From the NCBI GenBank assembly GCA_026989035.1, contig JALSKB010000052.1, positions 4,553-68,552 of the forward strand: a stretch of DNA of 64,000 nucleotides, given 5' to 3'. The notes beneath the pieces were generated by a model. That model was not told where the DNA came from. It saw only the letters and a program-made list of their open reading frames with translations, and did not search any database. Positions 1-64,000 of the stretch are shown here, piece after piece (position 1 is the first letter of the stretch; each line of letters starts with the position of its first letter). Made by a program: the position numbers and the translations under genes. Source of the DNA: Saprospiraceae bacterium (GTDB lineage Bacteria; Bacteroidota; Bacteroidia; Chitinophagales; Saprospiraceae).

Positions 1-332
1 AGGTTTGTAATGTGTTTGGAGGTTGATGCCTTCCGCAGCGGCTTCAACAGGTCGGGCTTTTCGTTTCCGGCCGGGTCGCAAATGAAAATCCAACGGTTGA
101 TCGAAAATTTTCATGCAACGAAGATACATAAACTTTGCCAGCTACATGGGTTAAAGTGAATTGCTTGGGGTGGTGTTTGAGTTTGAAAATTCTCAATACC
201 CTAAGTCTCCTTTTCGTCAAAAAACAAAAAGGCGCTTTAAATTACTTCTGGCTATGGAAAAGCGGGAAGAGCAGAACCTAAGCCCTGCTGCTTCCCGCTG
301 CGAAACTACCTGACTTTTGCCGTGAATTCATC

Positions 333-403
333 TATACCCAAACCAGCATGGTTTGGGTAGCTTGGGATGCTCACGCACCCCAAACCACTTCACCATGGGT
401 ATA
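333..403 (-). repeat. REP/MITE-like intergenic element, short (71 bp) variant
   Basis: TATACCCAAACCAGCATGGTTTGGGTA ... CCCAAACCACTTCACCATGGGTATA matches the two arms of the ~104-bp element seen at 41018, 25938, 49470 and elsewhere, in reverse orientation. The central segment is missing. Confidence 0.75.
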
Positions 404-507
404 TATACAAGATGAGTTTTACCAATACCTTTGGCGTGAAAAAACAAAACACCAAAGGACAAATGGACCGATCTATTTGAATTTGAGGCAATGAACTAAA
501 TAATCCT

Positions 508-515
508 TACTTTTG
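508..515 (+). promoter_or_regulatory. Bacteroidota-type -7 promoter box (TAnnTTTG)
   Basis: TACTTTTG lies 46 nt upstream of the ATG at 561. It overlaps the TTG (513) used by the ORF track, which argues for the 561 start. Confidence 0.45.
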
Positions 516-560
516 TCGGGATTTCATTTGGTGAAAGAGAATGTAGCAATACCTATACCT

Positions 561-3500
561 ATGGATTTCAGACGTACCAGGCAGATAAGTGCCGCGCTGG
601 TTTTCCTTATAGCGGGAAGCGTTTATTTCATGACAGCTCAGCGCACCGGTAGTTTATGGGACTGTGGCGAGTTTATTTCCGGAGCCTATAAATTGGAGGT
701 CGTACACCCTCCCGGTGCCCCCTTGTTTTTGCTCATAGGGCGCATGTTTACCGTCGTTGCAGAAGCGTTGAGCGACAATCCGGAAAGCATAGCTCTTTCG
801 GTGAATTTGCTTTCCGGCATTTCCACGGCTTTGGCTGCTATGTTCATTGCCTTGGTAACCATGTTGCTGGGTTCTCGGGCTTTGACCGGAGGCGATCGCG
901 AACCCGAAGCTGAAGAAAACATCGCTTTGGCTACTGCAGGTTTGGTTGCCGGCTTGTGCACGGCTTTTGCCACGTCTATTTGGTTTTCTGCTGTGGAAGG
1001 AGAAGTTTACGGCTTATCTACTTTCTTTACCACACTGACGCTGTGGGCCATGGTCAAATGGTACGTCTTGCCCGATGAGCCTCAATATGATCGCTGGTTG
1101 GTTTTCTCGATTTTTGCAGCGGGCCTCTCTATTGGCGTCCACCTTCTCAGTATTCTGACTTTCCCGGCTTTAGGCATCCTCTACTACCTCAAGCGTTACA
1201 AAACCCATACTCCCTTAGGCATGTTTCTGGGAGCAGCAGCCGGTGTTGTCGGTTTAGGCGTCTTTCTCAAACTCATCATTGTAGGTATCCCTAAGCTATG
1301 GGCCATGTTCGAATTGCCCATGGTTAATGGTATGGGTTTGCCGGTGCACAGTGGAATCCTGCCTGCGGCTTTGCTGATTTTTAGCTTCATTTACTGGGGC
1401 TTACGCAAAGCCCACCAAAAGAAAAGTAGAGAATGGCAACTTCTCTTTGTCAGCTTGGGCTTGATTGTTGTGGGCTTTTCTACCATAGGTACAGTCATTA
1501 TCAGAGCTAATGCCGTGCCGCCTATCAACATGAATCGTACCGACAACGTCATGCGGCTCATTCCCTACCTCAACAGAGAGCAGTACGGAGAACGCCCGCT
1601 GCTCTATGGGCCTTGGTACGGTGCACAACCCATTGGTCAAGAATTTGAAGACCGTTACGACTTGGTCAATGGTCGCTATGAAGTGGTTGACCAAAAAGTC
1701 TCTTACGTCTATGCGGCAAAAGACAAAATGCTCTTCCCGCGTATGGCTGACAATACGCAGGGACGACCGCGCTTGTACGAAATGTGGCGGGGAGGTAAAA
1801 AGGGAAAACCTACTCTTTTTGAAAACATTAGTTTTTTTCTGCGCTATCAATTGGGGTGGATGTATTGGCGTTACTTCATGTGGAATTTTGCCGGAAGGCA
1901 AAACGGCATTCAAGGCTTTTATCCCTGGGACCCTTCCCGGGGTCATTGGCTTTCCGGCATAAAGCCTTTAGATGAAGCACGACTTTACAATGAAGATGAA
2001 CTTCCGCAACAATTTAAAGACGATGCCGCCCGAGACAAATACTTCCTCGTTCCTTTTTTGTTAGGCTTACTGGGGCTTTTCTTTCACTTTAAACGCCGAC
2101 CCAAGGAGGCCATAGCTCTTTTTGTCCTCTTTTTTATGACGGGCATTGGCATCATCATTTACTCTAATCAACCCCCCAATGAACCCCGTGAGCGCGACTA
2201 TGTTCTGGCCGGTTCAATGTTCACCTATGCCATTTGGATAGGTATGGGTACTTTAGCACTCTTTTCTGCCTTTCGGCAAAAATGGAACCTTTCGGCAAAT
2301 GTTGCTGCAGTGCTGGCTTCCCTGATTACTTTGTCGGCTCCCCTACTCATGGGTACACAAAATTTTGACGAAAACAACCGCAGCCACATCAAAGCGCCTC
2401 GTGATTACGCCAAAAATTTCCTGGAGTCTTGTGCGCCCAATGCCATCATATTTACTTACGGGGATAACGACACTTATCCACTCTGGTATGCTCAGGAAGT
2501 GGAAGGCATAAGAACCGATGTGCGGGTTGTTAACCTCAGCCTCATAGCTGTAGATTGGTATATCGACCTGCTTCGGCGCAGAATTAATGATTCTCCGCCC
2601 TTAAAGCTCACTATACCTTCATCGGCCTATAGGGGAAGTAATCGAGTGGCTACTCCTTACTACAACCCCAGGCAGGGGGAGTCTTATGACCCCAAGCTGG
2701 ACATCGAGATGAATGCGCTGGAGGTACTGAGACATATTGCAAAGGATCAGATTCCTGCAGGTACTTCTTCTCGCCAGCCTAAAAGTTTTTTGCCCACTAA
2801 ACGGATGTATCTGGCTGTGGATGTACCCAAAGCTTTTGAGCGTGGCTGGGTGACGGAAGCGGATTCGGGAAAAGTAGTCAGTCGCATCCCCATCCGCATT
2901 AACAAAGACAAGCAATACCTCATCAAAGATGAATTGGCCATTTTGGATGTCATAGCGTCCAACATCAACGAACGCCCCATTTACTTCGCCGTTACCGGGC
3001 GTTCGGAGAAAATGTTTAATCTCCAGGACTACATGCAACTCGAAGGTTTGGCCTTGCGCATTGTACCCGTAAAAACCGAAATGAGCAATGATCGGCGCAT
3101 GTTTGGTAGTGTTTATGGTGCGGGGCGCGTAGCCCGCGACATAGTCTATCGCAATGCCATGGAAAAATTTGCCTGGGGCAATTTCGACAAAGAAAAGCTC
3201 TATGTAAATTATAGCTACGGGCCCAGCATACAGAGCTTCCACATCATGTTTCTGCGCACAGCTCAGGACTATCTCAAGCACGGAGACAAGGAAAAGGCTT
3301 TGGCTTTAGCCAAAAAATATCTGGAAGTTTTTCCCGACATGAACTTCCCTTATGATTATCGCACCATGCGTTTTTTGTCGCTCATGGTTGAGGCCGGAGC
3401 CTATGAAGAAACCAAGCCCCATTTAAAGAAGTTGGCCAACAGGTTGGAAAATATGCTGACCTTTTACTTCTCGTTGGATGATAGAGATTTGGAAGCCGGC

Positions 3501-3653
3501 TTTTCTCAAGACTTAGGTTTGACTTTGCGCACCAAAGATGATCTCGTGGCTTTGGTCAAAAAACAGGAAGATGATGCTTTTGCTACAGAACTGGAAAAAC
3601 AGTTTAAGGACTTTGATTTAGGAACAGGTGGTTTGCCACCTATGGGTAAATAA
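561..3653 (+). CDS. DUF2723-type polytopic membrane protein (PMT/GT-C-like glycosyltransferase family) with a large C-terminal soluble region
   Basis: The long ORF (513..3653 in the track) has multiple N-terminal hydrophobic helices. The N-terminal motif (TAQRTGSLWDCGEFISGAYKLEVVHPPGAPLF) is one I recall as typical of DUF2723 proteins. ATG 561 is chosen as the start. Confidence 0.8.
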   Translation: MDFRRTRQISAALVFLIAGSVYFMTAQRTGSLWDCGEFISGAYKLEVVHPPGAPLFLLIGRMFTVVAEALSDNPESIALSVNLLSGISTALAAMFIALVTMLLGSRALTGGDREPEAEENIALATAGLVAGLCTAFATSIWFSAVEGEVYGLSTFFTTLTLWAMVKWYVLPDEPQYDRWLVFSIFAAGLSIGVHLLSILTFPALGILYYLKRYKTHTPLGMFLGAAAGVVGLGVFLKLIIVGIPKLWAMFELPMVNGMGLPVHSGILPAALLIFSFIYWGLRKAHQKKSREWQLLFVSLGLIVVGFSTIGTVIIRANAVPPINMNRTDNVMRLIPYLNREQYGERPLLYGPWYGAQPIGQEFEDRYDLVNGRYEVVDQKVSYVYAAKDKMLFPRMADNTQGRPRLYEMWRGGKKGKPTLFENISFFLRYQLGWMYWRYFMWNFAGRQNGIQGFYPWDPSRGHWLSGIKPLDEARLYNEDELPQQFKDDAARDKYFLVPFLLGLLGLFFHFKRRPKEAIALFVLFFMTGIGIIIYSNQPPNEPRERDYVLAGSMFTYAIWIGMGTLALFSAFRQKWNLSANVAAVLASLITLSAPLLMGTQNFDENNRSHIKAPRDYAKNFLESCAPNAIIFTYGDNDTYPLWYAQEVEGIRTDVRVVNLSLIAVDWYIDLLRRRINDSPPLKLTIPSSAYRGSNRVATPYYNPRQGESYDPKLDIEMNALEVLRHIAKDQIPAGTSSRQPKSFLPTKRMYLAVDVPKAFERGWVTEADSGKVVSRIPIRINKDKQYLIKDELAILDVIASNINERPIYFAVTGRSEKMFNLQDYMQLEGLALRIVPVKTEMSNDRRMFGSVYGAGRVARDIVYRNAMEKFAWGNFDKEKLYVNYSYGPSIQSFHIMFLRTAQDYLKHGDKEKALALAKKYLEVFPDMNFPYDYRTMRFLSLMVEAGAYEETKPHLKKLANRLENMLTFYFSLDDRDLEAGFSQDLGLTLRTKDDLVALVKKQEDDAFATELEKQFKDFDLGTGGLPPMGK
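2268..2280 (+). repeat. GCCTTTCGGCAAA word copy
   Basis: Exact 13-mer inside the DUF2723 gene, read as codons A-F-R-Q. Confidence 0.9.
2288..2299 (+). repeat. GCCTTTCGGCAAA word copy (12/13, aCCTTTCGGCAAAT)
   Basis: Lies 7 nt after the previous copy in the same gene but in a different frame (L-S-A-N). Confidence 0.85.
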
Positions 3654-3660
3654 AATGACA

Positions 3661-3699
3661 AACAGCCGGCTAAAAATCTGCCGGCTGTTTGTCCTTCTT
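3661..3699 (+). terminator. Rho-independent terminator candidate after the DUF2723 gene
   Basis: 10-bp stem AACAGCCGGC / GCCGGCTGTT with a 9-nt loop, 8 nt after the stop, followed by the T-rich TGTCCTTCTTATT. Confidence 0.5.
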
Positions 3700-3702
3700 A
3701 TT

Positions 3703-4023
3703 ATGCAAAAGGACAAAAAAACAGTAGAACTTATTCGCCAAGATTTCGACCTCTCTCTGGATTTGAGGGCAGATGAAAAAGAATTGTTGCGAATTTTGTC
3801 CGATCGCATTGCACAACTCATAGCAGAAAGGCCGGAATATCTCTTTAGCTTGCTTTACCGGTTGGATGTTTCGGAAGAAAAGGTGCACAAGGCACTGTCT
3901 AATTTAGAGGAAAAGCCGGCCAATATCTTATTAGCAGAATTGGTGTTGCAAAGGCAAAAGCAGCGGGCTGCAACCCGCCTGGCCTACAAACAAAAACCTC
4001 TCGACGACGAGATGGCCTGGTAA
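3703..4023 (+). CDS. Small conserved hypothetical protein (106 aa)
   Basis: ORF 3628..4023. ATG 3703 is preferred because the terminator hairpin occupies 3661-3690. The stop lies 5 nt before recO. No recognisable domain. Confidence 0.5.
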   Translation: MQKDKKTVELIRQDFDLSLDLRADEKELLRILSDRIAQLIAERPEYLFSLLYRLDVSEEKVHKALSNLEEKPANILLAELVLQRQKQRAATRLAYKQKPLDDEMAW

Positions 4024-4028
4024 GAGAT

Positions 4029-4775
4029 ATGCTTATCAAAACCCGTGGCATCGTCTTACGCGCCTTTAAATACGGCGAAACCAGCATTATTGCCGATATT
4101 TTCACCGAAGAAAAGGGCTTGCAGTCTTATATCATTGGTGGGGTTAGGCGTAGCAAACCAAGATTTGCAGGAGCACTACTTCAAGTCGGCTCTATTCTGG
4201 ATATGGTTGTCTATTACAGCAACAAATCTAAACTACATCGCCCTCGTGAACTCCGGGCTGCCTATATCTATCACAGCTTACCATATCATTTGCCGAAAGG
4301 CTCCATAGCCCTCTTTGCCATGGAAATTGCCCGCAAATGTCTGCACGAACCGGAAAGTCAGCCTTTGCTCTTCCAATGGATGTATGAGTTTTTGATCTTT
4401 GTCGATCAAACGGAGCATTCTCTCCAGCTCTTACCCCATTACTTTCTGTGTCAATTTGCTGGGCATCTGGGCTTTGAAATGCAAAACAATTTTGGAACCG
4501 AGGCGCCTTTTTTCGATCTCCTTCATGGCCGATTTGTTCCCCTTCCTCCGGAAGAAGAACTTCAAGCCGGCTACTTTATTTTGGATGAAGATCAAAACAA
4601 GCTCTTGTCCTTCCTCCTTCACAGTAACTGGTACACACCCTCTCCCCAACCCCCTCCCTCTCCCGCCTTACGAGAAGGTTTGTTGAAAGAGTTGTTAGCC
4701 TATTACAGCTTGCACACCACGCCTTTTGGCCAAGTCAAAAGCCTGGACATTTTGCAAAAAGTGCTGAGGGGTTAA
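4029..4775 (+). CDS. recO: DNA repair protein RecO
   Basis: The N-terminus MLIKTRGIVLRAFKYGETSIIADIFTEEKGLQSY is the typical RecO OB-fold start, and the 248-aa length fits. Confidence 0.85.
   Translation: MLIKTRGIVLRAFKYGETSIIADIFTEEKGLQSYIIGGVRRSKPRFAGALLQVGSILDMVVYYSNKSKLHRPRELRAAYIYHSLPYHLPKGSIALFAMEIARKCLHEPESQPLLFQWMYEFLIFVDQTEHSLQLLPHYFLCQFAGHLGFEMQNNFGTEAPFFDLLHGRFVPLPPEEELQAGYFILDEDQNKLLSFLLHSNWYTPSPQPPPSPALREGLLKELLAYYSLHTTPFGQVKSLDILQKVLRG
4289..4301 (-). repeat. GCCTTTCGGCAAA word copy
   Basis: TTTGCCGAAAGGC on the + strand inside recO, read as L-P-K-G. Confidence 0.9.
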
Positions 4776-4817
4776 TCTTCTTTGCCTAAAGCTTAACCTT
4801 AATTTTCTATCCCCATC

Positions 4818-6077
4818 TCAGGCCTTACCTCGCAGCATCAGCTTCCAATACATGAATGGCAGCAAATATTTTTTCAGCAGCCACATGGCATAGCTGTCTT
4901 TGCTGGTGTCAAAAAACTTTGACAAGAGCGGGTCGGAATCCCGCACATTGTCGTACTTGAATTCTGCCAACAGCATTCTTCCATAACCGGTAACTATGGG
5001 GCAGGAAGAATAACCTTCATAGCGAGCTTGAAGCGGTTTTCCACTCATAGCAGCCAAAAGGTTTTTGACCAAAACCGGTGCCTGTTTGCGAACAGCAGCT
5101 CCTGTCTTTGCCGTAGGCAAGGCTGCTACATCGCCTAAAGCGAAAACATTGGGGTAGCGTTTGTGCTGCAAACTGTAAATATCTACTTCTACCCAACCTT
5201 TATCCGGGCCTTCTTGAACGGCCAGCTTTGAGTGCATGATGAAATCCGGGGCAGATTGTGGCGGTGCAAGGTGCAACATTTCAAAAGGCAAAGAGACTCT
5301 GTTCTCTCCGGCATCTTTGTATCCCAAGGATTCCTTAAAATTATAAAACAACTTATCCTTGTCCTTTTCCATGAGTTCAAAATAAACCTTGTGCCCGGGG
5401 CCATCTATTTTGACCGGCTTGTGGAAAAAGAGTAAGGAAATGTCCTTTTCCGTTACGATTTCCATCAAACGGTCTTTAAAAGGTTCTACACCGAAAATGA
5501 CTGATCCAGGGGTGGCGAAAATGACTTTCGATTTGTCTTTTAGGCCGTGGCGCGCTATGTAATCACTGGTTAAATACATGATTTTCTGTGGTGCACCACC
5601 GCACTTAATGGGCGTTGCCGGTTGCGTGAAGACGGCATTTCCCCCTTTGAACGATTGCAAAACTTGCCAAGTGTACCGGGAGTCGATGTAGTTGCTGCAG
5701 ACACCATTTTTGTTTATGGTTTCAGCCAACCCTTCGATCCACTCCAAACGGTATTGTACACCGGGGCAAACGACCAAGTAATCGTAGCTTATTTCTTCTC
5801 CGGATTCAGTCTTGAGTTTGTTGTTCTCCGGATCAACTTCCGACACCCGATCTCGTATCCAGTTAGCTCCTCGTGGAATGTAGTCGCGTGTGTAACCCAC
5901 TGTTTTTTGATACTTGTAAGCCCCTGCTCCGACTAAGGTCCAAGCCGGTTGATAGTAGTGCTTTTCCGATGGGTCTATCAATGCCACATCCAGCTTGCGG
6001 TTCTCGTTTAGCAGTCGGGCAGCAACGGTGATACCGGCTGTCCCTGCTCCTATGATGACGATTTGATGATGAGTCAT
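4818..6077 (-). CDS. sqr: Sulfide:quinone oxidoreductase, type II (SQRDL-like) FAD-dependent oxidoreductase
   Basis: GxGxxG start (IVIIGAGTAGITVA), a PIKCGGAPQKIMYL motif and a CPIVTGYG motif, as in mitochondrial-type SQR. It sits next to YeeE/YedE sulfur-transport genes. Confidence 0.8.
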   Translation of the reverse strand: MTHHQIVIIGAGTAGITVAARLLNENRKLDVALIDPSEKHYYQPAWTLVGAGAYKYQKTVGYTRDYIPRGANWIRDRVSEVDPENNKLKTESGEEISYDYLVVCPGVQYRLEWIEGLAETINKNGVCSNYIDSRYTWQVLQSFKGGNAVFTQPATPIKCGGAPQKIMYLTSDYIARHGLKDKSKVIFATPGSVIFGVEPFKDRLMEIVTEKDISLLFFHKPVKIDGPGHKVYFELMEKDKDKLFYNFKESLGYKDAGENRVSLPFEMLHLAPPQSAPDFIMHSKLAVQEGPDKGWVEVDIYSLQHKRYPNVFALGDVAALPTAKTGAAVRKQAPVLVKNLLAAMSGKPLQARYEGYSSCPIVTGYGRMLLAEFKYDNVRDSDPLLSKFFDTSKDSYAMWLLKKYLLPFMYWKLMLRGKA

Positions 6078-6119
6078 GACTTCGTTTTTAGTTTTTTACT
6101 GTTGTTTTTTTGCTGCAAA

Positions 6120-6533
6120 TCAATGAGGCAGCTTGTTTCTCAACAATCCGTAAACAAATGTTCCAAACATGGCGCTGGCAAGGAAAACAACCAATACCGT
6201 ATAGCCGGCCCCCATGAGGATGAACATCGGCCCGGGGCATATCCCTGCCATTGCCCAACCCAGTCCGAAAATGATGCCTCCGAAAATGTAACGCTTGTAT
6301 TGCGGGGCTTTGGGAGGTACGTGCAATTCCTGGCCTTTGATGTTGCGCAAATGCAAACGGCTTATGAGTTGTTCGCCCAAGATACCAAAAGCCACAGCAG
6401 AGAAAATGATGCCGTACATGTGGAAAGACTGAAAGTGAAACATTTCAAAGATTCTGAACCAGGAGACGGCTTCCACTTTGTACAGCGTCATCCCAAACAA
6501 AAAACCGATGATGATATATTTGAAGTATCTCAT
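6120..6533 (-). CDS. YeeE/YedE family sulfur-compound transport membrane protein (half-size)
   Basis: 137-aa polytopic protein with a glycine-rich GWAMAGICPGP motif typical of the YeeE/YedE (DUF395) family. It is 11 nt from its partner gene. Confidence 0.75.
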   Translation of the reverse strand: MRYFKYIIIGFLFGMTLYKVEAVSWFRIFEMFHFQSFHMYGIIFSAVAFGILGEQLISRLHLRNIKGQELHVPPKAPQYKRYIFGGIIFGLGWAMAGICPGPMFILMGAGYTVLVVFLASAMFGTFVYGLLRNKLPH

Positions 6534-6543
6534 GGCAAAGTTT

Positions 6544-7140
6544 TTAAAGGCTAAACAAAAGCGGGAAAATCAGGTAGGTCATAATCAGCCCCCCGATGAA
6601 AAAACCTATGACGGCTACAAGAGAGGGCAACTGCAGACTGGAAAGCCCACTGATGGCATGCCCGGAAGTACAACCTCCGGCATAGCGTGCGCCAAAGCCG
6701 ATTAAAAACCCTCCACCGAGGATGATGATAGCACCTCGCAAGGTAAAGAGTGATTCCCAGCTGTAAAATTCGGGTACCAGTGGAACCTGCCCCGGTTCGT
6801 AATTCAAGCCCAGGGCTTTTAGGCTTTCAACCGTAGCTTCAGATACATGGGCTATGTTCCCTTCTGCTCCCGCGAAATAGTGGGATGTCATGTATCCTCC
6901 AAACATGGCACCCAAAACCACCATGAGGTTCCACCCGTCCCGAGTCCAGTCGTAGTCGAAGAAGTCGGCAAATTTACCGGCTCCCTCTGCCGCGCACATC
7001 GTCCGCAAATTGGCAGAAATGCCCAACTCATGGCCAAAGAACATGAGGGCAAACATAATGAAGGCAATCATGAAGCCTCCCAACCACCAAGGCCAGGGCT
7101 GGCTGATGAAGGCCTTTGCTTGCAAGAGAAAATCGAGCAT
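6544..7140 (-). CDS. YeeE/YedE family sulfur-compound transport membrane protein
   Basis: 198-aa polytopic protein with an [15 protein letters not shown] motif (conserved Cys of YeeE/YedE). Confidence 0.75.
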
Positions 7141-7326
7141 AACACTTTATTTTTGTTGAGGTTGTTGTTTCTGAGAAGTTTTGGCAGCTCTAGCTTCTTG
7201 AATGCTGTATGCCTCGCCTCTTCTGCCTGATTCACTTCTAATTTGCAAGTTTAAAGGTGGCTTGGCTCATCAGCTTGGGCAATGACCTTTGTCAGCAAGA
7301 AAGGTGATTTTTAGCGCATAAGCCCT

Positions 7327-7334
7327 TACTTTTG
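7327..7334 (+). promoter_or_regulatory. Bacteroidota-type -7 promoter box upstream of thrA
   Basis: TACTTTTG lies 69 nt upstream of the GTG start at 7403. Confidence 0.4.
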
Positions 7335-7402
7335 CAGGAGTTTTTGCGAGGATAAGGTGTAGGTAGAGGTCGTATTTGCCTTAAACGACAAAAAGAGATT
7401 TT

Positions 7403-9853
7403 GTGCGTATTCTAAAATTCGGAGGTTCTTCGGTGAGTACTCCCGAACGGATGGAGCAGGTAAGTAGCATCTTGGTCGCTTATCATCAATCGGGCTTTTC
7501 TTTTGCCGTAGTATGCTCTGCTTTTGGGGGTGTTACCGATCAGCTCATTGAGTTGAGTCGTTTGGCGGAAGCCGGAAAAGAGCAGCAATATCTAAGCCTT
7601 TACGAGGGGTTTTGTGCTCGTCATGTTGAGGCTGCTGAAGTTTTATTGAAAGGAGAGATTCTCAAAAAGAGTAAAACAGCCTTAGAGGAAAATCATGAGA
7701 TTTTGAAGAATCTCTTATTGGGCATTTCCCTGGTTAAAGAGATTTCTCCTCGAACTTTGGATTACCTTCTCAGTTTTGGGGAACGCAATGCCAATTTTAT
7801 TTTAGCTGCCAGGTTGAAGCAGTTGGGTTTGCCCGCAGCATATACCGATGCTCGTCTCTTGATACAAACCAACTCTGACTTCGGCGGGGCCCTTGTCAAT
7901 TGGGAATACAGCAAAAAGCGCATTCGAGAGCATTTTGCGAAAGCACAAGGCATTCAAGTTGTTACCGGCTTTATCGCCGCCGATGAACAAGGCGTTACCA
8001 CGACCTTGGGGCGTGGAGGGTCGGATTATACGGCTTCGCTTCTGGCAGCTGCTTTGCAGGCTGAGCAGTTGGAAATCTGGACTGATGTCGCAGGTGTGCT
8101 TACTGCCGACCCCCGCAAAGTGAAGTCAGCTCTGCCTATTAAACAGCTATCTTATGCGGAAGCTATGGAAATGTCGCATTTTGGGGCTAAGGTCATTTAT
8201 CCGCCAACCATCCAGCCGGCTATGTCGGCGGGCATTCCCATATTCATCAAAAGCACTTTCGAACCCGACAAGGCGGGCACCCTAATTAGAGAGCAAAACC
8301 CGGTAGAAGAGCAAGCGGTAAAAGGTATCTCCTCCATAGACAACATCAGCTTGTTGACGCTTTCCGGTAGTGGACTAATCGGTGTACCCGGAACGGCTGC
8401 CCGACTTTTTGATGCCTTGGCCAAGGCAAGTATCAACGTCATACTCATCACGCAGGCATCTTCCGAACAGGCCATTAGCTTTGCCGTCATGCCGCAAGAG
8501 GCCGAAAAAGCTAGACAAGCCGTTGAGGAAGCTTTCCGGCTCGAGTTAAAAGCCGGTCTGGTAAAGCCTATCCGGCTGGAAAAGGACTTGGCTGTTGTGG
8601 CTATCGTCGGTGAAAACATGCGCTACCGCCCCGGAATAGCAGGGCAAATGTTTAGTACTTTGGGGCAAAACGGCATTAACGTCGTAGCTATTGCACAAGG
8701 TTCTTCAGAATTGAACATCTCTGCGGTTGTTCCTGCTAAAGATGAACGCAAAGCCCTCAATGCCTTGCACGAACGCTTCTTCCTGTCAGATATTCAAGTG
8801 CGTCATCTGTTTGTCGTAGGGACGGGCCTGGTAGGAAGCACCCTGCTTCGACAAATTCTGGAACAAAATGCTTTTTTGAAAAAATACAAAAAATTAGAAA
8901 TACGCGTAGTTGGCATAGCCAACAGCCGGAAGATGTTTTTTAAGCAAGAGGGAATAGACTTAGAGCAGTGGCAAGAGCGCTTGTCTGCGGGGGAAAACAT
9001 GGAGCTATCGACTTTCGTCAAACGAATGAAAGCACTAAATTTGCGCAATTCCGTCTTTGTTGACAATACAGCTACAGAAGAGGTGCCACGCTGCTATGCC
9101 GAAATTTTGGACAGCAGCATTTTCATCTCTACGCCCAATAAAACAGCAGCCTCCGGGCCTTACAAAACCTATATAGAACTCAAGCAAATTGCTGAAAAAC
9201 GCAATGTTGCCTGGATGTTTGAAACCAATGTAGGAGCCGGGCTGCCGGTTATTGATACGCTAAACGACTTGATCAACAGTGGAGATCGCATTCTCAGTAT
9301 CGAGGGCGTGCTTTCAGGCTCTATGTCTTTTATCTTTCACGCTTTTCAACAGGGCATGGCTTTCAGTCAGGCCGTATTTAAAGCCAGGAAATTGGGTTAT
9401 ACCGAGCCGGACCCTCGCGATGATTTGAGCGGAAAAGACATGTTGCGAAAAATTTTGATTCTGGCCAGAGAAGCGGGATATGCCCTGGAACAAAAAGACG
9501 TGTCCGTTAGTCCTATCCTTCCAAAAGAATTTTGGGAAATACCTGAGGTGGACGATTTTCTCAAGCGGTTGCCGGAGGTTGACCAACTTTTTGATGGCCT
9601 TCGCCAACAGGCATCTGCTTCGGGCAAGGTTTTGAGGCCTATTGCCCGCTTTGATGCCAGTGAACAAAAAGCTTCCGTTTCTTTAGAAGAAATTAGTGCG
9701 CAACACCCTTTTTTCACCCTAAGTCCGGGAGACAACATCATTGCTTTTAGAACGGACCGTTATGCAGAACGGCCCTTGGTCGTTTACGGACCCGGAGCCG
9801 GAGCAGAAGTGACGGCAGCTGGGGTGTTTGCGGAAATTATCAATTTGGGTTAA
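7403..9853 (+). CDS. thrA: Bifunctional aspartate kinase / homoserine dehydrogenase I
   Basis: 816 aa. The start (M)RILKFGGSSV is the kinase signature, ACT-like regions sit in the middle, and the C-terminal half is a homoserine dehydrogenase (GAGLPVIDTL). Confidence 0.95.
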   Translation: MRILKFGGSSVSTPERMEQVSSILVAYHQSGFSFAVVCSAFGGVTDQLIELSRLAEAGKEQQYLSLYEGFCARHVEAAEVLLKGEILKKSKTALEENHEILKNLLLGISLVKEISPRTLDYLLSFGERNANFILAARLKQLGLPAAYTDARLLIQTNSDFGGALVNWEYSKKRIREHFAKAQGIQVVTGFIAADEQGVTTTLGRGGSDYTASLLAAALQAEQLEIWTDVAGVLTADPRKVKSALPIKQLSYAEAMEMSHFGAKVIYPPTIQPAMSAGIPIFIKSTFEPDKAGTLIREQNPVEEQAVKGISSIDNISLLTLSGSGLIGVPGTAARLFDALAKASINVILITQASSEQAISFAVMPQEAEKARQAVEEAFRLELKAGLVKPIRLEKDLAVVAIVGENMRYRPGIAGQMFSTLGQNGINVVAIAQGSSELNISAVVPAKDERKALNALHERFFLSDIQVRHLFVVGTGLVGSTLLRQILEQNAFLKKYKKLEIRVVGIANSRKMFFKQEGIDLEQWQERLSAGENMELSTFVKRMKALNLRNSVFVDNTATEEVPRCYAEILDSSIFISTPNKTAASGPYKTYIELKQIAEKRNVAWMFETNVGAGLPVIDTLNDLINSGDRILSIEGVLSGSMSFIFHAFQQGMAFSQAVFKARKLGYTEPDPRDDLSGKDMLRKILILAREAGYALEQKDVSVSPILPKEFWEIPEVDDFLKRLPEVDQLFDGLRQQASASGKVLRPIARFDASEQKASVSLEEISAQHPFFTLSPGDNIIAFRTDRYAERPLVVYGPGAGAEVTAAGVFAEIINLG

Positions 9854-9872
9854 TTGGCAACCAAACGGAATC

Positions 9873-10817
9873 ATGCAGAAAAAAAACTCGGGAATTAAAA
9901 TTTTCGCTCCGGCAAGCGTCGGAAATGTTGTTTGTGGATTTGATGTTTTAGGTCTTGCCGTAAAAGGTGTTGGCGATGAGGTGATTGCTTATTTTAAGGA
10001 AAAACCCGGCCTGGAAATCGTCCACATTTCCGGAGCAAAGGGGAAACTTCCGTATGAGGTCAAAAAAAACACAGCCGGGCTTGCTGCCTGGCGCTTGTTG
10101 GAATACTTGGGAAAAACCGAATTGGGTATAGCTTTGGAATTGCGCAAGAAAATGCCGATAGGCAGTGGCTTGGGATCCAGTGCTGCCAGTGCTGTGGCCG
10201 GGGCCATGGCCATCAATGAGCTGCTCAAGCGCCCTCTTGAAAAACGGGACCTTTTGCCTTTTGCCCTGGCTGGGGAAACTTTGGCCATAGGTGGGCAGGC
10301 ACATGCCGATAATATTGCTCCTTCTCTACTTGGCGGCATTACTTTGGTGCGCTCTTCAAACCCGCCGGATGTGCAGCGCTTACCCATCATACCCGGTCTA
10401 CATCTCAGCCTCTTAAGCCCTGAGTTGCAAGTTCTGACTAAAGAGGCTCGGAGCATTTTATCCGATGCGGTTCCTCTAAAAGACTTTGTCAGGCAAAGCG
10501 CTAATCTCGGAGCTTTTGTGGCAGCCTTGTACCGACAGGATTTCCAATTGCTTCGACGTAGCTTGGAAGATTTCGTTATAGAGCCACAGCGCGCCTCTCT
10601 CATCCCTCAATTCTACCCACTGAAAGAAGCTGCTTTAGAGGCCGGTGCTTTGGGTTGCAGTATATCAGGTGCAGGACCCGCTGTCTTTGCGCTTAGCGCA
10701 AACAGTTTAGTTGCAGAAGAGGTGAAAGAGGCCATGTCGGAAATCTGGACTCGAGCAGGAATAGACCACCAAGCCTGGGTAACGGAAATTGACATGGAAG
10801 GGGCTAAAAAAATGTGA
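9873..10817 (+). CDS. thrB: Homoserine kinase
   Basis: GHMP kinase motif PIGSGLGSSAAS. It follows thrA directly. ATG 9873 gives the usual IKIFAPASVGN start. Confidence 0.9.
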   Translation: MQKKNSGIKIFAPASVGNVVCGFDVLGLAVKGVGDEVIAYFKEKPGLEIVHISGAKGKLPYEVKKNTAGLAAWRLLEYLGKTELGIALELRKKMPIGSGLGSSAASAVAGAMAINELLKRPLEKRDLLPFALAGETLAIGGQAHADNIAPSLLGGITLVRSSNPPDVQRLPIIPGLHLSLLSPELQVLTKEARSILSDAVPLKDFVRQSANLGAFVAALYRQDFQLLRRSLEDFVIEPQRASLIPQFYPLKEAALEAGALGCSISGAGPAVFALSANSLVAEEVKEAMSEIWTRAGIDHQAWVTEIDMEGAKKM

Positions 10818-10884
10818 GCGGAAGTAAAAAATGTAGGCTCTTCTCAGAGAAGTTGGCCAATCTTCTTCAACAGGAGTAGATTTT

Positions 10885-13044
10885 TTAAAGATTTTCTACA
10901 AAATACATTTTTTGCACGCCTTTGTTTTTGGCTTTTATTTCTCCTCTGGGCATAGCGTGGAAGTGATCTTTGACCAAAAGCCATGTTGTGTGTGAAATGT
11001 TTACTTTGCCTGGCTCTCCCGAAGACTCCATACGAGCTGCGAGATTGACGGTATCACCCCAAATGTCGTAAGCAAATTTTTTGTGACCTACCACCCCTGC
11101 TACGACGGGGCCGGTATGTATGCCTATGCGAATTTCAAAAGCCGGTAGTCCTTGCGCTTTTTGCCTTTCGGCAAATGTTTTGACGAAGTCGCGCATAGCC
11201 AAACCAGCCCGGACAATTCGCTCGGCATGGTCGGGTATGGGTTCGGGCAGGCCGGCTGCACACATGTACGCATCACCTATGGTTTTGATTTTTTCTACAC
11301 CAAAGCGTTCAGTGATTTCATCAAAGGCACTGAAACATTCGTCTAGCATGGCGACCAAGTCTGCAGGAGAGAGACGTTCGGCTATTTGGGTGAAAGATTT
11401 AAAGTCGGTGAAAAGGACACTTACTTGTTCGTATTGTCGGGCTTGCGTTTTTCCCGTTTCCTTTAGCTCCCGTGCCACTTCTTCGGGCAGAATGTTTAGC
11501 AGCAATTCTTCAGACCGTTGGCGCTCTTGCTCAATAATGGCGTTTTTTTCTGCCAATTGGCGATTGGCTCTGGCTTTCAAACGGTAGCGATTGACCAACA
11601 AGCCGATGATGAGCAGGAGGATGATGGCACCGGCGAGAAAAGTGATGAGCATGCTGCGTGCGCGCTCTTGTTGTAGCAGCAATTCTTGGCGTTGGCGTTC
11701 AATTTCGTATTGCTTGAGCCGGTCTCCATAGAGGATTTCCCGACGTTCGTTATCTCGGATTTTTTTTTCGTTGAGGCGTTGGTATTTCAAACGGTCATAG
11801 GCTCTGCGGTATTCGTAGGCCTTTTTGTACAGTCCGAGCAAGTAATAAATTTTTCCGAGGTCTTTGTAGGCGTTTTGGCGGTATTTGGGGTCGTCGAGTT
11901 CTTCGGCCAGGGACAAATATTTTTGGACGTAAACGAGAGCGGAGTCAAGTTGCCCTTTTCTGCGATGGACGTCTCCCATGCCGTTGTAAATGGCCATGAT
12001 ACCTTTTTTGTTTTCATAGGTTTTCCAAATTTTTAGGGCCGGTTGAAAGAATTGTAGTGCTGTATCCCATTTGGCGAAAGCCTGATCTTTGTCTCCTTTT
12101 TTTAACAAGTAACTACCCAGATTTTTGTAGGTGAGGCCTATGTTGTTGTAAATCTCTGCCATGCCCTCCTCGTCCTCTTCGCTTTGTCTGATGTTGAGGG
12201 CTTCCCGATATAGCTTCAAAGCTTTTTGTGAGCGTTTTTGTGCGGCAGTGAGATTGCCGCTTTCGTAGAGTGAATCTGCCCGGGCATCTTCGGCATTAGC
12301 CAAGTTGTTGAGTGCATCGGCAAGCTCTCTCGGAGCTCCCCGTTCGCGATAAATTTGAAGTGCGCGGCTGTAGTTTTCTGCAGCTTCACTGAAGCGATCC
12401 AGTTCCAGTTTGATGTTACCTATGACGAGGTAGGCATTGGCCAGATCTGTTTTTTCATGGGGCAAAAGTGCAATTAGCTCGAGATATTTAAAGATGTAGT
12501 TGAGCGCTTCCGAGTAAAGCCCCATGCTTTCGTACAGTATGCTGATGTTGTAATATAGGCGAGCTACCCGCAAGCTATCACCCAGTTGTTTGCGAATACG
12601 TAGAGAGTTTTGGTAGTAATCCAGAGCTTGGACATAGTCTCCTCGATATTCCTCTACATTGCCCAGGTTGTTGTAAAGAGAAGCCACTCCGGCGCTGTCG
12701 CCTAGTTCGCGGCGTATGTTTAAGGCAGCTTGAAAGTATTGTACTGTTTCATCGGCTTGCCCGTGGATGTCTTCCACTACGCCGCGATAATTCAAAGCAT
12801 CTCCTTCGCCCTTTTTGAAGTTAATGCGTTGTGCCAGGTATAGAGCCGAATCGAGAAAAAGACGGGCTGAATCAGGCGAATCAAACTTTAAGGTCCAACC
12901 CAGTTCATTGAGCAAGTTAACCCGCTGTGTATCGCTTTGTACCGCCTCCAATTCTCTTAACAGGCTATCTGCTCTGGTTTGCTGGGCAAGCAAGGGGCCC
13001 AAAGTGCAGAGAAGGAGTACGAATAATGGTGCGACTTTTTTCAT
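10885..13044 (-). CDS. TPR-repeat / single-TM / class III adenylate-guanylate cyclase signalling protein
   Basis: Signal peptide, about 10 TPR-like repeats, a coiled-coil, one TM helix, and a C-terminal cyclase domain (VSVLFTDFKSFT ... GDAYMCAAGLP ... IGIHTGPVVAGVVG). Confidence 0.85.
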   Translation of the reverse strand: MKKVAPLFVLLLCTLGPLLAQQTRADSLLRELEAVQSDTQRVNLLNELGWTLKFDSPDSARLFLDSALYLAQRINFKKGEGDALNYRGVVEDIHGQADETVQYFQAALNIRRELGDSAGVASLYNNLGNVEEYRGDYVQALDYYQNSLRIRKQLGDSLRVARLYYNISILYESMGLYSEALNYIFKYLELIALLPHEKTDLANAYLVIGNIKLELDRFSEAAENYSRALQIYRERGAPRELADALNNLANAEDARADSLYESGNLTAAQKRSQKALKLYREALNIRQSEEDEEGMAEIYNNIGLTYKNLGSYLLKKGDKDQAFAKWDTALQFFQPALKIWKTYENKKGIMAIYNGMGDVHRRKGQLDSALVYVQKYLSLAEELDDPKYRQNAYKDLGKIYYLLGLYKKAYEYRRAYDRLKYQRLNEKKIRDNERREILYGDRLKQYEIERQRQELLLQQERARSMLITFLAGAIILLLIIGLLVNRYRLKARANRQLAEKNAIIEQERQRSEELLLNILPEEVARELKETGKTQARQYEQVSVLFTDFKSFTQIAERLSPADLVAMLDECFSAFDEITERFGVEKIKTIGDAYMCAAGLPEPIPDHAERIVRAGLAMRDFVKTFAERQKAQGLPAFEIRIGIHTGPVVAGVVGHKKFAYDIWGDTVNLAARMESSGEPGKVNISHTTWLLVKDHFHAMPRGEIKAKNKGVQKMYFVENL
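11163..11175 (+). repeat. GCCTTTCGGCAAA word copy
   Basis: Exact 13-mer (full 16-mer TTTGCCTTTCGGCAAA from 11160). In the minus-strand cyclase gene it reads F-A-E-R-Q. Confidence 0.9.
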
Positions 13045-13051
13045 AGAAGAA

Positions 13052-13078
13052 GGGGCTGCAGAAAGAAGCTGCAGCCCT
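13052..13078 (-). terminator. Hairpin terminator candidate after the DUF4920 gene
   Basis: GGGCTGCAG-AAAGAAG-CTGCAGCCC (9-bp GC-rich stem) lies between the stop at 13084 and the next gene start at 13044. The downstream run is only moderately T-rich. Confidence 0.4.
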
Positions 13079-13083
13079 TGGGT

Positions 13084-13590
13084 TTATTCGACAACCAAAA
13101 CGCCATCAGCTACAAAGCGCAGTTGTTCTTCCGGTTCGGTTATGGCTGCTATTTCCTCGGGGGAAGCACCGGCATCTTCTGCTAAATGTTGGAGCTGTTC
13201 TACGGGTACGAGTTCGCGATAGGCCAAGCCCTGCATGACGACGACATGGCCGGATAGGTCTTTAGGCATGAAGAATGCATAGTCTTTAAAGCCAGTGAAA
13301 AGCGGTTTGTCTCCCGGGCGCTCGGCTTTGAGTGTCAGCCAACAGCCCTTTTTTTGGCAGACTTCTTCGACGGTGCCTTTAACTTTGATGCGTAAAGAAT
13401 CCTTGCCCTGCATCAAGTCAACCAATTCGGCATAGCTGATAGCTCCTTTGGCTTTAATCTTTTCTCCGAATTGTTGTCCCGGAGCAGCCTGCTCCGGTGT
13501 GTTCATTGCGTTGTTTTTTGTAGAAGACTTGCCTAAGTGGCATGCCAAGAGACTTATGCTCAACAAAGTGAAAAAGAAAAATGATTTCAT
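13084..13590 (-). CDS. DUF4920-like secreted/lipoprotein
   Basis: Signal peptide with a lipobox-like LLAC. The segment VKGTVEEVCQKKGCWLTLK matches my recollection of DUF4920. Confidence 0.65.
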   Translation of the reverse strand: MKSFFFFTLLSISLLACHLGKSSTKNNAMNTPEQAAPGQQFGEKIKAKGAISYAELVDLMQGKDSLRIKVKGTVEEVCQKKGCWLTLKAERPGDKPLFTGFKDYAFFMPKDLSGHVVVMQGLAYRELVPVEQLQHLAEDAGASPEEIAAITEPEEQLRFVADGVLVVE

Positions 13591-13793
13591 GGTCAGGTTT
13601 TGTATTTGGTTAGCAAATATCGACTACTTAAAGCAGGTCGTTTTTTAAGGTCGTGATTCAGAGGAAAACAATTTGGCTGCTTTCCTGTTTTTTAATTGCT
13701 GTGCAAATCAGCAAACCTTTGCCGCAACAGTCCACCTTCTCTACTCCCTTTGCATTTTTGTGCCAACTCAAGCATCATAGGGTAAAGCGTGGT

Positions 13794-14216
13794 TTATAGC
13801 ATATCCAATTTTCTGATGTTCTCAATCCACTTTTGGGGCATGGCTGCTTTTTGCAGGGCTTTGTAGTCGTAGGCCATGAGTGATTGCTTGGATATGGCTG
13901 CCAGCCTTTGGTGGTTTTGGCTAAAGATATGGGTTTCCAGGAAAATGCGGTCTTCTTTGATTTCCACGGCTTTGATGCCCAGAAGAGCCGTATCGGGAAA
14001 AGTCATGGGAAAGATGTACTTGCAATCTTGCCAGGCCAGGATGATGCTGATGTTGTTGAATTCCGTTTTGCCATCATTGATGGCGTGGAAATAAGCCAGG
14101 CGGCCGGTTTCGGCCCATTTGAGATAGACGGTGTTGTTGACGTGTCGGGCAGCATCCATATCTCCCCAGAGAACGGGAATTTCTATGCGTATGTTGAAGT
14201 TTGCTAGTGCGTTCAT
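13794..14216 (-). CDS. Acyl-CoA thioesterase, hotdog fold (YbgC/4HBT-like)
   Basis: 140 aa. Contains VLWGDMDAARHVNNTVYLKW, the typical 4HBT catalytic-Asp region. Confidence 0.75.
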   Translation of the reverse strand: MNALANFNIRIEIPVLWGDMDAARHVNNTVYLKWAETGRLAYFHAINDGKTEFNNISIILAWQDCKYIFPMTFPDTALLGIKAVEIKEDRIFLETHIFSQNHQRLAAISKQSLMAYDYKALQKAAMPQKWIENIRKLDML

Positions 14217-14222
14217 AGCTTT

Positions 14223-16346
14223 TTATTGATCATTGGCAAGCCATTCTTCAAGTTCGGGATAGAGATCCAGATAAGCCAGGGCTTCTTCCCTGCTGAGGCG
14301 GGCACCGTTGAGGTAGGGCACAATGTGAGCTTTTGGAAAGCCCTCTTCTTTCATTTGTTGAAGCATGGTTTGTGCGGCGCGGTAGCTACGCAACAAGCCT
14401 GCAGTAAAGTAGTAGATGTTTTCGCTGAGATCTTTTTCTATGGTAGCGTGGGGGTCTTTTAGCTGAACATCTGCCGGAAACAGTTCTTTGGCTTTAGCCA
14501 ATTGAATGCGATAGTTGAGGCCTGTGAGGAGTGTGTAGTAGGCTTGACCTCGGCTGTCTCGCCATTCCGGACTTACCGGAGGTGTTTTGATGACAATTTT
14601 TACAGGTACATCTTCCAAGCCCGTTAGGACAATATCGATTCTTCGGTTAAATCGCCTTACCGTGGCGTTTTTTGACAGGCTTTTAGCTACGGGATAGTTA
14701 TCTCCTACGGTTCGCAGCCGAATTCTGTTTGGAGAGATTCCCGTTGAGAGCAAGAAGTTTCCGACTTCTTCTACTTGCTTGAGAGAAAAAAACAAGGGGT
14801 AGTTGTCGTAATCGAGTGGGTCGCTGTGGGCTGTGAGTTGCACATCGAGCTGAGGGTAAGCGTGGAGAAGTTGAACCAGCCGCTGTAGCTTTTTGATGTT
14901 TTCCTGCGACAAGACTGGCCCCTGTTCTTCCAGGTAAAGGGGTTCGATATAAAAATCCGAAAGCTCGTCTTTTTTTTGTTTTTTTTGTTTGAGCACGTGG
15001 GTGAAGAGCAGGGGTTGAGATTGATGTTGTTGTTCCAGGTGTTGCTCAGAGAAGAGGGCCAGATAGAGGTCGTAGCCACCTTGACCTCCGGGGCGGTTAG
15101 AGGCGAACCACGCTTTGTCTCCTTTGGGAGAGAGGAAAAAGTAGGTATCGTCAAAAGCCGAATTGAATTTCAAGCCGAGGTTATAGGGTTTTGACCAGCG
15201 TCCGAGCAAATCATTAAAAACAGACCGGAGGATGTCGAGTTGTCCGAAACTTCGTTCCGGGTGGTTAGAGCTGAAGTACAAGGTGCGGCCGTCTTTGGCA
15301 AGGAAGGGGGCTCGTTCGTCATAAGGAGTGTTGATGTCGGGACCCAGGTTTTGTGGTGGTGTCCATTGTCCGTCGCGCCAATGCGTGATGTAGAGGTCAA
15401 GGCCTCCGTATCCTCCGGCTCTGCGAGAGGCAAAGAGCAAGACGCTGTCTGTAAACCAAAAGGGGTCGGTATCTCCTTTTGCCGTTTGCATGGGGCTTTC
15501 AAAGCGAGCGGCAAAGAGTGTTCCGAGTTTGGACATTTGCCGAAAGGCTGTATCTGCAAAGATTTCTCCACTATAGGTAGAGTATCCCTGAAAAAAATAG
15601 AAGGTGTTGTTTTCTGCAGAGAACCCCATGGGTATATCGTAGCGGGTGCTGTTGATGAGCGTGCTGAGTGCTTGGGGGGGTGCCCAGCCGGAAGGAAGCA
15701 GTTCTGCTGTAAAAATATCTCCCAGGTATTGTCCGTTGGCGAAATCGGGTTCACCTTGAGCGTTGCGCCGCCCTCCAAGTGTTCCTTCTCGGGCAGAGGA
15801 GAAGAACAAGAGTTTTTCGTTTTTTGGATGTGGGATAGGCCTGAGTTCGTCGCCCGTACTATTAATTGTTGGTCCCATGTTTTGAACGACGGCTCGTTTT
15901 GGTTGTCCTTGCAGATGTATGCCGGTGGCGCAGCGGATTAAATCATCTTTGACAGCTGCTCGTTGTGGGTGGGAGGGTTCGGCATAGCGGAGGAAATCCT
16001 TGTAGGTTTGTGCAGCTTCTTCAAATTGTTTAAGGGCTTGGAGAGAGCGACCGAGGTAAAGCCAATACGAAACGGGCAATTTTTTAAAATCGGCTTGCAT
16101 TTGGCGAAAGCCTTTAACGGCTTCTTCGGGCCGGCCGGCAAGATAAAGGCATTGATTGAGCTTTTGTCGGAGATGAACATCTTGGGGTTTGGCCTGCGCA
16201 CATTCTGTGAGCAGAGGGTAGGCTTTGAGGTACTCTCTCTCTTCAAACAGTTCTTCACCTTTTTTGCAATAAGCTACCGGTTGTTGAGCTTGAAGGCTCG
16301 ACAAAAGGCAAAGAGCGGCTACACAGATGAGGGCATTTTTCATCAA
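14223..16346 (-). CDS. Outer-membrane-associated protein: TPR + TolB-like (PD40) beta-propeller repeats + OmpA-like C-terminal region
   Basis: Signal peptide, N-terminal TPR, repeated 'DE..P.....G..L.F.S.R.GG.GG.DLY' propeller blades, and an OmpA-like segment (LTAHSD...NRRIDI). Confidence 0.7.
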   Translation of the reverse strand: MMKNALICVAALCLLSSLQAQQPVAYCKKGEELFEEREYLKAYPLLTECAQAKPQDVHLRQKLNQCLYLAGRPEEAVKGFRQMQADFKKLPVSYWLYLGRSLQALKQFEEAAQTYKDFLRYAEPSHPQRAAVKDDLIRCATGIHLQGQPKRAVVQNMGPTINSTGDELRPIPHPKNEKLLFFSSAREGTLGGRRNAQGEPDFANGQYLGDIFTAELLPSGWAPPQALSTLINSTRYDIPMGFSAENNTFYFFQGYSTYSGEIFADTAFRQMSKLGTLFAARFESPMQTAKGDTDPFWFTDSVLLFASRRAGGYGGLDLYITHWRDGQWTPPQNLGPDINTPYDERAPFLAKDGRTLYFSSNHPERSFGQLDILRSVFNDLLGRWSKPYNLGLKFNSAFDDTYFFLSPKGDKAWFASNRPGGQGGYDLYLALFSEQHLEQQHQSQPLLFTHVLKQKKQKKDELSDFYIEPLYLEEQGPVLSQENIKKLQRLVQLLHAYPQLDVQLTAHSDPLDYDNYPLFFSLKQVEEVGNFLLSTGISPNRIRLRTVGDNYPVAKSLSKNATVRRFNRRIDIVLTGLEDVPVKIVIKTPPVSPEWRDSRGQAYYTLLTGLNYRIQLAKAKELFPADVQLKDPHATIEKDLSENIYYFTAGLLRSYRAAQTMLQQMKEEGFPKAHIVPYLNGARLSREEALAYLDLYPELEEWLANDQ

Positions 16347-17680
16347 AGGCCTCTATTGGGGTCGAAAGCTTCCAGGTAATCGGCAATTTTGCGGAGGAAG
16401 CTACCGCCGAGAGCGCCGTCCACGACGCGGTGATCGTAAGACAGAGATAAGAACATCAGGTGGCGGATAGCGATGAGGTCGCCATATTGGGTTTCGACTA
16501 CTGCGGGTTTTTTGCGGATAGCTCCGGTAGCAAGTATGGCTACTTGGGGCTGATTGATGATGGGGGTACCCATAACGTTGCCAAAGGTTCCGACATTGGT
16601 TAGGGTAAAAGTTCCTCCTTGGATTTCTTCGGGTTTGAGTTTGTTGTTGCGTGCTCTGTCGGCCAGGTCATTGACAGTTTTTGCCAAACCGGGTAGGGAG
16701 AGCATGTCTGCTTTTTTGATAACGGGAACGATGAGATTACCACTGGGTAAAGCCGTTGCCATGCCGATGTTGATATCCAGATGGCGTATGATTTTGTCAC
16801 CATCAACGGATACGTTAATCATGGGGTAGTCGTGTATGGCTTTGACGACGGCCTCGATGAACAAGGGGGTAAAGGTTATTTTGGTTCCATAGCGTTTGAG
16901 GAAGGCCTCTTTATTGGCATTGCGCCACTGAACGAGCGGGGTAACGTCCACTTCAACGAAGGAAGTAACGTGAGGCGAAGTTTGTTTGGAACGCACCATG
17001 TGATCGGCGATGAGTTTTCTCATGCGATCCATTTCGATAATTTCCACTTGCCCCGAGGAGGAGGGCACGCTTGGTGCCGGAGTTTGGGTTTGGGTAGTAG
17101 TTGTTGTGGGTTGAGCTTTTCGGTTTTGCACATAGCCCAAGATGTCTTTTTTGGTTACGCGGCCATGTTGGCCTGTTCCGGGGATTTGCTCCAGCTCTTC
17201 GGTGCTGATGTTTTCCTGTTTGGCGATGTTGCGCACTAAGGGGGAATAAAATCGGCCGGAGGGGCCAAAACGGGAGGGGGTTGTCTGCGTACTTACGGCT
17301 GTCGTTGCCATGGCAGGGGCTTGCGGACTTGTAGCAGCGGAAGGTTGCGGACTGCCGTTTCCGGTATTTGCCGGAGCCGGGCTTGGCGCTTTGTGTTCGG
17401 TTTCTACTTGACTCGGGGTTTGAGGTTTGGAGGCTTCGCCCTCTGTTTCTATGACGGCCACGGCCTTGCCAATTTCTACGGTTTCGCCTTCCGGGTAGAG
17501 AATTTTAGCGAGCACGCCTGATACTGGCGAAGGCACTTCAGAGTCCACTTTATCGGTAGCGATTTCGAGTACGGTTTCATCCTCTTCAATGCGATCTCCA
17601 ACTTGTTTGACCCATTTGAGGATGGTGGCCTCCATGATGCTTTCACCCATTTTGGGCATAATCAACTCAACTTGTGCCAT
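16343..17680 (-). CDS. 2-oxoacid dehydrogenase complex E2 (dihydrolipoamide acyltransferase)
   Basis: Lipoyl domain (IATDKVDSEVPSP), a Pro/Ala/Thr linker, an E3-binding domain (SPLVRNIAKQ) and a catalytic domain (SLSYDHRVVDGA). ATG 17680 is the start. The stop overlaps the next gene's start (ATGA). Confidence 0.9.
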   Translation of the reverse strand: MAQVELIMPKMGESIMEATILKWVKQVGDRIEEDETVLEIATDKVDSEVPSPVSGVLAKILYPEGETVEIGKAVAVIETEGEASKPQTPSQVETEHKAPSPAPANTGNGSPQPSAATSPQAPAMATTAVSTQTTPSRFGPSGRFYSPLVRNIAKQENISTEELEQIPGTGQHGRVTKKDILGYVQNRKAQPTTTTTQTQTPAPSVPSSSGQVEIIEMDRMRKLIADHMVRSKQTSPHVTSFVEVDVTPLVQWRNANKEAFLKRYGTKITFTPLFIEAVVKAIHDYPMINVSVDGDKIIRHLDINIGMATALPSGNLIVPVIKKADMLSLPGLAKTVNDLADRARNNKLKPEEIQGGTFTLTNVGTFGNVMGTPIINQPQVAILATGAIRKKPAVVETQYGDLIAIRHLMFLSLSYDHRVVDGALGGSFLRKIADYLEAFDPNRGL

Positions 17681-17722
17681 GGCGTTTTCTTTTGGACTAC
17701 AAAAGTACAAACTTCTTGGCGA

Positions 17723-19075
17723 TTAGCTGCTTTGCTTAGGCGCTTTAAACGGCATTTGGAGTTTTTGGACAGGCTCTTTGCTGATGTAGTTTTTGGGCAA
17801 TTCGCGCAGCAATTGCCGCCGAAAGAGGTGGTAATCCACGGTAATGGTATGTCTTGGCGTTTGGATCTGTCGGTAATGAGGTTTTTTGAGCTCTTTTTCT
17901 ATACGCTTTTTGATGTCTGAAGGGCGTTTCCACTCCCCGCTGAGTTCTCGGGCTACAATTTTTGCTTGGAGTTCTGCTCCGGGCCAGATGCAACCCAAGG
18001 GTTGAAACAAACCGATAAAGTACAAGTCGGAATAATCGGGATGCATCATACGCAGGTAAAGAGGTACAGGGCCTTCGCTGTAAGAGATGAAAGATTCGTC
18101 AAAGAAAGGATGTGATATGCGGTAACCCGTACAGGCAAAAACCACATCGTATTCTTCCGTTCTTCCATCTTTGAAGTGGACGGTTCGCCCTTCAAAACGC
18201 TCAATGTCGGGCCGGGGATGGACTTTTCCATGGCGTATGCGATACAGAAGTTCATCGTTGATGGTGGGGTGGCTTTCGCCAAATTTGACATTGACTTTGG
18301 GCAAGCCGTAGCGCTCATTGGGGCCGTTGAGCAGTCGGATGATGAGTTCGCTAAGTCGCGATCGAATGGAAATGGGCAACCAAGCCAGTTTTTCAGCGAC
18401 CACATCGGAGGGTATGCCCATGATGAATTTAGGCAACACCAAATACCCCCTTCTCCAACTTATGGCCGTAAAGGCACTGATTCTGCTGGTTTCCACGGCT
18501 ATGTCGCAAGCCGAGTTGCCTCCGCCAATGACTAAGATGCGCTTACCGGCGAAGGGCGCTGCGCGTTTGTAGTCGTGTGCATGCAAAAAAGTTCCGCTAA
18601 ACTCTCCGGGATAATCCGGCCAACGAGGGTCCCAATGATGTCCGTTGCAAACGACGAGGTGTGTAAAATGCTCTGTTCGCACTTGGTCGTTTTGTCGAAG
18701 CTCGATTTCCCATTGGTTTTCACCCTTTCGAGAGCAATGTAATACCTCTGTATTGAACTGAATGTGTTGGTACAAGTCGAAATGGCGGGCATAAGCCTGA
18801 AAATAGCGGCGTAGTTGGTCGTGTGAGGGGTAGTCCGGGATATTGGGTTCAAAATCGTCAAAGGGGAAGTCGTCGTACTGAGAGAGCGTTTTGGAGCTGA
18901 TGATGTGCGTGGTTTCAAAAACGCTGGAATGTCCGGTTTTGTCGGAAAAAATCCAGTTGCCACCGACCTCTGCTTGCCTGTCGTACGCCACGACCTCTAA
19001 ACCTTTGTCTAGGAGGTTTTTTAAAGCCGTAATGCCGGCCGGCCCGGCTCCAATAACACAAATTCGTTTTTTCAT
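17723..19075 (-). CDS. Flavin-containing monooxygenase (FMO-type NAD(P)/FAD oxidoreductase)
   Basis: GAGPAG dinucleotide motif at the N-terminus, the FMO-identifying motif FSGTFLHAHDY, and a second GGGNSACD motif. Confidence 0.8.
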   Translation of the reverse strand: MKKRICVIGAGPAGITALKNLLDKGLEVVAYDRQAEVGGNWIFSDKTGHSSVFETTHIISSKTLSQYDDFPFDDFEPNIPDYPSHDQLRRYFQAYARHFDLYQHIQFNTEVLHCSRKGENQWEIELRQNDQVRTEHFTHLVVCNGHHWDPRWPDYPGEFSGTFLHAHDYKRAAPFAGKRILVIGGGNSACDIAVETSRISAFTAISWRRGYLVLPKFIMGIPSDVVAEKLAWLPISIRSRLSELIIRLLNGPNERYGLPKVNVKFGESHPTINDELLYRIRHGKVHPRPDIERFEGRTVHFKDGRTEEYDVVFACTGYRISHPFFDESFISYSEGPVPLYLRMMHPDYSDLYFIGLFQPLGCIWPGAELQAKIVARELSGEWKRPSDIKKRIEKELKKPHYRQIQTPRHTITVDYHLFRRQLLRELPKNYISKEPVQKLQMPFKAPKQSS

Positions 19076-19323
19076 TTTCTGCACAACTTATGTAGTTAGA
19101 ACAAGTTACCAGCCTGCCAGAATGTTTGGGATGGCTTGTAGTCGATTCATTCTGTTGGAGCCTCTCAAGCCCACTTCGGCTTGGAGAAATGAGGTGTAAA
19201 AATAGGTATATAATCGTGACGGGAATGGTTCGGGTATAACAAACCGGAATGATTTGATTTCAGGTAGTTTTGAGCTTGTGCTCCTTGAGGGAAGAAAACC
19301 GTATCCGTTTAATACAGGTCGGC

Positions 19324-20508
19324 TTACATCAATTGAACGCTGTGCAAGAGGTGTTCCACTTCTCGCATATAGCGGCGCTTGTTTTCTCCGGGGGCAAAAA
19401 CAAAACCGTCGACCAGGATGAGTTCGTTGGTTTTGGGGTTGAGCAAGAGATAGGAGATGAAAGGCCCCCCCATAAAATCATGGTCTATTTCCCAGATACC
19501 TCGTGCCTCTATGGCGTAGATCCCGTTGAGCTGGAGTTGTCGGGTGAACATGGGAAGATCTCTGTCATTGATGATCATGTGGGTGTTGGGTACATGCGTG
19601 CTGATGTAACGGCCGGCAGCATTTCGAGTTTCCTTGAAGCCTTCGTAAGATAGTTGTTTCTTGTCTTCGTATGGAACTTTATACAAGAGAATGCCCGTAG
19701 TAACTTCTTGGCGGGAGTCATCTCGCAGCCAGAGAAAGTTTTGATCTTCCAAAGCCACTTTGTATTTGGCAGGAATTTTTAGTCGAATGCCGAACTGGCC
19801 CTCTATTTTTTTTTCGATACCTCGGGCTCGCCCGCCGAAATAGACGGAAGCAGCCACTTTTTCTTTTTGAAAAGCTTTGAGCTTTTGGTCTATGCCGGGG
19901 AAGTCTTTTACAATGGCTTTTTTAAGTTCTTCGGGGTTTTTGCCGATCATATAGATGAGCATTTGGCCTTCCGCCCATTTGTCGTAGCCAAAAACCGTGA
20001 GATGTCCTTTGGTTTCTGCTTCTGTTATTTTGCCTTTCGGCAAATCTTGTAGGGCCATTTGGGTCAGGGGAGATTTGTTGTTGCTGAGGTTAATCAGCAA
20101 GACATAGATGCGGAGTTCTCTGCGCAGAGGGGTTTCCAGCAATTCTTCGGGGCTAAAATACAGCAGGTCGTAGCGTGGTTCGGGATGGGGTAAGATGGGA
20201 TAGGCGGAGGTGAAATAATACTCAAAAGTATCTTGAAGATCGCTGTTCCAGAGAATGGGGTCGGCAACGACAGCGATTTGGTCCAATTCGCTGTGTGCAT
20301 AGGGTTTGAGGCTGGCGTTGGAATGGACCTCCGATGAGCAAGCGTGGAAGAGGAAAATACTTGTGGTGAAGAACAGGAGATAAAGCCAGTTGGAGAGATA
20401 GGCGCGTAGGGGTATGGTTCTTTTTGTGGACTTTTCGAACAAGGATTGGGAGCGTTTATCCGTGTGCTTGTAAAGCGTATAAGACACTGGCGGCCGATTT
20501 GCTTTCAT
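19324..20508 (-). CDS. DUF4837-like lipoprotein
   Basis: Hydrophobic segment ending in a lipobox (FHACSS). The segment QIAVVADPILWNSDLQDTFEYYF...LPHPEPRYDL resembles DUF4837 as I recall it. Confidence 0.55.
   Translation of the reverse strand: MKANRPPVSYTLYKHTDKRSQSLFEKSTKRTIPLRAYLSNWLYLLFFTTSIFLFHACSSEVHSNASLKPYAHSELDQIAVVADPILWNSDLQDTFEYYFTSAYPILPHPEPRYDLLYFSPEELLETPLRRELRIYVLLINLSNNKSPLTQMALQDLPKGKITEAETKGHLTVFGYDKWAEGQMLIYMIGKNPEELKKAIVKDFPGIDQKLKAFQKEKVAASVYFGGRARGIEKKIEGQFGIRLKIPAKYKVALEDQNFLWLRDDSRQEVTTGILLYKVPYEDKKQLSYEGFKETRNAAGRYISTHVPNTHMIINDRDLPMFTRQLQLNGIYAIEARGIWEIDHDFMGGPFISYLLLNPKTNELILVDGFVFAPGENKRRYMREVEHLLHSVQLM
20032..20044 (+). repeat. GCCTTTCGGCAAA word copy
   Basis: Exact 13-mer (full 16-mer from 20029). 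In the minus-strand gene it reads L-P-K-G. Confidence 0.9.
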
Positions 20509-20659
20509 GAGTCAGGCATGTATTTCTTGCTAAGTAGTGGCATTTCCCTGCCTAAAAACAAAGGATTGGGCAGAGAAATGCCACAAGGTAGATGCAAAGA
20601 TAGCATCTGTTTGGCGTAAGCCCATTGAAAGTGGTTGGAAGACCGAGGCGTTCATTAGG

Positions 20660-21673
20660 TTACTTCCAGAAATAAACAATTCGGGTATGCCATTGGGAAG
20701 GGTCTGTCTGAACACCCGGGTCTGTGAGGTATTCTTCCAGAACCGGTGCTTTTTGAGACAAGTTGTGTTCCTTCATATAGGCGTCTATGGCGACATGTGC
20801 TTTTCCTATGTTTTCATAACTACCATAGTAATCAACGACCAAAGCTGAATCGCTTTCCAGGCTGATAGTGTCCAGGTTTTGGGGCCATTTTTCCGGTTTT
20901 TGCCGCAAGGGCAAGGCTGCAGCCATATCGGTGGTTTGGTTTGTCTCATCCCAAATGTAGTACAAAGCGGAGGGCGCACCGACAGGTGTAATGCCTTGTG
21001 AGCTCAGATATGCTCCGATTTGAGCATAAGCTTGTGAAAGAAATTCGGCAATTTTTTCTTGGGCCAGTCCGTCTTGGCGAATGGCCAGATAGTACTTGGG
21101 CATCCAAGGCTCTTTTTTCACGGTGTACTTTCCGATTTTTTCCGCTTCTTCCTCCAGGTAAGTTTTGAGGTTGTCCAAACCCTGATCAAAGTCTGCCCCG
21201 GCACTGTCCATGTTTTGAAAGAGGAGCATGGCGTTAAAGGGATAAGGCACCTTAAAGCGCAAGCCCCAGCTTACTTTGGTTTTATGAGGTTCAACTTCTT
21301 CAAAGCGCCAGTACCCTTCCCCCTTTCCCTGCCCTTCAAACTCGATTTCGGAAAGGATAGACTGCTTGGGTTCTACTTGTACAACGGTGTACTTTCCCGT
21401 ACCGGAATGCTCGCTAGTCCAGGAGTAGGACGCTCCCTCACCTTTGGTTCTCTCTCCGAGAACGACCTTCAAGGTACTGTCTCTTTGTTGCCAGGGAGAC
21501 CAATGCTTCCAGCTGCTCAAGTCGTTTACAGCAGCGAAAACTTTTTCGGCAGGTACCTCTATGATTCTCTCTCGAGAAATGTCCACTTCTCGGGGAGCAA
21601 ACCATCCCAAAACGAGAAAAATGATGAGCAAGGCCAAGAGAAAGAGCAAAGCAAATTTTAGTGCAGCATGCAT
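20660..21673 (-). CDS. SRPBCC (polyketide-cyclase-like) + GyrI-like ligand-binding two-domain membrane-anchored protein
   Basis: N-terminal TM helix, then an SRPBCC signature (VFAAVNDLSSWKHWSPW). The C-terminal half resembles GyrI/SOUL-type effector-binding domains. Confidence 0.6.
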   Translation of the reverse strand: MHAALKFALLFLLALLIIFLVLGWFAPREVDISRERIIEVPAEKVFAAVNDLSSWKHWSPWQQRDSTLKVVLGERTKGEGASYSWTSEHSGTGKYTVVQVEPKQSILSEIEFEGQGKGEGYWRFEEVEPHKTKVSWGLRFKVPYPFNAMLLFQNMDSAGADFDQGLDNLKTYLEEEAEKIGKYTVKKEPWMPKYYLAIRQDGLAQEKIAEFLSQAYAQIGAYLSSQGITPVGAPSALYYIWDETNQTTDMAAALPLRQKPEKWPQNLDTISLESDSALVVDYYGSYENIGKAHVAIDAYMKEHNLSQKAPVLEEYLTDPGVQTDPSQWHTRIVYFWK

Positions 21674-21988
21674 AATGAGATGTTTTAAAAGTGATTAATC
21701 GAGGCGAAGATACAACATTTTGTTTTATTTTTTTGCCTCTCCAAGCTCTTTTTGAGGAAGAAGCAGCCGCTTTTTCGAAGCCGACCGACCTTAAACAAAC
21801 TTTGCCTCCCTTTTAGGACAAAGGCTTATTACTAAATTCGCTTAAATTGTTTTTGCTTTCCATGACCATTTTAGTCCAATTGCAGTGTAATTCACTCAAG
21901 TTTCGGTAGTCAAAAGCAATTGATTCAGGTTAAAGATTTTCAATATTTAGTTGTCTTAAAAAATGGCTGAGCCTAATCTTTTAACATC

Positions 21989-22046
21989 TATACTCGTAGC
22001 GAAGTGGTTTGGGGGGGCGTCAGCTCCCCAGACCCCCTATCTCTGG
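21989..22046 (+). repeat. REP/MITE-like element, left half only
   Basis: TATACTCGTAGCGAAGTGGTTTGGGGGGGCGTCAGCTCCCCAGACCCCCTATCTCTGG aligns to the 5' half of the element family and then diverges. Confidence 0.7.
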
Positions 22047-22384
22047 CTAATGAACAGATTTGTACTTGAGAAATTTTGCAAGTGACATAGCCGGGTGATA
22101 GCCTTTTTGCAATGCCTTGATCTCGGATAGCTAACCACACCTTTGAGTTAGCACAAATTCTGAAAATTTCTCAAGAAAGTGTTGGATTTGCTAAAAAAAA
22201 GCAAAATAACCAGAGGTTATTTATGGATTGTTCGTATATTGTGCAGTGGGGCGGGAGTTTTTTTGCTTGTTGATTAGCTGCAATGTCCTGAATTTCAGGC
22301 GTTTACAGCCCAAACAACCCCCTCTTTTTTCTCTTTTTTCATCCCCTGAAATTTGAGTGATTTATTTGGAAAAAATTAAAAAGC

Positions 22385-24001
22385 ATGAGAAAGAAGATCT
22401 TTTACTACCTGTTTTACTTTGTTTTTGCTGCTTTGATTGTGCAATCGTGTACTCCTCAGTATTTTCGCTCGAATTACCACGATGCCAATGAGCTTTTGCA
22501 GGAAACAGCCGGTTTAAAAGAAAAGCCTTACTTAAAAGCTCATCTCCGGGATGGTGATTTATACGTTTTGTGGGATTCCTGGCAGCTTGATACGACGCAA
22601 GGTTTGCTCCTTGGTGAGGGAGATCAGTATAATGTCTATCGGAAAAAAGTTTATCAAGGCAAGGTGACTATCCCTCTGGATAGTGTTGTGATTTTTGAAA
22701 CCAACACACCTCTGAAAGACATCCATAATGAAGAGGTTACAATTTCTACCCTTATCTTTGCTTTGAATGTTGTTGGAGCAATAGCTTGCCTGGTGAACCC
22801 CAAAGCTTGTTTTGGTTCCTGCCCAACTTTTTACACCAATGAGTCGGATAATGTCCATTACGCATCTGCCGAGGGTTTTTCAAATGCCATTTCACCTTCC
22901 ATGGAAGATTCGGATATTGATGCATTAGGTAGGTGGGAAATAGCAGATAGTATTTTTTCCATAAAAATGAAAAATGAAGCATTGGAAACGCACTATGTGA
23001 AAAACGTTCACCTACGGGCATGCCCTCTGAAAGATCAAGAACGGGTTTATCAATCACCATCTGATAAGTTTTATCTGTGTGAAAGCATTTATTTGCCAAG
23101 TTTGGCAGAGGCAGCAGAAGGAGACATTACATCCCTTTTAAAAGCCGAAGACAAACAAGAGCGATTTAGCCTGGCTGATGAAAAGAACTTGAGCAGTAAG
23201 GAAGAGATTTTTCTCACTTTTGAAGGTGTTGAAGATGCTAAAAATTTGGGCCTCGTACTTAGCTTTCGCCAAATGCTGATGACTACCTATTTCATTTACA
23301 GCGCATTAGATTACATGGGGGATGAAGCCGGCTACATTTTTGCTGAAATAGAACGAGGTAGCGATCTCAAAGACAAATTGAAAAGTGGCCTTAAAGCCGA
23401 GCTGGGAGATATAGATGTTTATTTTTGGAGTGAGAAAAAAACGGAATGGGTGTTTCAAGGAAGTTTTTATGAAACCGGCCCTATTGCCATCAACCAACAG
23501 TTTATTCCTTTGTGTTCAATTGATTCTCATCATTTTGACAAACAGCTTAAACTCAAACTCGTTTTAAACAAGGGGTTGTGGCGCATTGATTATCTCGCCT
23601 TAACCAGACTTAAAGCAGAAGTCATTCCACAAGAAATCCCTGTGCAACGAGTAGTCCGCCAGGGAAGTTTTGATGAGGAAGCCTTGAAACGTCTCAGGAA
23701 TTCAAATCAATACTTAGTCACTATGCCGGGTGACGAATACGAATTTCACTTTGCTCTGCCAGAAAAAAATGGAAACAGGACTTACGAATTGTTCTTGTAT
23801 TCAAAGGGCTACTACTTAGAGTGGATGCGTGATGAGTGGGTTCAAGACAAAGACCTCCGAAAGTTAAAACAGATGATAGACAAACCTAAAAAATACCTGA
23901 AGTCCGAAGCTAAGGCTTATAAGCTTTATGAGCAAGAAATGGAAGATGTCTTTTGGGGTTCAAGGATTAAAACCAAAAATTTCTCGTATGAAAACTTCTA
24001 A
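22385..24001 (+). CDS. Hypothetical lipoprotein (538 aa)
   Basis: Long ORF with a signal peptide and lipobox (LIVQSC). No domain I recognise. An internal Cys cluster is present (CLVNPKACFGSCP). Confidence 0.7.
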   Translation: MRKKIFYYLFYFVFAALIVQSCTPQYFRSNYHDANELLQETAGLKEKPYLKAHLRDGDLYVLWDSWQLDTTQGLLLGEGDQYNVYRKKVYQGKVTIPLDSVVIFETNTPLKDIHNEEVTISTLIFALNVVGAIACLVNPKACFGSCPTFYTNESDNVHYASAEGFSNAISPSMEDSDIDALGRWEIADSIFSIKMKNEALETHYVKNVHLRACPLKDQERVYQSPSDKFYLCESIYLPSLAEAAEGDITSLLKAEDKQERFSLADEKNLSSKEEIFLTFEGVEDAKNLGLVLSFRQMLMTTYFIYSALDYMGDEAGYIFAEIERGSDLKDKLKSGLKAELGDIDVYFWSEKKTEWVFQGSFYETGPIAINQQFIPLCSIDSHHFDKQLKLKLVLNKGLWRIDYLALTRLKAEVIPQEIPVQRVVRQGSFDEEALKRLRNSNQYLVTMPGDEYEFHFALPEKNGNRTYELFLYSKGYYLEWMRDEWVQDKDLRKLKQMIDKPKKYLKSEAKAYKLYEQEMEDVFWGSRIKTKNFSYENF

Positions 24002-24506
24002 ATTTACAGCATTACTCGCTTTCTGTTTTGCTTTACTCACCGCGTGTTCTGCGCCCGAGTTTCTGCCTGTAGCAGAAGAAATCGGGGAAAATCCCTACGG
24101 GTCGTATATTGATATCCAATTATTGGATAAGTCGGAAATTGAAGGCGAGTTAATAGCCGTTGAAGAGGAGCAAATTTGGGTTTGGGCAGAGTACAAAGAA
24201 GTGAACCTTGTAAAAAAGCTAAAGGCCGTAGCGAAGAAAGACATTAAATCTTTCCGCGTAAAATACCTGAATCCCCAGCCTTATACCAAATTTCTTGTTG
24301 GGTCTCTGCTGTTAACACCTCTTCACGGTTATTGGTTGATTTACAGCTTTCCCTTAGATACAATTGCTGGAATTTTGGTGAGCCTGGAAGGCACAGGTGA
24401 TTACATGTACAGAGACAATCAAATAAGCTACAGGCAGTTGAAAATGTTTGCCAGATACCCCCAGGGCCTTCCGCCAAACTTGGATTTAGAAGCGCAGAGT
24501 AAATGA
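23988..24506 (+). CDS. Hypothetical lipoprotein (172 aa) with a C-terminal hydrophobic region
   Basis: ATG 23988 gives MKTSKFTALLAFCFALLTAC (lipobox). It overlaps the upstream gene's end by 14 nt, suggesting translational coupling. Confidence 0.6.
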   Translation: MKTSKFTALLAFCFALLTACSAPEFLPVAEEIGENPYGSYIDIQLLDKSEIEGELIAVEEEQIWVWAEYKEVNLVKKLKAVAKKDIKSFRVKYLNPQPYTKFLVGSLLLTPLHGYWLIYSFPLDTIAGILVSLEGTGDYMYRDNQISYRQLKMFARYPQGLPPNLDLEAQSK

Positions 24507-24568
24507 ATGCATGGAGGAATAGCCGGTGGCTCTCAACAAAAGTTCATTCCCCCTGTGTCTTGCAGGTC

Positions 24569-24671
24569 TATACTCATGTAAAGTGGTTTGTGAGGCGTTA
24601 GCCTCTCCAACTCCCTATCTCTGGTTTGCTTGCGAGTCGTAAATGTCCCAAACCATTTCGGTTTGGGAATA
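24569..24671 (+). repeat. REP/MITE-like element, full length
   Basis: TATACTCATGTAAAGTGGTTTGTGAGGCGTTAGCC...TGCGAGTCGTAAATGTCCCAAACCATTTCGGTTTGGGAATA. Confidence 0.85.
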
Positions 24672-24815
24672 AAAGGTGTTTTGTGCGGGCCTAATTCTAT
24701 AGGCAGCAGCTGCCGAATCGGTAAAAATAGCGTAAACCATTTTTCCCTGAACAAACTTGGGTTTTGTCAAGGTCTAAGCTGTTGACGTAGGTGAGATTTT
24801 GCAATCGTTTTTTTT

Positions 24816-24823
24816 TATCTTTG
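24816..24823 (+). promoter_or_regulatory. Bacteroidota-type -7 promoter box
   Basis: TATCTTTG, with a TTTG at 24798-24801 as a possible -33 element. It would give a ~215-nt leader before the ATG at 25045. Confidence 0.35.
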
Positions 24824-25044
24824 TAGCTCAAGCACTCTTTTGCGTGCGAGGAGAAGACCTTATCTTAGTATAGATAGGCTTGCCTTAATCTGCCCCTTCA
24901 GACATCTACATACAAGTGTTTTTATCCCTCTTAAGCAGGTTGCTTGGAGGTAAAGACGACACGTGTTCCGGCTTAGTTTGAATAAGCTAAAAGCTAGCAC
25001 ATTAACACTGTTCAAGTCTTTTTTTTTGATATTAAAGTTTTGTC

Positions 25045-25797
25045 ATGAAAAACTTGCTGTTTTTTCTCGTTTCAAATCTTTTCGTTGCAGCTACCCTTTG
25101 GGCTCAGCCTACGGTGTACATCAGCCCAGCCACCTTATCTGCCGAGGCCGGAGAAATTACATGCGTAGATGTATAGGTTCTTGATTTTGTAGAACTTCAA
25201 GAGATAAATTTCTCCATTTTATGGGATTCTGAGGTTCTTACCAATTTTTCTGTTGCCAATTTGGACAGCCTACCCGGCACAACTACGCTGAACCTTGATG
25301 AAGAGGCGGGCGAGTTGTCCTTTTCCTGGAAAATAGATCCTTCCTCAGCCTGCCCGCCTTCAGATGAATGGCTTACCTTGCCGGATCAAAACGCACTTTT
25401 TTCTTTGTGTTTTGAAGGGGTGATGGGCTCAACAACGCTGGAAGTGCAAGCCGGTTATGTAACTCGAGTTAACGCTTGCCCGATAAACATTTCGATGTTT
25501 ACCGGCGATGCTGTGGTCGATATTACAACCCTTGTAGAAGGCCCTATGCGCTATACCTATGCAACACTTCAGGTTTATCCGACGCTAGCAAACCAAAAGG
25601 TCTTTTTTCACCTTCCGGAAAGTTTGGAGTCGTGTCGCATAGTGATCGTGCATGCACAAGGGCAGCAAATTGGTGAAATGGAAATTGCTGACGGAGCCGC
25701 GCTGGAACTCCCCTATCCGGGTGCGTATTTTATTGCTTTTTTTACAGCGGATGGTCGTCTGATCAAAACAATCCCAATTTGGTGTTTGCCTGAATGA
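25045..25797 (+). pseudogene. T9SS-secreted cohesin-like small protein interrupted by an in-frame TAG (25174-25176)
   Basis: ATG 25045 encodes a signal peptide (MKNLLFFLVSNLFVAATLWAQ) in the same frame as ORF 25261..25797. A single TAG separates them. The C-terminus (VYPTLANQKVFFHL...IVHAQGQQIG...) looks like a T9SS C-terminal sorting domain. Confidence 0.65.
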
Positions 25798-25850
25798 GCT
25801 TACCTTTTTGATCTTCCCGGAAAAAGCTCTATCTAAACCCAAAGGGTGAA

Positions 25851-25874
25851 TGTGGGATGCTGATGCATCCCACA
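25851..25874 (+). terminator. Hairpin terminator candidate
   Basis: TGTGGGATGC-TGAT-GCATCCCACA (10-bp stem) lies 54 nt after the stop at 25797 and is followed by AGTTGTTTTGG. Confidence 0.4.
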
Positions 25875-25937
25875 AGTTGTTTTGGCAGGAGTCAGCCTCC
25901 CAAATCACTATCCTTTTGCTCGTTTGCGAGTTGTAAA
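25874..25937 (+). repeat. REP/MITE-like element, truncated copy (lacks both termini)
   Basis: AAGTTGTTTTGGCAGGAGTCAGCCTCCCAAATCACTATCCTTTTGCTCGTTTGCGAGTTGTAAATA abuts the next full copy directly. Confidence 0.7.
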
Positions 25938-26040
25938 TATACTCATGGCGAAGTGGTTTGGGGGGCGTTAGCTCCCCAAACTCCCTATTTTTACTCGTTT
26001 GCGAGTCGTAAATATCCCAAACCATTTCGGTTTGGGTATA
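25938..26040 (+). repeat. REP/MITE-like element, full length
   Basis: TATACTCATGGCGAAGTGGTTTGGGGGGCGTTAGCTCCCCAAACTCCC...GCGAGTCGTAAATATCCCAAACCATTTCGGTTTGGGTATA. Confidence 0.9.
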
Positions 26041-26113
26041 TTTCGGCAAATTGAAAACCCCATGATGAGCGTTTAAAGCTTCCTCATTTCCTGTCGTTAT
26101 CCTTAAAAACGCT

Positions 26114-26121
26114 TATATTTG
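26114..26121 (+). promoter_or_regulatory. Bacteroidota-type -7 promoter box for the 3TM/pYEATS-like operon
   Basis: TATATTTG lies 35 nt upstream of ATG 26156. It overlaps the GTG (26123) used in the ORF track. Confidence 0.45.
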
Positions 26122-26155
26122 TGTGTATATAGAAAAGTCCAAATCCCCACACCTT

Positions 26156-26704
26156 ATGAATGCAGACACCTTTTTCGGTTTCTTTGAGCAACACAGCATG
26201 GGCGTACTTCTTTTTCTGGTCGTGCTCTTTTGCGTGGTATTGATGATTGCTTGGCTTGCCCGCATTTTCGGAATAGGCCAGTACAGCAGGCGCTACTCTT
26301 CCAGTTTGGGTACCAGAGAACGCCTGGGTTTTGTCATTGCCCGATTTTTTGCCAACATCATAGACGATTTCCGCCACTTTTTGGCCTTGATGCTGGTCGT
26401 GATTTTCACCGTACTCATCATTTACTCTATGGCTGCAGCAGGGAGCTTTGAAGAGAAAATGAAAGCTTTGCAACTTGTTATTGCTTCTATAGGTACCTTG
26501 CTGGGATCCATCATTGGCTATTACTTTGGAGAATCGGCTGCCAATAAAATCAACAACAGCCAGGCAAGTGTGGAAAACAATCAGGATAACATACCTGTTG
26601 AGCAGGAAGTGTTTCAACCCGAAATAAAAGGTTATGAGGCAAGTACAGAGGAAGCCATCCGCCCCGTAACACCTCCAGATCACCTCATTCCCAAAGAAGA
26701 TTAA
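26156..26704 (+). CDS. Three-TM membrane protein with an acidic/polar tail (YLATT-like partner of the pYEATS-like gene)
   Basis: Three clean hydrophobic helices (GVLLFLVVLFCVVLMIAWLARIF; HFLALMLVVIFTVLIIYSMAAA; LQLVIASIGTLLGSIIGYYFG), then a low-complexity tail. The stop is 5 nt before the next ATG. Confidence 0.65.
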   Translation: MNADTFFGFFEQHSMGVLLFLVVLFCVVLMIAWLARIFGIGQYSRRYSSSLGTRERLGFVIARFFANIIDDFRHFLALMLVVIFTVLIIYSMAAAGSFEEKMKALQLVIASIGTLLGSIIGYYFGESAANKINNSQASVENNQDNIPVEQEVFQPEIKGYEASTEEAIRPVTPPDHLIPKED

Positions 26705-26709
26705 ACGAC

Positions 26710-27114
26710 ATGGAAAGAAGGAAAAAACAATACAGCCTGGAAATTTTCGATTCGCTTTTCAGCCCCTATGAAACACTGGCAGAAGGTGAGAAAAGAAAGG
26801 CCTATTACAAAGAAGCTACCGATGCCAAAGGCGAGAAAACAGTTTGGTACAAAGTTTGGATTTATTTGGATGGTCCGGATTTGCCCTTTGTACAAAGTGT
26901 TACTTATAAACTACATCCAACCTTCCCCAATCCCGTCCGCCATATCAGTTGCACTCCGGATAATCCCAAAGCAGCTTTTTACATCTGGACCTGGGGCGTC
27001 TTCACCATTGAAGCTGAAATTGAAGATCTGAAAGGGCGAACCATGCGCACCTCTCATTTTCTTACTTACGATAGCCTCTTGAGAAATGAAAGCATCGAAT
27101 GGGTTAAGGTATGA
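26710..27114 (+). CDS. Small soluble protein resembling the prokaryotic YEATS (pYEATS) domain
   Basis: 134 aa. The core WYKVWIYLDGPDLPFVQSVTYKLHPTFPNPV ... FYIWTWGVFTIEAEI matches my recollection of the pYEATS signature (beta-rich, aromatic, 'V.Y.LHPTF'). Confidence 0.55.
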   Translation: MERRKKQYSLEIFDSLFSPYETLAEGEKRKAYYKEATDAKGEKTVWYKVWIYLDGPDLPFVQSVTYKLHPTFPNPVRHISCTPDNPKAAFYIWTWGVFTIEAEIEDLKGRTMRTSHFLTYDSLLRNESIEWVKV

Positions 27115-30100
27115 GTTTTTTTTCGGGAGAACTCTTTTGATCATCTTGCCTGCCCTTTGCCTTTTGGTCTTGGCAAACAAGACAAAAGCGCAAATGTGGA
27201 ACGGGCAAGATTCCCTGTATGGCTACGAGTGGATTGATTACGATAAAACCTGGTATAAGTTTGGCGTAAGCGAAGACGGCTGGTATCGCATTCCCTATGA
27301 AGTATTGCAAAGCATCTTACCTGTCAATCTGCCGGCAAGCCATATCCAACTCTACCACCTGGGGCGCCCCGTAAAAATACACGCATCTACAACAGGGCCT
27401 CTACAAACTGGAGATTATCTGGAGTTTTACGGATTGAAAAACCGAGGTGAACTTGACTCCTTTCTCTATGCTCAACCGGAGCAAATGTTTAATCCATATG
27501 TCAGCCTTTTTAACGACACTTCTACTTACTTTTTGAGCTGGGACGATCAACAATCTTTTTCCGGGTTTGTGCAAGAGTGGCCTAACGATATCTCTTCCCC
27601 TCCCCCTGCTGAACTTTATTGCACGGCAGAAACTCTCGTAGCTTTCAACGAAAGCTACATCAAACGGTCGGTCTCTTACGGTGGGGAGGAAATCAGCTAT
27701 TCCCACTTTCGAGATGCTGAAGGTTACTCATCGTCTTGGAGTACAGATCGAACTGTGTCCTTACCTGCCAGCGGTCTCTACCTGGCAGGCCCTCAAGCGG
27801 AGTTGAATCTTAGCTTCTCCGGCAAACACGGAAACCACCTTCAACAAGTCTTGCTCAACGGCAATTTGTTGGAAGAATTTTCTACCTATGGAATGGTCGG
27901 TCAAAAACCGGTTTATTCGCTTGACCCCTCTGAGTTGAGCGAACAAAATATCGTAGAAATTAAGGGCGTTTTTGACAATTTCGACAAAATTAAAACAGGA
28001 TATGTAAGGCTGCGCTATCCAAGACAATTTGACTTTGGCTCTGATACTTTGAATCTGTTTAGCCTTTCGGCAAATGGCAGCCCGCAGTACCTGGAAATAG
28101 CCGGATATGACAACAGCAGCGCAAAGCCTGCTTTGTACGACCTGAGCAACGGATATCGCATCGACCCGATTTACGAAAACGGATTGTTGAAAGCGGTGTT
28201 TCCGCCGGCAGAGGGAAGCAGAAAAGTATTGCTCGTCAAAGAAAAAATTTATGCCGAAATAACGGAGTTGACAGCTGTTTCTTTTGATAACATCCCCGAC
28301 AACTCGGCTCAATTTATCATTATCTATCACCCCGATTTAAACGAATCGTACAACGGTCAAAATCCCGTAGAGGCTTATGTGCAATATCGCAGCTCTGCTT
28401 CAGGGAATGCCATGACCACTGTTGCCATAGACATCCATCAGCTATACGACCAATTTGCTTACGGCATCAAACGGCATCCTCTGGCCATCCGGAATTTTGC
28501 CTTTTACGCCAAAAAACACTGGCCGGAGGCCTCCTACCTCTTTCTCATCGGGCGAGGATACACCTATACCGGCATACGCAGCAGTTATCAACTCGGGCTG
28601 CACCAGGGTGTTGATTTCTTTATTCCCACCTTTGGTACGCCACCCTCCGACAATCTGCTCGTGGCCGATCCTGCTGCGACAGAGATGGCTTTGCCTATAG
28701 GCCGCCTTCCGGCAAAAACTCCCAAAGAGGTCATGGATTACCTCGAGAAGGTCGAGCAATTTGAAGCCAACCAAATGGATTTGCCGCAAACCATCAGCGA
28801 CAAAGCCTGGATGAAAGAAATCATGCATCTGGGAGGTGGGAGCTCTAGTGGACAGCAACAATACATCAAAGGTGTACTTCTCCAAATGGAAAACACCATA
28901 GCAAACAACCTTTTTGGTGGTCATGTAACATCCTTTTATAAAACCAGCTCTAACCCCATAGAAACGACCCAGTCCGAAGCCTTAAAGCAGCGCATCAATG
29001 AGGGCTTGTCTATTTTGACTTTTTACGGTCATTCCAGTGCCAACACCTTTGACTTTAATTTTGACAACCCGGATAGCTACGACAATTACGGCAAATATCC
29101 CTGGATGATGTCTTACGGCTGTTTTTCCGGTAATGCGTTTTCTTCCAATGTGGGTATCGGAGAGCGTTTTGTCCTTGCTCCCGAACGGGGCTCCATAGCT
29201 TTTTCGGCTTCCACCTCTTTTGCCTTTAGCAATTCTTTGGAGCAACTTGGAAAGCACACGTATGAGCTTATAGGTGGAGCTCTTTACGGCATGGGGATAG
29301 GTGATTTTCTTCGTTTTTCAACGGAATATTTGTGGGCTTCCAGCGCGACGGGGGATCGGGAATTGGGCGAGCAAAACGTCTTACAGGGCGATCCTTCATT
29401 GCGGTTAAATCCTCATCCGGGCCCTGATTACCTGCCTGATCCGGCCTCTGTGGGTTTTGCACCGGAATTTCTCAACACGGAGCTCGACAGCCTGGAGTTC
29501 TTTTTTGATATCGTCAATCTGGGTGTGAACCAGACAGACAGTTTGCTCCAGGTACAAGTAGAACAACGCCTGCCCGATGGCAACCGCGTTTTGCTCATCG
29601 ACAGCTTGGTACCTGCACCGGCTTTTCGTTCGACATTTCGCTTTGCCCTGCCGGGTTTTGGCGAAGCTGCTCGCGGAATGAATCGCTTCTACCTCACCTT
29701 GGATGCCGCCAACCGTATCCAGGAACTACCGTCAGCAGCAGAAAACAACAACCGACTCATCGGCCCGGATGGAGAAGAAGGCCTTCCTGTTTACATCGTA
29801 TCCAACGATCTTCTGCCCTTAGACCCACCGGATTTTTCCATCGTGCAAGAATCCAACCCTACGCTCAGGGCCTCAAGTCTGAATCCATTTGCCGAAAGGC
29901 AAAAATTTATCTTTCAAATCGACACCACAGAGCATTTCAACAGTCCTTTGTTGCAGCAAGGTGAAATTGAACAGCAAGGTGGGGTACTTAGCTGGCAGCC
30001 CATGCTCAATATGGAGGACAGCACCGTCTATTACTGGCGTATCAGCCCCGACAGCTTGCCTCCGGTAGGCTATCGATGGAGGTATAGCTCTTTTGTTTAT

Positions 30101-32143
30101 TTGCCTCAAAGTGCAAATGGCTGGAACCAATCTCATTTCTTCCAATTTGCCAAGAACGAATTTTCCTTCATGGAGTGGCCGGAAGAAACCCGCACCCTGG
30201 ATTTTGCCAGCAATTTCATCGACGTCAAAATTAAAAACAGAATTTACGATCCTCCTTACGGCATACCCCGCTATTTCATCGGAAACGAAACCATAGCCAG
30301 CTACTACGGATATTCCGCTCTGCCCGCTGGTGTTATGGTGGGCGTTCTGGATTCACTTACAGCGGAGCCTTGGATCAACCCGGGTGGATTGCCCTATGGA
30401 GACGATATCTCCATCAACGGGCAGGGTGGCTTCCTCTTCTTCACTTCCGATTCCCTGCAAAGGGCTGAATTGATTGACTTTTTGGAAAATACAGTACCTA
30501 ACGGTTTTTACGTGGTCTTCTTTACCGTTCAAAAAAACGCCAGTGCGAGCTATAAGCCGGAAGAGTGGGTCAACGATCTCATCCCGTACCTCCAGGCTCA
30601 AGGGTGTAGCCTTGTATCTCAATTACCGGATGAGGAAACCGTAAAGCCCTATTCCCTTTTTTACCGCAAAGGACATCCGGAATATGGTGTCAATGAAACC
30701 ATCACCGAACCCGGCCAAGTAAGTGAACAACACAACGCCCTTCCGGGCGATTGGGACTTCGGCCACTTGAGTTCGGTGCTCATCGGCCCGGCCCAAAGCT
30801 GGGAGAGTCTGCAGTGGAAATGGGGGGTACAAGATAGCAGCGATGTGGTGGACATTAAGGTTTACGGCATCCGCTCATCCGGCCAAGACAGCCTCATTTT
30901 TTCAGGGCTGAGTGCGGAATTTCAGGATTTACAGAATATTTCCGCATTGAACTTTCCGTATTTGCAGTTGGAGTATGCTGCCCAAGATGAAATACATCGC
31001 TCTCCTCCTCAACTCAAATTCTGGCGAGTACTTTATGAAGGGCTCCCCGATGCAGCGGTAGCTCCCAACAGCTTCTTCAACTTCCATGCTGACAGCTTGC
31101 AACAAGGAGATCGGCTAAACTTAGAGCTGGCCATAGTGAATACTTCAAAATATGAGATGGACAGCATATTGGTTCGCTTCAGCTTGTTAAGCAGCAGCAA
31201 TGAACTGATTGAGATAGATAAACGCTTTGCCCCTTTACCGGCTTATGACAGCTTGCACATCTATTTCTCTTACGACACCTACGGGCTGGAAGGCAACTAC
31301 ACCCTCAACCTCCTTTTGAATCCCGAAGCAGAACAAGCCGAGCGCAGTTATGAAAACAATCGCTTGAGCATTCCCTTTTATGTGATCAAAGACCAACGCA
31401 ACCCCTTATTGGATGTAACTTTCGATGGCGAGCACATTTTCGACGGCGATCTGGTGTCTGCGGAACCTGAAGTGCTCATTCAACTCAAGGATGAAAATCC
31501 GTTCTTGCCCATTGCCGACACCACAGCCTTTGAGCTCTTGCTCAAAGAACCGGATGGTCAATTAAAACGCCTCTATTTCAGCCAGCCCGAGTTGAGTTTT
31601 GTTCCGGCTACCAAGGAAGACAACCGAGCTTATGCCCGCTGGACACCCCGCTTTGAAAAAGATGGAGAATACCGCCTCTACATTTCCGCCCGCGATGCCA
31701 GTGGAAACGAAAGTGGCGACCTCAATTACGCCTTGTCGCAATCTGAGTTTGGCTATGATTTTGAGCAGCGCTTCAAAGTATTTACAACAGCTGCCATTTC
31801 CAATGTACTGACCTATCCCAACCCCTTTTCTACGCAAACGTATTTCGTTTATACCCTGACGGGCAGTAAAGCACCCGCAGACTTTCGCATTCAGATTTAC
31901 ACGGTATCCGGGCGTTTGGTGCGCCAATTAACTCAAGCTGATTTGGGGCCTCTGCGCGTGGGAACCCACCGTACCGATTTGCCTTGGGATGGTACGGACC
32001 AATACGGCGACCCTTTAGCCAAAGGCGTTTATCTCTATCGCATTTTGGCCAGAGATGCTGAGGGCAAAGAGCTGGATTTTTTTCCTACCGGAGCTGACGC
32101 TTATTTCCAGCAGGGTTTTGGCAAACTGGTTATTCTTCGTTAG
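27086..32143 (+). CDS. Giant C25-family (gingipain-like) cysteine peptidase, PorU-like putative T9SS sortase, with a C-terminal FlgD-Ig/T9SS-type domain
   Basis: 1685 aa with a signal peptide. The PorU-like N-terminus reads YEWIDYDKTWYKFGVSEDGWYRIPY. A His/Cys dyad context is present (ILTFYGHSSAN ... MMSYGCFSGNAF). The C-terminus reads YPNPFSTQTYFVYTL...IYTVSGRLV...GVYLYRI. Confidence 0.75.
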   Translation: MKASNGLRYEFFFGRTLLIILPALCLLVLANKTKAQMWNGQDSLYGYEWIDYDKTWYKFGVSEDGWYRIPYEVLQSILPVNLPASHIQLYHLGRPVKIHASTTGPLQTGDYLEFYGLKNRGELDSFLYAQPEQMFNPYVSLFNDTSTYFLSWDDQQSFSGFVQEWPNDISSPPPAELYCTAETLVAFNESYIKRSVSYGGEEISYSHFRDAEGYSSSWSTDRTVSLPASGLYLAGPQAELNLSFSGKHGNHLQQVLLNGNLLEEFSTYGMVGQKPVYSLDPSELSEQNIVEIKGVFDNFDKIKTGYVRLRYPRQFDFGSDTLNLFSLSANGSPQYLEIAGYDNSSAKPALYDLSNGYRIDPIYENGLLKAVFPPAEGSRKVLLVKEKIYAEITELTAVSFDNIPDNSAQFIIIYHPDLNESYNGQNPVEAYVQYRSSASGNAMTTVAIDIHQLYDQFAYGIKRHPLAIRNFAFYAKKHWPEASYLFLIGRGYTYTGIRSSYQLGLHQGVDFFIPTFGTPPSDNLLVADPAATEMALPIGRLPAKTPKEVMDYLEKVEQFEANQMDLPQTISDKAWMKEIMHLGGGSSSGQQQYIKGVLLQMENTIANNLFGGHVTSFYKTSSNPIETTQSEALKQRINEGLSILTFYGHSSANTFDFNFDNPDSYDNYGKYPWMMSYGCFSGNAFSSNVGIGERFVLAPERGSIAFSASTSFAFSNSLEQLGKHTYELIGGALYGMGIGDFLRFSTEYLWASSATGDRELGEQNVLQGDPSLRLNPHPGPDYLPDPASVGFAPEFLNTELDSLEFFFDIVNLGVNQTDSLLQVQVEQRLPDGNRVLLIDSLVPAPAFRSTFRFALPGFGEAARGMNRFYLTLDAANRIQELPSAAENNNRLIGPDGEEGLPVYIVSNDLLPLDPPDFSIVQESNPTLRASSLNPFAERQKFIFQIDTTEHFNSPLLQQGEIEQQGGVLSWQPMLNMEDSTVYYWRISPDSLPPVGYRWRYSSFVYLPQSANGWNQSHFFQFAKNEFSFMEWPEETRTLDFASNFIDVKIKNRIYDPPYGIPRYFIGNETIASYYGYSALPAGVMVGVLDSLTAEPWINPGGLPYGDDISINGQGGFLFFTSDSLQRAELIDFLENTVPNGFYVVFFTVQKNASASYKPEEWVNDLIPYLQAQGCSLVSQLPDEETVKPYSLFYRKGHPEYGVNETITEPGQVSEQHNALPGDWDFGHLSSVLIGPAQSWESLQWKWGVQDSSDVVDIKVYGIRSSGQDSLIFSGLSAEFQDLQNISALNFPYLQLEYAAQDEIHRSPPQLKFWRVLYEGLPDAAVAPNSFFNFHADSLQQGDRLNLELAIVNTSKYEMDSILVRFSLLSSSNELIEIDKRFAPLPAYDSLHIYFSYDTYGLEGNYTLNLLLNPEAEQAERSYENNRLSIPFYVIKDQRNPLLDVTFDGEHIFDGDLVSAEPEVLIQLKDENPFLPIADTTAFELLLKEPDGQLKRLYFSQPELSFVPATKEDNRAYARWTPRFEKDGEYRLYISARDASGNESGDLNYALSQSEFGYDFEQRFKVFTTAAISNVLTYPNPFSTQTYFVYTLTGSKAPADFRIQIYTVSGRLVRQLTQADLGPLRVGTHRTDLPWDGTDQYGDPLAKGVYLYRILARDAEGKELDFFPTGADAYFQQGFGKLVILR
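28062..28074 (+). repeat. GCCTTTCGGCAAA word copy
   Basis: Exact 13-mer in the PorU-like gene, read as L-S-A-N. Confidence 0.9.
29888..29900 (-). repeat. GCCTTTCGGCAAA word copy
   Basis: TTTGCCGAAAGGCAAA on the + strand in the PorU-like gene, read as F-A-E-R-Q. Confidence 0.9.
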
Positions 32144-32177
32144 AACAAATGCAAAAAGAAAGCGGAATCATCTTGGA

Positions 32178-33143
32178 TCAAAATAAGCTTTCGATGATGT
32201 GTTCTTCGGTGATACCTTCCGCCTCGGCTTTGTAATTGCGCACAATGCGGTGGCGCAACACGTATTTGGCAATGGCTCGCACATCTTCTTCGTCAGGGGC
32301 GTACTTGCCGTGGATGCCGGCATGACATTTGGCGCCAAGGACCAGATACTGGGACGCTCGAGGGCCCGCTCCCCAGGAGATGTAGTTGTTTACGGCTTCG
32401 GTAGCGTGTTCTGTGCCCGGTCGAGTGCGAACAGCCAGAGAAACGGCATATTCAAGGACGTGGTCGGATACGGGTATTTTTCTGACCAATTGTTGGAATG
32501 CCAAGATATCCGAATCGCTGAGAATGTGCTTTAGTTCGTAATTTTGAGGAGCTGTAGTTTGTCGAACGACTTGGATTTCCTCTTGATAAGAGGGGTAGTC
32601 CAAGGGGATATTAAACATGAAGCGGTCGAGTTGGGCTTCGGGCAGTGGATAGGTACCCTCTTGTTCTATGGGGTTTTGGGTTGCCAAAACGAAAAAGGGT
32701 GCGGGCAGGGGGTGGCGTTCGCCACCTACTGTAACGGATCGCTCTTGCATGGCTTCCAACAAGGCAGCTTGTGTTTTAGGCGGGGTACGGTTGATTTCAT
32801 CGGCCAATACGATGTTGGCGAAAACGGGACCTCGATTGAAGTGGAAATGCCTTTCTTCATCCATGACTTCCGAGCCCGTGATATCCGAAGGCATCAGGTC
32901 CGGGGTGAATTGGATGCGCTTGAAGTCCAAATCGAGCACTTCGGCGATGGTACTGATGAGCAGTGTTTTGGCCAGCCCGGGCACGCCTACCAAAAGGCTG
33001 TGCCCGTTGCTGAAAAGGGATATGATGACTGCCTGTACCACTTCGTTTTGTCCTACAATGACTTTGCTGATCTCATTGCTGAGGTCGCGATAAGCTTGAG
33101 CCATGGCGTCCACGCCTTCTCTATCGGATTGGAATTTTTTCAT
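32178..33143 (-). CDS. MoxR-family AAA+ ATPase
   Basis: Walker A context LLVGVPGLAKT, IQFTPDLMPSDITG, Walker B LADEINRTPPKTQAALLEAMQE. ATG 33143 is the start. Confidence 0.9.
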   Translation of the reverse strand: MKKFQSDREGVDAMAQAYRDLSNEISKVIVGQNEVVQAVIISLFSNGHSLLVGVPGLAKTLLISTIAEVLDLDFKRIQFTPDLMPSDITGSEVMDEERHFHFNRGPVFANIVLADEINRTPPKTQAALLEAMQERSVTVGGERHPLPAPFFVLATQNPIEQEGTYPLPEAQLDRFMFNIPLDYPSYQEEIQVVRQTTAPQNYELKHILSDSDILAFQQLVRKIPVSDHVLEYAVSLAVRTRPGTEHATEAVNNYISWGAGPRASQYLVLGAKCHAGIHGKYAPDEEDVRAIAKYVLRHRIVRNYKAEAEGITEEHIIESLF

Positions 33144-33242
33144 GTTCGTGTTTTTGCAGGCTGCAAAGATAGACAAAGCCCGCAGACTTCCGCATGCAGG
33201 GCAGCTACGGGCTAAACACTTTGCCTTGTACCAGGGGTCTTT

Positions 33243-34124
33243 TTACTCTTCTTCATCCTTGCCCATCAGTTCATCTACGGCATCTTCTATTTTATCTCCC
33301 ACGACTTCTGCAATGGCTTTGGCAGTATCTACGACATCAGAAAGAGATTCGGCAAGCAAAACTCCTGCTGCTTCCAAGAAAGAACCTTCGTCCTGCTTCG
33401 AGCTTGCTTCCTTTGATGAGTGAGCTTCTTCGTTTTTTTCTTCAGCAGCCTCTGGCTGTTTTTCGTCCTTTTTTTCTTGTTTTTCCTGTTGTTCTACACT
33501 GGCTGCCAATTTTTCTTTGTTGCGCTGCACCTCTTCTTCTATTTTTTTTCGTGCAGCTTCTGCCGCCTCTTTTTTCTTTCGGGCCATTTCAGCTCTGCGC
33601 TTGCGCTCTTCTTCTCGAGCTATCAGTTTTTCCCGTTTCTGTTCCAGCTCAATTTTGGTTTTGAGCATGTCTTTGAGTTTTTCTTCTTTGGAGTGCAAGC
33701 GTTCTTTAATCATATTGACTTTGGCACGGCGTAGTTCGGCTTCGAGTTGATTGTCGGCTTGGCTGATTCTGCGCTCTTGAAATTCCAAATCATTGCGTTC
33801 GCGTTCTACAGAGCGCTCCATGCGCTCTATGGCAGCGATCAGCCCAGCGTAGCGTTTTTCCAGGCGTTGTAAGGGGGTGATTTCTTCAGCTTCATCTCCA
33901 AAATGCCGGCGGCGAGCAGCTTTAAAAGCTTTGTCAATTTTTTCCCAGATGCGGCGGCGATGTCCTTTGGTGAACTCCGTTTCTTTGACTTTGCGTTGTA
34001 GTGCTTTTAGCTCCTCGAACAGCTTTTTAAACTTGGCGTTCCCCTCTATTTTCTTTTCGATTTCAGCCAGTTCTTCCAACAGCTTTTCGTAGTTTTCTTT
34101 GGACGTTTTTTTAAAAGCTGCCAT
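33243..34124 (-). CDS. K/E/R-rich coiled-coil protein (downstream frame of a possible frameshifted gene)
   Basis: 293-aa ORF that is highly charged and helical. It overlaps the upstream ORF by 79 nt in the -1 frame. It shares a helical repeat motif (Q..V.E....K.H...I....D..F) with the upstream ORF. Confidence 0.6.
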   Translation of the reverse strand: MAAFKKTSKENYEKLLEELAEIEKKIEGNAKFKKLFEELKALQRKVKETEFTKGHRRRIWEKIDKAFKAARRRHFGDEAEEITPLQRLEKRYAGLIAAIERMERSVERERNDLEFQERRISQADNQLEAELRRAKVNMIKERLHSKEEKLKDMLKTKIELEQKREKLIAREEERKRRAEMARKKKEAAEAARKKIEEEVQRNKEKLAASVEQQEKQEKKDEKQPEAAEEKNEEAHSSKEASSKQDEGSFLEAAGVLLAESLSDVVDTAKAIAEVVGDKIEDAVDELMGKDEEE

Positions 34125-34660
34125 TGCGTTCGCAATTCCTTCATTTTAGCGAAGAGCTCATCAGTTCCCTGGCGAATTTCATCGGCATGGTCTTTAAAGA
34201 GGGTGCGTTCGCGAACCTGCTGCTGCACTTTGCCCCAAAAAGAGCGCAGGTGCTCCCACATTTCATTGCTGTAATCACTTAGGGAAGCGATTTGCTCTTT
34301 TAAGGTTTCCAATTCGCTGCGGTAAGCCTGATAGACTTTGTTCGAGAGCATCAGGTAATTCCATTCGGCTTGTACGCGTTTGAGCAAATTTTCTTCCTCC
34401 TCTGTAGCTGCTTTCAGGCCTTCCGGCAAAATGCTTTCCGTTACACTGACCTTTGTTTTGAGGGGAGAATATCCGCCCGGGAAATTCACCTCTTCTCCTT
34501 TTCTCCATTGGTCAATGAGTTGTTCTTCCAATTCTTCGGTAACAACGCCTTCCGGCAGCTTCCAAACATCGATATCTCCTTTGTTTTCGTCGAGTGAGAG
34601 AGCCAGGAGATAACGCTCCCCTGCATCGTTTTTGCTCCAAAGTACGAGTCTGGTTTTCAT
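34046..34660 (-). CDS. Hypothetical protein (upstream frame of a possible frameshifted gene)
   Basis: 204-aa ORF. The last 26 codons after the A7 run are lysine/arginine-rich and look like out-of-frame read-on. Confidence 0.55.
   Translation of the reverse strand: MKTRLVLWSKNDAGERYLLALSLDENKGDIDVWKLPEGVVTEELEEQLIDQWRKGEEVNFPGGYSPLKTKVSVTESILPEGLKAATEEEENLLKRVQAEWNYLMLSNKVYQAYRSELETLKEQIASLSDYSNEMWEHLRSFWGKVQQQVRERTLFKDHADEIRQGTDELFAKMKELRTQWQLLKKRPKKTTKSCWKNWLKSKRK
34106..34112 (-). other. A_AAA_AAA heptamer: candidate -1 ribosomal frameshift / transcriptional slippage / homopolymer-error site
   Basis: On the minus strand the zero frame reads CTT TTA AAA AAA CGT. The heptamer A AAA AAA is in X_XXY_YYZ register, and a -1 shift enters the frame of ORF 33243..34124. 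Confidence 0.4.
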
Positions 34661-34879
34661 GTCTGTGTGCTTTTCGGTGTAAGTTTATTCCTTTTGTGGG
34701 CAGCGGCAAAAGTTGCTGATGCCTGTGATTTTCCCTTAAGAGCAAGTCGAGCAGATTTCATGAGCCGGCCTGCTCTTTCGCCTGTATTCCCCTGCTACAG
34801 GCTACCTCTTTTTTAGAGGAAGTGTGGCATGTAGGTCAATTAAGCCAAGGCAAAAGTAAGAAAAACGGACGGCTTTTCT

Positions 34880-34887
34880 TATATTTG
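34880..34887 (+). promoter_or_regulatory. Bacteroidota-type -7 promoter box
   Basis: TATATTTG lies 29 nt upstream of ATG 34916. It is fused to a copy of the TTTGCCGAAAGGC word. Confidence 0.45.
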
Positions 34888-34896
34888 CCGAAAGGC
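34884..34896 (-). repeat. GCCTTTCGGCAAA word copy (intergenic)
   Basis: TTTGCCGAAAGGC on the + strand, overlapping the -7 box. Confidence 0.9.
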
Positions 34897-34915
34897 AATA
34901 AAAACATCAAAAAGC

Positions 34916-35428
34916 ATGCAACGACCATTTTCCTTTCAAGGCTGGATCGACGAACATCGCCACTTGCTCAAGCCTCCCGTGGGCAACCAACAGGTATTTT
35001 TAGACAACAAAGACTTCATCGTGATGGTTGTCGGCGGGCCTAATGGCCGGAAGGATTACCACTATAACGAGGGCGAAGAGCTTTTCTTTCAGGTGGAAGG
35101 CGACATGACTCTGAAAATCATCAACGAAGAGGGCAAGCCGGAAGACATTCCCATTCGGGAAGGGGAAATGTTTCTTCTCCCTCCGCGCGTGCCTCATTCT
35201 CCTCAGCGACCGGCAGGTACAGTGGGCTTGGTTATTGAGCGATATCGCAAACCCGATGAGTACGACAAGTTGATGTGGTTTTGCGAAAACTGTCACGAAA
35301 AGCTACACGAAGAACGCTTCTTGCTGGAAGACATCGTGGGGCAGCTCAAAGTGGCCATCGAAAATTTCTTTTCCAATGAGGAACTGCGCCGCTGTAAAAG
35401 CTGTGGGGCCCTCATGGAAAAGGCGTAA
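34916..35428 (+). CDS. nbaC: 3-hydroxyanthranilate 3,4-dioxygenase
   Basis: Cupin core with DYHYNEGEELFFQVEGDM ... PPRVPHSPQR and a C-terminal CxxC...CxxC rubredoxin-like site (CENCH...CKSCG). The 170-aa length fits. Confidence 0.85.
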   Translation: MQRPFSFQGWIDEHRHLLKPPVGNQQVFLDNKDFIVMVVGGPNGRKDYHYNEGEELFFQVEGDMTLKIINEEGKPEDIPIREGEMFLLPPRVPHSPQRPAGTVGLVIERYRKPDEYDKLMWFCENCHEKLHEERFLLEDIVGQLKVAIENFFSNEELRRCKSCGALMEKA

Positions 35429-35440
35429 TTTTGCGGCTCC

Positions 35441-36217
35441 ATGAGCCCAAAACGCACTTATTTTGCCAGTGATTTCCACCTGGGTATTGACGGCCGCCTG
35501 ACCAGTCGCGAGCGGGAAGCGCAAATTGTGCGTTGGCTGGAGCACATCAGTCAAGATGCCGAAGCCCTTTGGCTGCTGGGCGATGTCTTTGACTTTTGGT
35601 TTGAGTACCGCACGGTAGTGCCCAAGGGGTTTGTTCGCCTGCTGGGTAAACTGGCAGAACTGCGCGATCAAGGCCTTCCCATTTACTTTTTTACCGGCAA
35701 CCACGACATGTGGATGTTTCGTTATTTTGAAGAAGAACTGGGGATTCCCGTTTATCGTCAAGCTCGCCTGGTTGAGATTTCCGGCAAACAATTTTTTTTG
35801 GGACATGGAGACGGCTTGGGCCCGGGAGACTACGGTTACAAGTTTATCAAAAAGGTCTTCGCCAATCCATTGGCACAATGGTTGTATGCCCGTCTTCATC
35901 CCAACTTTGCCCTGCCTTTTGCCCGCTATTGGTCGGGTAAAAGTCGAGATACCAATAAGCACAGCTCGCTACAATTTCTGGGAGAAGAAAACGAATGGTT
36001 GCTGCAGTATGCTCGCCAAAAGATGCTGGAAATTCCGGCCGATTACTTTGTTTTCGGCCACCGCCACCTGCCCATAGACTATCCCTTGGAACCAACGGGC
36101 AAACGTCGTTACATCAATTTGGGCGAATGGCTGTACTCCAATTCCTATGCCGTTTTTGACGGCGAGCAAGTGAAACTCGAATTTTTTGAAAATGAATGCG
36201 GGCAGGTTTTTCCTTAG
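35441..36217 (+). CDS. lpxH: UDP-2,3-diacylglucosamine diphosphatase-like calcineurin-type metallophosphoesterase
   Basis: Motifs SDFHLG, GDVFDFWFEY, GNHD and GHRH, in the order typical of Bacteroidota LpxH-annotated proteins. Confidence 0.7.
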   Translation: MSPKRTYFASDFHLGIDGRLTSREREAQIVRWLEHISQDAEALWLLGDVFDFWFEYRTVVPKGFVRLLGKLAELRDQGLPIYFFTGNHDMWMFRYFEEELGIPVYRQARLVEISGKQFFLGHGDGLGPGDYGYKFIKKVFANPLAQWLYARLHPNFALPFARYWSGKSRDTNKHSSLQFLGEENEWLLQYARQKMLEIPADYFVFGHRHLPIDYPLEPTGKRRYINLGEWLYSNSYAVFDGEQVKLEFFENECGQVFP

Positions 36218-37094
36218 TTCCGGGCAAGCATTGTTTTTGCTCTGCCTTTCGGCAAATGTGATGTGGTGCTCATGTCATCTACCCCCTGCCGGAACGACGG
36301 CAAGGGTTTCTGCGCAAAAAGTTCGGACAGATAGCAGCACACAAAAATGCAAACAATTATTTCACATCAAGCAAAAGGCAGAGTTTTTAGCGACAGACCC
36401 TCTGCTCAATTGTTATCTGGCTTTGGCTGACGGTCGAATTTTGCGCTACGACTCCGCCGGCTTGCTCACAGCTGAATTTGGGAATTTCAATTTTGGAGCA
36501 GCTGCCTGTATAGATTTATCCCGCCCCTTACGTCCTTTGATTTTTTATCGGGATTTTGCTCAGGTAATCGCCTTAGATACCAGGCTGACTGAGCTGGCAA
36601 GCCTTGATCTTCGAGATGCGGGCCTGGCACAATGCACGGCACTGGCGCGTGCCCGCGATCGAGGGCTTTGGGCTTACGAAGCTAATCAAGGTATATTGTA
36701 CAAACTGGATGAACAGGGCAAGATATTGTTGCAAAGTGATCCGCTGGATTTGCAACTCGACCTGAGTCGTCTCTATTTTACTCAAATTCGAGTAAGCAAT
36801 CATTACTTGCTCCTTTGGGCACCCGGAGAAGGAGTGGCTTTATTCGACGCTTTCGGGCAATTTCTAAAGTTCGTCAAACTGGAAAATGTTCGCGCTATTC
36901 AAACGCTGGATGACGATCATTTTCTGTTGAGTGGTGCCGAAGAGCTTCTTTTTTACGAAGTGGAGGAGGGTGTTTTCCAAACGCTTTTGCTACCTTGTGG
37001 CCCCTTTGAAATGCTTCAGGCGGAGATACAGGAAAACCGCTTTTATCTTTTGCAAGAGGAAAAAATTATCGTCTTACTCCTCTCCAATATGTAG
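36192..37094 (+). CDS. Hypothetical secreted/lipoprotein
   Basis: ATG 36192, hydrophobic N-terminus with Cys (LLCLSANVMWCSC). No recognisable domain. It overlaps the lpxH end by 26 nt. Confidence 0.55.
   Translation: MNAGRFFLSSGQALFLLCLSANVMWCSCHLPPAGTTARVSAQKVRTDSSTQKCKQLFHIKQKAEFLATDPLLNCYLALADGRILRYDSAGLLTAEFGNFNFGAAACIDLSRPLRPLIFYRDFAQVIALDTRLTELASLDLRDAGLAQCTALARARDRGLWAYEANQGILYKLDEQGKILLQSDPLDLQLDLSRLYFTQIRVSNHYLLLWAPGEGVALFDAFGQFLKFVKLENVRAIQTLDDDHFLLSGAEELLFYEVEEGVFQTLLLPCGPFEMLQAEIQENRFYLLQEEKIIVLLLSNM
36245..36257 (+). repeat. GCCTTTCGGCAAA word copy
   Basis: Exact 13-mer inside the signal-peptide coding region, read as L-S-A-N. Confidence 0.9.
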
Positions 37095-37180
37095 GGGAGA
37101 TAAAACGTTAAAAAAAACCAAAGGCTTGCGTTTCAAGACTCAGGAAAAACGCGACAACAGCTTTCAAAACTCGTAAAAAC

Positions 37181-38008
37181 ATGCAAAAAATTCTCAGGTG
37201 TCTTATCGTAGCTGTGTTCATTACCTCATTTGGCGCAAGCCAAAGTCAGGCTCAACCCGGCTGGGAATTGGGCCTGTGGGGTGGAGCTGCTTACTATTTT
37301 GGCGATATCAATACGGAGTTCATCTTAAAACACCCGGGAGGTTTGGGAGGGGCAACAGCTCGTTTCAATTTTAATCGTCGCCTTTGCTGGCGAATGTCTC
37401 TGGGTATTGCCCGCGTCAGCGCTTATGACTCCGATTCGGAAAACCCCTGGCAGCAAGCGCGTAACTTGCACTTTCGCTCCCCCATTGCCGACTTCACCAC
37501 AGCCTTGGAGTTTAATTTCCTCTCTTATACACATGGCAGCAAAGATGAATTTTTTACGCCCTATCTGGTAGGCGGCCTGGCTGCTTTTTACTACAATCCC
37601 CAAGCTCTATATCAAGGAGAATGGGTCAATCTGAGGCCTTTGGGCACGGAAGGACAATTTAAAGGCGAAGAATACTTTTCCATTAGCCCGGCATTGGTTT
37701 ATGGTGTGGGAATGAAATTTAGCCTGAGTTATGTCTGGGGACTACAAATCGAAATCAGTGGCCGGCATACTTTCACCGATTATCTGGACGATGTCAGTAC
37801 CGTTTATCCCGATCGCACCGATTTGCAAAAACTTCGAGGCGAGGTCGCCGTGGCTCTCTCTGATCCGTCCATAGATTTGCCCGGCGTGGACGAACAATTC
37901 GGTCGGGAAGGTTTTCAACGTGGCGACAGCAACAGCAAAGACCAATATGTCTTTATCAGCATTGGTTTGAACTACTATTTTGGCCACCTGCTCTGCCCCA
38001 AGTATTGA
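37181..38008 (+). CDS. DUF6089-like outer-membrane beta-barrel protein (possibly PorG-related)
   Basis: Signal peptide, then WELGLWGGAAYYFGDIN and alternating-hydrophobic beta strands ending in an aromatic residue. The link to T9SS PorG is from memory and uncertain. Confidence 0.6.
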   Translation: MQKILRCLIVAVFITSFGASQSQAQPGWELGLWGGAAYYFGDINTEFILKHPGGLGGATARFNFNRRLCWRMSLGIARVSAYDSDSENPWQQARNLHFRSPIADFTTALEFNFLSYTHGSKDEFFTPYLVGGLAAFYYNPQALYQGEWVNLRPLGTEGQFKGEEYFSISPALVYGVGMKFSLSYVWGLQIEISGRHTFTDYLDDVSTVYPDRTDLQKLRGEVAVALSDPSIDLPGVDEQFGREGFQRGDSNSKDQYVFISIGLNYYFGHLLCPKY

Positions 38009-38035
38009 TATGCCCTGAGCGAAGTGGTTTGGGAA
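38008..38035 (+). repeat. REP/MITE-like element, left-arm fragment
   Basis: ATATGCCCTGAGCGAAGTGGTTTGGGAA starts at the stop codon of the preceding gene. Confidence 0.6.
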
Positions 38036-38257
38036 TCAAACAAGCCTTTGTTTGCAATGGAAACGTATTGTGTCTTTGTTGAAATTGTATTTCCATGCCA
38101 GGCTTCCGAAGGTAAAGAGCGCATTAGTCGTTTTTTGTGAAAATCTATTTGGTTTTCCACATCGCTACAGTAGTAAACAAGTTGATAGCAAATAATCGAT
38201 TTTAGCCTGTTTTAGAGTGTTCTGTATTTAAGAGGTAGTTTGTGAAATCTAATGCGC

Positions 38258-38286
38258 TATACCCAAACCATTTCGGTTTGGATATA
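38258..38286 (+). repeat. REP/MITE-like element, right-arm fragment
   Basis: TATACCCAAACCATTTCGGTTTGGATATA ends 2 nt before the stop of the convergent gene. Confidence 0.7.
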
Positions 38287-38288
38287 TT

Positions 38289-39728
38289 TTACGGCAAAGT
38301 TACCTTGACCAGTTTGAGAGAATTTCGCTTTTCCGAGGGGATGACTACCGTTTTGGCATCTACTTGTAAGGCCTCTACAAAGCGAAGTTGAAGTTGTAGG
38401 TGTTGGGTATTAAAGAGCGTTTTTCTTTGGGCTGTTCCGGTGCTGGTGATTTCGTAGGCACTGACGGTATTTTCATAGCGAATTTCATCGTTGAAGAGGA
38501 GGAATACCCGAGCCGTTGTCGTTGAGGGGAAGTAGGAAGAAAAAGCTCCCTCGTCGTTTTGTGAGTACTGTTTTTTGTGCAAGATGTTGAACCAATCGAG
38601 CTTGCCATCCGGAGCATAAGAAAAGACAAAGACCTCGTCGTAGTAATAATCCACGGCAAAGTGGTCGGCAAATCTATTTGGCGCTGTATTGTTTACCCCC
38701 TTGTTTCGTTCAAACAGATGAACCCGTTCGCAAATGAGCAGCATGCCACCGTCTTGTCGAGACACCAGGTTGTTGATTTCTGCATAAGTGAGTTCTTTGT
38801 TGAAATTGTTGCGGCTGGAGAGTTTTCGGAGGAGTTCTTTTGAATAGGCTTGATAGGTGAGTACGGCAGGTGTTTCGGGTTTTTCGGTGTCGAAACGGAG
38901 GTAAAAGCTACCGGCTGTTCGGTTGAGGTTTTCACCGGAGTAAAGCCCGCCACCTACAATTTGTCGATTCAGGTTGTCATAGCGGTAGAGTTGGCTGTTG
39001 TGGACATGCTCCGGCATGGGCACTGAAAAAGGGTTGGAGGCTGAGGAGCCTGATCCGTCAAAGGTGAAAATCAGCAAGCGGTGGTTTGGGAGTTTAGTTC
39101 GTTTGTTGTTTTCTTCAACCAACAAGTAGGCTCTGCCTCTGTTGTCCAGTAGGATGTCGGAAAAAAAGCGAGAGGAAGCCAGCTCGTCTATGGACTTTTC
39201 GTCGCTCCACAACTCTTTCATGTGTTCCAGATCAAAAGCCAGCATCCAAAGGCGGCCTTGAAATTTGCGTTGGTAAACCAGCAGCTTGGTTCTGTCTTCA
39301 GAAACGAGGGTGCGCAAGTTCAATTCATAGATGGTGCCGGGCAGGTGAGCTATGGTCAGGGAGTCAGTGAGGTTAGCAGCAGCATTGTAGCGATGAATTT
39401 TGATGTGGGCTTGGCCGTCTTTGCGATAGATATACACGACTGAAAAACCGTCCTCATGGGAAATGGACCGAATGATCTGGGGTCGGCGGTGATCTAGTTT
39501 CAGGTCTTTTTCCCAGGCTTTACCCATTTCATCGTCAAAGCCCATGACCTGAACATTTGAAAAATTGTCTCGAAGCAAGAGCACACCTCCTTTGCGTGGC
39601 GAAATGAGTTCATACCCTACAGCGGTGCGCAAGGAAATGGGGTCGGAGATATAGACATCTTGAGCAGAAATGCCCTTTTTCAACAGCAAGAGGGCGGCTA
39701 TGGCCAAGAGCCGAAGCAGTATTTTCAT
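38289..39728 (-). CDS. Hypothetical secreted protein (479 aa)
   Basis: Long ORF with a signal peptide (LLAIAALLLLKKGISAQ) and beta-rich composition. No recognisable domain. Confidence 0.65.
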   Translation of the reverse strand: MKILLRLLAIAALLLLKKGISAQDVYISDPISLRTAVGYELISPRKGGVLLLRDNFSNVQVMGFDDEMGKAWEKDLKLDHRRPQIIRSISHEDGFSVVYIYRKDGQAHIKIHRYNAAANLTDSLTIAHLPGTIYELNLRTLVSEDRTKLLVYQRKFQGRLWMLAFDLEHMKELWSDEKSIDELASSRFFSDILLDNRGRAYLLVEENNKRTKLPNHRLLIFTFDGSGSSASNPFSVPMPEHVHNSQLYRYDNLNRQIVGGGLYSGENLNRTAGSFYLRFDTEKPETPAVLTYQAYSKELLRKLSSRNNFNKELTYAEINNLVSRQDGGMLLICERVHLFERNKGVNNTAPNRFADHFAVDYYYDEVFVFSYAPDGKLDWFNILHKKQYSQNDEGAFSSYFPSTTTARVFLLFNDEIRYENTVSAYEITSTGTAQRKTLFNTQHLQLQLRFVEALQVDAKTVVIPSEKRNSLKLVKVTLP

Positions 39729-39774
39729 AAGGGCAAGATACGAAAAATCGGAGAAAATTCAAGGTGAAAATCCC

Positions 39775-40827
39775 TTATTCATCTCTTTCCCACTTGTATT
39801 GGTCTAATTCCAGAACGGCCACTTCAAGCAGATCAATGGTGGCTAGAATATCGTGCTTGTTAGCCATCTCGATGACCTGGTGCATGTGTCGCAGCGGAAT
39901 GGAAATGGCCCCGGCTATGGCGCCCCGTTTACCTGCTCGCTGCACTCCGGCCGTGTCTGTTCCTCCTGCTGCCAGGACTTCCATTTGGCATTTGATGTCG
40001 TGTTTTTCGGCCAACTGTTTCAAATATTGCACCATGCGTGGATCGCAAATGGTATAGCCATCCAGTACTTTAATGGCCGCACCTCCACCCAATTCGGTAA
40101 CGACTTCATGGGCTTGTGCTCCCGGTAAATCAAAGGCTATGGTTACGTCCAGCCCCAGTCCGAAGTCCGGATCAATCAAGTGGCCGGCTTTGAGAGCTCC
40201 TCTCAGGCCAACTTCTTCCTGTACGGTAAAAACAGCGTAAAAGTCATAGGGGATTTCTTTGTCTTTTAACCTTCGCAAGGTTTCTATGAGAATAAAAACC
40301 GAAACGCGATTGTCCAGCGATTTGCTGTTGACGCAATCTCCCATTTCAATCAACTCCCGTTCTCTGGTGATGGGGTCGCCGACGCTGACCAATTCTTTTA
40401 CTTTTTCACCGGGTAGCCCCATGTCGATGAAAAAATCTTTGATTTCCGGAGCCTTTCTGCGTTCGTCGGGTTTCATCAAGTGGATGGGCTTGCTGCCCAT
40501 GACGCCAATCAAATCCTTTTTTCCGTGTACGATAACGCGTTGGGAGGTAAGGGTTTTGGGATCGAAGCCACCCAAAGTTTGAAAGCGAATAAAACCGTCG
40601 TCATCAATGTGAATGACCATAAAGCTAATTTCATCCATGTGCGCAGCCACCATCATCCGCTTATCTTCTCGCCCCTTTTTGATGGCGATGAGGTTTCCCA
40701 TGTTGTCTATCTGGATTTCATCGACCAGAGGTTCTACCTCCTTTTTTACCAATTTGCGTATGCGATCTTCAAAACCCGGAGCACCAGGGGTTTCACATAT
40801 TTTTTTGAGCAAAGAGACATCTATCAT
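39775..40827 (-). CDS. M42 family metallo-aminopeptidase (FrvX/glutamyl aminopeptidase-like)
   Basis: Start LLKKICETPGAPGFEDRIR, then AHMDEI, DNRVS and QEEVGLRGA motifs. Confidence 0.85.
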   Translation of the reverse strand: MIDVSLLKKICETPGAPGFEDRIRKLVKKEVEPLVDEIQIDNMGNLIAIKKGREDKRMMVAAHMDEISFMVIHIDDDGFIRFQTLGGFDPKTLTSQRVIVHGKKDLIGVMGSKPIHLMKPDERRKAPEIKDFFIDMGLPGEKVKELVSVGDPITRERELIEMGDCVNSKSLDNRVSVFILIETLRRLKDKEIPYDFYAVFTVQEEVGLRGALKAGHLIDPDFGLGLDVTIAFDLPGAQAHEVVTELGGGAAIKVLDGYTICDPRMVQYLKQLAEKHDIKCQMEVLAAGGTDTAGVQRAGKRGAIAGAISIPLRHMHQVIEMANKHDILATIDLLEVAVLELDQYKWERDE

Positions 40828-40924
40828 GTGAACTCAAAATTTTTCTTCACGAAAAACCGTCTCAGTTGAAAAGAGAGCGGTATAATTGGCCAAAGGTCTT
40901 ACTTTTTTTTATTTTTACAAAATC

Positions 40925-40984
40925 TATACTCAAGGGTAAATGAGGTGGTGAGAGGAGCTGTTGGCTCTGGCATTCTTTGGGTAT
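40925..40984 (+). repeat. REP/MITE-like element, degenerate short copy
   Basis: TATACTCAAGGGTAAATGAGGTGGTGAGAGG...CTTTGGGTAT lies immediately upstream of a full copy. Confidence 0.5.
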
Positions 40985-41017
40985 TCAGCTCAAACCCTCA
41001 AGCCAATTCAGCCCTTT

Positions 41018-41121
41018 TATACTCATGGCGAAGTGGTTTGGGAGGCGTTAGCTTCCCAAACTCCCTATCTTTTACCTGTTTGCGAGTTTTAGATATCCCA
41101 AACCAAAATGGTTTGGGTATA
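41018..41121 (+). repeat. REP/MITE-like element, full length
   Basis: TATACTCATGGCGAAGTGGTTTGGGAGGCGTTAGCTTCCCAAACTCCCTATCTTTTACCTGTTTGCGAGTTTTAGATATCCCAAACCAAAATGGTTTGGGTATA. Confidence 0.9.
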
Positions 41122-41209
41122 GCACCTAATAAGTAGGGGGTGCGATCGTCAGATAAATTGTCTGAAACGGCCGAAGCTCAGGACGAGTTCCTTCTATGGG
41201 AATCTGCCC

Positions 41210-41217
41210 TATCTTTG
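41210..41217 (+). promoter_or_regulatory. Bacteroidota-type -7 promoter box abutting the flippase start codon
   Basis: TATCTTTG ends 4 nt before ATG 41222, so the mRNA would be (near-)leaderless. Confidence 0.35.
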
Positions 41218-41221
41218 TCCC

Positions 41222-42694
41222 ATGAGCCTTTTGAAAAAATTGGCGGGGGAAACAGCCATCTATGGCCTGAGCAGCATCATGAGCCGCTTGCTGAATTTTG
41301 TCATTCTGACGCCGTATCTGACGCGCGTATTTACCAGGTCCGAATTTGGCATCGTTTCTCTACTGTACACTTATGCCGCCATCCTCATGGTCTTTTACAC
41401 CTACCGGATGGAAACGGCTTTTTTTCGGTTTGGGAGCTGGCAAGGGGAGGAGGAAAAGAGCTTTTCAACGGCCTCTCTTTCTCTTCTCTTCAGCACTTTG
41501 GGGTTTACGGTACTCATCTTTTCCAATATCGATTCCATAGCGCAAAAGTTGCAGTTTGCAGATCATCCGGAATATGTGCGCTTGGTTGCTTTTATCATCG
41601 CTTTGGATGCCTTGGCAGCTATACCGTTTGCTCGCCTGCGTTTGAACAACCGCCCTATTCGGTTTGCCCTACTGAAAACAGGACATATCGCATTGAATCT
41701 GATTTTCATTTTCACCTTCTTTAAAGGCTTGCCTCATTGGTCGGAAAACTGGGGCCATTACTACCCCTTTGCTCTTGACAATCGCATAGCTTGGCTCTTC
41801 ATGGCCAACTTATTGGCCAGCGGCTTGGTTCTTCTGGCTTTCTTGCCTATGTATGGGAAGCTATCTTGGGGGTTTGATATTCGGCGGTGGAAAAGCATGT
41901 TTTACTATGCCTTGCCGTTAGTGGTTGTTGCTCTGGCAGCAGTCATCAATCAGCTCATTGCTCTCCCTATGCTCGAACGGCTTCTCCCGGGTAGCCTGGA
42001 GCAAAATCGCGCTCTGACGGGAGAGTACAGCGCAGCAGCAAAACTTGCCGTATTGATGAACCTCTTTACGCAAGCCTTCAACTATGCAGCAGAACCCTTC
42101 TTTTTCAACCATGCAGCGCGCAGCCGTTCCCAGCTCATTTATGGCAAAGTCGCTCAGGCCTTTACTTTGGCAGGAAGCCTGGCTTTTCTCCTCATTGTCG
42201 CTTACCTGGATTTTGTCAAACTGTATTTGGGCCCTCATTTAAGGGGCGGGATCGGAGTCGTCCCCATATTGCTTTTGGCCAACCTCTTTTTGGGTTTGTA
42301 TTACAATTTTTCCATTTGGTATAAGCTGAGCGATAAAACCCGATTTGGTGCTTACATCTCTTCGGCAGGGGTCTTGATTACGCTATCCCTCAATGTTTTA
42401 TTGATTCCAAAGCTCGGGTATTACGGCCCGGCTTTGGCAGCACTGGTCTGTTACGGCTTTATGGCCTGGGCCGCTTACCAAACCGGCCAACATCACTACC
42501 CCATTTCCTATCCCGTAAAAAAAATGGGCATTTATCTTCTCTTGGCTTCTCTGGCTGTCGGGTTGAGCATGGGCTTGCGCTTTTTCTTCTATCAACGCCT
42601 TCCCCTGCTCGTAGGCCTCAATACGGCTTTGGTCATATTCTGGATATTTCTGTTTGCTTTGCCGGAATACCGCCGAGAACTTACAGAACAATAA
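41222..42694 (+). CDS. MOP-superfamily polysaccharide/oligosaccharide flippase (Wzx-like)
   Basis: 490 aa with about 14 TM helices. The start MSLLKKLAGETAIYGLSSIMSRLLNF is typical of Bacteroidota 'polysaccharide biosynthesis protein' flippases. Confidence 0.75.
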   Translation: MSLLKKLAGETAIYGLSSIMSRLLNFVILTPYLTRVFTRSEFGIVSLLYTYAAILMVFYTYRMETAFFRFGSWQGEEEKSFSTASLSLLFSTLGFTVLIFSNIDSIAQKLQFADHPEYVRLVAFIIALDALAAIPFARLRLNNRPIRFALLKTGHIALNLIFIFTFFKGLPHWSENWGHYYPFALDNRIAWLFMANLLASGLVLLAFLPMYGKLSWGFDIRRWKSMFYYALPLVVVALAAVINQLIALPMLERLLPGSLEQNRALTGEYSAAAKLAVLMNLFTQAFNYAAEPFFFNHAARSRSQLIYGKVAQAFTLAGSLAFLLIVAYLDFVKLYLGPHLRGGIGVVPILLLANLFLGLYYNFSIWYKLSDKTRFGAYISSAGVLITLSLNVLLIPKLGYYGPALAALVCYGFMAWAAYQTGQHHYPISYPVKKMGIYLLLASLAVGLSMGLRFFFYQRLPLLVGLNTALVIFWIFLFALPEYRRELTEQ

Positions 42695-42736
42695 ATGGTG
42701 GCTTGATTGGAGTGCAAAGGCCGTTGAGCTTGGCAC

Positions 42737-43552
42737 TCATAGGCTCGCTCCACAGTACTTGCAATAGATTGCATCTGCCGTATGCCCCTCTGCTCCACAA
42801 TGCTTGCACGCCTGGGTAGAAACCTTGTGTATTTCGTAATTGCTATGTACTATGTCAACAGATACGATGCCCGTCGGTACGGCAATAATGGCGTAACCAA
42901 TCAACATCACCAAGGCCGATAACAACTGCCCCGCACTGGTTACCGGAGTAATATCTCCGTAGCCCACCGTAGTCAGCGTAACGATCGCCCAATAAATGCT
43001 GTGTGGAATGGAATCAAAACCCGGGTTTACAGGGCCTTCAATCAGATACATCAAAGATCCTATAATCGTTACCAAAACCAAAACAAAAGAAAGAAAAACT
43101 AAAATCTTGGGAATGCTCCGCTTAATGGCTAAAGTGATGATGCGGGCTTGTTTTAAAAACCCCACCATTTTAAAAATCCTGAAAATCCGCAAAAGTCTCA
43201 GTGAACGAATGACCAGCAAAGAACCCGATCCACCAATGAAAAGCCCCAAATAGGTAGGCAAAATGGATAGCAAATCTACCAAGCCAAAGAAACTCGTGAT
43301 GTAGCGAATAGGTTTGTACACACAGTAAATCCGCAGTAAGTACTCCACAGTGAAAAAAATGGTAAATCCCCATTCCAAGGCGTAAAACAAATTGCCATAA
43401 CGAGCACCTAAACTCGGTATGGATTCCAGCATGACGACCATCACGCTGGCCAAAATTGCAATCAACAAAATGACGTCAAACCGCTTGCCTGCCGGCGTTT
43501 CCGCTTCAAAAATGACTTCGTGTAGCTTTTCTTTCCACTGATTTGGCTTCAT
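42737..43552 (-). CDS. Voltage-gated K+ channel (6TM, Kv/KvAP-like) with a C-terminal zinc-ribbon
   Basis: S4 with Arg/Lys at every third position (RSLRLLRIFRIFK), a TVGYGD selectivity filter, and a C-terminal CKHCG-x13-CKYCG. Confidence 0.85.
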   Translation of the reverse strand: MKPNQWKEKLHEVIFEAETPAGKRFDVILLIAILASVMVVMLESIPSLGARYGNLFYALEWGFTIFFTVEYLLRIYCVYKPIRYITSFFGLVDLLSILPTYLGLFIGGSGSLLVIRSLRLLRIFRIFKMVGFLKQARIITLAIKRSIPKILVFLSFVLVLVTIIGSLMYLIEGPVNPGFDSIPHSIYWAIVTLTTVGYGDITPVTSAGQLLSALVMLIGYAIIAVPTGIVSVDIVHSNYEIHKVSTQACKHCGAEGHTADAIYCKYCGASL

Positions 43553-43580
43553 GCTGGTAAAGATAGCAAAAACTTTTTCT

Positions 43581-43593
43581 GCCTTTCGGCAAA
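43581..43593 (+). repeat. GCCTTTCGGCAAA word copy (intergenic)
   Basis: Exact 13-mer between divergent genes. Confidence 0.9.
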
Positions 43594-43631
43594 TTTTTTT
43601 CTCTATAGCTTTATTTTAAAACAAAAAGTTT

Positions 43632-43639
43632 TATATTTG
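43632..43639 (+). promoter_or_regulatory. Bacteroidota-type -7 promoter box
   Basis: TATATTTG lies 27 nt upstream of ATG 43666. Confidence 0.45.
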
Positions 43640-43665
43640 CGACCAAAAATAAAACTCTTTGTGTT

Positions 43666-44385
43666 ATGAAAGCGCTGCTCAATTTCTTATTTCGACTTAC
43701 GCTCAAATACTGGTTTCCTCTTCTGCTAGCAGGGATAGCTTTTTATGTAATCTATCAGAAGGAAGTCCGAATCGTTTTGTACTTCCAAAAACCTACGGAC
43801 GAAGTTCCTTCTCAAGAAATGCAAGCTGCCGATGAATATGCCGAGCACTCCTCCAAAAAGAGCACTGAGGAAAACCGGCTCCACCTTCTTTCTTGGGGTA
43901 AGCCTGCAAGTCGGCAAACCGAACAGCTCGATTTGCAGCAAGCCTTGCAGGAAATATCTAAGGAACAACAACTTCAGTACCTCAAGCGCTTTGCCCGCGT
44001 AGCTGTGGCTGAACGCAAAAAATTCGGATTGCCTTCTTCCGTAATCCTTGCCATGGCCTTGCTGCATAGTACAGCCGGCCAAGCCGACCCTGCTCGGGAA
44101 GCCAACAACCATTTTGGCTTGCTTTGCACCGATTTTCGGGAAGGGAAAGATATGGAAATAAACGGACGTTGCTATCGAGCCTATGAAAATGCCTGGAGTA
44201 GTTTTCGTGACTTCAGCATTTTTGTTACGCAATCCGTTTCCGGAGGTACCGCCCCGTCTCCAACGGACCACTACAACTGGGCCAAACGTCTGGAAGAGAT
44301 GAAAATCTCTCCGGTTCCTCAATTGAGCGCAAAACTCGAACAAATCATCAAAACGTTTCAGCTTTATGAACTGGATTTGAAGTAA
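43666..44385 (+). CDS. Glucosaminidase-domain (mannosyl-glycoprotein endo-beta-N-acetylglucosaminidase-like) protein, membrane-anchored
   Basis: N-terminal TM helix. The segment FGLPSSVILAMALLHSTAGQ...NNHFGL resembles the FlgJ/GH73-type glucosaminidase core. Confidence 0.6.
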   Translation: MKALLNFLFRLTLKYWFPLLLAGIAFYVIYQKEVRIVLYFQKPTDEVPSQEMQAADEYAEHSSKKSTEENRLHLLSWGKPASRQTEQLDLQQALQEISKEQQLQYLKRFARVAVAERKKFGLPSSVILAMALLHSTAGQADPAREANNHFGLLCTDFREGKDMEINGRCYRAYENAWSSFRDFSIFVTQSVSGGTAPSPTDHYNWAKRLEEMKISPVPQLSAKLEQIIKTFQLYELDLK

Positions 44386-44603
44386 AAATTGACAAGCTCT
44401 TTGCCCTCGACCATGTCAACATTGGAATCATTCCAATCCCTTGGGTTGGGGGGGCAGCTTTTACCCCAACTCGCCTTAACCTGAGGGTGATTCAGGGCTT
44501 GCACTTGCATAGGAAGGTGTTTAGGCCTAAATCAAAACAGGCTTAACAAAGGCCGGCTCCGTGCCATTTCTCAATCCATCTGCCTAACCCTCTTGTCAGC
44601 GTA

Positions 44604-44707
44604 TATACCCAAACCGAAACGGTTTGGGATATTTACAGCTCGCAAAAGAGTGAAAGATAGGGAGTCTGGGGGGCTGATGCCTCCCAGACCACTTCGCCAT
44701 GAGTATA
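44604..44707 (-). repeat. REP/MITE-like element, full length, reverse orientation
   Basis: The reverse complement reads TATACTCATGGCGAAGTGGTCTGGGAGGCATCAGCCCCCCAGACTCCCTATC...CCCAAACCGTTTCGGTTTGGGTATA. It carries a compensatory T>C / A>G change in the stem. Confidence 0.9.
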
Positions 44708-44721
44708 GTTTCTACATCTCG

Positions 44722-46659
44722 CTAATATTCTCCGACAAAGAAAGTCGTATCTGCACCGAAGCTTTCTTCCGCGGATTCTCGGGTTAACTCACCGCTTTCT
44801 CGCAAATAAATCAAAACGGTATCCAGTTGCAAAAAAGGCCTTTTCCACTTTATCCGGTTCATTTGAAAACTATCCACTTTCGCAAGGGAGAGATCTACGC
44901 CTTTCTGCAACTTCAGGTATGCGCGAAAATCTTTCGACCTGGCTCGTTCCCAAGAATTTGAGGGCAAGGCGGTGTAGAGTGTCAGCCGCTGACCTCCTGC
45001 TATAGCATCCAGTAAGAATTTCCCTTTGCTCATGGGGTAAGACATCAAAAAAGTCGTCCGTTTGAAGCGCATTTGGCGAAAGCCGGATTCCAACTGCACA
45101 ATCAGCAAAAGGGTTAATCCATATAAGAGGTATTTGCCTCTGCGGGTTTTCCAAGCCAAGGCGATGCAAGCCAAAGCTGCATACAGGGCTAAAAGCTGAA
45201 ACTTGCTGATGAAAAATCCCTCTACACTTTGTCCGGGTATATGTGCGATGAGCCTTAAACCTTCATTAAGGAGTATGACAAAGCGCTCCAAAATCCAACC
45301 AAGCCGGGTGGCCAGAGCAGGAGAAAAACAATCGCAGAGAAATAAGGTGAAACTCCCTAACAAGACAAAAGGAGCTGCAGGAATTGCTAACAAACTACTC
45401 AACCAAAAGCCATTGGAAAACCTGTGAAAATAATATAAACCCAAAGGCATGGTGCTGATTTGGGCCGCTATGGAAACGGAAGTCAACTTCCAGGCTTTTA
45501 GCAGCAAAACGGATTGAGGAAACCAACATGAAAATACGTCGCGCTGAAACAGAAGAATGCCCAAAATGGCGGAATAAGAAAGCTGAAACGACAAATCACT
45601 CAGCCAAAGCGGATTGTACCAAAGCAAACAAAATGCCGATGCCGCTAAAGAATTGAAGGTGTTGGGCTGCCGACTGACCCATTGGCCGGCTAGCAAAAAA
45701 GAAAAAAGAACAGCAGCTCGTAGAGCAGAAGGAGAAGCTCCCGTCAACAAAGCAAAACCCCATAAGCCCCATAGCCCGGCAATAAAGCGAAGGCCCTTCT
45801 TGTTTCGGATTTGAAGAGGTGCCTTTTGAAAAAGCCATAACATAAAAAAATAAATTAAACCCATGTGCAAGCCCGAAACAGCTAAAACGTGCATAGCTCC
45901 TGTGCGCGCGTATAAATCCTTTAGGCTCGCATCCATCTGCCGACGCTCTCCCAGCACCATGGCCCCAATAACAGCTAAGGCTTCTCTTTCTTTGACGTGT
46001 TTGTGCAAAACGTCTAACAACCGCTCTCTGAAGGCAAGGGTAACATGCCAAAACCGACGGACATGCCCTACTGTTAAAAAATCTCCCTTGCCAATAAAAG
46101 CCCGAAAATAAATCTGCCGCCCGGCCATATAAGCTCTATAGTCAAAAGTGTGCGGAACAAGCGGAGCGGGAATTTCCTGGAGTGCTGCAGGAACGAGAAG
46201 CAGGTCTCCCACTTGAAAAGTCGGCTCGTCTTGTGTAGAAAAATAAAGCAACAACTTACCACGGCATGGCCGCTTTCCGACTGCAACACAACGGCCGATA
46301 AACCTCAGAAACTTACCGCTACTGTTTGGCCCCAAAGGTTCGATCAACTCTACCAGCAGAGCCTCTTCATCGGAAAATTCCAGTTTGCCAATAAAATCGG
46401 AATGAGAATTGTCGGGATAGGTCGAGCGATGATACAAGCCAAGGCAAACAAAAAAGAGCAGCGTGACAAAGCCATAACGCCAACGATGTGTATAGCTTTG
46501 CCGGCCGGTTAAAAGCAAAGCGAAAATCAAAAAGGCCAATGCCAAGCCAAACCATAAACTGTGTGGTTGGGGTTCTGACCAAAGCGAAGCGAGAAATATT
46601 CCGAGCACAAAACCCGACAGGGGTCTGACAAAAGGAATGGCTCTCCAATTCACCGACAT
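44722..46659 (-). CDS. comEC: ComEC/Rec2 family DNA internalisation channel protein
   Basis: 645-aa polytopic protein. The central 'competence' domain motif is present (TGAMHVLAVSGLHMGLI...LLTGASPSALRAAV). Confidence 0.85.
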   Translation of the reverse strand: MSVNWRAIPFVRPLSGFVLGIFLASLWSEPQPHSLWFGLALAFLIFALLLTGRQSYTHRWRYGFVTLLFFVCLGLYHRSTYPDNSHSDFIGKLEFSDEEALLVELIEPLGPNSSGKFLRFIGRCVAVGKRPCRGKLLLYFSTQDEPTFQVGDLLLVPAALQEIPAPLVPHTFDYRAYMAGRQIYFRAFIGKGDFLTVGHVRRFWHVTLAFRERLLDVLHKHVKEREALAVIGAMVLGERRQMDASLKDLYARTGAMHVLAVSGLHMGLIYFFMLWLFQKAPLQIRNKKGLRFIAGLWGLWGFALLTGASPSALRAAVLFSFLLAGQWVSRQPNTFNSLAASAFCLLWYNPLWLSDLSFQLSYSAILGILLFQRDVFSCWFPQSVLLLKAWKLTSVSIAAQISTMPLGLYYFHRFSNGFWLSSLLAIPAAPFVLLGSFTLFLCDCFSPALATRLGWILERFVILLNEGLRLIAHIPGQSVEGFFISKFQLLALYAALACIALAWKTRRGKYLLYGLTLLLIVQLESGFRQMRFKRTTFLMSYPMSKGKFLLDAIAGGQRLTLYTALPSNSWERARSKDFRAYLKLQKGVDLSLAKVDSFQMNRIKWKRPFLQLDTVLIYLRESGELTRESAEESFGADTTFFVGEY

Positions 46660-46662
46660 GGC

Positions 46663-47616
46663 TCAGGGTGTTTCAAACGAAAGATAGGGCTTGAGCTTTT
46701 CCAGTTCAGCTTCGGAGAAAACACCCGTGTTGGACAAATCCTCTATCTTTGAAAAAGGCCCGTATCGCTTTCGGTAAGCGAGCAAAACTTCCGCCTGCTT
46801 TTTCGACACATACGGATGTCGGCTCAATATTTCTGCGGAAGCTTGATTAAGCAGCAAGGGGTGAACAGGACTTTTTTTCTGCAAAAAAGGTTTGATTTTT
46901 TGAAAAACGGAATCGGGTAAGCCGTAGGTCTCTGCAATCTGATCCACTTCCTTAAAACCTCCTAAAGCCTCCCTGAATCGAAGAATTCGACCGGCATAGT
47001 AAGGCCCTATCCCCGGCAAAGCGTCCCAGTCGGCTTGTGAAGCCAAGTTGATGTCTATAGTTTTTATATCCGGCTTGTCAAGGGTTTCAACAGGCGCAGC
47101 ATCCCGCGTTTTTTGATTTGCCACCAAAACAGAAGCTCCTCCTTTTTGTTCTTCGACAAATCGAATATAAGGACGTAAGCGTTGATAAAATTCGGGCTTC
47201 ATCCCATAGACCTTCAGCAAATCCTCCGCGCGGCTGAAATGCGCTCCACTATGGCGAAAGCGAATCAATGTGCGCGCTAAACTGCCGGAAAAACCCAGTT
47301 GAAGGAGTTCTTCCCGGCTTGCCTTATTGGGGTCAAAGGGGAAGAGCTTAACAGCAGAAGGGCTCTGGTCTTCTTTATCGATCTGCTGCTCTTTTCTTTC
47401 ACTAGCGATTTGTTGGCCTTTCGGCAAATGCCGTTTTGCTTCCCACAGCGCTAAAGCCCGGTCCAGCTTGCTGAAGTCCGTGCGAGGAGCCGGTGTGAAA
47501 ACGTCCAGTCGCGGTAATAAAAAAGACAAAATAAGGAGCAAACTCAGTATCCAAGTGCCATAACGCTCTGAACGGGTGAAATAAAAAAAGTCTTTCCACT
47601 TGTTCCGCTTTTTCAT
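46663..47616 (-). CDS. Helix-hairpin-helix repeat protein (ComEA-like DNA-binding)
   Basis: N-terminal TM helix and several HhH units (NKASREELLQL; INLASQADWDALPGIGPYYAGRI; LNQASAEILSRHPYVSKKQAEVLL). The stop is 4 nt from the comEC start. Confidence 0.7.
   Translation of the reverse strand: MKKRNKWKDFFYFTRSERYGTWILSLLLILSFLLPRLDVFTPAPRTDFSKLDRALALWEAKRHLPKGQQIASERKEQQIDKEDQSPSAVKLFPFDPNKASREELLQLGFSGSLARTLIRFRHSGAHFSRAEDLLKVYGMKPEFYQRLRPYIRFVEEQKGGASVLVANQKTRDAAPVETLDKPDIKTIDINLASQADWDALPGIGPYYAGRILRFREALGGFKEVDQIAETYGLPDSVFQKIKPFLQKKSPVHPLLLNQASAEILSRHPYVSKKQAEVLLAYRKRYGPFSKIEDLSNTGVFSEAELEKLKPYLSFETP
47416..47428 (+). repeat. GCCTTTCGGCAAA word copy
   Basis: Exact 13-mer. In the minus-strand ComEA-like gene it reads L-P-K-G. 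Confidence 0.9.
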
Positions 47617-47741
47617 GATTTACGGCTTAGCTGGAAAGACAGAGCGCATGTACTTGCTAAATGCAAAGGTACGAAAAAAACTATGTCTTTGCCAAAAGGA
47701 GAGCCAGTTTCTATCACCGGAGCTATTCAAGCTGAAAAAAA

Positions 47742-47779
47742 TAACTAAACCCATAGTTGATTAACTAAAAATTTAGTTA
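47742..47779 (+). promoter_or_regulatory. Tandem dyad operators TAACTA-N6-TAGTTA (candidate BlaI-family repressor sites)
   Basis: TAACTAaacccaTAGTTg (47742-47759) and TAACTAaaaattTAGTTA (47762-47779) have starts 20 bp apart. The second overlaps the -7 box. Confidence 0.5.
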
Positions 47780-47785
47780 TCTTTG
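47778..47785 (+). promoter_or_regulatory. Bacteroidota-type -7 promoter box of the blaI/blaR1-like operon
   Basis: TATCTTTG lies 40 nt upstream of ATG 47825. Confidence 0.45.
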
Positions 47786-47824
47786 TGGCGTGAATTCTCT
47801 GTACTACAACAAACAGCCAAGCCA

Positions 47825-48199
47825 ATGAAAAAGAAGCGACTCACGAAAGCCGAAGAGGAAATCATGCAAATCATTTGGGATAAAGAGCCTTGTGTAACGG
47901 GGGATGTGATCAGGGGGTTAGAGCAGCGCCTGGGAAAAAAGCCTGCGCACAGCACCGTTTCAACCATGCTGCGCATCTTAGTGGAAAAAGGTTTTTTGCA
48001 GTTCAAGGCGCTAAGCAGGCACACCAGGATTTATACCACCTGCCTGCAGCGGGAAGACTACCTGAAGCAAAAAGTTCAACGTCTCACCGAGGATTACTTT
48101 GACAATTCCATTGGTCGGTTGGTGTCTTTTCTCGTGAAAGAAAAATTTCCCGACAACGAAAAGCTAGCGCGCTTAGCGGCTATGTTGGAGGAAGAGTAA
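47825..48199 (+). CDS. BlaI/MecI/CopY family transcriptional repressor
   Basis: Winged-helix start LTKAEEEIMQIIW. About 124 aa. Followed by an M56 BlaR1-like gene. Confidence 0.85.
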   Translation: MKKKRLTKAEEEIMQIIWDKEPCVTGDVIRGLEQRLGKKPAHSTVSTMLRILVEKGFLQFKALSRHTRIYTTCLQREDYLKQKVQRLTEDYFDNSIGRLVSFLVKEKFPDNEKLARLAAMLEEE

Positions 48200-48224
48200 A
48201 ACCCTGTCACCAGAACCATTAGCC

Positions 48225-49460
48225 ATGAGACTTTTTTATTGCCTATTGCAAACAGTTTTCTTTTGGAGCTTAGCCTTGGGGTTGTACCATGTATTTTTGA
48301 AAAAAGAGACCTTTTGGCAAATGTCCAGGTGGTATTTGCTGGGGGCATTGAGTTGGGGTTTGCTGGTACCTCTTGCCCCGGATTTTGTTTTCACACAAGG
48401 CCCTTCAACGTTTTTTTCAGAGACCCTCAGGTTATCGCCTACTTTTGTCCGTTCAGGGAGCGTGCCTTGGTTCTCTTCCCAAGTGCCACTGTCTTGGCGA
48501 TTCTTTGTACTCGGAGGATATTTTGCCGGCGTTGGTTTGTACACTTATCGGATTTTTAAAGGCTTGTACAAGATCAAACAACTGGTTGGAGCAGGAAGGA
48601 CAAGCCCTTACGGAAACCTTACGGTAGTGCGAAGTGAACAGATCACCCAAGCCTTTTCCTTCTTCCGGTGGGTTTTCCTTCCTCAGGGGCATGCTCTGTC
48701 TTCCGTCGAAGAAAAATGGGTTTTGAAACACGAAGTAGAACATCTTCGAAGAAGGCACAGTATAGATCTCTTATTTGTAGAAGTCCTGGGCATCTTGCTT
48801 TGGTTTTTTCGTCCTATTCTGCTGCTTTACAAAAGAGAGCTGGTCAAGTTGCACGAATACCAGGCCGATGCTGCAGCTTTGCGCGTGGCCAACAAAAAAG
48901 CCTATTGCCGCATGCTTTTGGATCAAGCCCATAGCAATCGGCCATGTAGGCTTTCCCATACCTTTTTTTCTAACCTTGAAAATCGTTTTGTCATGATGTT
49001 GAAGCCCAAATCGAACAAAGTCTCTTTGTTCAAGTACATTTTGATCACCCCTCTTGCCATTTACCTGAGTTTGTTGGTGTCAGCTTTTCCTGCTGCGGCT
49101 CAAACAGAAGCAATTTTTAAGACTCCGGAAGAAATGCCTCTCTTTTCCGGATGTGAAGATGTTGGGGATAGAGAGGAAAGGATTCAGTGCTCTAATGAGA
49201 AATTGATAGCATTTATATCTAAGGAGATTAAGTATCCGAAAAAAGCTCGAAAAAAGGGCATACAGGGTATGGTTGTCGTCAGCTTTATCATTGAAAAAGA
49301 TGGCACCATTACCCATGTGAAGGTCGTTCGCGATATAGGAGGTGGATGTGGAGCAGAGGCCAAACGCGTGGTAAAGATGATGCCCCCCTGGATACCCGGC
49401 ACCCAAGACGGCCAGCCTATAAGGGTGCAGTATAACTTACCTGTTAAGTTTAAGCTATGA
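48225..49460 (+). CDS. M56 (BlaR1-like) peptidase-domain membrane sensor fused to a TonB C-terminal domain
   Basis: HEVEHLRRRH zinc motif (HExxH), multiple TM helices, and a C-terminal TonB-like domain (GIQGMVVVSFIIEKDGTITHVKVV...). Confidence 0.8.
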   Translation: MRLFYCLLQTVFFWSLALGLYHVFLKKETFWQMSRWYLLGALSWGLLVPLAPDFVFTQGPSTFFSETLRLSPTFVRSGSVPWFSSQVPLSWRFFVLGGYFAGVGLYTYRIFKGLYKIKQLVGAGRTSPYGNLTVVRSEQITQAFSFFRWVFLPQGHALSSVEEKWVLKHEVEHLRRRHSIDLLFVEVLGILLWFFRPILLLYKRELVKLHEYQADAAALRVANKKAYCRMLLDQAHSNRPCRLSHTFFSNLENRFVMMLKPKSNKVSLFKYILITPLAIYLSLLVSAFPAAAQTEAIFKTPEEMPLFSGCEDVGDREERIQCSNEKLIAFISKEIKYPKKARKKGIQGMVVVSFIIEKDGTITHVKVVRDIGGGCGAEAKRVVKMMPPWIPGTQDGQPIRVQYNLPVKFKL

Positions 49461-49469
49461 TTTCAAAGT

Positions 49470-49572
49470 TATACTCGGAGCGAAGTGGTTTGGGAGGCGT
49501 CAGCTTCCCAAACTTCCTATCTTCCTTCCTTGGCGAGTTGTAAATATCCCAAACCGTTTCGGTTTGAGTATA
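49470..49572 (+). repeat. REP/MITE-like element, full length
   Basis: TATACTCGGAGCGAAGTGGTTTGGGAGGCGTCAGCTTCCCAAACTTCC...GTAAATATCCCAAACCGTTTCGGTTTGAGTATA lies between convergent genes. Confidence 0.9.
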
Positions 49573-49616
49573 GCAGGTAAAGCCCGAATGGTTTTTTACT
49601 CATTCGGACTTTCTTC

Positions 49617-50090
49617 TCAGCGATATTTTTTTATCCGATCCAATTCTCGTTTTTGGTCTTTGGCTCGTAAGGCTTCCCGCTTGTCGTAAACTTTTTTGCC
49701 TTGAGCCAAAGCAATTTCCAGCTTGGCCAGGCCACGCTCATTGACATACATGCGATAGGGGACGATGGTGAAGCCGCGTTCTTTAACCCGGCGCAGCAAT
49801 TTTTTTAACTCTCCCTTTTTAAGCAACAATTTACGCGTGCGACGGGGTTCGTGATTGAAATGTGTAGCGTGTTCGTATTCTTTGATATAGAGATTTTTGA
49901 CATACAATTCACCATCTTTAAAAAAGCAATAGGCATCCTTGAGGCTCACTTGGGATTGGCGTACGGATTTGATTTCCGTGCCAGTCAAGGCTATCCCTGC
50001 TTCAAAAAGCTCAATGAAGTGATATTCAAAACTCGCTCGCCGATTGACGATTTCTATGTCGTATTCCTTCTTTTTCTTTTTAGCTGCCAT
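49617..50090 (-). CDS. smpB: SsrA-binding protein SmpB
   Basis: 157 aa. Contains NRRASFEYHFIELFEAGIALTGTEIKS and a basic C-terminal tail. Confidence 0.95.
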   Translation of the reverse strand: MAAKKKKKEYDIEIVNRRASFEYHFIELFEAGIALTGTEIKSVRQSQVSLKDAYCFFKDGELYVKNLYIKEYEHATHFNHEPRRTRKLLLKKGELKKLLRRVKERGFTIVPYRMYVNERGLAKLEIALAQGKKVYDKREALRAKDQKRELDRIKKYR

Positions 50091-50207
50091 CGCCTGATGT
50101 TTTCTGTATCAGAAATTTAAAGCAAAATAGTTTTTGGTTGTTTATTCGAGCAGCGGGATGTTTGGCAGGTAAGTTACTTCAAGCTCTATTTAACTTGATG
50201 GTGGATT

Positions 50208-50312
50208 TATACCTGGATAGAAGTGTTTTGGGAGGCGTCAGCCAACCCAAACTACCTATCTTTTGCTCGTTTGCGAGTCGTAAATATCCCCAACCATTTC
50301 GGTTTGGGCATA
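50208..50312 (+). repeat. REP/MITE-like element, diverged left arm
   Basis: ...GTGTTTTGGGAGGCGTCAGCCAACCCAAACTACCTATCTTTTGCTCGTTTGCGAGTCGTAAATATCCCCAACCATTTCGGTTTGGGCATA. Confidence 0.8.
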
Positions 50313-50397
50313 CCATGGAGAATACACAATCCAGGGGCAAAGGTAAGCTTTTATTTTAGCAAAAGAAGATCATTTTTTACCCGAAGCAAAGTGGGTT

Positions 50398-50423
50398 GGG
50401 AAAAAAAGCACACCGCCGGTGTG
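50398..50423 (-). terminator. Rho-independent terminator candidate for the CDF transporter gene
   Basis: The minus strand reads CACACCGGCGGTGTG (hairpin) followed by CTTTTTTTCCC, about 90 nt after the stop at 50516. Confidence 0.5.
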
Positions 50424-50515
50424 GTTTCAGCCAGGGAGAAAAAACGTAGGCGCAACCTGAGCTGCGGCGAGGTTTTGTAACACAGGTGGAGGCCGCAGCG
50501 GCAAGTGAGCAATTC

Positions 50516-51427
50516 CTAAACCAATTCGTGATGGGTATATTCTTCATCGAGCTCGAAAGTGGCATGTTGAATGTTTTCTTTTGCCAATCGCTCTTTGAGT
50601 TCTTTTTTTATTGTCCAAAAGTCCTTTAGTTCTATTCCTTTTTGCAAAACGAGATGTACGGTTAAAGCATTTTGCGTGCTGCTTAAAGCCCAGATGTGTA
50701 GGTGGCGAATTTTTTTCACGGAGGGATGCTCCGTCAAAACCTTTTTCACTTTTTCCACATCAATATTTTGCGGGACGCCATCTAAAATCAGTTTTAAGCT
50801 TTCCTTTAAAAGCCCCCAGCTTGAGAACAAAACCACTGCACCTATGACAAAACTGATTAGGGCATCCATGATATTCCAAGCCGTGTAGTACATCACTGCA
50901 CCGGAAATCACAACGCCGACCGATACCAAAGCATCGGCCAGCAAATGCAAAAAGGCTCCTTTGATGTTGATGTCTTTTCTCTGATCTTTATAAAACAAAA
51001 AAGCTGAAATCGTGTTAATCAAAACGCCTATAGCTGCTGTAAGCATGATGATTTTTCCCGGCAGGGCAGGTGGAGCATGTAAGCGCTGAAAACCCTCTAC
51101 ATAGATATTGATTACGATAAAAACGAGTAAAATGGCATTGACCAAAGAGGCCAAAATAGAGGCTTTTTTGTATCCATACGTGTACAGCCCGGTAGCAGCC
51201 TTTTGTGCCAGCCTCATGCCGAACAAAGAAATGAGGAGGCTGGCCACATCGCTGAGATTGTGGCTGGCATCAGCTATCAATGCCAGAGAATCGGTGCGAT
51301 AACCGATGATAAACTCTACCAAAGTATAGAAAGCATTCAGGCCAATACCCAGGTAAAAGGCTCGTTTTACCTGGTTGAAATCGCCTGGGGGGGGCGCGTG
51401 TTTATGCGTGTGCTGCTTTTTGCTCAT
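50516..51427 (-). CDS. Cation diffusion facilitator (CzcD/ZitB-like) metal efflux transporter
   Basis: His-rich N-terminus (HTHKH), six TM helices with ADASHNLSD and HLLADAL motifs, and a C-terminal cytoplasmic domain. ATG 51427 is preferred over TTG 51439. Confidence 0.85.
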   Translation of the reverse strand: MSKKQHTHKHAPPPGDFNQVKRAFYLGIGLNAFYTLVEFIIGYRTDSLALIADASHNLSDVASLLISLFGMRLAQKAATGLYTYGYKKASILASLVNAILLVFIVINIYVEGFQRLHAPPALPGKIIMLTAAIGVLINTISAFLFYKDQRKDINIKGAFLHLLADALVSVGVVISGAVMYYTAWNIMDALISFVIGAVVLFSSWGLLKESLKLILDGVPQNIDVEKVKKVLTEHPSVKKIRHLHIWALSSTQNALTVHLVLQKGIELKDFWTIKKELKERLAKENIQHATFELDEEYTHHELV

Positions 51428-51694
51428 GAGCAGTAGCAAACTTTTACAGATACTTTTTCCAGATCAAAAGCAAATATACTCAAAAAGCTATTCTGGTTTG
51501 AGGTGGTCGAAATCCGAAAAAGTTCCAGGCATCCGAACGGGAAATACGGTTTTTCGTTGAAGAAAAACGTTCGCTGGTTGAAAAAAAGCGAAGCATGCGG
51601 GAAAAGGGCATTATCTATGCACGCAAATACCTAATCAACCCTGTCCCCCCATGGCTGTGTGCTTTGGCACACAGCCCCTTTTGAAACACAAAAG

Positions 51695-52564
51695 ATGAAT
51701 CGAACTATTGAAAACCTGGTCTTTGAAAGTGGCGGAGTAAAAGGCGTGGCTTATGTAGGAGCCATCCGAGCTTTACAAGAAAGAGGTGTTCTTCAGCAGG
51801 TACAAAGAGTGGCCGGCACTTCAGCCGGAGCCATTATGGCTTGTCTGTTGGCCTTGAGATTTAAGCCTGATGAGATTCACGAAGCCGTTTTTAACATGGA
51901 CTTCAAGTCCTTTGAAGATGACAAAAGCTACCGAAAAGTGAGGTCGGAATACGGTTTATATGCCGGGGATGCCTTTTTGGAATGGATGAGTGATTTGCTG
52001 TTGCGCAAGGGGTTTAATCCTCAAATGACCTTTGCTCAATTGCACAAAGCCGGCTACCCCGACCTCAAAGTCTATGCTGTAGATCTCTACACGCAACAAT
52101 TACAAGCCTTTTCTTTTTTGCAAACTCCCGATACCATAGTCTTAGAGGCCGTAAGGGCCTCTATGTCCATTCCTCTTTATTTTCGAGCTTGGCAATTTAG
52201 CAACGGCATTCCCAGCACCAACCTCTATGTAGATGGTGGGGTCTTGCTTGCCTATCCCTTCTATGCTTTTGAGAAAGAAGGGGGCACCCTTACAAATACT
52301 TTGGGATTCAGGCTTGACAACCTCAACAAGACTACCGAACCCCATGTGTTTGGCTACGACAATTTTCCGGAATACGCCAAAGCGCTCTTTTCTGCTCTGC
52401 TCAAGGCTCAGGATGCTGCCTTCTTGGAAGACAAACAAGCCCAAAGCTCTACAGTACGCATCAATGACCTCGGGATATCCGGGACAAACTTTGACCTATC
52501 CGTTGAAGAGAAAAATGCTTTAATAAATGAAGGCTACAAGGCTACCTGTACATTCTTGGAATAA
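51695..52564 (+). CDS. Patatin-like phospholipase
   Basis: FESGGVKGVAYVG (oxyanion GGxK/R), the GTSAG nucleophile elbow, and a DGG Asp motif (LYVDGGVL). Confidence 0.85.
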   Translation: MNRTIENLVFESGGVKGVAYVGAIRALQERGVLQQVQRVAGTSAGAIMACLLALRFKPDEIHEAVFNMDFKSFEDDKSYRKVRSEYGLYAGDAFLEWMSDLLLRKGFNPQMTFAQLHKAGYPDLKVYAVDLYTQQLQAFSFLQTPDTIVLEAVRASMSIPLYFRAWQFSNGIPSTNLYVDGGVLLAYPFYAFEKEGGTLTNTLGFRLDNLNKTTEPHVFGYDNFPEYAKALFSALLKAQDAAFLEDKQAQSSTVRINDLGISGTNFDLSVEEKNALINEGYKATCTFLE

Positions 52565-52593
52565 AAGGGAGAATTGCCGGGACAAGAAAACTG

Positions 52594-53604
52594 CTAAGAA
52601 AACAGGGTGAAGGAAAGCAAAGCAAAAAAAGTAAAGGCAAAGGCAAAGACAAACAATCCGAAAAAGTTAAACATCGTCCACTTGAATAAGGTCTTACCCC
52701 ATGATTGACCGTAATAAGTTTTCATGGCAAAGAGCAAAAACAGAAATTGAAAGACAACTAAAACCCAATAAAGTCCTTGGGTGTCTAAAATAGATTCGAG
52801 GAAAAGCGCTACAGCTGAACTGAAGAGGACAAAAGCGGTGTAGTGCAGCAAAAAAACCAGATGCTCCATGTAATATCGATGGCTCTTCCTGTATTGAATC
52901 TTTAGGATAAAAGCTAAAATAGGCATGGAAAAAATGATCAACCACATCATGTGATTCATCAGGTATGTGTTGAATTTTTGAGGTGATTTAATCAATTTTG
53001 CCATTTGAATAAAAAATAAGCGCTCCCAAAAACTCTGTATTCCATATCGGTCGGCCAGTTCAATGGGCGAGAATGACACCAAATCTCTCTGACTGACTTT
53101 TACGTACACATCTATGCTATCTTTTCGAGAGTCCGGTATTTCCGACTTTAAAACATCAATTGTTTTTTGCAGTGCTAAATTATCTCCATTTTGCTTTGTT
53201 TGTATAAGTTTACTCAAGCTGTCCAAGGTGTTCCACATTAAGACATTTTTCTCTGTGTCTTTAATTAATGCCGGCACATTGGATTTTAGCACATTTTGAT
53301 CTCTCGACGACATTAAGTTGACTACAGCCAGAAATAAAAGAGCGGAAACAAAAAAGATTCTAAAGGGCGGGTAGTACCTTTGGCGGACACCCCGGAAATA
53401 ATTTTGGGTGAGTTTGGCAGGAACAAAAAGGGCTTGAACTGTGGCAAAAATTTTAGAATCCAGGTTGAAAACAGAATCCAGGCTCTGAGCGATAAATTCT
53501 CGCAAAGAGGGAATGAGCTTTTGCTCTTTTTTTTGGCCACAGTTTGGGCAATACTTGTGTTTTTCTTTCAGTTCATGTTGACAGTTAGGGCAGATGCGTT
53601 CCAT
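52594..53604 (-). CDS. DUF3667-like membrane protein with an N-terminal zinc ribbon
   Basis: CPNCQ-x11-CPNCG at the N-terminus, then several TM helices. The family assignment is from memory. Confidence 0.6.
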   Translation of the reverse strand: MERICPNCQHELKEKHKYCPNCGQKKEQKLIPSLREFIAQSLDSVFNLDSKIFATVQALFVPAKLTQNYFRGVRQRYYPPFRIFFVSALLFLAVVNLMSSRDQNVLKSNVPALIKDTEKNVLMWNTLDSLSKLIQTKQNGDNLALQKTIDVLKSEIPDSRKDSIDVYVKVSQRDLVSFSPIELADRYGIQSFWERLFFIQMAKLIKSPQKFNTYLMNHMMWLIIFSMPILAFILKIQYRKSHRYYMEHLVFLLHYTAFVLFSSAVALFLESILDTQGLYWVLVVFQFLFLLFAMKTYYGQSWGKTLFKWTMFNFFGLFVFAFAFTFFALLSFTLFS

Positions 53605-53615
53605 GTCTGACCTTT

Positions 53616-53960
53616 TTATTCTTTTCTTGCCCTAAAATACTCCACAACCAATTCTTTGAGCAATTCCTCTTGCGCCTTGCCCTTCACTTCAATGGGCTTG
53701 ACCGCTTCCCAGTGAGGCCAGCCCTCTTCGTCATAACCACTGAACCTGTAATAATCGCGCATGCTCAACAGGCGGCACACGGCAAGATGCATCAAATCTT
53801 GTTTTTCCTCTTTAGAAAAAGTCGTTTGCAAGCCTCCCAGTTCTTGTAAACCGATGAGAAAGAGCACGGCATTTAAATCGGGTAAGTGTTCTTTGCCAAA
53901 GCGCTCTTTGATCATGGCTTGCACTTCAAACCAGGCGAGAGATAAATCGCTGTTTTCCAT
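53616..53960 (-). CDS. Small conserved hypothetical protein (114 aa)
   Basis: The ORF sits tightly between neighbouring same-strand genes (3 nt and 12 nt gaps). No recognisable domain. Confidence 0.5.
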   Translation of the reverse strand: MENSDLSLAWFEVQAMIKERFGKEHLPDLNAVLFLIGLQELGGLQTTFSKEEKQDLMHLAVCRLLSMRDYYRFSGYDEEGWPHWEAVKPIEVKGKAQEELLKELVVEYFRARKE

Positions 53961-53962
53961 TT

Positions 53963-56938
53963 TCAGGGTTCTATGGTGTCACATTCGTACAACAAATGAT
54001 GTTCCGGTTTTGGTTTTTGTACCGGTTGGCCTTTTTTCTTGGCTTCAAGCATTTTTTGAATGAGCCGGGTGCGCTCTTGATGTATCCATGCTCTTCTCTC
54101 TTTATCTTTTTCGCGATCGAAGAACAAGATACCGTCCACCCAGGTTTTTTGTGCGACGGCATAAACGGATAAGGGGTCATCGTTCCACAGCACCAGGTCG
54201 GCATCCTTGCCTACTTTGATGCTGCCGATGCGGTCATCTACGTGTAAAAGCCGTGCAGGATTGAGCGTCACAAATTTTAGGGCTTCCTCTTTCGGTGCAC
54301 CTCCGTATTTGATAGCTTTGGCAGCTTCTTGATTAAGACGGCGCCCCATCTCGGCATCGTCCGAATTGTACGCCACCACTAAGCCGGCTTTGTACATCAA
54401 AGCTCCGTTATAGGGAATGGCGTCAATGACTTCATACTTGTAAGTCCACCAATCCGAAAAAGTCGAAGCTCCTGCTCCATGTGCCCGCATCTTATCCGCA
54501 ACCTTATAGCCTTCTAAAATATGGGTAAAGGTGTTGACTTTAAACCCATGTCGCTCTGCAACCCTCATCAACATGACAATTTCGCTTTGGCGGTAAGAAT
54601 GACAGGTGATAAAGCGCTTGTGTTGCAAAATTTCCAACAAGGCTTCCAGTTCCAAGTCTTTGCGATAAGGTTTGCCCGATGTTTTGAGCCGGCCATATTC
54701 CTCTGCTCGGGTAAAGTAATCCTCAAAGACCTGCTCTACGCCCATACGCGTTTGGGGGAACCTGATGCGAAACTGATCACCCCAATTGGACTGTTTTACA
54801 TTTTCACCCAGAGCGAATTTAATAAAACCGTCGGCACCTTTGAATTTCATTTCCTCCGGTGCATAGCCCCAGCGCATTTTAATCAATTGCGTTTGGCCTC
54901 CAATGGGGTTGGCAGAGCCGTGCAAGAGATGAGAGCTCGTTACGCCGCCGGCCAATTGCCTATAGATGTTGATGTCTTCGGAATTGACCACATCGCCTAT
55001 ACGCACTTCTGCCGAGCTGGCTTGTGTGCCTTCGTTTACACCCCTGCTGATGGCAATGTGCGAGTGTTCATCGACGATACCCGGAGTCAAATGCATGCCC
55101 GTCGCATCAATAACTACGGCATCGCCCTCGGCTAAACCTTGACCTATTTGAACGATTTTGCCATCTGCTATAAGTACATCGGTATGCTCCAAAACGCCCT
55201 CTTTTTCACAGGTCCATACGGTTGCATTGCGTATCAAGTATTTTTTTTGTTTGGGTGGCTCTGTCCATCCATAAGCTGTGAAAGGATACATCAGCGGGCC
55301 GGGTTCTTCAATTTTTGCCACCTCCTTTTTCTCTTCTTTTTTCTGCCTTTCGGCAAATGTTTTCCCGGAGGGCAGGGCCTCCCAGTCCGTTTTTTCACCT
55401 TGAGGCCCCTCTGCATAACCAGCCCAATGTTCTCTGCTCAAGTGCCCGCTCAACCTCCAAAAGCCGTGCCCTTTTTCCTGCTCAAAACGCATACTCAACA
55501 AGCCTTTGTCAAAATTCAACTTGACATCTATCTTGCTGGAATCGGGCAGGAGCAAATGAGCTTTGTGCTTTCCGTTTTTGCTTTTCACATACAAGTCATA
55601 ATCTTTTTCACCGAGCAAAAGGTGATAAACTCCGCTGAGGTCGGCTTGCTCCAAATCTTCATACAGTACGGCTTGTCCGTGCACCCACACTTGGCGAATG
55701 CTCGTTCCGTCTTCGAAAATGTTTCCCGATGTGATAAAGAAATTGGCCACTTTACCAGCCTCTAAACTGCCAAGGCGGTCAAACAGCCCCAGGAGTTTAG
55801 CCGGCCTTTCGGTGAGTGCGCGGAGGGCTTCATTTGCCGAAAGGCCATGAGAAACGGCCTTCCTCAAGGCGGGCAAAAAATCTTTCATTTGAGATAAGCC
55901 GTGGGCTGTTAAGACAAAGGGAATACCTGCCTCTGCTACGCGAGCCGGATTGTAAGGCGCCCACTCCCAATGCTTCATCTGAGCTAAAGATACCTGGCGA
56001 GCGTTGAGCGGGTCTTCCACATCATAGGCCTTGGGAAAATCCAGAGGAAGGATGAGTGGGTTACCGGTAGCTTTGATTTCTTCCAACCTTTGGTAAGTGT
56101 CTCCATTTGATGCAATGAGATACGTTTTTCCAAATTCCTTACCTAATCGGGCGGCACGCAAGACGTTGAGCTTGTTTCCCGCGACAAAAATTTGTGGCAA
56201 ATTTTGCAATTCATTCCAGGCCTCCAAAGAAAGGTTGGTTTCTTCTTTATGTCCTTCTTTGGCATACCACTGCCCGTCTAAATAAGTTTGCCGCAGCAGG
56301 GCTATACTGCCCATGAGTGATGACGGATAGCTTTGCGTCGATTTGCCTTTGTCGAAAGACAAAACATGGGCAGCACGGGGTTTTAACAGTAGTTCATGTT
56401 CTTTTTCTTTTCCTATGAGTACAAAAGCGGCGCTGCCGCGCGAAATACCATCCGGCCGATGTACCAAAGCAGCGCCAAAACCGGATTTCCACAAATCAGG
56501 AGCTTTTTTGTTGTCGGAGACAAAGTGTTCTGCAGCATCGAATTCCGTTTTCAAGGCTTCGTTCCAGGCAAAAGCTCCTTTCTTGTTGCTGAGCATCTGG
56601 GGTTGAAGACGGGAGGCTTTCCCTTCCGCCTTGGGGGCAGGCATGCCGTAGTCGGAGTACAAATCGATAAAAGCCGGGTAAATGAAATAGCCGTGGGCAT
56701 CTATGACAACAGCATCATCAGGTACGGCAACGCCCTGGCCCACTTGCACAACTTTCCCTTTGCGCACGAGTAAAGTGGCATTTTCCAAGACCTTATCGGG
56801 GGTTTGATAAATGGTGGCATTGACAAAGGCATAAGAACCTTCCCGTGGATCCGAGACGCCATTGTACGGGAAAGTTTTTTGAGCTGACAAGCCAAAAGAG
56901 CACAAAAACAAAAACAAAACTGTGCCAATCTTTTTCAT
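53963..56938 (-). CDS. Secreted double amidohydrolase-domain protein (metal-dependent hydrolase superfamily)
   Basis: Signal peptide at ATG 56938. Two amidohydrolase-like halves are present (second: PGIVDEHSHIA; C-terminal GSIKVGKDADLVLW). Confidence 0.75.
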   Translation of the reverse strand: MKKIGTVLFLFLCSFGLSAQKTFPYNGVSDPREGSYAFVNATIYQTPDKVLENATLLVRKGKVVQVGQGVAVPDDAVVIDAHGYFIYPAFIDLYSDYGMPAPKAEGKASRLQPQMLSNKKGAFAWNEALKTEFDAAEHFVSDNKKAPDLWKSGFGAALVHRPDGISRGSAAFVLIGKEKEHELLLKPRAAHVLSFDKGKSTQSYPSSLMGSIALLRQTYLDGQWYAKEGHKEETNLSLEAWNELQNLPQIFVAGNKLNVLRAARLGKEFGKTYLIASNGDTYQRLEEIKATGNPLILPLDFPKAYDVEDPLNARQVSLAQMKHWEWAPYNPARVAEAGIPFVLTAHGLSQMKDFLPALRKAVSHGLSANEALRALTERPAKLLGLFDRLGSLEAGKVANFFITSGNIFEDGTSIRQVWVHGQAVLYEDLEQADLSGVYHLLLGEKDYDLYVKSKNGKHKAHLLLPDSSKIDVKLNFDKGLLSMRFEQEKGHGFWRLSGHLSREHWAGYAEGPQGEKTDWEALPSGKTFAERQKKEEKKEVAKIEEPGPLMYPFTAYGWTEPPKQKKYLIRNATVWTCEKEGVLEHTDVLIADGKIVQIGQGLAEGDAVVIDATGMHLTPGIVDEHSHIAISRGVNEGTQASSAEVRIGDVVNSEDINIYRQLAGGVTSSHLLHGSANPIGGQTQLIKMRWGYAPEEMKFKGADGFIKFALGENVKQSNWGDQFRIRFPQTRMGVEQVFEDYFTRAEEYGRLKTSGKPYRKDLELEALLEILQHKRFITCHSYRQSEIVMLMRVAERHGFKVNTFTHILEGYKVADKMRAHGAGASTFSDWWTYKYEVIDAIPYNGALMYKAGLVVAYNSDDAEMGRRLNQEAAKAIKYGGAPKEEALKFVTLNPARLLHVDDRIGSIKVGKDADLVLWNDDPLSVYAVAQKTWVDGILFFDREKDKERRAWIHQERTRLIQKMLEAKKKGQPVQKPKPEHHLLYECDTIEP
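55345..55357 (+). repeat. GCCTTTCGGCAAA word copy
   Basis: Exact 13-mer. In the minus-strand amidohydrolase gene it reads F-A-E-R-Q. Confidence 0.9.
55833..55845 (-). repeat. GCCTTTCGGCAAA word copy
   Basis: TTTGCCGAAAGGC on the + strand. In the same minus-strand gene it reads L-S-A-N. Confidence 0.9.
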
Positions 56939-56993
56939 GATTTGTCGGTTTAAACAATAAAGAAAAGCGTTTTGGCTATTGGTTGCCATACTG

Positions 56994-59900
56994 CTATTCT
57001 CCTCCCACATTCAAGGGTTCAAAAACGCCTGTGGGTGAAAGTTGTAAGGCGGAAAAAGCCTCACTGAATTTTTTCCAATCGGTTTCAAAAAAGCTGTTCA
57101 CCTCTTCCAAATAAGAGCGAATCCGGGTTTTGGTCGCTTCTGCTCGTTCTATGAGGGTGGGTGAGGGACCTGCCGTGGCCGGATTGGGCTCTCCGGCAGG
57201 ATTGAAATAGGTGCCGGTTTCGTAAATTTCACTGATGAGCAAATCGGGGTCCCGATAAATGCCTTGGATATCCTTTGGCGGAAAGACTTCTTCACGCAGC
57301 TGTTTTAATTTCTTTTTTATGCGTTTGCTCATGTCTTGCATAGCCGCCTTATTTTTCTTGTCTTTAACTTGTTCTTCGACCAGTTTCATGCTGTTGTCCA
57401 AGTATTTTTTGGCTTCGTCCAGTTGATTGACGGCTTCCGCCAAAGCCTCTACGTACTGGCCAAATTCGTCTTGATAACTGTAAAGCGCTTTGACACCTTC
57501 TACATCTACCTCAAGTCGGGGGTCGGGGTGGACCTGCACTTTGGTGAAATCTTCAAACTTTCCGTACTTGATTTTGATGGTGTACTCACCCGGAGGGACG
57601 AAATGCCCTTGAGGAGGCGTATCTCCGTCTTTGGGGCGGTTGCTGCCCGGAAAGCGAAAGCCATCAGCCCGCAAATTCCAGGAAAAGCGGTTAAAGCCCT
57701 TTTGCACCTTGGTTTTAAAGTGGCGTAATGCCCGCCCTCCTTCATCTAAAACGACAACTTGTGCCGTATCTACTTTCAGGGGTTTACCCTCCTTGTCTTT
57801 GTTGAGAATTTCGGCAACGGAAAAAGTGATGAGAGCGCCATAGGGTCTATTTTGCCCCCTAAAGTAGGCATTTCCGGTGAATCGGGTTCCGGCGCCCTGT
57901 TTGTAGTTGGCTAACCAGGCATCGGAAGCGGGATAAACGAAAAGCGGTTTGCGCAAGAGCGAGCTACCCAGTTGGGCCAACCCTCGCAAATAGCGTATGT
58001 CGTCAAACACATAGACTGCTCGTCCAAAAGTGCCTACAACCAAATCTTGTTCGCGTGGGTGCAACACCATGTCCATGGTGGAAACAGAAGGGTATCCGCG
58101 TGTCCATTTGGTCCAGTTTTGCCCTTCGTCAATGCTGAAGTAAAGCCCCTGCTCCGTTCCGAGAAAGAGCAGACGCGGTTCATGTCTGTCCTGAACGAAA
58201 GAAAGGCAATAGCCCTCTATTTGGTGGGGCCAGGCCAAACGCTCCCAGCTTTTGCCAAAATTGCGGGTGCGATACAAATACGGTGCCCAATCATTTCGGC
58301 GATAATTGTTGGCGATCACATAGGCCTCTCCGGATTTGTAGCGCGTGGCGTGAATTTGCGTTATCCAGGAGCCTTTCGGCAAATCGGGTATGTTGGAAGA
58401 GACATTGGTCCAGGTCCGGCCACCGTCTTGGGTTACTTGTACTTGACCGTCATCGGTACCCACCCAGATGACGTCTCTGGTTCGAGGGCTGGGGGATATG
58501 GTGGTAATGGTACAGTAGTTTTCCGCACCGGTAACGTCGTAGGTCAAACCGCCACTTTCCTTTTGGCGCAACTTGGAAGGGTCGTTGGTCGTCAAGTCGG
58601 GAGAAATAATTTGCCAAGAGCGGCCGCCATCTGTGGTTTTGTGTAAAAACTGACTGCCGAAGAAAATGGTGTTGGGCTCTAAGGGGCTTTGAGCTATGGC
58701 CGCATTCCAATTGAAGCGCAAACGCACTTTGCCTTTGAGGTAGGGTTTTACCCAGGTTTTTGCACCCGTCTCCAAGTCGGTGCGGAACAGGCTGCCTCCC
58801 TGCCACATTAGCCAGGCATAACGAGGGTTTTCTCGCTCTACCACCACATCAAAACCGTCGCCAAAGCCGATTTCCTGCCAGTAGGCATTGCGAATACCTC
58901 CTACTTGCCAGACCTGAGAAGGTCCTCTCCAAGTGCCGTTGTCTTGCATGCCACCGTAAATGTTGTAAGGCGTATCCAAATCAACGGTAATGTGATAAAA
59001 CTGGCCTACCGGCAAATTCTCCACAAAACGCCAGGTTTTCCCTCTGTCTCGAGAAATAGCCAAGCCGCCATCATTGCCGTCAATCAGGTAATCGGGATCG
59101 TCGGGATGTATCCACCAATAGTGGTGATCACCGTGGATGTTGTCCCAGCCGAGTAAGGTGGTAAAGGTCTTTCCTCCGTCTTCACTGACACTGACGTTGG
59201 AATAAATGTTGTAAAGGCGGTTTTCATTGCGGGGGTCCACGGCGATGTCGGCGTAGTAAAAGGGCCGATCGCCGATGTTGCGGTCAGCACGCTTTTTCCA
59301 GGTAAAGCCGCCATCTTCAGATCTGTATAGCGCGGTCTTTTTGGCCTCTACCAAGGCATAGACAATCTTGGGGTTAGACGGCGCTATGGCTATGCCGATT
59401 TTGCCGAGCTGGCCTTCCGGCAAACCGTCTTTAGCGCTGCGTTTGGTCCAGGTATCCCCTCCATCTAAGGTTACGTATAAGCCGGAGCCATCACCTCCTG
59501 ATTCAAAAAACCATGGCCAACGTCGATACTCCCACATGTTGACGAAAATTTTATTGGGGTTTTCGGGATCCATATCCATGTCGGCTGCACCGGTTCTCGT
59601 GTTCACAAAGAGCACCTTTTCCCAGCTCTTTCCTCCGTCTTGCGTGCGATACACTCCCCGTTCATAGGTGTCGCCCCAAGCTGTACCTAAGGCGGCGACA
59701 AAGACCACATCGGGATTGCGAGGGTCGATGAGAATGCGGTGGATGTTACGGGTTTTATCCAGCCCCATGTATTGCCAGGTTCTACCGCCATCTATGCTCT
59801 TAAAAACTCCGGCTCCACTGCTCATGCTGTTTCTGGGGTTGCCTTCGCCCGTCCCCACCCAAATAATGTCGGGGTTGTCTTGCTGAACCGCTACGGCCCC

Positions 59901-60176
59901 GATAGACAAAACATCCACACTGTCAAAAAGGGGCGTCCAGGAAACGCCTCCTCCTTCGGAGCGCCATAACCCACCCGAAGCAGTACCCACATACAGTACA
60001 TCCGGTTCCTGGTGACAAACATCGATAGCCGTTACGCGCCCACTCATGCCGGCAGGCCCAATGCTCCGGGGCTCTAAACCGTGAAAAAGCGAGATGTCGA
60101 GTTGCTGGGCGGGAAGCAAGGCACTGTAAAGCAAAAAACAAAAAAGCAAAGGAGAGAAGCGGTTTGGATGATTCAT
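56994..60176 (-). CDS. Secreted sortilin/VPS10-like BNR (Asp-box) beta-propeller protein
   Basis: Signal peptide at ATG 60176. Repeated Asp-box motifs are present (S.DGG.TW: SEGGGVSW, SIDGGRTW, TQDGGKSW, TLDGGDTW, SEDGGFTW, TTDGGRSW, TQDGGRTW). Confidence 0.8.
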   Translation of the reverse strand: MNHPNRFSPLLFCFLLYSALLPAQQLDISLFHGLEPRSIGPAGMSGRVTAIDVCHQEPDVLYVGTASGGLWRSEGGGVSWTPLFDSVDVLSIGAVAVQQDNPDIIWVGTGEGNPRNSMSSGAGVFKSIDGGRTWQYMGLDKTRNIHRILIDPRNPDVVFVAALGTAWGDTYERGVYRTQDGGKSWEKVLFVNTRTGAADMDMDPENPNKIFVNMWEYRRWPWFFESGGDGSGLYVTLDGGDTWTKRSAKDGLPEGQLGKIGIAIAPSNPKIVYALVEAKKTALYRSEDGGFTWKKRADRNIGDRPFYYADIAVDPRNENRLYNIYSNVSVSEDGGKTFTTLLGWDNIHGDHHYWWIHPDDPDYLIDGNDGGLAISRDRGKTWRFVENLPVGQFYHITVDLDTPYNIYGGMQDNGTWRGPSQVWQVGGIRNAYWQEIGFGDGFDVVVERENPRYAWLMWQGGSLFRTDLETGAKTWVKPYLKGKVRLRFNWNAAIAQSPLEPNTIFFGSQFLHKTTDGGRSWQIISPDLTTNDPSKLRQKESGGLTYDVTGAENYCTITTISPSPRTRDVIWVGTDDGQVQVTQDGGRTWTNVSSNIPDLPKGSWITQIHATRYKSGEAYVIANNYRRNDWAPYLYRTRNFGKSWERLAWPHQIEGYCLSFVQDRHEPRLLFLGTEQGLYFSIDEGQNWTKWTRGYPSVSTMDMVLHPREQDLVVGTFGRAVYVFDDIRYLRGLAQLGSSLLRKPLFVYPASDAWLANYKQGAGTRFTGNAYFRGQNRPYGALITFSVAEILNKDKEGKPLKVDTAQVVVLDEGGRALRHFKTKVQKGFNRFSWNLRADGFRFPGSNRPKDGDTPPQGHFVPPGEYTIKIKYGKFEDFTKVQVHPDPRLEVDVEGVKALYSYQDEFGQYVEALAEAVNQLDEAKKYLDNSMKLVEEQVKDKKNKAAMQDMSKRIKKKLKQLREEVFPPKDIQGIYRDPDLLISEIYETGTYFNPAGEPNPATAGPSPTLIERAEATKTRIRSYLEEVNSFFETDWKKFSEAFSALQLSPTGVFEPLNVGGE
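58371..58383 (+). repeat. GCCTTTCGGCAAA word copy
   Basis: Exact 13-mer. In the minus-strand sortilin-like gene it reads L-P-K-G. Confidence 0.9.
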
Positions 60177-60217
60177 TGCTGTTTGTGTTGGATACCTGAG
60201 AACAGTTTTTGAATCGC

Positions 60218-60225
60218 CAAAAATA
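60218..60225 (-). promoter_or_regulatory. Bacteroidota-type -7 promoter box for the sortilin-like/amidohydrolase operon
   Basis: The minus strand reads TATTTTTG, 42 nt upstream of ATG 60176. Confidence 0.4.
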
Positions 60226-60416
60226 GCGATTATTTGCAAGAAGCAAAAGGGCATAAATCAGACCATAGGCTTTGCTGTTTGGGATTTTCAATTGAAGGCT
60301 AATCGGTTGTCAATTTGCTATAGCGAATTGTCAAATGTGATGCGGTTCTTGAAGAGGCTTACGCTACTTGTCCCGATTTGCCGGTGTTTTGATGGTTAGA
60401 GATTGTGGCATAGGTC

Positions 60417-60452
60417 AAAAAAAAAGAAAGCCGGCTGCGCGGGCCGGCTTTC
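60417..60452 (-). terminator. Rho-independent terminator after the His-rich lipoprotein gene
   Basis: Stem GAAAGCCGGC / GCCGGCTTTC with a 7-nt loop. On the minus strand it is followed by a T9 run, 32 nt after the stop at 60484. Confidence 0.8.
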
Positions 60453-60483
60453 TTTAATTGATTTGCCGAAAAATTGGCGGGAT

Positions 60484-60936
60484 TTAGGGGTGTACGTGAA
60501 ACTCTATTTTTTTCGACACCTCTTTGGCATTGCCTTCTTCACCCCATACTTTGGCTTCCAGAACCCAATCGGTGTGTTCGGGAACATTGAGCACAAATTG
60601 GTCGGTAAAAGTATAAGGTGATGTCTGATGTACATGAGCCTCTGCAGGTTGGTTGTAGACGACATTTGCAGGGTCATCTTTGCTGTAAATGCTGAGGTTG
60701 ATGTGATGCACAATGCCTCCTTCGGCTTCAGTGAATTTAGCCTCTATGGAAATGGTGTCCCCCACGTGTTTGGCCTCTGTCGAAGGAGACAGAATTTCTA
60801 TGCTGTATTGAGGGCCCGTTTCTTCGGGGGGAGCCGGCTTTTCCGGCTTGCATTGTGAAAAAAGCAAGAGGCCGAAACCCAGCAAAACAAAGCTTATAGC
60901 CTGAGGATATCGAGATGAAAACAAATACTTTTTCAT
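60484..60936 (-). CDS. Small lipoprotein, His-rich (150 aa)
   Basis: Lipobox LLFSQC. Ig-like beta composition with His clusters (GIVHHINL, AEAHVHQ, FHVHP). Confidence 0.6.
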   Translation of the reverse strand: MKKYLFSSRYPQAISFVLLGFGLLLFSQCKPEKPAPPEETGPQYSIEILSPSTEAKHVGDTISIEAKFTEAEGGIVHHINLSIYSKDDPANVVYNQPAEAHVHQTSPYTFTDQFVLNVPEHTDWVLEAKVWGEEGNAKEVSKKIEFHVHP

Positions 60937-61043
60937 AGGGAAATGATTTAATGCTTAAGTGAAGTGTTTACATGGCCAACCGCTTTAACAGACTTGGGAG
61001 TCTGCAATAGGGGTTGCACTTGGCCATTTTGTTGCTTGCAGAT

Positions 61044-61151
61044 CATGCCCGACAGAATGAAGATTCTGTTTAGGCCCGGGTGCACTCATCGGCACAGCTC
61101 GTGTACGGTTTTTGCCTGCCGATAAGCCTGCCCGTTTCGGCTTAGGGCATG
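61044..61151 (-). promoter_or_regulatory. Candidate structured cis-regulatory RNA (three hairpins closed by a P1 helix)
   Basis: Four nested complementary pairs are present: CATGCCC/GGGCATG (61044-50/61145-51), CAGAAT/ATTCTG (61053-58/61063-68), ATCGGCA/TGCCGAT (61088-94/61117-23) and TAAGCC/GGCTTA (61123-28/61139-44). It sits in the spacer between two minus-strand genes. Confidence 0.3.
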
Positions 61152-61167
61152 AAGAAAAAGAAGGGAA

Positions 61168-61548
61168 TCAGCCCTTTTGAGGCGGGTGGAAAATTTCTCT
61201 CACCGGACAGGTGTCTTTTGGCGGGAGGTATGGAAAGTGGTTTTTCCTTTGAATGTCAGGTAGTTGCCACAGCGATGGCTTGTCGTTTGAGTATGCCCAT
61301 AGCGGTTTATCGTTGACTTCCGGTTTGGGGTGGGACAGCGGTTTTTGTTCGTTTTGATGTTTTTCCTGTAGGCTGGTTTGAAGGTGGCACTTGCCGTGAC
61401 AGTGTTTTTCCGGTTGGGCCTTGTTGATACAGAAGCGTTGTTCTATGGTGTTTTGCTGAATTTTATAGACAAAGAGCAGCAGCAGGTCTCCCGAGGAAGA
61501 GATGATTAGCGCAACGGACAACGAAATGGCAATTAAAAATCTCAACAT
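61168..61548 (-). CDS. Small membrane-anchored hypothetical protein with a CxNK...HCHGKCH motif
   Basis: 126-aa ORF with an N-terminal TM helix and a Cys/His cluster (FCINKAQPEKHCHGKCHL). Confidence 0.5.
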   Translation of the reverse strand: MLRFLIAISLSVALIISSSGDLLLLFVYKIQQNTIEQRFCINKAQPEKHCHGKCHLQTSLQEKHQNEQKPLSHPKPEVNDKPLWAYSNDKPSLWQLPDIQRKNHFPYLPPKDTCPVREIFHPPQKG

Positions 61549-61652
61549 TTTACTGCTCGGTACTTTGTTGGGGCGAAGTTTTTCTATCTTCGCTCTTTCT
61601 TAAGAAGGGCAGGCGCTGCCTTTTGCCTATTTCTTCCCCCAAAGATAACCAA

Positions 61653-62882
61653 ATGAGCTTTACGGAGGACACAAAAAGCTATGATTTGGCCATTATAGGA
61701 GCCGGTATTGTCGGCTTAGCTACAACTTGGCAGATTTTGCGCCGGCGTTCGGGTTTACGCGTAGTCGTTTTGGACAAAGAAACGAAGCCTGCTGCTCACC
61801 AAAGCTCACACAACAGCGGGGTGCTGCACTCCGGTATTTATTACAGACCAGGCGGCAGCAAAGCCAAAAACTGCTTGAGGGGCCATGCCTTGATGGTGGA
61901 ATTTTGTCGTACTTACGGTCTGCCTTTTGATTTGTGTGGCAAGGTCATTGTAGCTACCAGAGAAGAGGAAAGGCCCCGTCTTCACGCCATTTATCAGCGA
62001 GGTTTGACCCATGGTCTTCGGGGCATTCGCTTGTTGTCTGCAGCCGAAGTAAAAGAGAAAGAGCCTCATGTGGAGGCTTTGGAGGGGATTTGGGTTCCTC
62101 AGGCCGGTATTGTAAATTATGCCGATGTGGCTAAGAAGCTGGTTGAATTGATTGAGAAGCTGGGGGGCGAAATTCGGGGAGGTTTTTCTTTGCGAGCCGT
62201 ATTTGCCGAAAGGCAAAAGAAGCCTTTGCGCCTTCAAGCCCGAAACGGTGCAGAATTGACAAGCCGTTATCTCATTACGGCAGCAGGTTTATATGCAGAT
62301 AAAGTAGCTCGCATGACCGGCGTGCATCCTCCGTTGAAAATCATTCCTTTTCGAGGAGAGTATTACCGGTTGCGCAGAGAGAAAGAGTATTTGGTCAATA
62401 ACCTCATTTATCCCGTGCCCAATCCGGCCTTTCCCTTTTTGGGCGTGCATTATACGCGTCGGATTGGCGGAGGTATAGAAGCCGGGCCCAATGCCGTTCT
62501 GGCTTTTGCTCGGGAGGGGTACAGCCGTTGGACAGTGCGGCCTGTAGAATTGGCAGAAACGCTGAGCTATAAAGGTTTTTTGCGCCTTGCGGCAAAATAT
62601 TGGAGGGTCGGCCTGGACGAGTTGCACCGTTCTTATTCAAAAAAGGCCTTTGTACATGCTTTGCAACATCTGATTCCGGAGGTGGGGGTAGAAGATTTGG
62701 AGCGAGGTGGTGCGGGCGTGCGGGCGCAAGCCATAGCTCCCGATGGGAGCATGGTTAACGAGTTTGTCATTGTCGAGCAGGAGCGGGTCATTCACGTGTT
62801 AAATGCCCCCTCTCCAGCGGCTACTTCCGCCCTTTCCATCGGTATGGACGTAGCTGACAGATTCTTTGTTAAAATGCAGTGA
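61653..62882 (+). CDS. lhgO: L-2-hydroxyglutarate oxidase/dehydrogenase (FAD-dependent)
   Basis: [14 protein letters not shown] dinucleotide fold, [14 protein letters not shown], and C-terminal NAPSPAATS, as in LhgO. Confidence 0.8.
62202..62214 (-). repeat. GCCTTTCGGCAAA word copy
   Basis: TTTGCCGAAAGGCAAA on the + strand in lhgO, read as F-A-E-R-Q. Confidence 0.9.
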
Positions 62883-62884
62883 AT

Positions 62885-63466
62885 ATGGCAGAAAAAAGCA
62901 GTACCTTTGTCCATTCCAGCGCATTCGTTGATGAGGGTTGCCAAATCGGTGAAGGCAGTAAAATTTGGCACTTCTGCCACATCATGTCGGGAGCTGTGCT
63001 GGGGCGTTCTTGCAAATTGGGGCAAAATGTGTTTGTGGCTTCAGGAGTGCGCCTGGGAAATCGGGTGAAAGTTCAGAACAACGTCTCCATTTACGAAGGA
63101 GTTGTTTGTGAAGACGATGTTTTCTTAGGGCCGTCTATGGTGTTTACCAATGTTATCAATCCTCGAAGTGCAGTAAACCGGCAGGGGCAGTATGCGGAGA
63201 CTTACGTGGAGCGTGGAGCGACTATAGGCGCAAATGCTACCATCGTATGTGGGCATCGCATTGGAGCTTATGCTTTTGTCGGAGCAGGTGCCGTGGTTAC
63301 TAAAGATGTGTTGCCTTATGCCTTGGTGGTGGGCAACCCTGCCAGGCAAATCGGATGGATGAGTGCCTATGGCCATCGTTTGCATTTCGATGAAAAAGGA
63401 CGGGCGCGTTGCCCCGAAAGCGGTGAAGAGTATGTGCTGCAAGACGGATTTGTCCGAAAAATATAA
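62885..63466 (+). CDS. Left-handed beta-helix (hexapeptide) N-acetyltransferase, WbpD/sugar-aminotransferase-partner type
   Basis: Hexapeptide repeats throughout. [17 protein letters not shown] near the C-terminus is typical of UDP-aminosugar N-acetyltransferases. ATG 62885 is the start. Confidence 0.75.
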
Positions 63467-63504
63467 ACTACCGGCCAAACCAAAATAAAACCGTGAATTT
63501 GGAC

Positions 63505-64000
63505 ATGTACAAGGCATTAAAAGAAAAAGAGAAAACCATCGCTGTGGTAGGTCTTGGCTATGTGGGCCTGCCTTTGGCTTTGGCTTTCGCCAAATACTTC
63601 CGCGTGCTGGGTTTTGATATCCATGCGGGGCGCGTAGCTATGATGCAACAGTGCATAGACCCTTCCAAAGAACTGGAGCCTGAAGCTTTTCAGGGAAAGG
63701 ACATTCGCTTTACGGCTGAAGCCGAAGATTTGCGAGAAGCGCATTTTTTTGTGGTAGCCGTGCCTACTCCGGTGGATGATCACAAAGTTCCCAACCTGAA
63801 GGCTCTTTTATCGGCATCCGAAACGGTTGGCAAACGACTGAAATCGGGAGATTATGTGGTTTTTGAGTCCACGGTGTACCCGGGATGTACGGAAGAAGAT
63901 TGCCTGCCTTTGCTGGAGAAAGAGTCGGGTTTAAAGGTGGGTAAAGACTTTAAGCTGGGTTATTCACCAGAGCGCATCAACCCGGGAGATAAGGAGCATT
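63505..64000 (+). CDS. Nucleotide-sugar (UDP-GlcNAc/ManNAc-type) dehydrogenase, 5' part (runs off the window)
   Basis: Not in the ORF track because no stop is reached. ATG 63505 gives MYKALKEKEKTIAVVGLGYVGLPLALAF (Rossmann GxGxxG), continuing open to 64000 with PTPVDD and VVFESTVYPG motifs. Confidence 0.8.
   Translation, partial: MYKALKEKEKTIAVVGLGYVGLPLALAFAKYFRVLGFDIHAGRVAMMQQCIDPSKELEPEAFQGKDIRFTAEAEDLREAHFFVVAVPTPVDDHKVPNLKALLSASETVGKRLKSGDYVVFESTVYPGCTEEDCLPLLEKESGLKVGKDFKLGYSPERINPGDKEH

Follow-up and report, generated by a model that had tools for sequence, protein, structure and literature searches.

A clade-specific, hyper-abundant DNA word family with a covarying hairpin stem in ordinary genes of Saprospiraceae

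The word family and its sites

The window, meaning the whole 64-kb stretch of a Saprospiraceae MAG that we analyzed, holds a clade-specific, hyper-abundant DNA word family in ordinary genes. The word GCCTTTCGGCAAA (GCC-type) occurs in 15 exact copies (9 on the + strand, 6 on the −), compared with 0.04 expected from dinucleotide shuffles and 0.01–0.05 under Markov orders 1–5, and ranks first by frequency among the 9- to 16-mers of the window. A stem-swapped form, GGCTTTCGCCAAA (GGC-type), adds five, giving 15 + 5 exact copies where ~0.01–0.05 are expected. An earlier note on this DNA had claimed an excess over random expectation, which holds against Markov models of the 64-kb window, and 14 exact copies; its positions stand except for 36245, which is 36244, and its count fell short by a missed copy at 15536 (−). 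As that note also stated, a T follows the word in 14 of 15 copies, commonly as TG (nine copies); the resulting 14-mer has 14 perfect versus 2 one-mismatch copies, and its mean count in 100 third-order Markov simulations was 0.00. Orientation of the 20 exact copies is balanced (11 +, 9 −), density is ~1 per 2–3 kb, and within the window spacing was no more even than random and GC skew gave no origin or terminus signal. The family consensus is GSC-TTTC-GSC-AAAT(G), or (C)ATTT-GSC-GNAA-GSC on the opposite strand.

Thirteen of the 15 GCCTTTCGGCAAA copies lie within 11 ORFs with unrelated Pfam domains (10 genes had been counted previously). Sense copies are found in a TMEM260-like gene (2268–2280, +, AFRQK, next base A), an OmpA/PD40 gene (15536–15548, −, AFRQM; two mismatches in the relative L198), a 1685-aa peptidase C25 gene (28062–28074, +, SLSAN), and an amidohydrolase gene (55833–55845, −, GLSAN). 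The latter two genes also carry antisense copies reading FAERQ (29888–29900, −, and 55345–55357, +), as do a TPR-adenylate cyclase gene (11163–11175, +, retained in L198) and a DAO oxidoreductase gene (62202–62214, −). Antisense copies read HLPKG in recO (4289–4301, −, retained at the same place in L198) and in a ComEA-like gene (47416–47428, +), and DLPKG in a BNR/sortilin-like gene (58371–58383, +) and a DUF4837 gene (20032–20044, +), where three relatives have the loop TTCC (GAAA to GGAA, K to E). Another copy (36244–36256, +) sits at the 5′ edge of ORF 36186–37094, the start codon of which is uncertain. The two intergenic copies lie ~20 nt 5′ of a 3-HAO gene (34884–34896, −) and between divergent genes (43581–43593, +). 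The window's genuine intergenic repeat family is a separate element of ~115 nt.

The GGC-type copies lie in the TPR-adenylate cyclase gene (12070–12082, −, sense, QAFAK) and antisense in an FMO-like gene (18271–18283, +, FGESH), both identical in L198; in the OmpA/PD40 gene (16100–16112, −, GFRQM), identical in L198, L199, and L201 with differing flanking synonymous sites; in a ComEC-family gene (45072–45084, −, sense, GFRQM); and close to the window end (63582–63594, +). Loop variants comprise GCCTTCCGGCAAA (hairpin strand GGAA) at 1887–1899 (−), within the palindrome TTTGCCGGAAGGCAAA, and at 28704–28716, 34418–34430, and 59412–59424 (all +); GGCTTCCGCCAAA at 7561–7573 (−), in an aspartokinase-homoserine dehydrogenase gene and retained in L198, and at 57432–57444 (+); GGCTTGCGCCAAA (hairpin strand GCAA) at 37229–37241 (−); and GCCTTGCGGCAAA at 62584–62596 (+). 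The one-mismatch variants noted earlier at 1887, 28704, 34418, 59412, and 62584 are thus present, and a 12/13 copy placed at 2288 is real but starts at 2287: ACCTTTCGGCAAAT (2287–2299, +) lies 19 nt past the 2268 copy, its one mismatch turning the outer pair into G·T on the GAAA strand. A degenerate site, GGCCTTCGCCAACA (9596–9609, +), corresponds to GCCTTGCGGCAAAA at the orthologous site of L198.

Two competence-related genes, reported previously at 44722–47616, were recovered as domain-level matches: the ComEC-family gene (44722–46659, −) and the ComEA-like gene, with three helix-hairpin-helix repeats (46663–47616, −). The tie between word and genes is one copy in each and no more, and both genes are near-universal and are weak evidence for DNA uptake. 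The 64-kb window showed neither a pilus gene nor a receptor gene, and we know of no competence or uptake bias in Saprospiraceae.

Maintenance at the nucleotide level in part of one family

ORFs contain 26 of the 29 family members, and the copies use four to five of the six frames with a sense to antisense ratio of 8:10. Peptides encoded by the word are ~10-fold over-represented, and in 17 of 18 cases their codons are precisely those of the word, minor ones (CGG, AGG, TCG, and CTT) among them. In the word-bearing clade only, GFRQM stands in place of the family consensus [YF]L[ET]Y[VL]. The cause lies at the nucleotide level: peptides and minor codons are imposed by the word, and the family is maintained against protein and codon preferences. 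The earlier proposal of conservation at the level of DNA or RNA structure rather than protein, drawn from the peptides AFRQ, LSAN, LPKG, and FAERQ and from both gene-relative orientations, is borne out by these codons and by sites kept in relatives at 55% codon identity.

That figure comes from L198, where identical residues share a codon with the window in 55% of cases while 7 of 8 sites are retained with 0–1 change per 14 nt. Across four genomes, many orthologous sites are stable, and the word persists at orthologous codons although adjacent synonymous sites diverge. Orthologous sites show no indels and decay by degrees (e.g., GGCTTTCGCCAAAC versus AGTTTTTGCCAAAC); copies are gained and lost through point substitutions within ordinary genes. 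Flanks show no similarity past ~15–20 nt, which favors the earlier note over its own alternative of remnants of one mobile element.

The analysis covered ~170 kb of word-bearing genomes in all. The three closest relatives proved equally word-dense (10 copies in 22 kb, 8 in 10.7 kb, and 4 in 6.7 kb), and other Saprospiraceae MAGs also carry the word. Saprospiraceae make up ~27 of 116 among the genome matches listed, and the swapped word, which is non-ascertained, occurs 5 times in 154 kb of listed Saprospiraceae loci versus once in 679 kb elsewhere. The word was absent from four other Saprospiraceae lineages, from 1 Mb of related Bacteroidota loci, and from viral contigs; its range takes in only part of the Saprospiraceae. 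Our literature search found no paper on this Saprospiraceae word, which agrees with the earlier suggestion that it is undescribed, though "Bacteroidota" was too broad a label.

Stem covariation and the mini-hairpin core

Stems in the window are GCC..GGC (15) or GGC..GCC (5), and the two non-complementary mixes do not occur. Of 99 unique sites, 97 have a Watson-Crick pair in the middle of the stem (CG 64, GC 27, AU 5, UA 1, UG 1, other 1), with 33 double changes versus 9.5 in shuffles, a number reached in 0 of 500 shuffles. The 9596 site and its L198 counterpart show this middle pair swapped at one orthologous position. Loop variation is almost exclusively in the N of GNAA. The family is constrained to preserve a 3-bp stem.

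Two published cores of ultra-stable DNA mini-hairpins, CCGAAAGG and GCGAAAGC, are contained in the hairpin strand, (C)ATTT-GSC-GNAA-GSC, and the core of the word is one or the other with one G-C pair added to each. Such mini-hairpins need a C-G closing pair, permit GC..GC or CC..GG stems and exclude CG..CG and GG..CC, and tolerate GBAA loops; they melt at 65–89 °C as DNA versus 39 °C as RNA, and in vitro the DNA forms bind SSB poorly and resist exonuclease (PMC13037366). On the GAAA strand, the stem covariation and GNAA loop conform to these rules, which points to reading as single-stranded DNA. From in vitro data on related oligonucleotides, we infer that the 3-bp hairpin may form in vivo. 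Generic cores without the ATTT-G...C context were not enriched in our counts (GCGAAGC 5 versus 10 expected, CCGAAGG 4 versus 10.6).

A transformation-linked self signal and its alternatives

We tentatively suggest, by analogy, that the family is a self signal resembling DUS, USS, and HIP1 that is maintained by a drive linked to transformation and is read in single-stranded form. Fragments with the word would have an advantage somewhere in natural transformation, or in homologous exchange among relatives, and recombination would repeatedly re-install perfect copies. The process would be a molecular drive and not selection on each site. Unlike for DUS and USS, the favored step probably reads single-stranded DNA, a candidate being the strand that enters via ComEC or that is under processing for RecA/DprA loading. 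On that strand, the GAAA sequence may snap into the mini-hairpin, with the conserved ATTT tail as a putative sequence handle for a protein.

It is possible, if somewhat unlikely, that the family is instead a single-strand DNA signal that acts inside the cell, has no connection with uptake, and is under selection at each site individually. Mini-hairpins on unwound DNA would exclude SSB and serve as landing sites for primase or restart (a role proposed at the phage G4 origin and ssiA), as exonuclease stops at resected ends, or as RecFOR/RecA nucleation points. The stem covariation and the GNAA loop agree with the mini-hairpin rules, the G4-origin oligonucleotide CGGCGAAAGCCG (Tm 89 °C, a poor SSB binder) contains the identical 10-mer GGCGAAAGCC, mini-hairpins are also known at ssiA and N4 promoter sites, and many sites are stable over the four genomes. 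Priming, Chi-like, and KOPS-like signals normally show strand bias, however, whereas the word is balanced (11:9) and the GC skew of the window shows no sign of an origin or terminus. The lack of enrichment of both generic cores and the word's absence from most Saprospiraceae and other Bacteroidota also count against such a signal, and at ~1000 sites the benefit per site would have to exceed the cost of amino-acid replacements. This load argument is the classic objection to selection for DUS and USS.

We consider it doubtful that the word is a double-stranded site recognized by some abundant protein with sequence specificity. Candidates would be a nucleoid-associated protein or, as for HIP1, a methyltransferase with repair bias, and the two stem versions would then be two accepted sequences. 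HIP1 is a precedent for a hyper-abundant methylase site, the invariant G, C, TTTC, G, C, and AAAT resemble a protein footprint, and GCC-N4-GGC is shaped like an interrupted palindromic site. However, the asymmetric loop and AAAT tail mean that the word is not a palindrome, and independent C/G tolerance predicts mixed forms, seen in 0 of 20 window copies, with non-Watson-Crick middle pairs at only 2 of 99 sites overall. Its 14 specified bases are also far more than in any methylase or very-short-patch repair site known to us.

Even less probable is a mutational or repair bias without a reader, in which the words are by-products of quasi-palindrome template switching or hairpin-specific correction. 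Template switching within a quasi-palindrome yields complementary arms, and sites do grow and decay via point changes, but template switching does not account for the AAAT tail or for the constancy of the loop and of the outer and closing pairs; 3-base arms would be very short for such switching, no enrichment is seen for other hairpins, and sites are conserved across saturating synonymous divergence. A REP/RAYT or MITE-type miniature mobile element, spread by an HUH (Y1) transposase reading the hairpin and a 5′ tetranucleotide, is very improbable and largely refuted. ATTT followed by a hairpin is formally like the GTAG tetranucleotide plus palindrome of REPs, but the mostly intragenic members show no indel relative to orthologues and share only ~15 nt, the window has no transposase or RAYT gene, and its true intergenic repeat family is a different element. 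Chance, like a shared peptide motif conserved at the protein or codon level, is refuted and keeps a negligible probability, for although some orthologues retain the same peptide, the word spans several frames, both strands, unrelated proteins, and two intergenic sites, the peptides are almost exclusively in its codons, and chance predicts at most 0.05 copies, in line with the 14-mer Markov simulations.

For the transformation-linked self signal, the analogy with known systems is incomplete. The other intragenic, hyper-abundant words that we know of are established or proposed transformation signals, as holds for DUS and USS (PMC1939737, PMC2817400) and now for HIP1 (bioRxiv 10.64898/2026.06.24.733823). 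The Saprospiraceae word shares with all three its extreme excess, its intragenic copies in several frames and both orientations with unshared flanks, its nucleotide-level cause, its retention at orthologous codons beside diverging synonymous sites, and its single-lineage distribution, and with DUS and USS its balanced orientation. The earlier note had recognized this pattern from the excess, frames, and orientations, and its reading is partly supported; it had missed the stem covariation and the fit of the GAAA strand to the mini-hairpin rules. Base-pair covariation is not known in DUS or USS, and DUS recognition is of double-stranded DNA, whereas the Saprospiraceae word has a covarying stem and is apparently read single-stranded, so it is not simply classed as a DUS or USS. 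Compared with the uptake sequences of Neisseria and Haemophilus, which it resembles, it has an additional base-pairing constraint.

Abundance and coding context of the word family

We counted 15 copies of the 13-mer GCCTTTCGGCAAA (the GCC-type word, stem GCC..GGC) in the 64-kb window, nine on the plus strand and six on the minus strand, and for k = 9-16 no other k-mer of the window outnumbers it and its sub-words. The 14 exact copies listed in an earlier note are all present, with the one placed at 36245 shifted to 36244, and a copy at 15536 on the minus strand had been overlooked; the five one-mismatch variants listed there are also in the window, as is the 12/13 copy, found at 2287 instead of the position assigned to it. 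The base 3' of the word is T in 14 of the 15 copies and the next two are TG in 9 of the 15. The excess over Markov expectation proposed in that note held for orders 1-5 (15 copies vs 0.01-0.05 within the 64-kb window), dinucleotide-preserving shuffles of the window gave an expectation of 0.04, and the 14-mer averaged 0.00 copies in 100 third-order Markov simulations; enrichment in the window exceeds 300-fold. Perfect copies outnumber one-mismatch copies 14 to 2, and the two-mismatch class (13 vs 1.5 expected) consists mostly of compensatory-swap and loop-plus-tail variants. Together with a GGC-type word, GGCTTTCGCCAAA (stem GGC..GCC), and loop variants, the family reaches a density of about 1 per 2-3 kb, and exact copies of the two types divide 11 to 9 between the plus and minus strands of this one 64-kb window. 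Even spacing of the kind seen for HIP1 (the cyanobacterial highly iterated palindrome) and USS (the Pasteurellaceae uptake signal sequence) was not significant (coefficient of variation 0.79 vs 0.96 for random placement, P = 0.18).

Most of these words lie within ORFs: among exact copies this holds for 13 of 15, and across the whole family for 26 of 29. The products are unrelated: a TMEM260-like transferase, RecO, a TPR-adenylate cyclase, an OmpA/PD40 protein, an FMO-like oxidoreductase, a DUF4837 protein, a C25 peptidase, ComEC, a ComEA-like protein, an amidohydrolase, a BNR protein and a DAO oxidoreductase. The word is open in all six reading frames, four to five of which are in use, with 8 copies sense and 10 antisense to the host gene, a ratio that rules out a role at the mRNA level. 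The resulting peptides (AFRQ, GFRQ, LSAN, FAER and LPKG) occur about 10 times more often than amino-acid composition predicts, and in 17 of 18 cases a family peptide is encoded by precisely the codons of the word, among them the minor codons CGG (15% of Arg), AGG (8%), TCG (10% of Ser) and CTT (13% of Leu). Within the OmpA/PD40 protein only the word-bearing clade has GFRQM, and distant homologues carry [YF]L[ET]Y[VL] at that place. Several frames, both orientations, the word's own codons and unrelated products bear out the earlier claim that conservation acts on nucleotides and not on protein, and they exclude a protein-level explanation; with at most 0.05 copies expected, chance is excluded as well. 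Searches of the window against Rfam and for tRNAs found no known RNA genes.

We also noted local features of individual copies. Two tandem copies 19 nt apart in one gene (2268-2300, GCCTTTCGGCAAAAATGGAACCTTTCGGCAAATG) include the only exact copy without a following T (2268) and a second copy in which the first G is replaced by A. A longer 19-nt form, TTTTCTGCCTTTCGGCAAA, is common to the copies at 2268, 43581 and 55345 (and 36244), and T-rich upstream sequence accompanies the GCC-type copies of this genome, though neither its GGC-type copies nor those of other Saprospiraceae.

Words are sparse in three segments of the window, at 20-28, 36-44 and 47-55 kb; the exact word is absent from 20045-28061, 36257-43580 and 47429-55344, each 7-8 kb long. 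These stretches have lower GC (0.43-0.46) and several ORFs without Pfam matches, and the first contains a synteny break relative to L198, a close-relative locus, at about 21.7-22 kb. They also hold most copies of a distinct family of intergenic repeats, about 115 nt long with two hairpins (consensus TATACTCATGGCGAAGTGGTTTGGGAGGCGTTAGCTTCCCAAACTCCCTATCTTTT..TCGTTTGCGAGTCGTAAATATCCCAAACCATTTCGGTTTGGGTATA), found at 338-400 on the minus strand and at 21980-22046, 24569-24671, 25899-26040, 38255-38290, 41009-41120, 44600-44640, 49461-49572 and 50199-50312. Rfam gave no match to this repeat, which resembles either a REP- or MITE-like element or a family of small RNAs. The three word-poor stretches may be younger or accessory DNA.

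Stem covariation and the DNA mini-hairpin

The GGC-type word is the GCC-type word with the middle stem pair exchanged on both sides. By k-mer counting it occurs five times in the window, at 18271 and 63582 on the plus strand and at 12070, 16100 and 45072 on the minus strand, each time followed by T, and the non-complementary mixtures GCCTTTCGCCAAA and GGCTTTCGGCAAA have no copies there. On the strand opposite the TTTC word, which carries the GAAA hairpin, the family reads (C)ATTT-GSC-GNAA-GSC. A search pattern with the middle stem pair and one loop base left free yielded 99 distinct sites, drawn from the window, from three close relatives and from a further 24 Saprospiraceae loci. Because the pattern kept the closing and outer pairs constant, evidence of pairing comes from the middle pair alone. 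That pair is C-G in 64 sites, G-C in 27, A-T in 5, T-A in 1, G.T in 1 and mismatched in 1, which makes it Watson-Crick in 97 of 99; double-sided changes number 33 vs 9.5 in column shuffles, a value matched by none of 500 shuffles. The closing pair is C-G in all 99 sites, as the pattern dictates, and when left free it is C-G in 36 of 37 and 35 of 35.

Loops across the sites are GAAA, GGAA, GCAA and GTAA, and one-mismatch relatives of the word differ mostly at one loop base, which turns TTTC into TTCC or TTGC. The TTCC/GGAA loop variants mostly lack the T after AAA, with A at 28704, 34418 and 62584 and C at 59412, and may form a slightly different subclass. One 16-nt site at 1887-1902 (TTTGCCGGAAGGCAAA) has perfect 6-bp arms. 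An extended 6-bp stem, TTTGCC/GGCAAA, is not required across the family, as its TTT:AAA positions pair as A-T in just 38-48%.

These constraints coincide with the rules for extraordinarily stable DNA mini-hairpins reviewed by Kimoto and Hirao (PMC13037366), under which C-G must close a loop of GAAA (or GBAA) and the second pair may be either G-C or C-G, such that GCGAAAGC and CCGAAAGG both form and CG..CG and GG..CC stems do not. The family follows the sequence rules of the mini-hairpins (GCGNNAGC / CCGNNAGG), with a C-G closing pair, a G-C or C-G second pair and a GNNA loop compatible with a sheared G-A pair. Its cores are identical to those described by Hirao (GCGNNAGC / CCGAAAGG): GGC-type copies contain GCGAAAGC and GCC-type copies CCGAAAGG. 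The closing pair that the rules demand is invariant here, the permitted stem-pair swap is the pair that covaries, and the loop variants stay within the tolerated GBAA class. The GGC-type 10-mer GGCGAAAGCC sits within CGGCGAAAGCCG of the phage G4 origin, and as an oligonucleotide CGGCGAAAGCCG melts at 89 C and binds SSB poorly; mini-hairpins are also reported to resist exonucleases, the RNA version is much weaker (Tm 39 C), and natural DNA contains fewer of these sequences than expected (PMC13037366).

Known natural mini-hairpins occur singly, in origins and promoters of phages or plasmids (the phage G4 origin, ssiA, N4 promoters), unlike the one context found here (ATTT-G..C), which is enriched hundreds of times across chromosomal genes. 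Equally stable mini-hairpins with GABA loops or tri-loop cores show no enrichment, the tri-loop cores GCGAAGC and CCGAAGG being if anything depleted, and GCGAAAGC and CCGAAAGG are almost confined to the context ATTTG-core-C. Since the mini-hairpin is not enriched per se and its cores are bound to this context, the word resembles a specific recognition site that has a mini-hairpin as its core. Nearest-neighbour DNA folding gave -3 to -6 kcal/mol, but a mixed GGC..GGC control reached -4.0 through the outer TTT/AAA pairs, so we left out these energies, which separate controls poorly, as evidence; standard folding parameters underestimate mini-hairpins (PMC13037366). The hairpin may form in vivo.

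Distribution and evolution among relatives

The window, from a Saprospiraceae MAG, shares 99.97% identity with GCA_054026355.1, and its homologues are Saprospiraceae by name. A scan for GCCTTTCGGCAAAT with one genome per species matched at least 116 loci, about 27 of which, among the matches listed, are Saprospiraceae/Saprospirales MAGs with GC of 35-62%, under contig taxon labels that may include mis-binned sequences. Several Saprospiraceae MAGs were matched two or three times among the matches listed, which also place almost all loci with at least two family members in Saprospiraceae. The swapped word, which was not used in the search, occurs 5 times in 154 kb of 24 Saprospiraceae loci vs once in 679 kb of other taxa, again among the matches listed. 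In three close relatives, whose OmpA/PD40 proteins show 84%, 72% and 69% identity, we counted 10 members per 22 kb, 8 per 10.7 kb and 4 per 6.7 kb, with none of the mixed-stem type, and word-bearing genome sequence covered in all comes to about 170 kb.

Outside this clade the word is scarce. In related Bacteroidota (80 metagenome loci, 1.04 Mb, around E2 homologues of 57-69% identity) we found 1 + 1 copies and no alternative 'dialect' word, and four other Saprospiraceae lineages have no copies in 83 kb; these loci and lineages speak against generality across Bacteroidota or across all Saprospiraceae. Viral contigs gave single matches at background level and no locus with at least two family members in 1.05 Mb, which speaks against phage carriage of the word. 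Three loci labelled as non-Saprospiraceae, in an Armatimonadota MAG (L025), a Cryomorphaceae MAG (L034) and a Flavobacteriaceae MAG from Lake Baikal (L065), have two members each within 8 kb and are either mis-binned contigs or further word-bearing lineages.

Synteny between the window and L198 extends over about 17 kb, and where their residues are identical, codon identity is only 55%, so synonymous sites are heavily diverged. Across 11 aligned genes the word is nevertheless kept at orthologous codons, in line with the earlier proposal of conservation at the DNA level: 7 of 8 window sites show 0-1 change in 14 nt in L198 and 4 are identical. Some sites are common to all four genomes, such as 16100 with synonymously changed flanking codons, and other sites are present in a subset of the four with graded near-matches elsewhere, such as GGCTTTCGCCAAAT / GGCTTTCACCCAAC / GAATCTCTCCAAAC. 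No indels were found at orthologous sites across the four genomes. At 9596 the middle stem pair is exchanged between orthologues, GGC..GCC in the window vs GCC..GGC in L198, with one of the two changes non-synonymous, and at 20032 the loop differs among genomes (GAAA vs GGAA) at the cost of a K-to-E change. The words form a hyper-abundant family that is clade-specific, built by substitution, conserved at the nucleotide level and constrained by structure.

Possible roles and comparison with known systems

We tentatively suggest, by analogy with uptake sequences, that the family may be maintained by a drive linked to transformation and read on a folded single strand. Any transformation step that favoured word-carrying fragments would create a drive for the word, the favoured step would see the folded single strand and not the duplex, and either strand of a fragment could enter the cell, a property with which the balanced orientation fits. 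Perfect 14-mers kept against amino-acid and codon preference over saturated synonymous divergence point to a systematic bias and not to tiny per-site benefits, and the known biases of such a kind are those of transformation, DUS (the Neisseriaceae DNA uptake sequence) and USS (PMC1939737, PMC2817400). ComEC-family and ComEA-like genes are both in the window and both generic, no pilus or receptor gene lies within it, and recO, comEC and the comEA-like gene have one word copy each. We also observed that the ComEA-like protein (46663-47616, minus strand, 317 aa) has three tandem HHH_3 repeats where a single DNA-binding module is usual, and that the adjoining ComEC-family protein (44722-46659, minus strand, 645 aa) has only DUF4131 and Competence domains, without the C-terminal metallo-beta-lactamase nuclease domain.

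The main rival, which we consider unlikely, is an intracellular single-strand signal that acts in priming, SSB exclusion, exonuclease stopping or recombinase loading; it would share the folded strand and the known properties of mini-hairpins, yet would be kept by site-by-site selection, the kind of small benefit against which the retention of perfect 14-mers argues. A duplex-binding protein or methylase fares worse, because one that tolerated either base at the middle pair would also tolerate the mixed forms, and the covariation points instead to a folded single strand. Models of mutational bias are weaker again, and mobile-element models weakest: flank listings, position counts and a repeat search found nothing shared past about 15-20 bases, so the copies are not remnants of one longer element, the alternative raised in the earlier note.

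That this is the first genomic 'self' word read as a folded strand, a chromosome-wide set of C-GNAA-G-closed mini-hairpins with a covarying stem pair and an ATTT handle, whether as a single-stranded DNA drive in transformation or recombination or as SSB-excluding chromosome punctuation, we regard as possible though rather doubtful. As a hyper-abundant genomic signal word it has a realistic chance of showing a mode of recognition new relative to DUS, USS, HIP1, Chi and REP. In the literature searched we found no published description of the word, its complement or its swapped form in such a context, and no literature linking uptake sequences to Bacteroidota or Saprospiraceae. To our knowledge, only a handful of lineages (Neisseriaceae, Pasteurellaceae and cyanobacteria) have hyper-abundant intragenic words, which in every case opened a view on how self and foreign DNA are told apart during gene exchange, and we know of no uptake specificity in Bacteroidota; a Saprospiraceae example would extend the phenomenon to this phylum and to uncultured environmental bacteria. 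Covariation and mini-hairpin identity predict that compensated stems should work, that broken ones should fail and that single-stranded hairpin oligonucleotides should be the ligand. The word tells native from acquired DNA in these MAGs, could aid binning and could act as a transformation enhancer in genetic tools for this Saprospiraceae group.

The earlier note likened the word to DUS/USS and to HIP1, and the first likeness holds on every tested genomic feature, whereas the palindrome of HIP1 is absent. HIP1 (GCGATCGC), recently proposed as a transformation signal (bioRxiv 10.64898/2026.06.24.733823), is likewise hyper-abundant, evolutionarily conserved and tolerated in coding regions, but it is a true 8-bp palindrome and methylase site, whereas the word here is 14-15 nt, structure-constrained and, with its TTTC loop and AAAT tail, asymmetric. 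REP/BIME elements with RAYT transposases are also abundant hairpin-forming repeats with a conserved 5' tetranucleotide, but they are palindromes of 20-40 nt that lie outside genes and spread as whole units, whereas these 14-nt words are intragenic and substitution-built; with 26 of 29 in ORFs, no indels relative to orthologues and unrelated flanks, they are of neither REP/RAYT nor MITE type, and no RAYT gene was seen in the window. Chi and the KOPS/SRS octamers are over-represented chromosomal words as well, and Chi is read as single-stranded DNA; Chi and KOPS are 5-8 nt long with modest enrichment and strong replication-direction skew, unlike a 14-nt word enriched over 300-fold and oriented 11:9 (a skew test of one window), which is not of their type.

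USS (AAGTGCGGT core with AT-rich flanks) is similarly mostly intragenic and stable at orthologous positions among relatives, but has no stem-loop or covariation and belongs to another phylum. Its density, about 1 per 1.2 kb, is higher than that of the word here (1 per 2-3 kb). As here, USS uses several frames and imposes peptides on proteins (PMC2817400). USS has no orientation bias (PMC1939737), and the word here divides 11 to 9 within the one window. DUS (AT-GCCGTCTGAA and dialects, with the receptor ComP) is also a 12-14-nt word over-represented hundreds to thousands of times, with both orientations, intragenic presence, family restriction, far more perfect than one-mismatch copies, and copies in genome-maintenance genes. 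A pilin recognises it in double-stranded form and, unlike the word here, it neither makes a hairpin on its own nor shows base-pair covariation; it is mostly intergenic, often in inverted pairs at terminators, whereas 13 of 15 copies here lie in ORFs and none are paired, and it has one dialect per species where we found two stem versions in one genome. As with DUS and USS, one word of at least 9 nt exceeds expectation by orders of magnitude in the window, relatives are equally dense, copies occupy coding DNA in several frames and both orientations, and the word is common to related species with variants. In the genomic features tested here the family matches DUS/USS, and it differs from them in its covarying hairpin core and its two coexisting stem versions.

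Follow-up and report, generated by a model that had tools for sequence, protein, structure and literature searches.

The locus lies in a 64,000-nt stretch of DNA from a Saprospiraceae bacterium, hereafter the window, by which the whole stretch that was analysed is meant. Its two genes are located on the forward strand. The first one (26156..26704) encodes a 182-aa predicted inner-membrane protein with three transmembrane helices (3TM protein), recognised from its open reading frame, hydropathy, AlphaFold model, and conservation. The second one (26710..27114) begins 5 nt past the stop codon of the first, as the initial annotation had stated, and encodes a 134-aa pYEATS-domain protein, identified with Pfam, AlphaFold, Foldseek, and hhalign. 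This protein is presumably cytosolic, since its sequence contains no N-terminal hydrophobic segment. The pair is followed on the same strand by a gene (27086..32143) encoding a PorU2-type T9SS sortase-like protein of 1685 aa.

Upstream of the pair, the gene described initially as a pseudogene is indeed interrupted: it has an in-frame TAG at 25174–25176, whereas in a sibling assembly the codon is CAG and the 250-aa ORF is intact. The cluster of REP-like elements reported before the pair is also real, with the repeat core TTGCGAGTCGTAAAT present in six copies in the whole window against 0.14 expected. A scan for terminator-like structures revealed three G+C-rich hairpins with T-rich tails on the forward strand (25851–25874, 25955–25982, and 26016–26036). 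They are contained in copies of the repeat families D1–D3 and I1, between the interrupted gene and the pair, and probably insulate it from upstream transcription or end that transcription. The candidate promoter of the pair, TATATTTG (26114–26121, forward strand), comes 3' of these hairpins and 34 nt 5' of the ATG codon of the 182-aa ORF. It is an exact match to TAnnTTTG, the −7 promoter consensus of Bacteroidota, in agreement with the initial reading; the motif alone is not significant, the window containing 62 matches where 50.7 are expected. The sequence TATCTTTG aligns to the same place in L001, the nearest relative. Scanning this region for sigma-70 promoters was uninformative, the host group being Bacteroidota, and an Rfam search of positions 24400–27300 returned nothing real. 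The two-gene unit appears to extend from the box at 26114 into the PorU2 gene.

The PorU-like nature suggested for the 1685-aa product is borne out by the NCBIfam PorU2 model NF052324 (700.9 bits; cut-off 450), the Peptidase_C25 domain PF01364 (E = 1.3e-51), and the T9SS C-terminal sorting domain TIGR04183 (24.3 bits; cut-off 23). The 29-nt overlap with the pYEATS gene is obtained with the ATG at 27086 and hinges on the choice of the start codon, which gene callers in sibling assemblies put at Met37. The start at 27086 is favoured because the N-terminus MKxSNG..YE and a signal-peptide-like stretch are conserved in relatives. In this genome, the PorU2 gene is probably co-transcribed with the pair. 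Given the overlap, the lack of a terminator between the pYEATS and PorU2 genes, and the conservation of both the arrangement and the PorU2 N-terminus in the window, L001, L009, and L010 as well as in L048–L050, the pair might be an accessory of the sortase-like protein that regulates its expression, export, or activity. We consider this very improbable, however: PorU2 follows the pair in Saprospiraceae only (the window, L001, L002, L009, L010, and the near-identical L048–L050), whereas about 36 loci of other lineages, including T9SS-bearing Bacteroidota, have the pair with unrelated neighbours, and to our knowledge many of the phyla carrying the pair lack a T9SS. The adjacency is therefore a lineage-specific synteny. 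The initial description of the pair as fused onto a PorU-like gene was not supported, since adjacency and overlap are confined to a Saprospiraceae subclade, and the adjacency should not be over-interpreted in annotation.

The 134-aa protein belongs to a family that is already known. It passes the Pfam pYEATS model PF20305 (NCBI name "pYEATS domain-containing protein") with 66.3 bits against a cut-off of 26.9, its residues 47–119 match model positions 1–73 of 73, and nothing sets it apart from the family. It passes the YEATS model PF03366 too (28.0 bits; cut-off 22). The AlphaFold model (pLDDT 91.7) is nearly all beta, as anticipated, with nine strands in an Ig-like beta sandwich. When this model was compared with the PDB using Foldseek, the top 50 matches were all YEATS domains (E ~1e-5, probability 1.0), with a TM of about 0.45–0.50 and an identity of about 19–20%; a profile search against the PDB indicated Yaf9 (E = 3e-7). 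All 117 pYEATS relatives found are small single-domain proteins of 100–148 aa.

Experimental knowledge of YEATS domains is confined to eukaryotes, in which they read lysine acylation on chromatin. The eukaryotic representatives (AF9/ENL, GAS41/Yaf9, Taf14, and YEATS2; PF03366) share with pYEATS the Ig-like fold and the pocket motifs LH-x-[ST]-F and [YW]-[AG]-x-F. The hhalign alignment places AF9 residues H56, S58, F59, G77, Y78, A79, and F81 opposite pYEATS residues H69, T71, F72, T94, W95, G96, and F98, respectively; the AF9 sequence and the numbers of its acyl-lysine pocket residues are presumably those of Li et al. 2014. Among 116 pYEATS sequences, F72, W95, G96, and F98 are invariant, H69 and T94 are conserved in at least 90%, and the positions matching AF9 rank among the most conserved columns. 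As judged from this alignment, pYEATS keeps the aromatic pocket that eukaryotic YEATS domains use for N-acyl-lysine. The initial assignment of the protein to pYEATS was thus upheld by the Pfam profile, the predicted fold, and the pocket residues. The aromatic pocket could also hold a ligand other than acyl-lysine.

Unlike the eukaryotic domains, pYEATS has an extra conserved N-terminal strand or motif, as well as four residues inserted ahead of the WTWG loop; the conserved N-terminal element D14-S15...P19 and the invariant W93 are absent from AF9. It also stands alone, outside chromatin complexes, and is coupled genetically to a membrane protein, and we know of no histone substrate in these bacteria. 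These family-specific elements, together with the only moderate fold similarity to YEATS (TM ~0.48, 19–20% identity) and a tight or overlapping gene spacing that recalls toxin–antitoxin pairs, would fit another explanation. pYEATS might be an Ig-like adaptor or chaperone for the 3TM protein, or an antitoxin-like inhibitor of a holin-like toxin, its aromatic residues being structural or binding something other than an acyl-amide. This explanation seems improbable, as some of the most conserved columns are those lining the acyl-lysine pocket of AF9 and Yaf9, for which fold stability alone accounts poorly.

The 182-aa protein had been described as having three transmembrane helices and a polar tail, and the Kyte–Doolittle profile (hydrophobic segments at residues ~15–40, 73–97, and 103–125) and the AlphaFold model (helices 14–39, 54–94, and 98–138) agree on this. 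The confidence of the model is moderate (pLDDT 69). The tail, disordered from residue 138, is proline-rich and acidic. Counts of K+R are 0.6 in the N-terminus, 4.8 in loop 1, and 0.9 in loop 2, so an N-out/C-in topology is predicted, in which the N-terminus would be outside and the arginine-rich loop 1 and the acidic tail would be cytoplasmic. Neither the tail nor the loops contain a conserved lysine that might serve as a mark. An invariant DFRH motif is located ahead of TM2, and TM3 contains a glycine zipper followed by GYYFGESAA. The pattern [GAS]xxxGxxxG was found within TM3 in 39 of 39 sequences. Glycine zippers are characteristic of helices packed into homo-oligomers and of proteins that form channels or pores. 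They are carried by non-channel membrane proteins as well.

Searches for the 3TM protein revealed 46 close homologues and, among 1.84 billion cluster representatives, 383 at E ≤ 1e-3. No family match was found among the Pfam, NCBIfam, PADLOC, and PHROG models, and the Yip1 and glycine-zipper matches in these searches were sub-threshold noise. The AlphaFold model had no fold match in the PDB according to Foldseek (best E = 4.3). The family, which is without a model, can be defined for annotation by the motifs DFRH and GxxxGxxxGYYFGESAA and could be named after its partnership with pYEATS.

This partnership is highly conserved, as the initial annotation had supposed in treating the two genes as a unit. 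Starting from the 3TM protein, pYEATS was found directly downstream in all eight loci; starting from pYEATS, a 3TM homologue was located directly upstream on the same strand in 36 of the 39 species-representative loci, with gaps between the two genes from −8 to +162 nt. The pair spans more than ten phyla, among them Bacteroidota, Chloroflexota, Acidobacteriota, Proteobacteria, Actinomycetota, and Myxococcota. All-vs-all clustering of the neighbours showed that only 3TM and pYEATS recur across loci, and a Pfam census of 115 flanking ORFs, in which no family appeared more than three times, revealed no third conserved gene. Pairwise divergence in one protein goes along with that in the other (Mantel r = 0.75, reached in 0 of 2000 permutations). 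Judging by sequence and gene order, the two genes make up a chromosomal operon that is complete in itself and occurs sporadically in many bacterial phyla.

Divergent pYEATS genes on one Myxococcales and one Promethearchaeota contig are preceded by a different, 2TM protein; these 2TM proteins are homologous to each other (E = 1e-15). Their homology to the 3TM family was rejected (hhalign probability 0.1). The L044 partner shows marginal similarity to the L045 and L052 partners (E = 0.09–0.13). No match to SLATT or any other Pfam family was found for the alternative partners of L044 and L045, and a search of PADLOC-DB v2 with the alternative partners gave no significant match. Such swapping of the membrane partner would be anticipated for a pYEATS sensor that can be combined with interchangeable membrane effectors.

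The reading we prefer, at a probability of roughly 45%, is that pYEATS is a reader docked on its 3TM partner and that the pair combines an acyl-amide sensor with an oligomerising membrane effector or transducer. The pYEATS protein would dock on the cytoplasmic face of the 3TM protein and read an acyl-amide mark, which could be carried by a protein as an acylated lysine or be a comparable small ligand. Binding of the mark might then control oligomerisation or conductance of the 3TM protein, whose glycine zipper would make it the oligomerising effector or transducer. It is also conceivable, though unlikely in our estimate, that a mark arising from infection or from metabolic or envelope stress makes pYEATS open or assemble a glycine-zipper pore, in the manner of a "reader-gated membrane effector".

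A conflict role for the pair is possible. The initial annotation had connected it with NTP-dependent conflict systems and with an accessory context, and neither suggestion was supported by the surroundings. NTP-dependent conflict systems link an NTPase (STAND, MoxR-vWA, GTPase, etc.) genetically to effector-associated domains (Kaur et al. 2020). Conserved neighbours of the pair, whether NTPases or others, were not found, and the Pfam census of flanking ORFs revealed no adjacent defence islands. EAD11-type conflict genes adjoin the pair in a single locus, L046. A MoxR gene lies beyond PorU2 on the opposite strand (32178–33176) and was seen only in Saprospiraceae loci. Neither protein has a significant match in PADLOC-DB v2, and the PHROG models gave no match for the pair. 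Relatives of the pair were not found in IMG/VR viral contigs, in BFVD structures at E ≤ 1e-3, or in PLSDB plasmids, and their absence from the viral-contig and plasmid collections argues against carriage by mobile elements. The position of the pair is stable within lineages, with conserved synteny within genera and families, and its GC content of 0.43–0.45 is like that of its flanks. In some loci, the neighbours are ordinary housekeeping or envelope genes such as TrkAH, FeoAB, PspC/PadR, rpsA, and glycogen genes.

All these features of an ordinary chromosomal pair (stable position, matching GC content, ordinary neighbours, and no relatives in viral contigs, plasmids, or the defence database) are also what one would expect of non-lethal physiological signalling or anchoring. 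The 3TM protein would then tether the reader at the inner membrane with neither a pore nor a conflict role. The tethered reader would monitor protein acylation (for example of lysines, driven by acetyl-phosphate or acyl-CoA) or an envelope-derived acyl-amide metabolite, and would recruit or regulate other proteins. We regard this explanation as possible but rather doubtful. The distribution is very patchy: scanning 185,579 species representatives for the pattern confirmed at least 39 loci, including just two Tenacibaculum representatives, and the 383 clusters stand against 1.84 billion. Sequences are about 40% identical between phyla, in keeping with an accessory function that spreads horizontally. 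In addition, the invariant glycine zipper and DFRH motif exceed the needs of an anchor, and divergent members exchange the 3TM protein for another membrane family.

Among known systems, the pair can be compared with SLATT-type modules of a sensor and a transmembrane effector; SLATT-type 2TM effectors in prokaryotic conflict systems were reportedly described by Burroughs et al. 2015. A soluble ligand-binding protein, a small multi-TM protein with an oligomerisation motif, and a membrane partner that is exchangeable between subfamilies are common to both. Unlike SLATT-type conflict systems, the pair is without a conserved nucleotide-generating enzyme, NTPase, or third component, and without a defence-island context or PADLOC match. 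The name YLATT, given in the initial annotation to a three-TM partner co-occurring with pYEATS, would suit the 3TM protein in its three helices and its adjacency to pYEATS (8/8 and 36/39 loci). No relevant paper with this term was found, and no curated Pfam or NCBIfam model of that name matches the 3TM family. SLATT is mentioned in PMC7159879 (Kaur et al. 2020, eLife), probably the work on conflict systems meant in the initial annotation, and the main text and one supplement of that paper do not mention the YEATS domain, "Yeats" appearing there only as an author name. The literature search found no experimental function for bacterial YEATS proteins or for the 3TM partner, in line with the initial statement; papers on a "YEATS-like domain" concern human ZAK-alpha and SWI/SNF, not bacterial YEATS function.

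Lysine acylation is abundant in bacteria, and we know of no dedicated acyl-lysine reader domain demonstrated in them. The pair is a candidate small enough to be tested, consisting of a 134-aa protein whose predicted reader pocket is intact and a single membrane partner. Knowing its ligand and output would tell us if acylation marks are read in prokaryotes, and which task the YEATS fold performed ancestrally. If pYEATS is a genuine acyl-lysine or acyl-amide reader that gates a membrane effector, bacteria would have in the pair their first functional acyl-lysine reader system. Relatives were also detected on MAG contigs assigned to Promethearchaeota (an Asgard lineage) and Thermoplasmatota, and under the same condition they would make the pair a plausible evolutionary source of the chromatin YEATS domain of eukaryotes.

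The gene at 26710–27114 (+) encodes a 134-aa protein that matches the Pfam model pYEATS (PF20305) with 66.3 bits (cut-off 26.9) and also passes the model of the eukaryotic YEATS acyl-lysine reader domain (PF03366, 28.0 bits; cut-off 22). The AlphaFold model of this protein, made with a 116-sequence alignment, has a pLDDT of 91.7 and is nearly all-beta. When Foldseek compared it with the PDB, each of the 50 best matches was a YEATS domain (GAS41, Yaf9, ENL, AF9, Taf14, and Sas5), with a probability of 1.0, E values of about 1e-5, and TM scores of about 0.45–0.50. A search of PDB sequences with a 41-member pYEATS profile revealed Yaf9 (E = 3e-7), YEATS2, Taf14, GAS41, AF9, and ENL. The domain call of the initial annotation was right; the domain already has a curated Pfam entry and an NCBI name.

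The hhalign comparison places H69, T71, and F72 opposite H56, S58, and F59 of AF9, and T94, W95, G96, and F98 opposite its G77, Y78, A79, and F81; the AF9 sequence and numbering follow Li et al. 2014. The AF9-aligned pocket columns include some of the most conserved in the family, where F72, W95, G96, and F98 are invariant and the conservation of H69 and T94 is at least 90%. By alignment and model, the 134-aa protein has the YEATS fold with its pocket intact and is a putative reader. The pYEATS family differs from eukaryotic YEATS domains in a conserved element near the N-terminus (D14-S15...P19), the invariant W93, and an insertion of four residues ahead of the WTWG loop. Because a hydrophobic segment is lacking at its N-terminus, the 134-aa protein is predicted to be cytosolic.

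The preceding gene (26156–26704, +) encodes a protein of 182 aa from its ATG; an alternative GTG start at 26123 would add 11 residues. Exactly three transmembrane helices had been proposed for it, in agreement with both the Kyte–Doolittle hydrophobic segments (about 15–40, 73–97, and 103–125) and the AlphaFold helices (14–39, 54–94, and 98–138), after which the tail is disordered from residue 138 (mean pLDDT 69; helical core 78–88). None of the 46 close relatives of this protein (3TM) contains a Pfam domain; searches of Pfam, NCBIfam, PADLOC, and PHROGs with the window protein and divergent members gave nothing above noise, and no fold relative of the model was found in the PDB. Among 1.84 billion cluster representatives searched with a profile, 383 matched at E ≤ 1e-3, and the best 150 of these are 107–280 aa in length. 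The 3TM proteins are a distinct family without a model in any library searched. Their invariant motifs are D/N-D-F-R-H-[FL]-L-A-L at the start of TM2 and A-L-Q-L-V-I-A-S-L-G-G-L-L-G-S-I-I-G-Y-Y-F-G-E-S-A-A across TM3, and the glycine zipper [GAS]xxxGxxxG is present in TM3 of 39/39 sequences. Since lysine and arginine are concentrated in loop 1 (mean K+R 4.8, versus 0.6 at the N-terminus and 0.9 in loop 2), the positive-inside rule predicts an N-out/C-in topology. The conserved amphipathic segment before TM2 and the tail, which is acidic and rich in Pro (net charge about −7), would then be cytoplasmic, in the same compartment as pYEATS.

Both the identity of these genes and their pairing are near certain. 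A pYEATS gene lies directly downstream in all eight contexts examined from the 3TM side. An independent scan with the pYEATS profile, run on a single genome from each GTDB species, gave 39 loci in Bacteroidota, Rhodothermales, Ignavibacteria, Calditrichota, Zixibacteria, Chloroflexota, Acidobacteriota, Acidimicrobiia, Alpha- and Gammaproteobacteria, Myxococcota, Verrucomicrobiota, and Thermoplasmatota. In 35 of them the gene immediately 5' of pYEATS, on the same strand, matches the 3TM HMM (E = 1e-30 to 1e-75), as does, weakly, that of the archaeal locus (E = 3e-4); the intergenic distance varies from −8 to +162 nt. The pairwise identities among pYEATS proteins rise and fall with those among their 3TM partners (Mantel r = 0.75, 0/2000 permutations), as co-inheritance predicts. 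When all ORFs within 6 kb of the pair were clustered against one another, pYEATS (45 loci) and 3TM (41 loci) were the only conserved families. The co-occurrence expected by the initial annotation is thus observed, and the pair is an unremarkable representative of a two-gene family that is real and widespread. The PorU-like gene, to which the module had been described as fused, is outside the conserved unit: it adjoins the pair in five loci, all from Saprospiraceae, and this linkage is lineage-specific synteny. In Cytophagales (Tunicatimonas and relatives; L004 5025–7864, and L019), the pair lies directly 3' of a PadR regulator and an 821-aa PspC/LiaF-type envelope-stress protein, a lineage-specific neighbourhood that hints at a membrane-stress connection.

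The best-supported mechanism, to which we assign a probability of about 0.45, is that cytosolic pYEATS would read an acyl-amide while docked on its 3TM partner, a membrane protein that would oligomerise through its glycine zipper. The two-gene family would allow a direct test of whether prokaryotes read lysine acylation.

It is possible that the pair is a conflict system. Its phyletic spread is patchy (only 39 loci, a lower bound, were confirmed when 185,579 species representatives were scanned by pattern), identity between phyla is about 40%, and the membrane partner is swapped in some loci. However, PADLOC and PHROGs gave no matches for the pair, no relatives were found in the viral-contig and plasmid collections searched, and its GC content resembles that of the flanks. 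The neighbours contain no defence islands; when 115 ORFs flanking the pair in 33 non-redundant loci were assigned to Pfam families, no family occurred in more than three, and synteny, shared only within lineages (for example, Tenacibaculum L005/L020, Anaerolineae L014/L015, and Pyrinomonadaceae L027/L042), is stable there. In favour of a conflict role, one surveyed locus, and no other, has a recognisable conflict-system neighbour: in a Sandaracinaceae MAG (L046, 6316–8997, −), the pair is followed directly, on the opposite strand, by genes for two proteins with effector-associated domain 11 (EAD11), one of which is fused to a trypsin-like peptidase. The suggested NTP-dependent context was not borne out, as no NTPase is conserved with the pair among the neighbourhoods compared. 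The MoxR-type AAA+ ATPase gene (32178–33176, −; AAA_3/bpMoxR by precomputed Pfam in the near-identical assembly L048) is convergent with the PorU-like gene, lies beyond it, and is found only in Saprospiraceae loci; this adjacency recurs among relatives, with the opposite orientation in L002.

One pYEATS gene is solo (L041). In Opitutaceae (L044) and Myxococcales (L045), a divergent pYEATS follows the gene of another protein, about 220 aa long and with two hydrophobic helices, for which no Pfam model was found; the same arrangement occurs on a Promethearchaeota MAG contig. The Promethearchaeota partner was rejected as a 3TM family member, being unrelated to that family, and is homologous to the Myxococcales partner (E = 1e-15). 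Members of this second family (L045 5195–5902, L052 3379–3981, and L044 5341–5994; about 200–235 aa) start with an N-terminal helix (motif D-x-W-I-D-A) and have two TM helices as well as a helical C-terminal region. pYEATS is therefore coupled to small membrane proteins from two or more unrelated families, a pattern suggestive of a sensor with exchangeable membrane effectors. Small membrane proteins also adjoin pYEATS on the archaea-assigned contigs (L051/L052, Promethearchaeota, Asgard lineage; L047, Thermoplasmatota), and the Thermoplasmatota partner retains just a TM3-like IGYYFG helix. Archaeal pYEATS could be relevant to how eukaryotic YEATS arose, but these contigs are short (5–8 kb) and may reflect binning errors.

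The nearest named relatives of the window are Saprospiraceae MAGs; over 3.2 kb (24001–27200) it is 99.75% identical to a contig of GCA_054026355.1. The pYEATS gene begins five nucleotides past the 3TM ORF, and its own ORF overlaps by 29 nt that of the 1685-aa PorU2-type T9SS sortase-like protein (27086–32143, +; NCBIfam NF052324, 701 bits, cut-off 450; Peptidase_C25 and a T9SS sorting domain also matched). Automatic gene calls in the near-identical assemblies L048–L050 start PorU2 at Met37 (1649 aa; region 27086–27196), cutting off a hydrophobic signal-peptide-like stretch. Because only the upstream start keeps this stretch and the N-terminus MK(A/T)xNG..YE (also given as MKxSNG..YE), conserved in L001, L009, and L010, the sequence favours ATG 27086, and we accept the overlap as initially described. 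No terminator-like sites were found at the junctions of the three genes, which are probably co-transcribed in this genome; the scan detected a weak 5-bp stem inside the 3TM coding region.

The Bacteroidota −7 consensus, known from work on Bacteroides promoters, is TAnnTTTG. The proposed promoter box TATATTTG (26114–26121, +) matches it exactly, and the nearest relative (L001) carries TATCTTTG at the aligned position. The motif is no commoner in the window than expected (62 found versus 50.7 ± 7.7), so the box alone is weak evidence; its placement is sensible, 34 nt 5' of the 3TM ATG and directly past three strong hairpins with T-rich tails (25851–25874, 25955–25982, and 26016–26036). These lie within the REP-like repeats already noted upstream of the pair. 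This REP/MITE-like intergenic family (24570–24671, 25897–26043, and near 44631 (−), 49531, and 50271) has six copies in the window versus 0.14 expected; its core TTGCGAGTCGTAAAT is followed by the palindrome CCCAAACCATTTCGGTTTGGG, and several copies fold as terminator-like hairpins. The upstream pseudogene (25045–25797, +) corresponds to a secreted protein of 250 aa, which has a signal peptide, a C-terminus resembling a T9SS sorting domain, and no Pfam match. The gene is indeed interrupted, by an in-frame TAG at 25174–25176, whereas in the sibling assembly (L049 8318–9070) CAG replaces this codon and the ORF is intact; the interruption is a nonsense polymorphism or a sequencing error rather than a frameshift.
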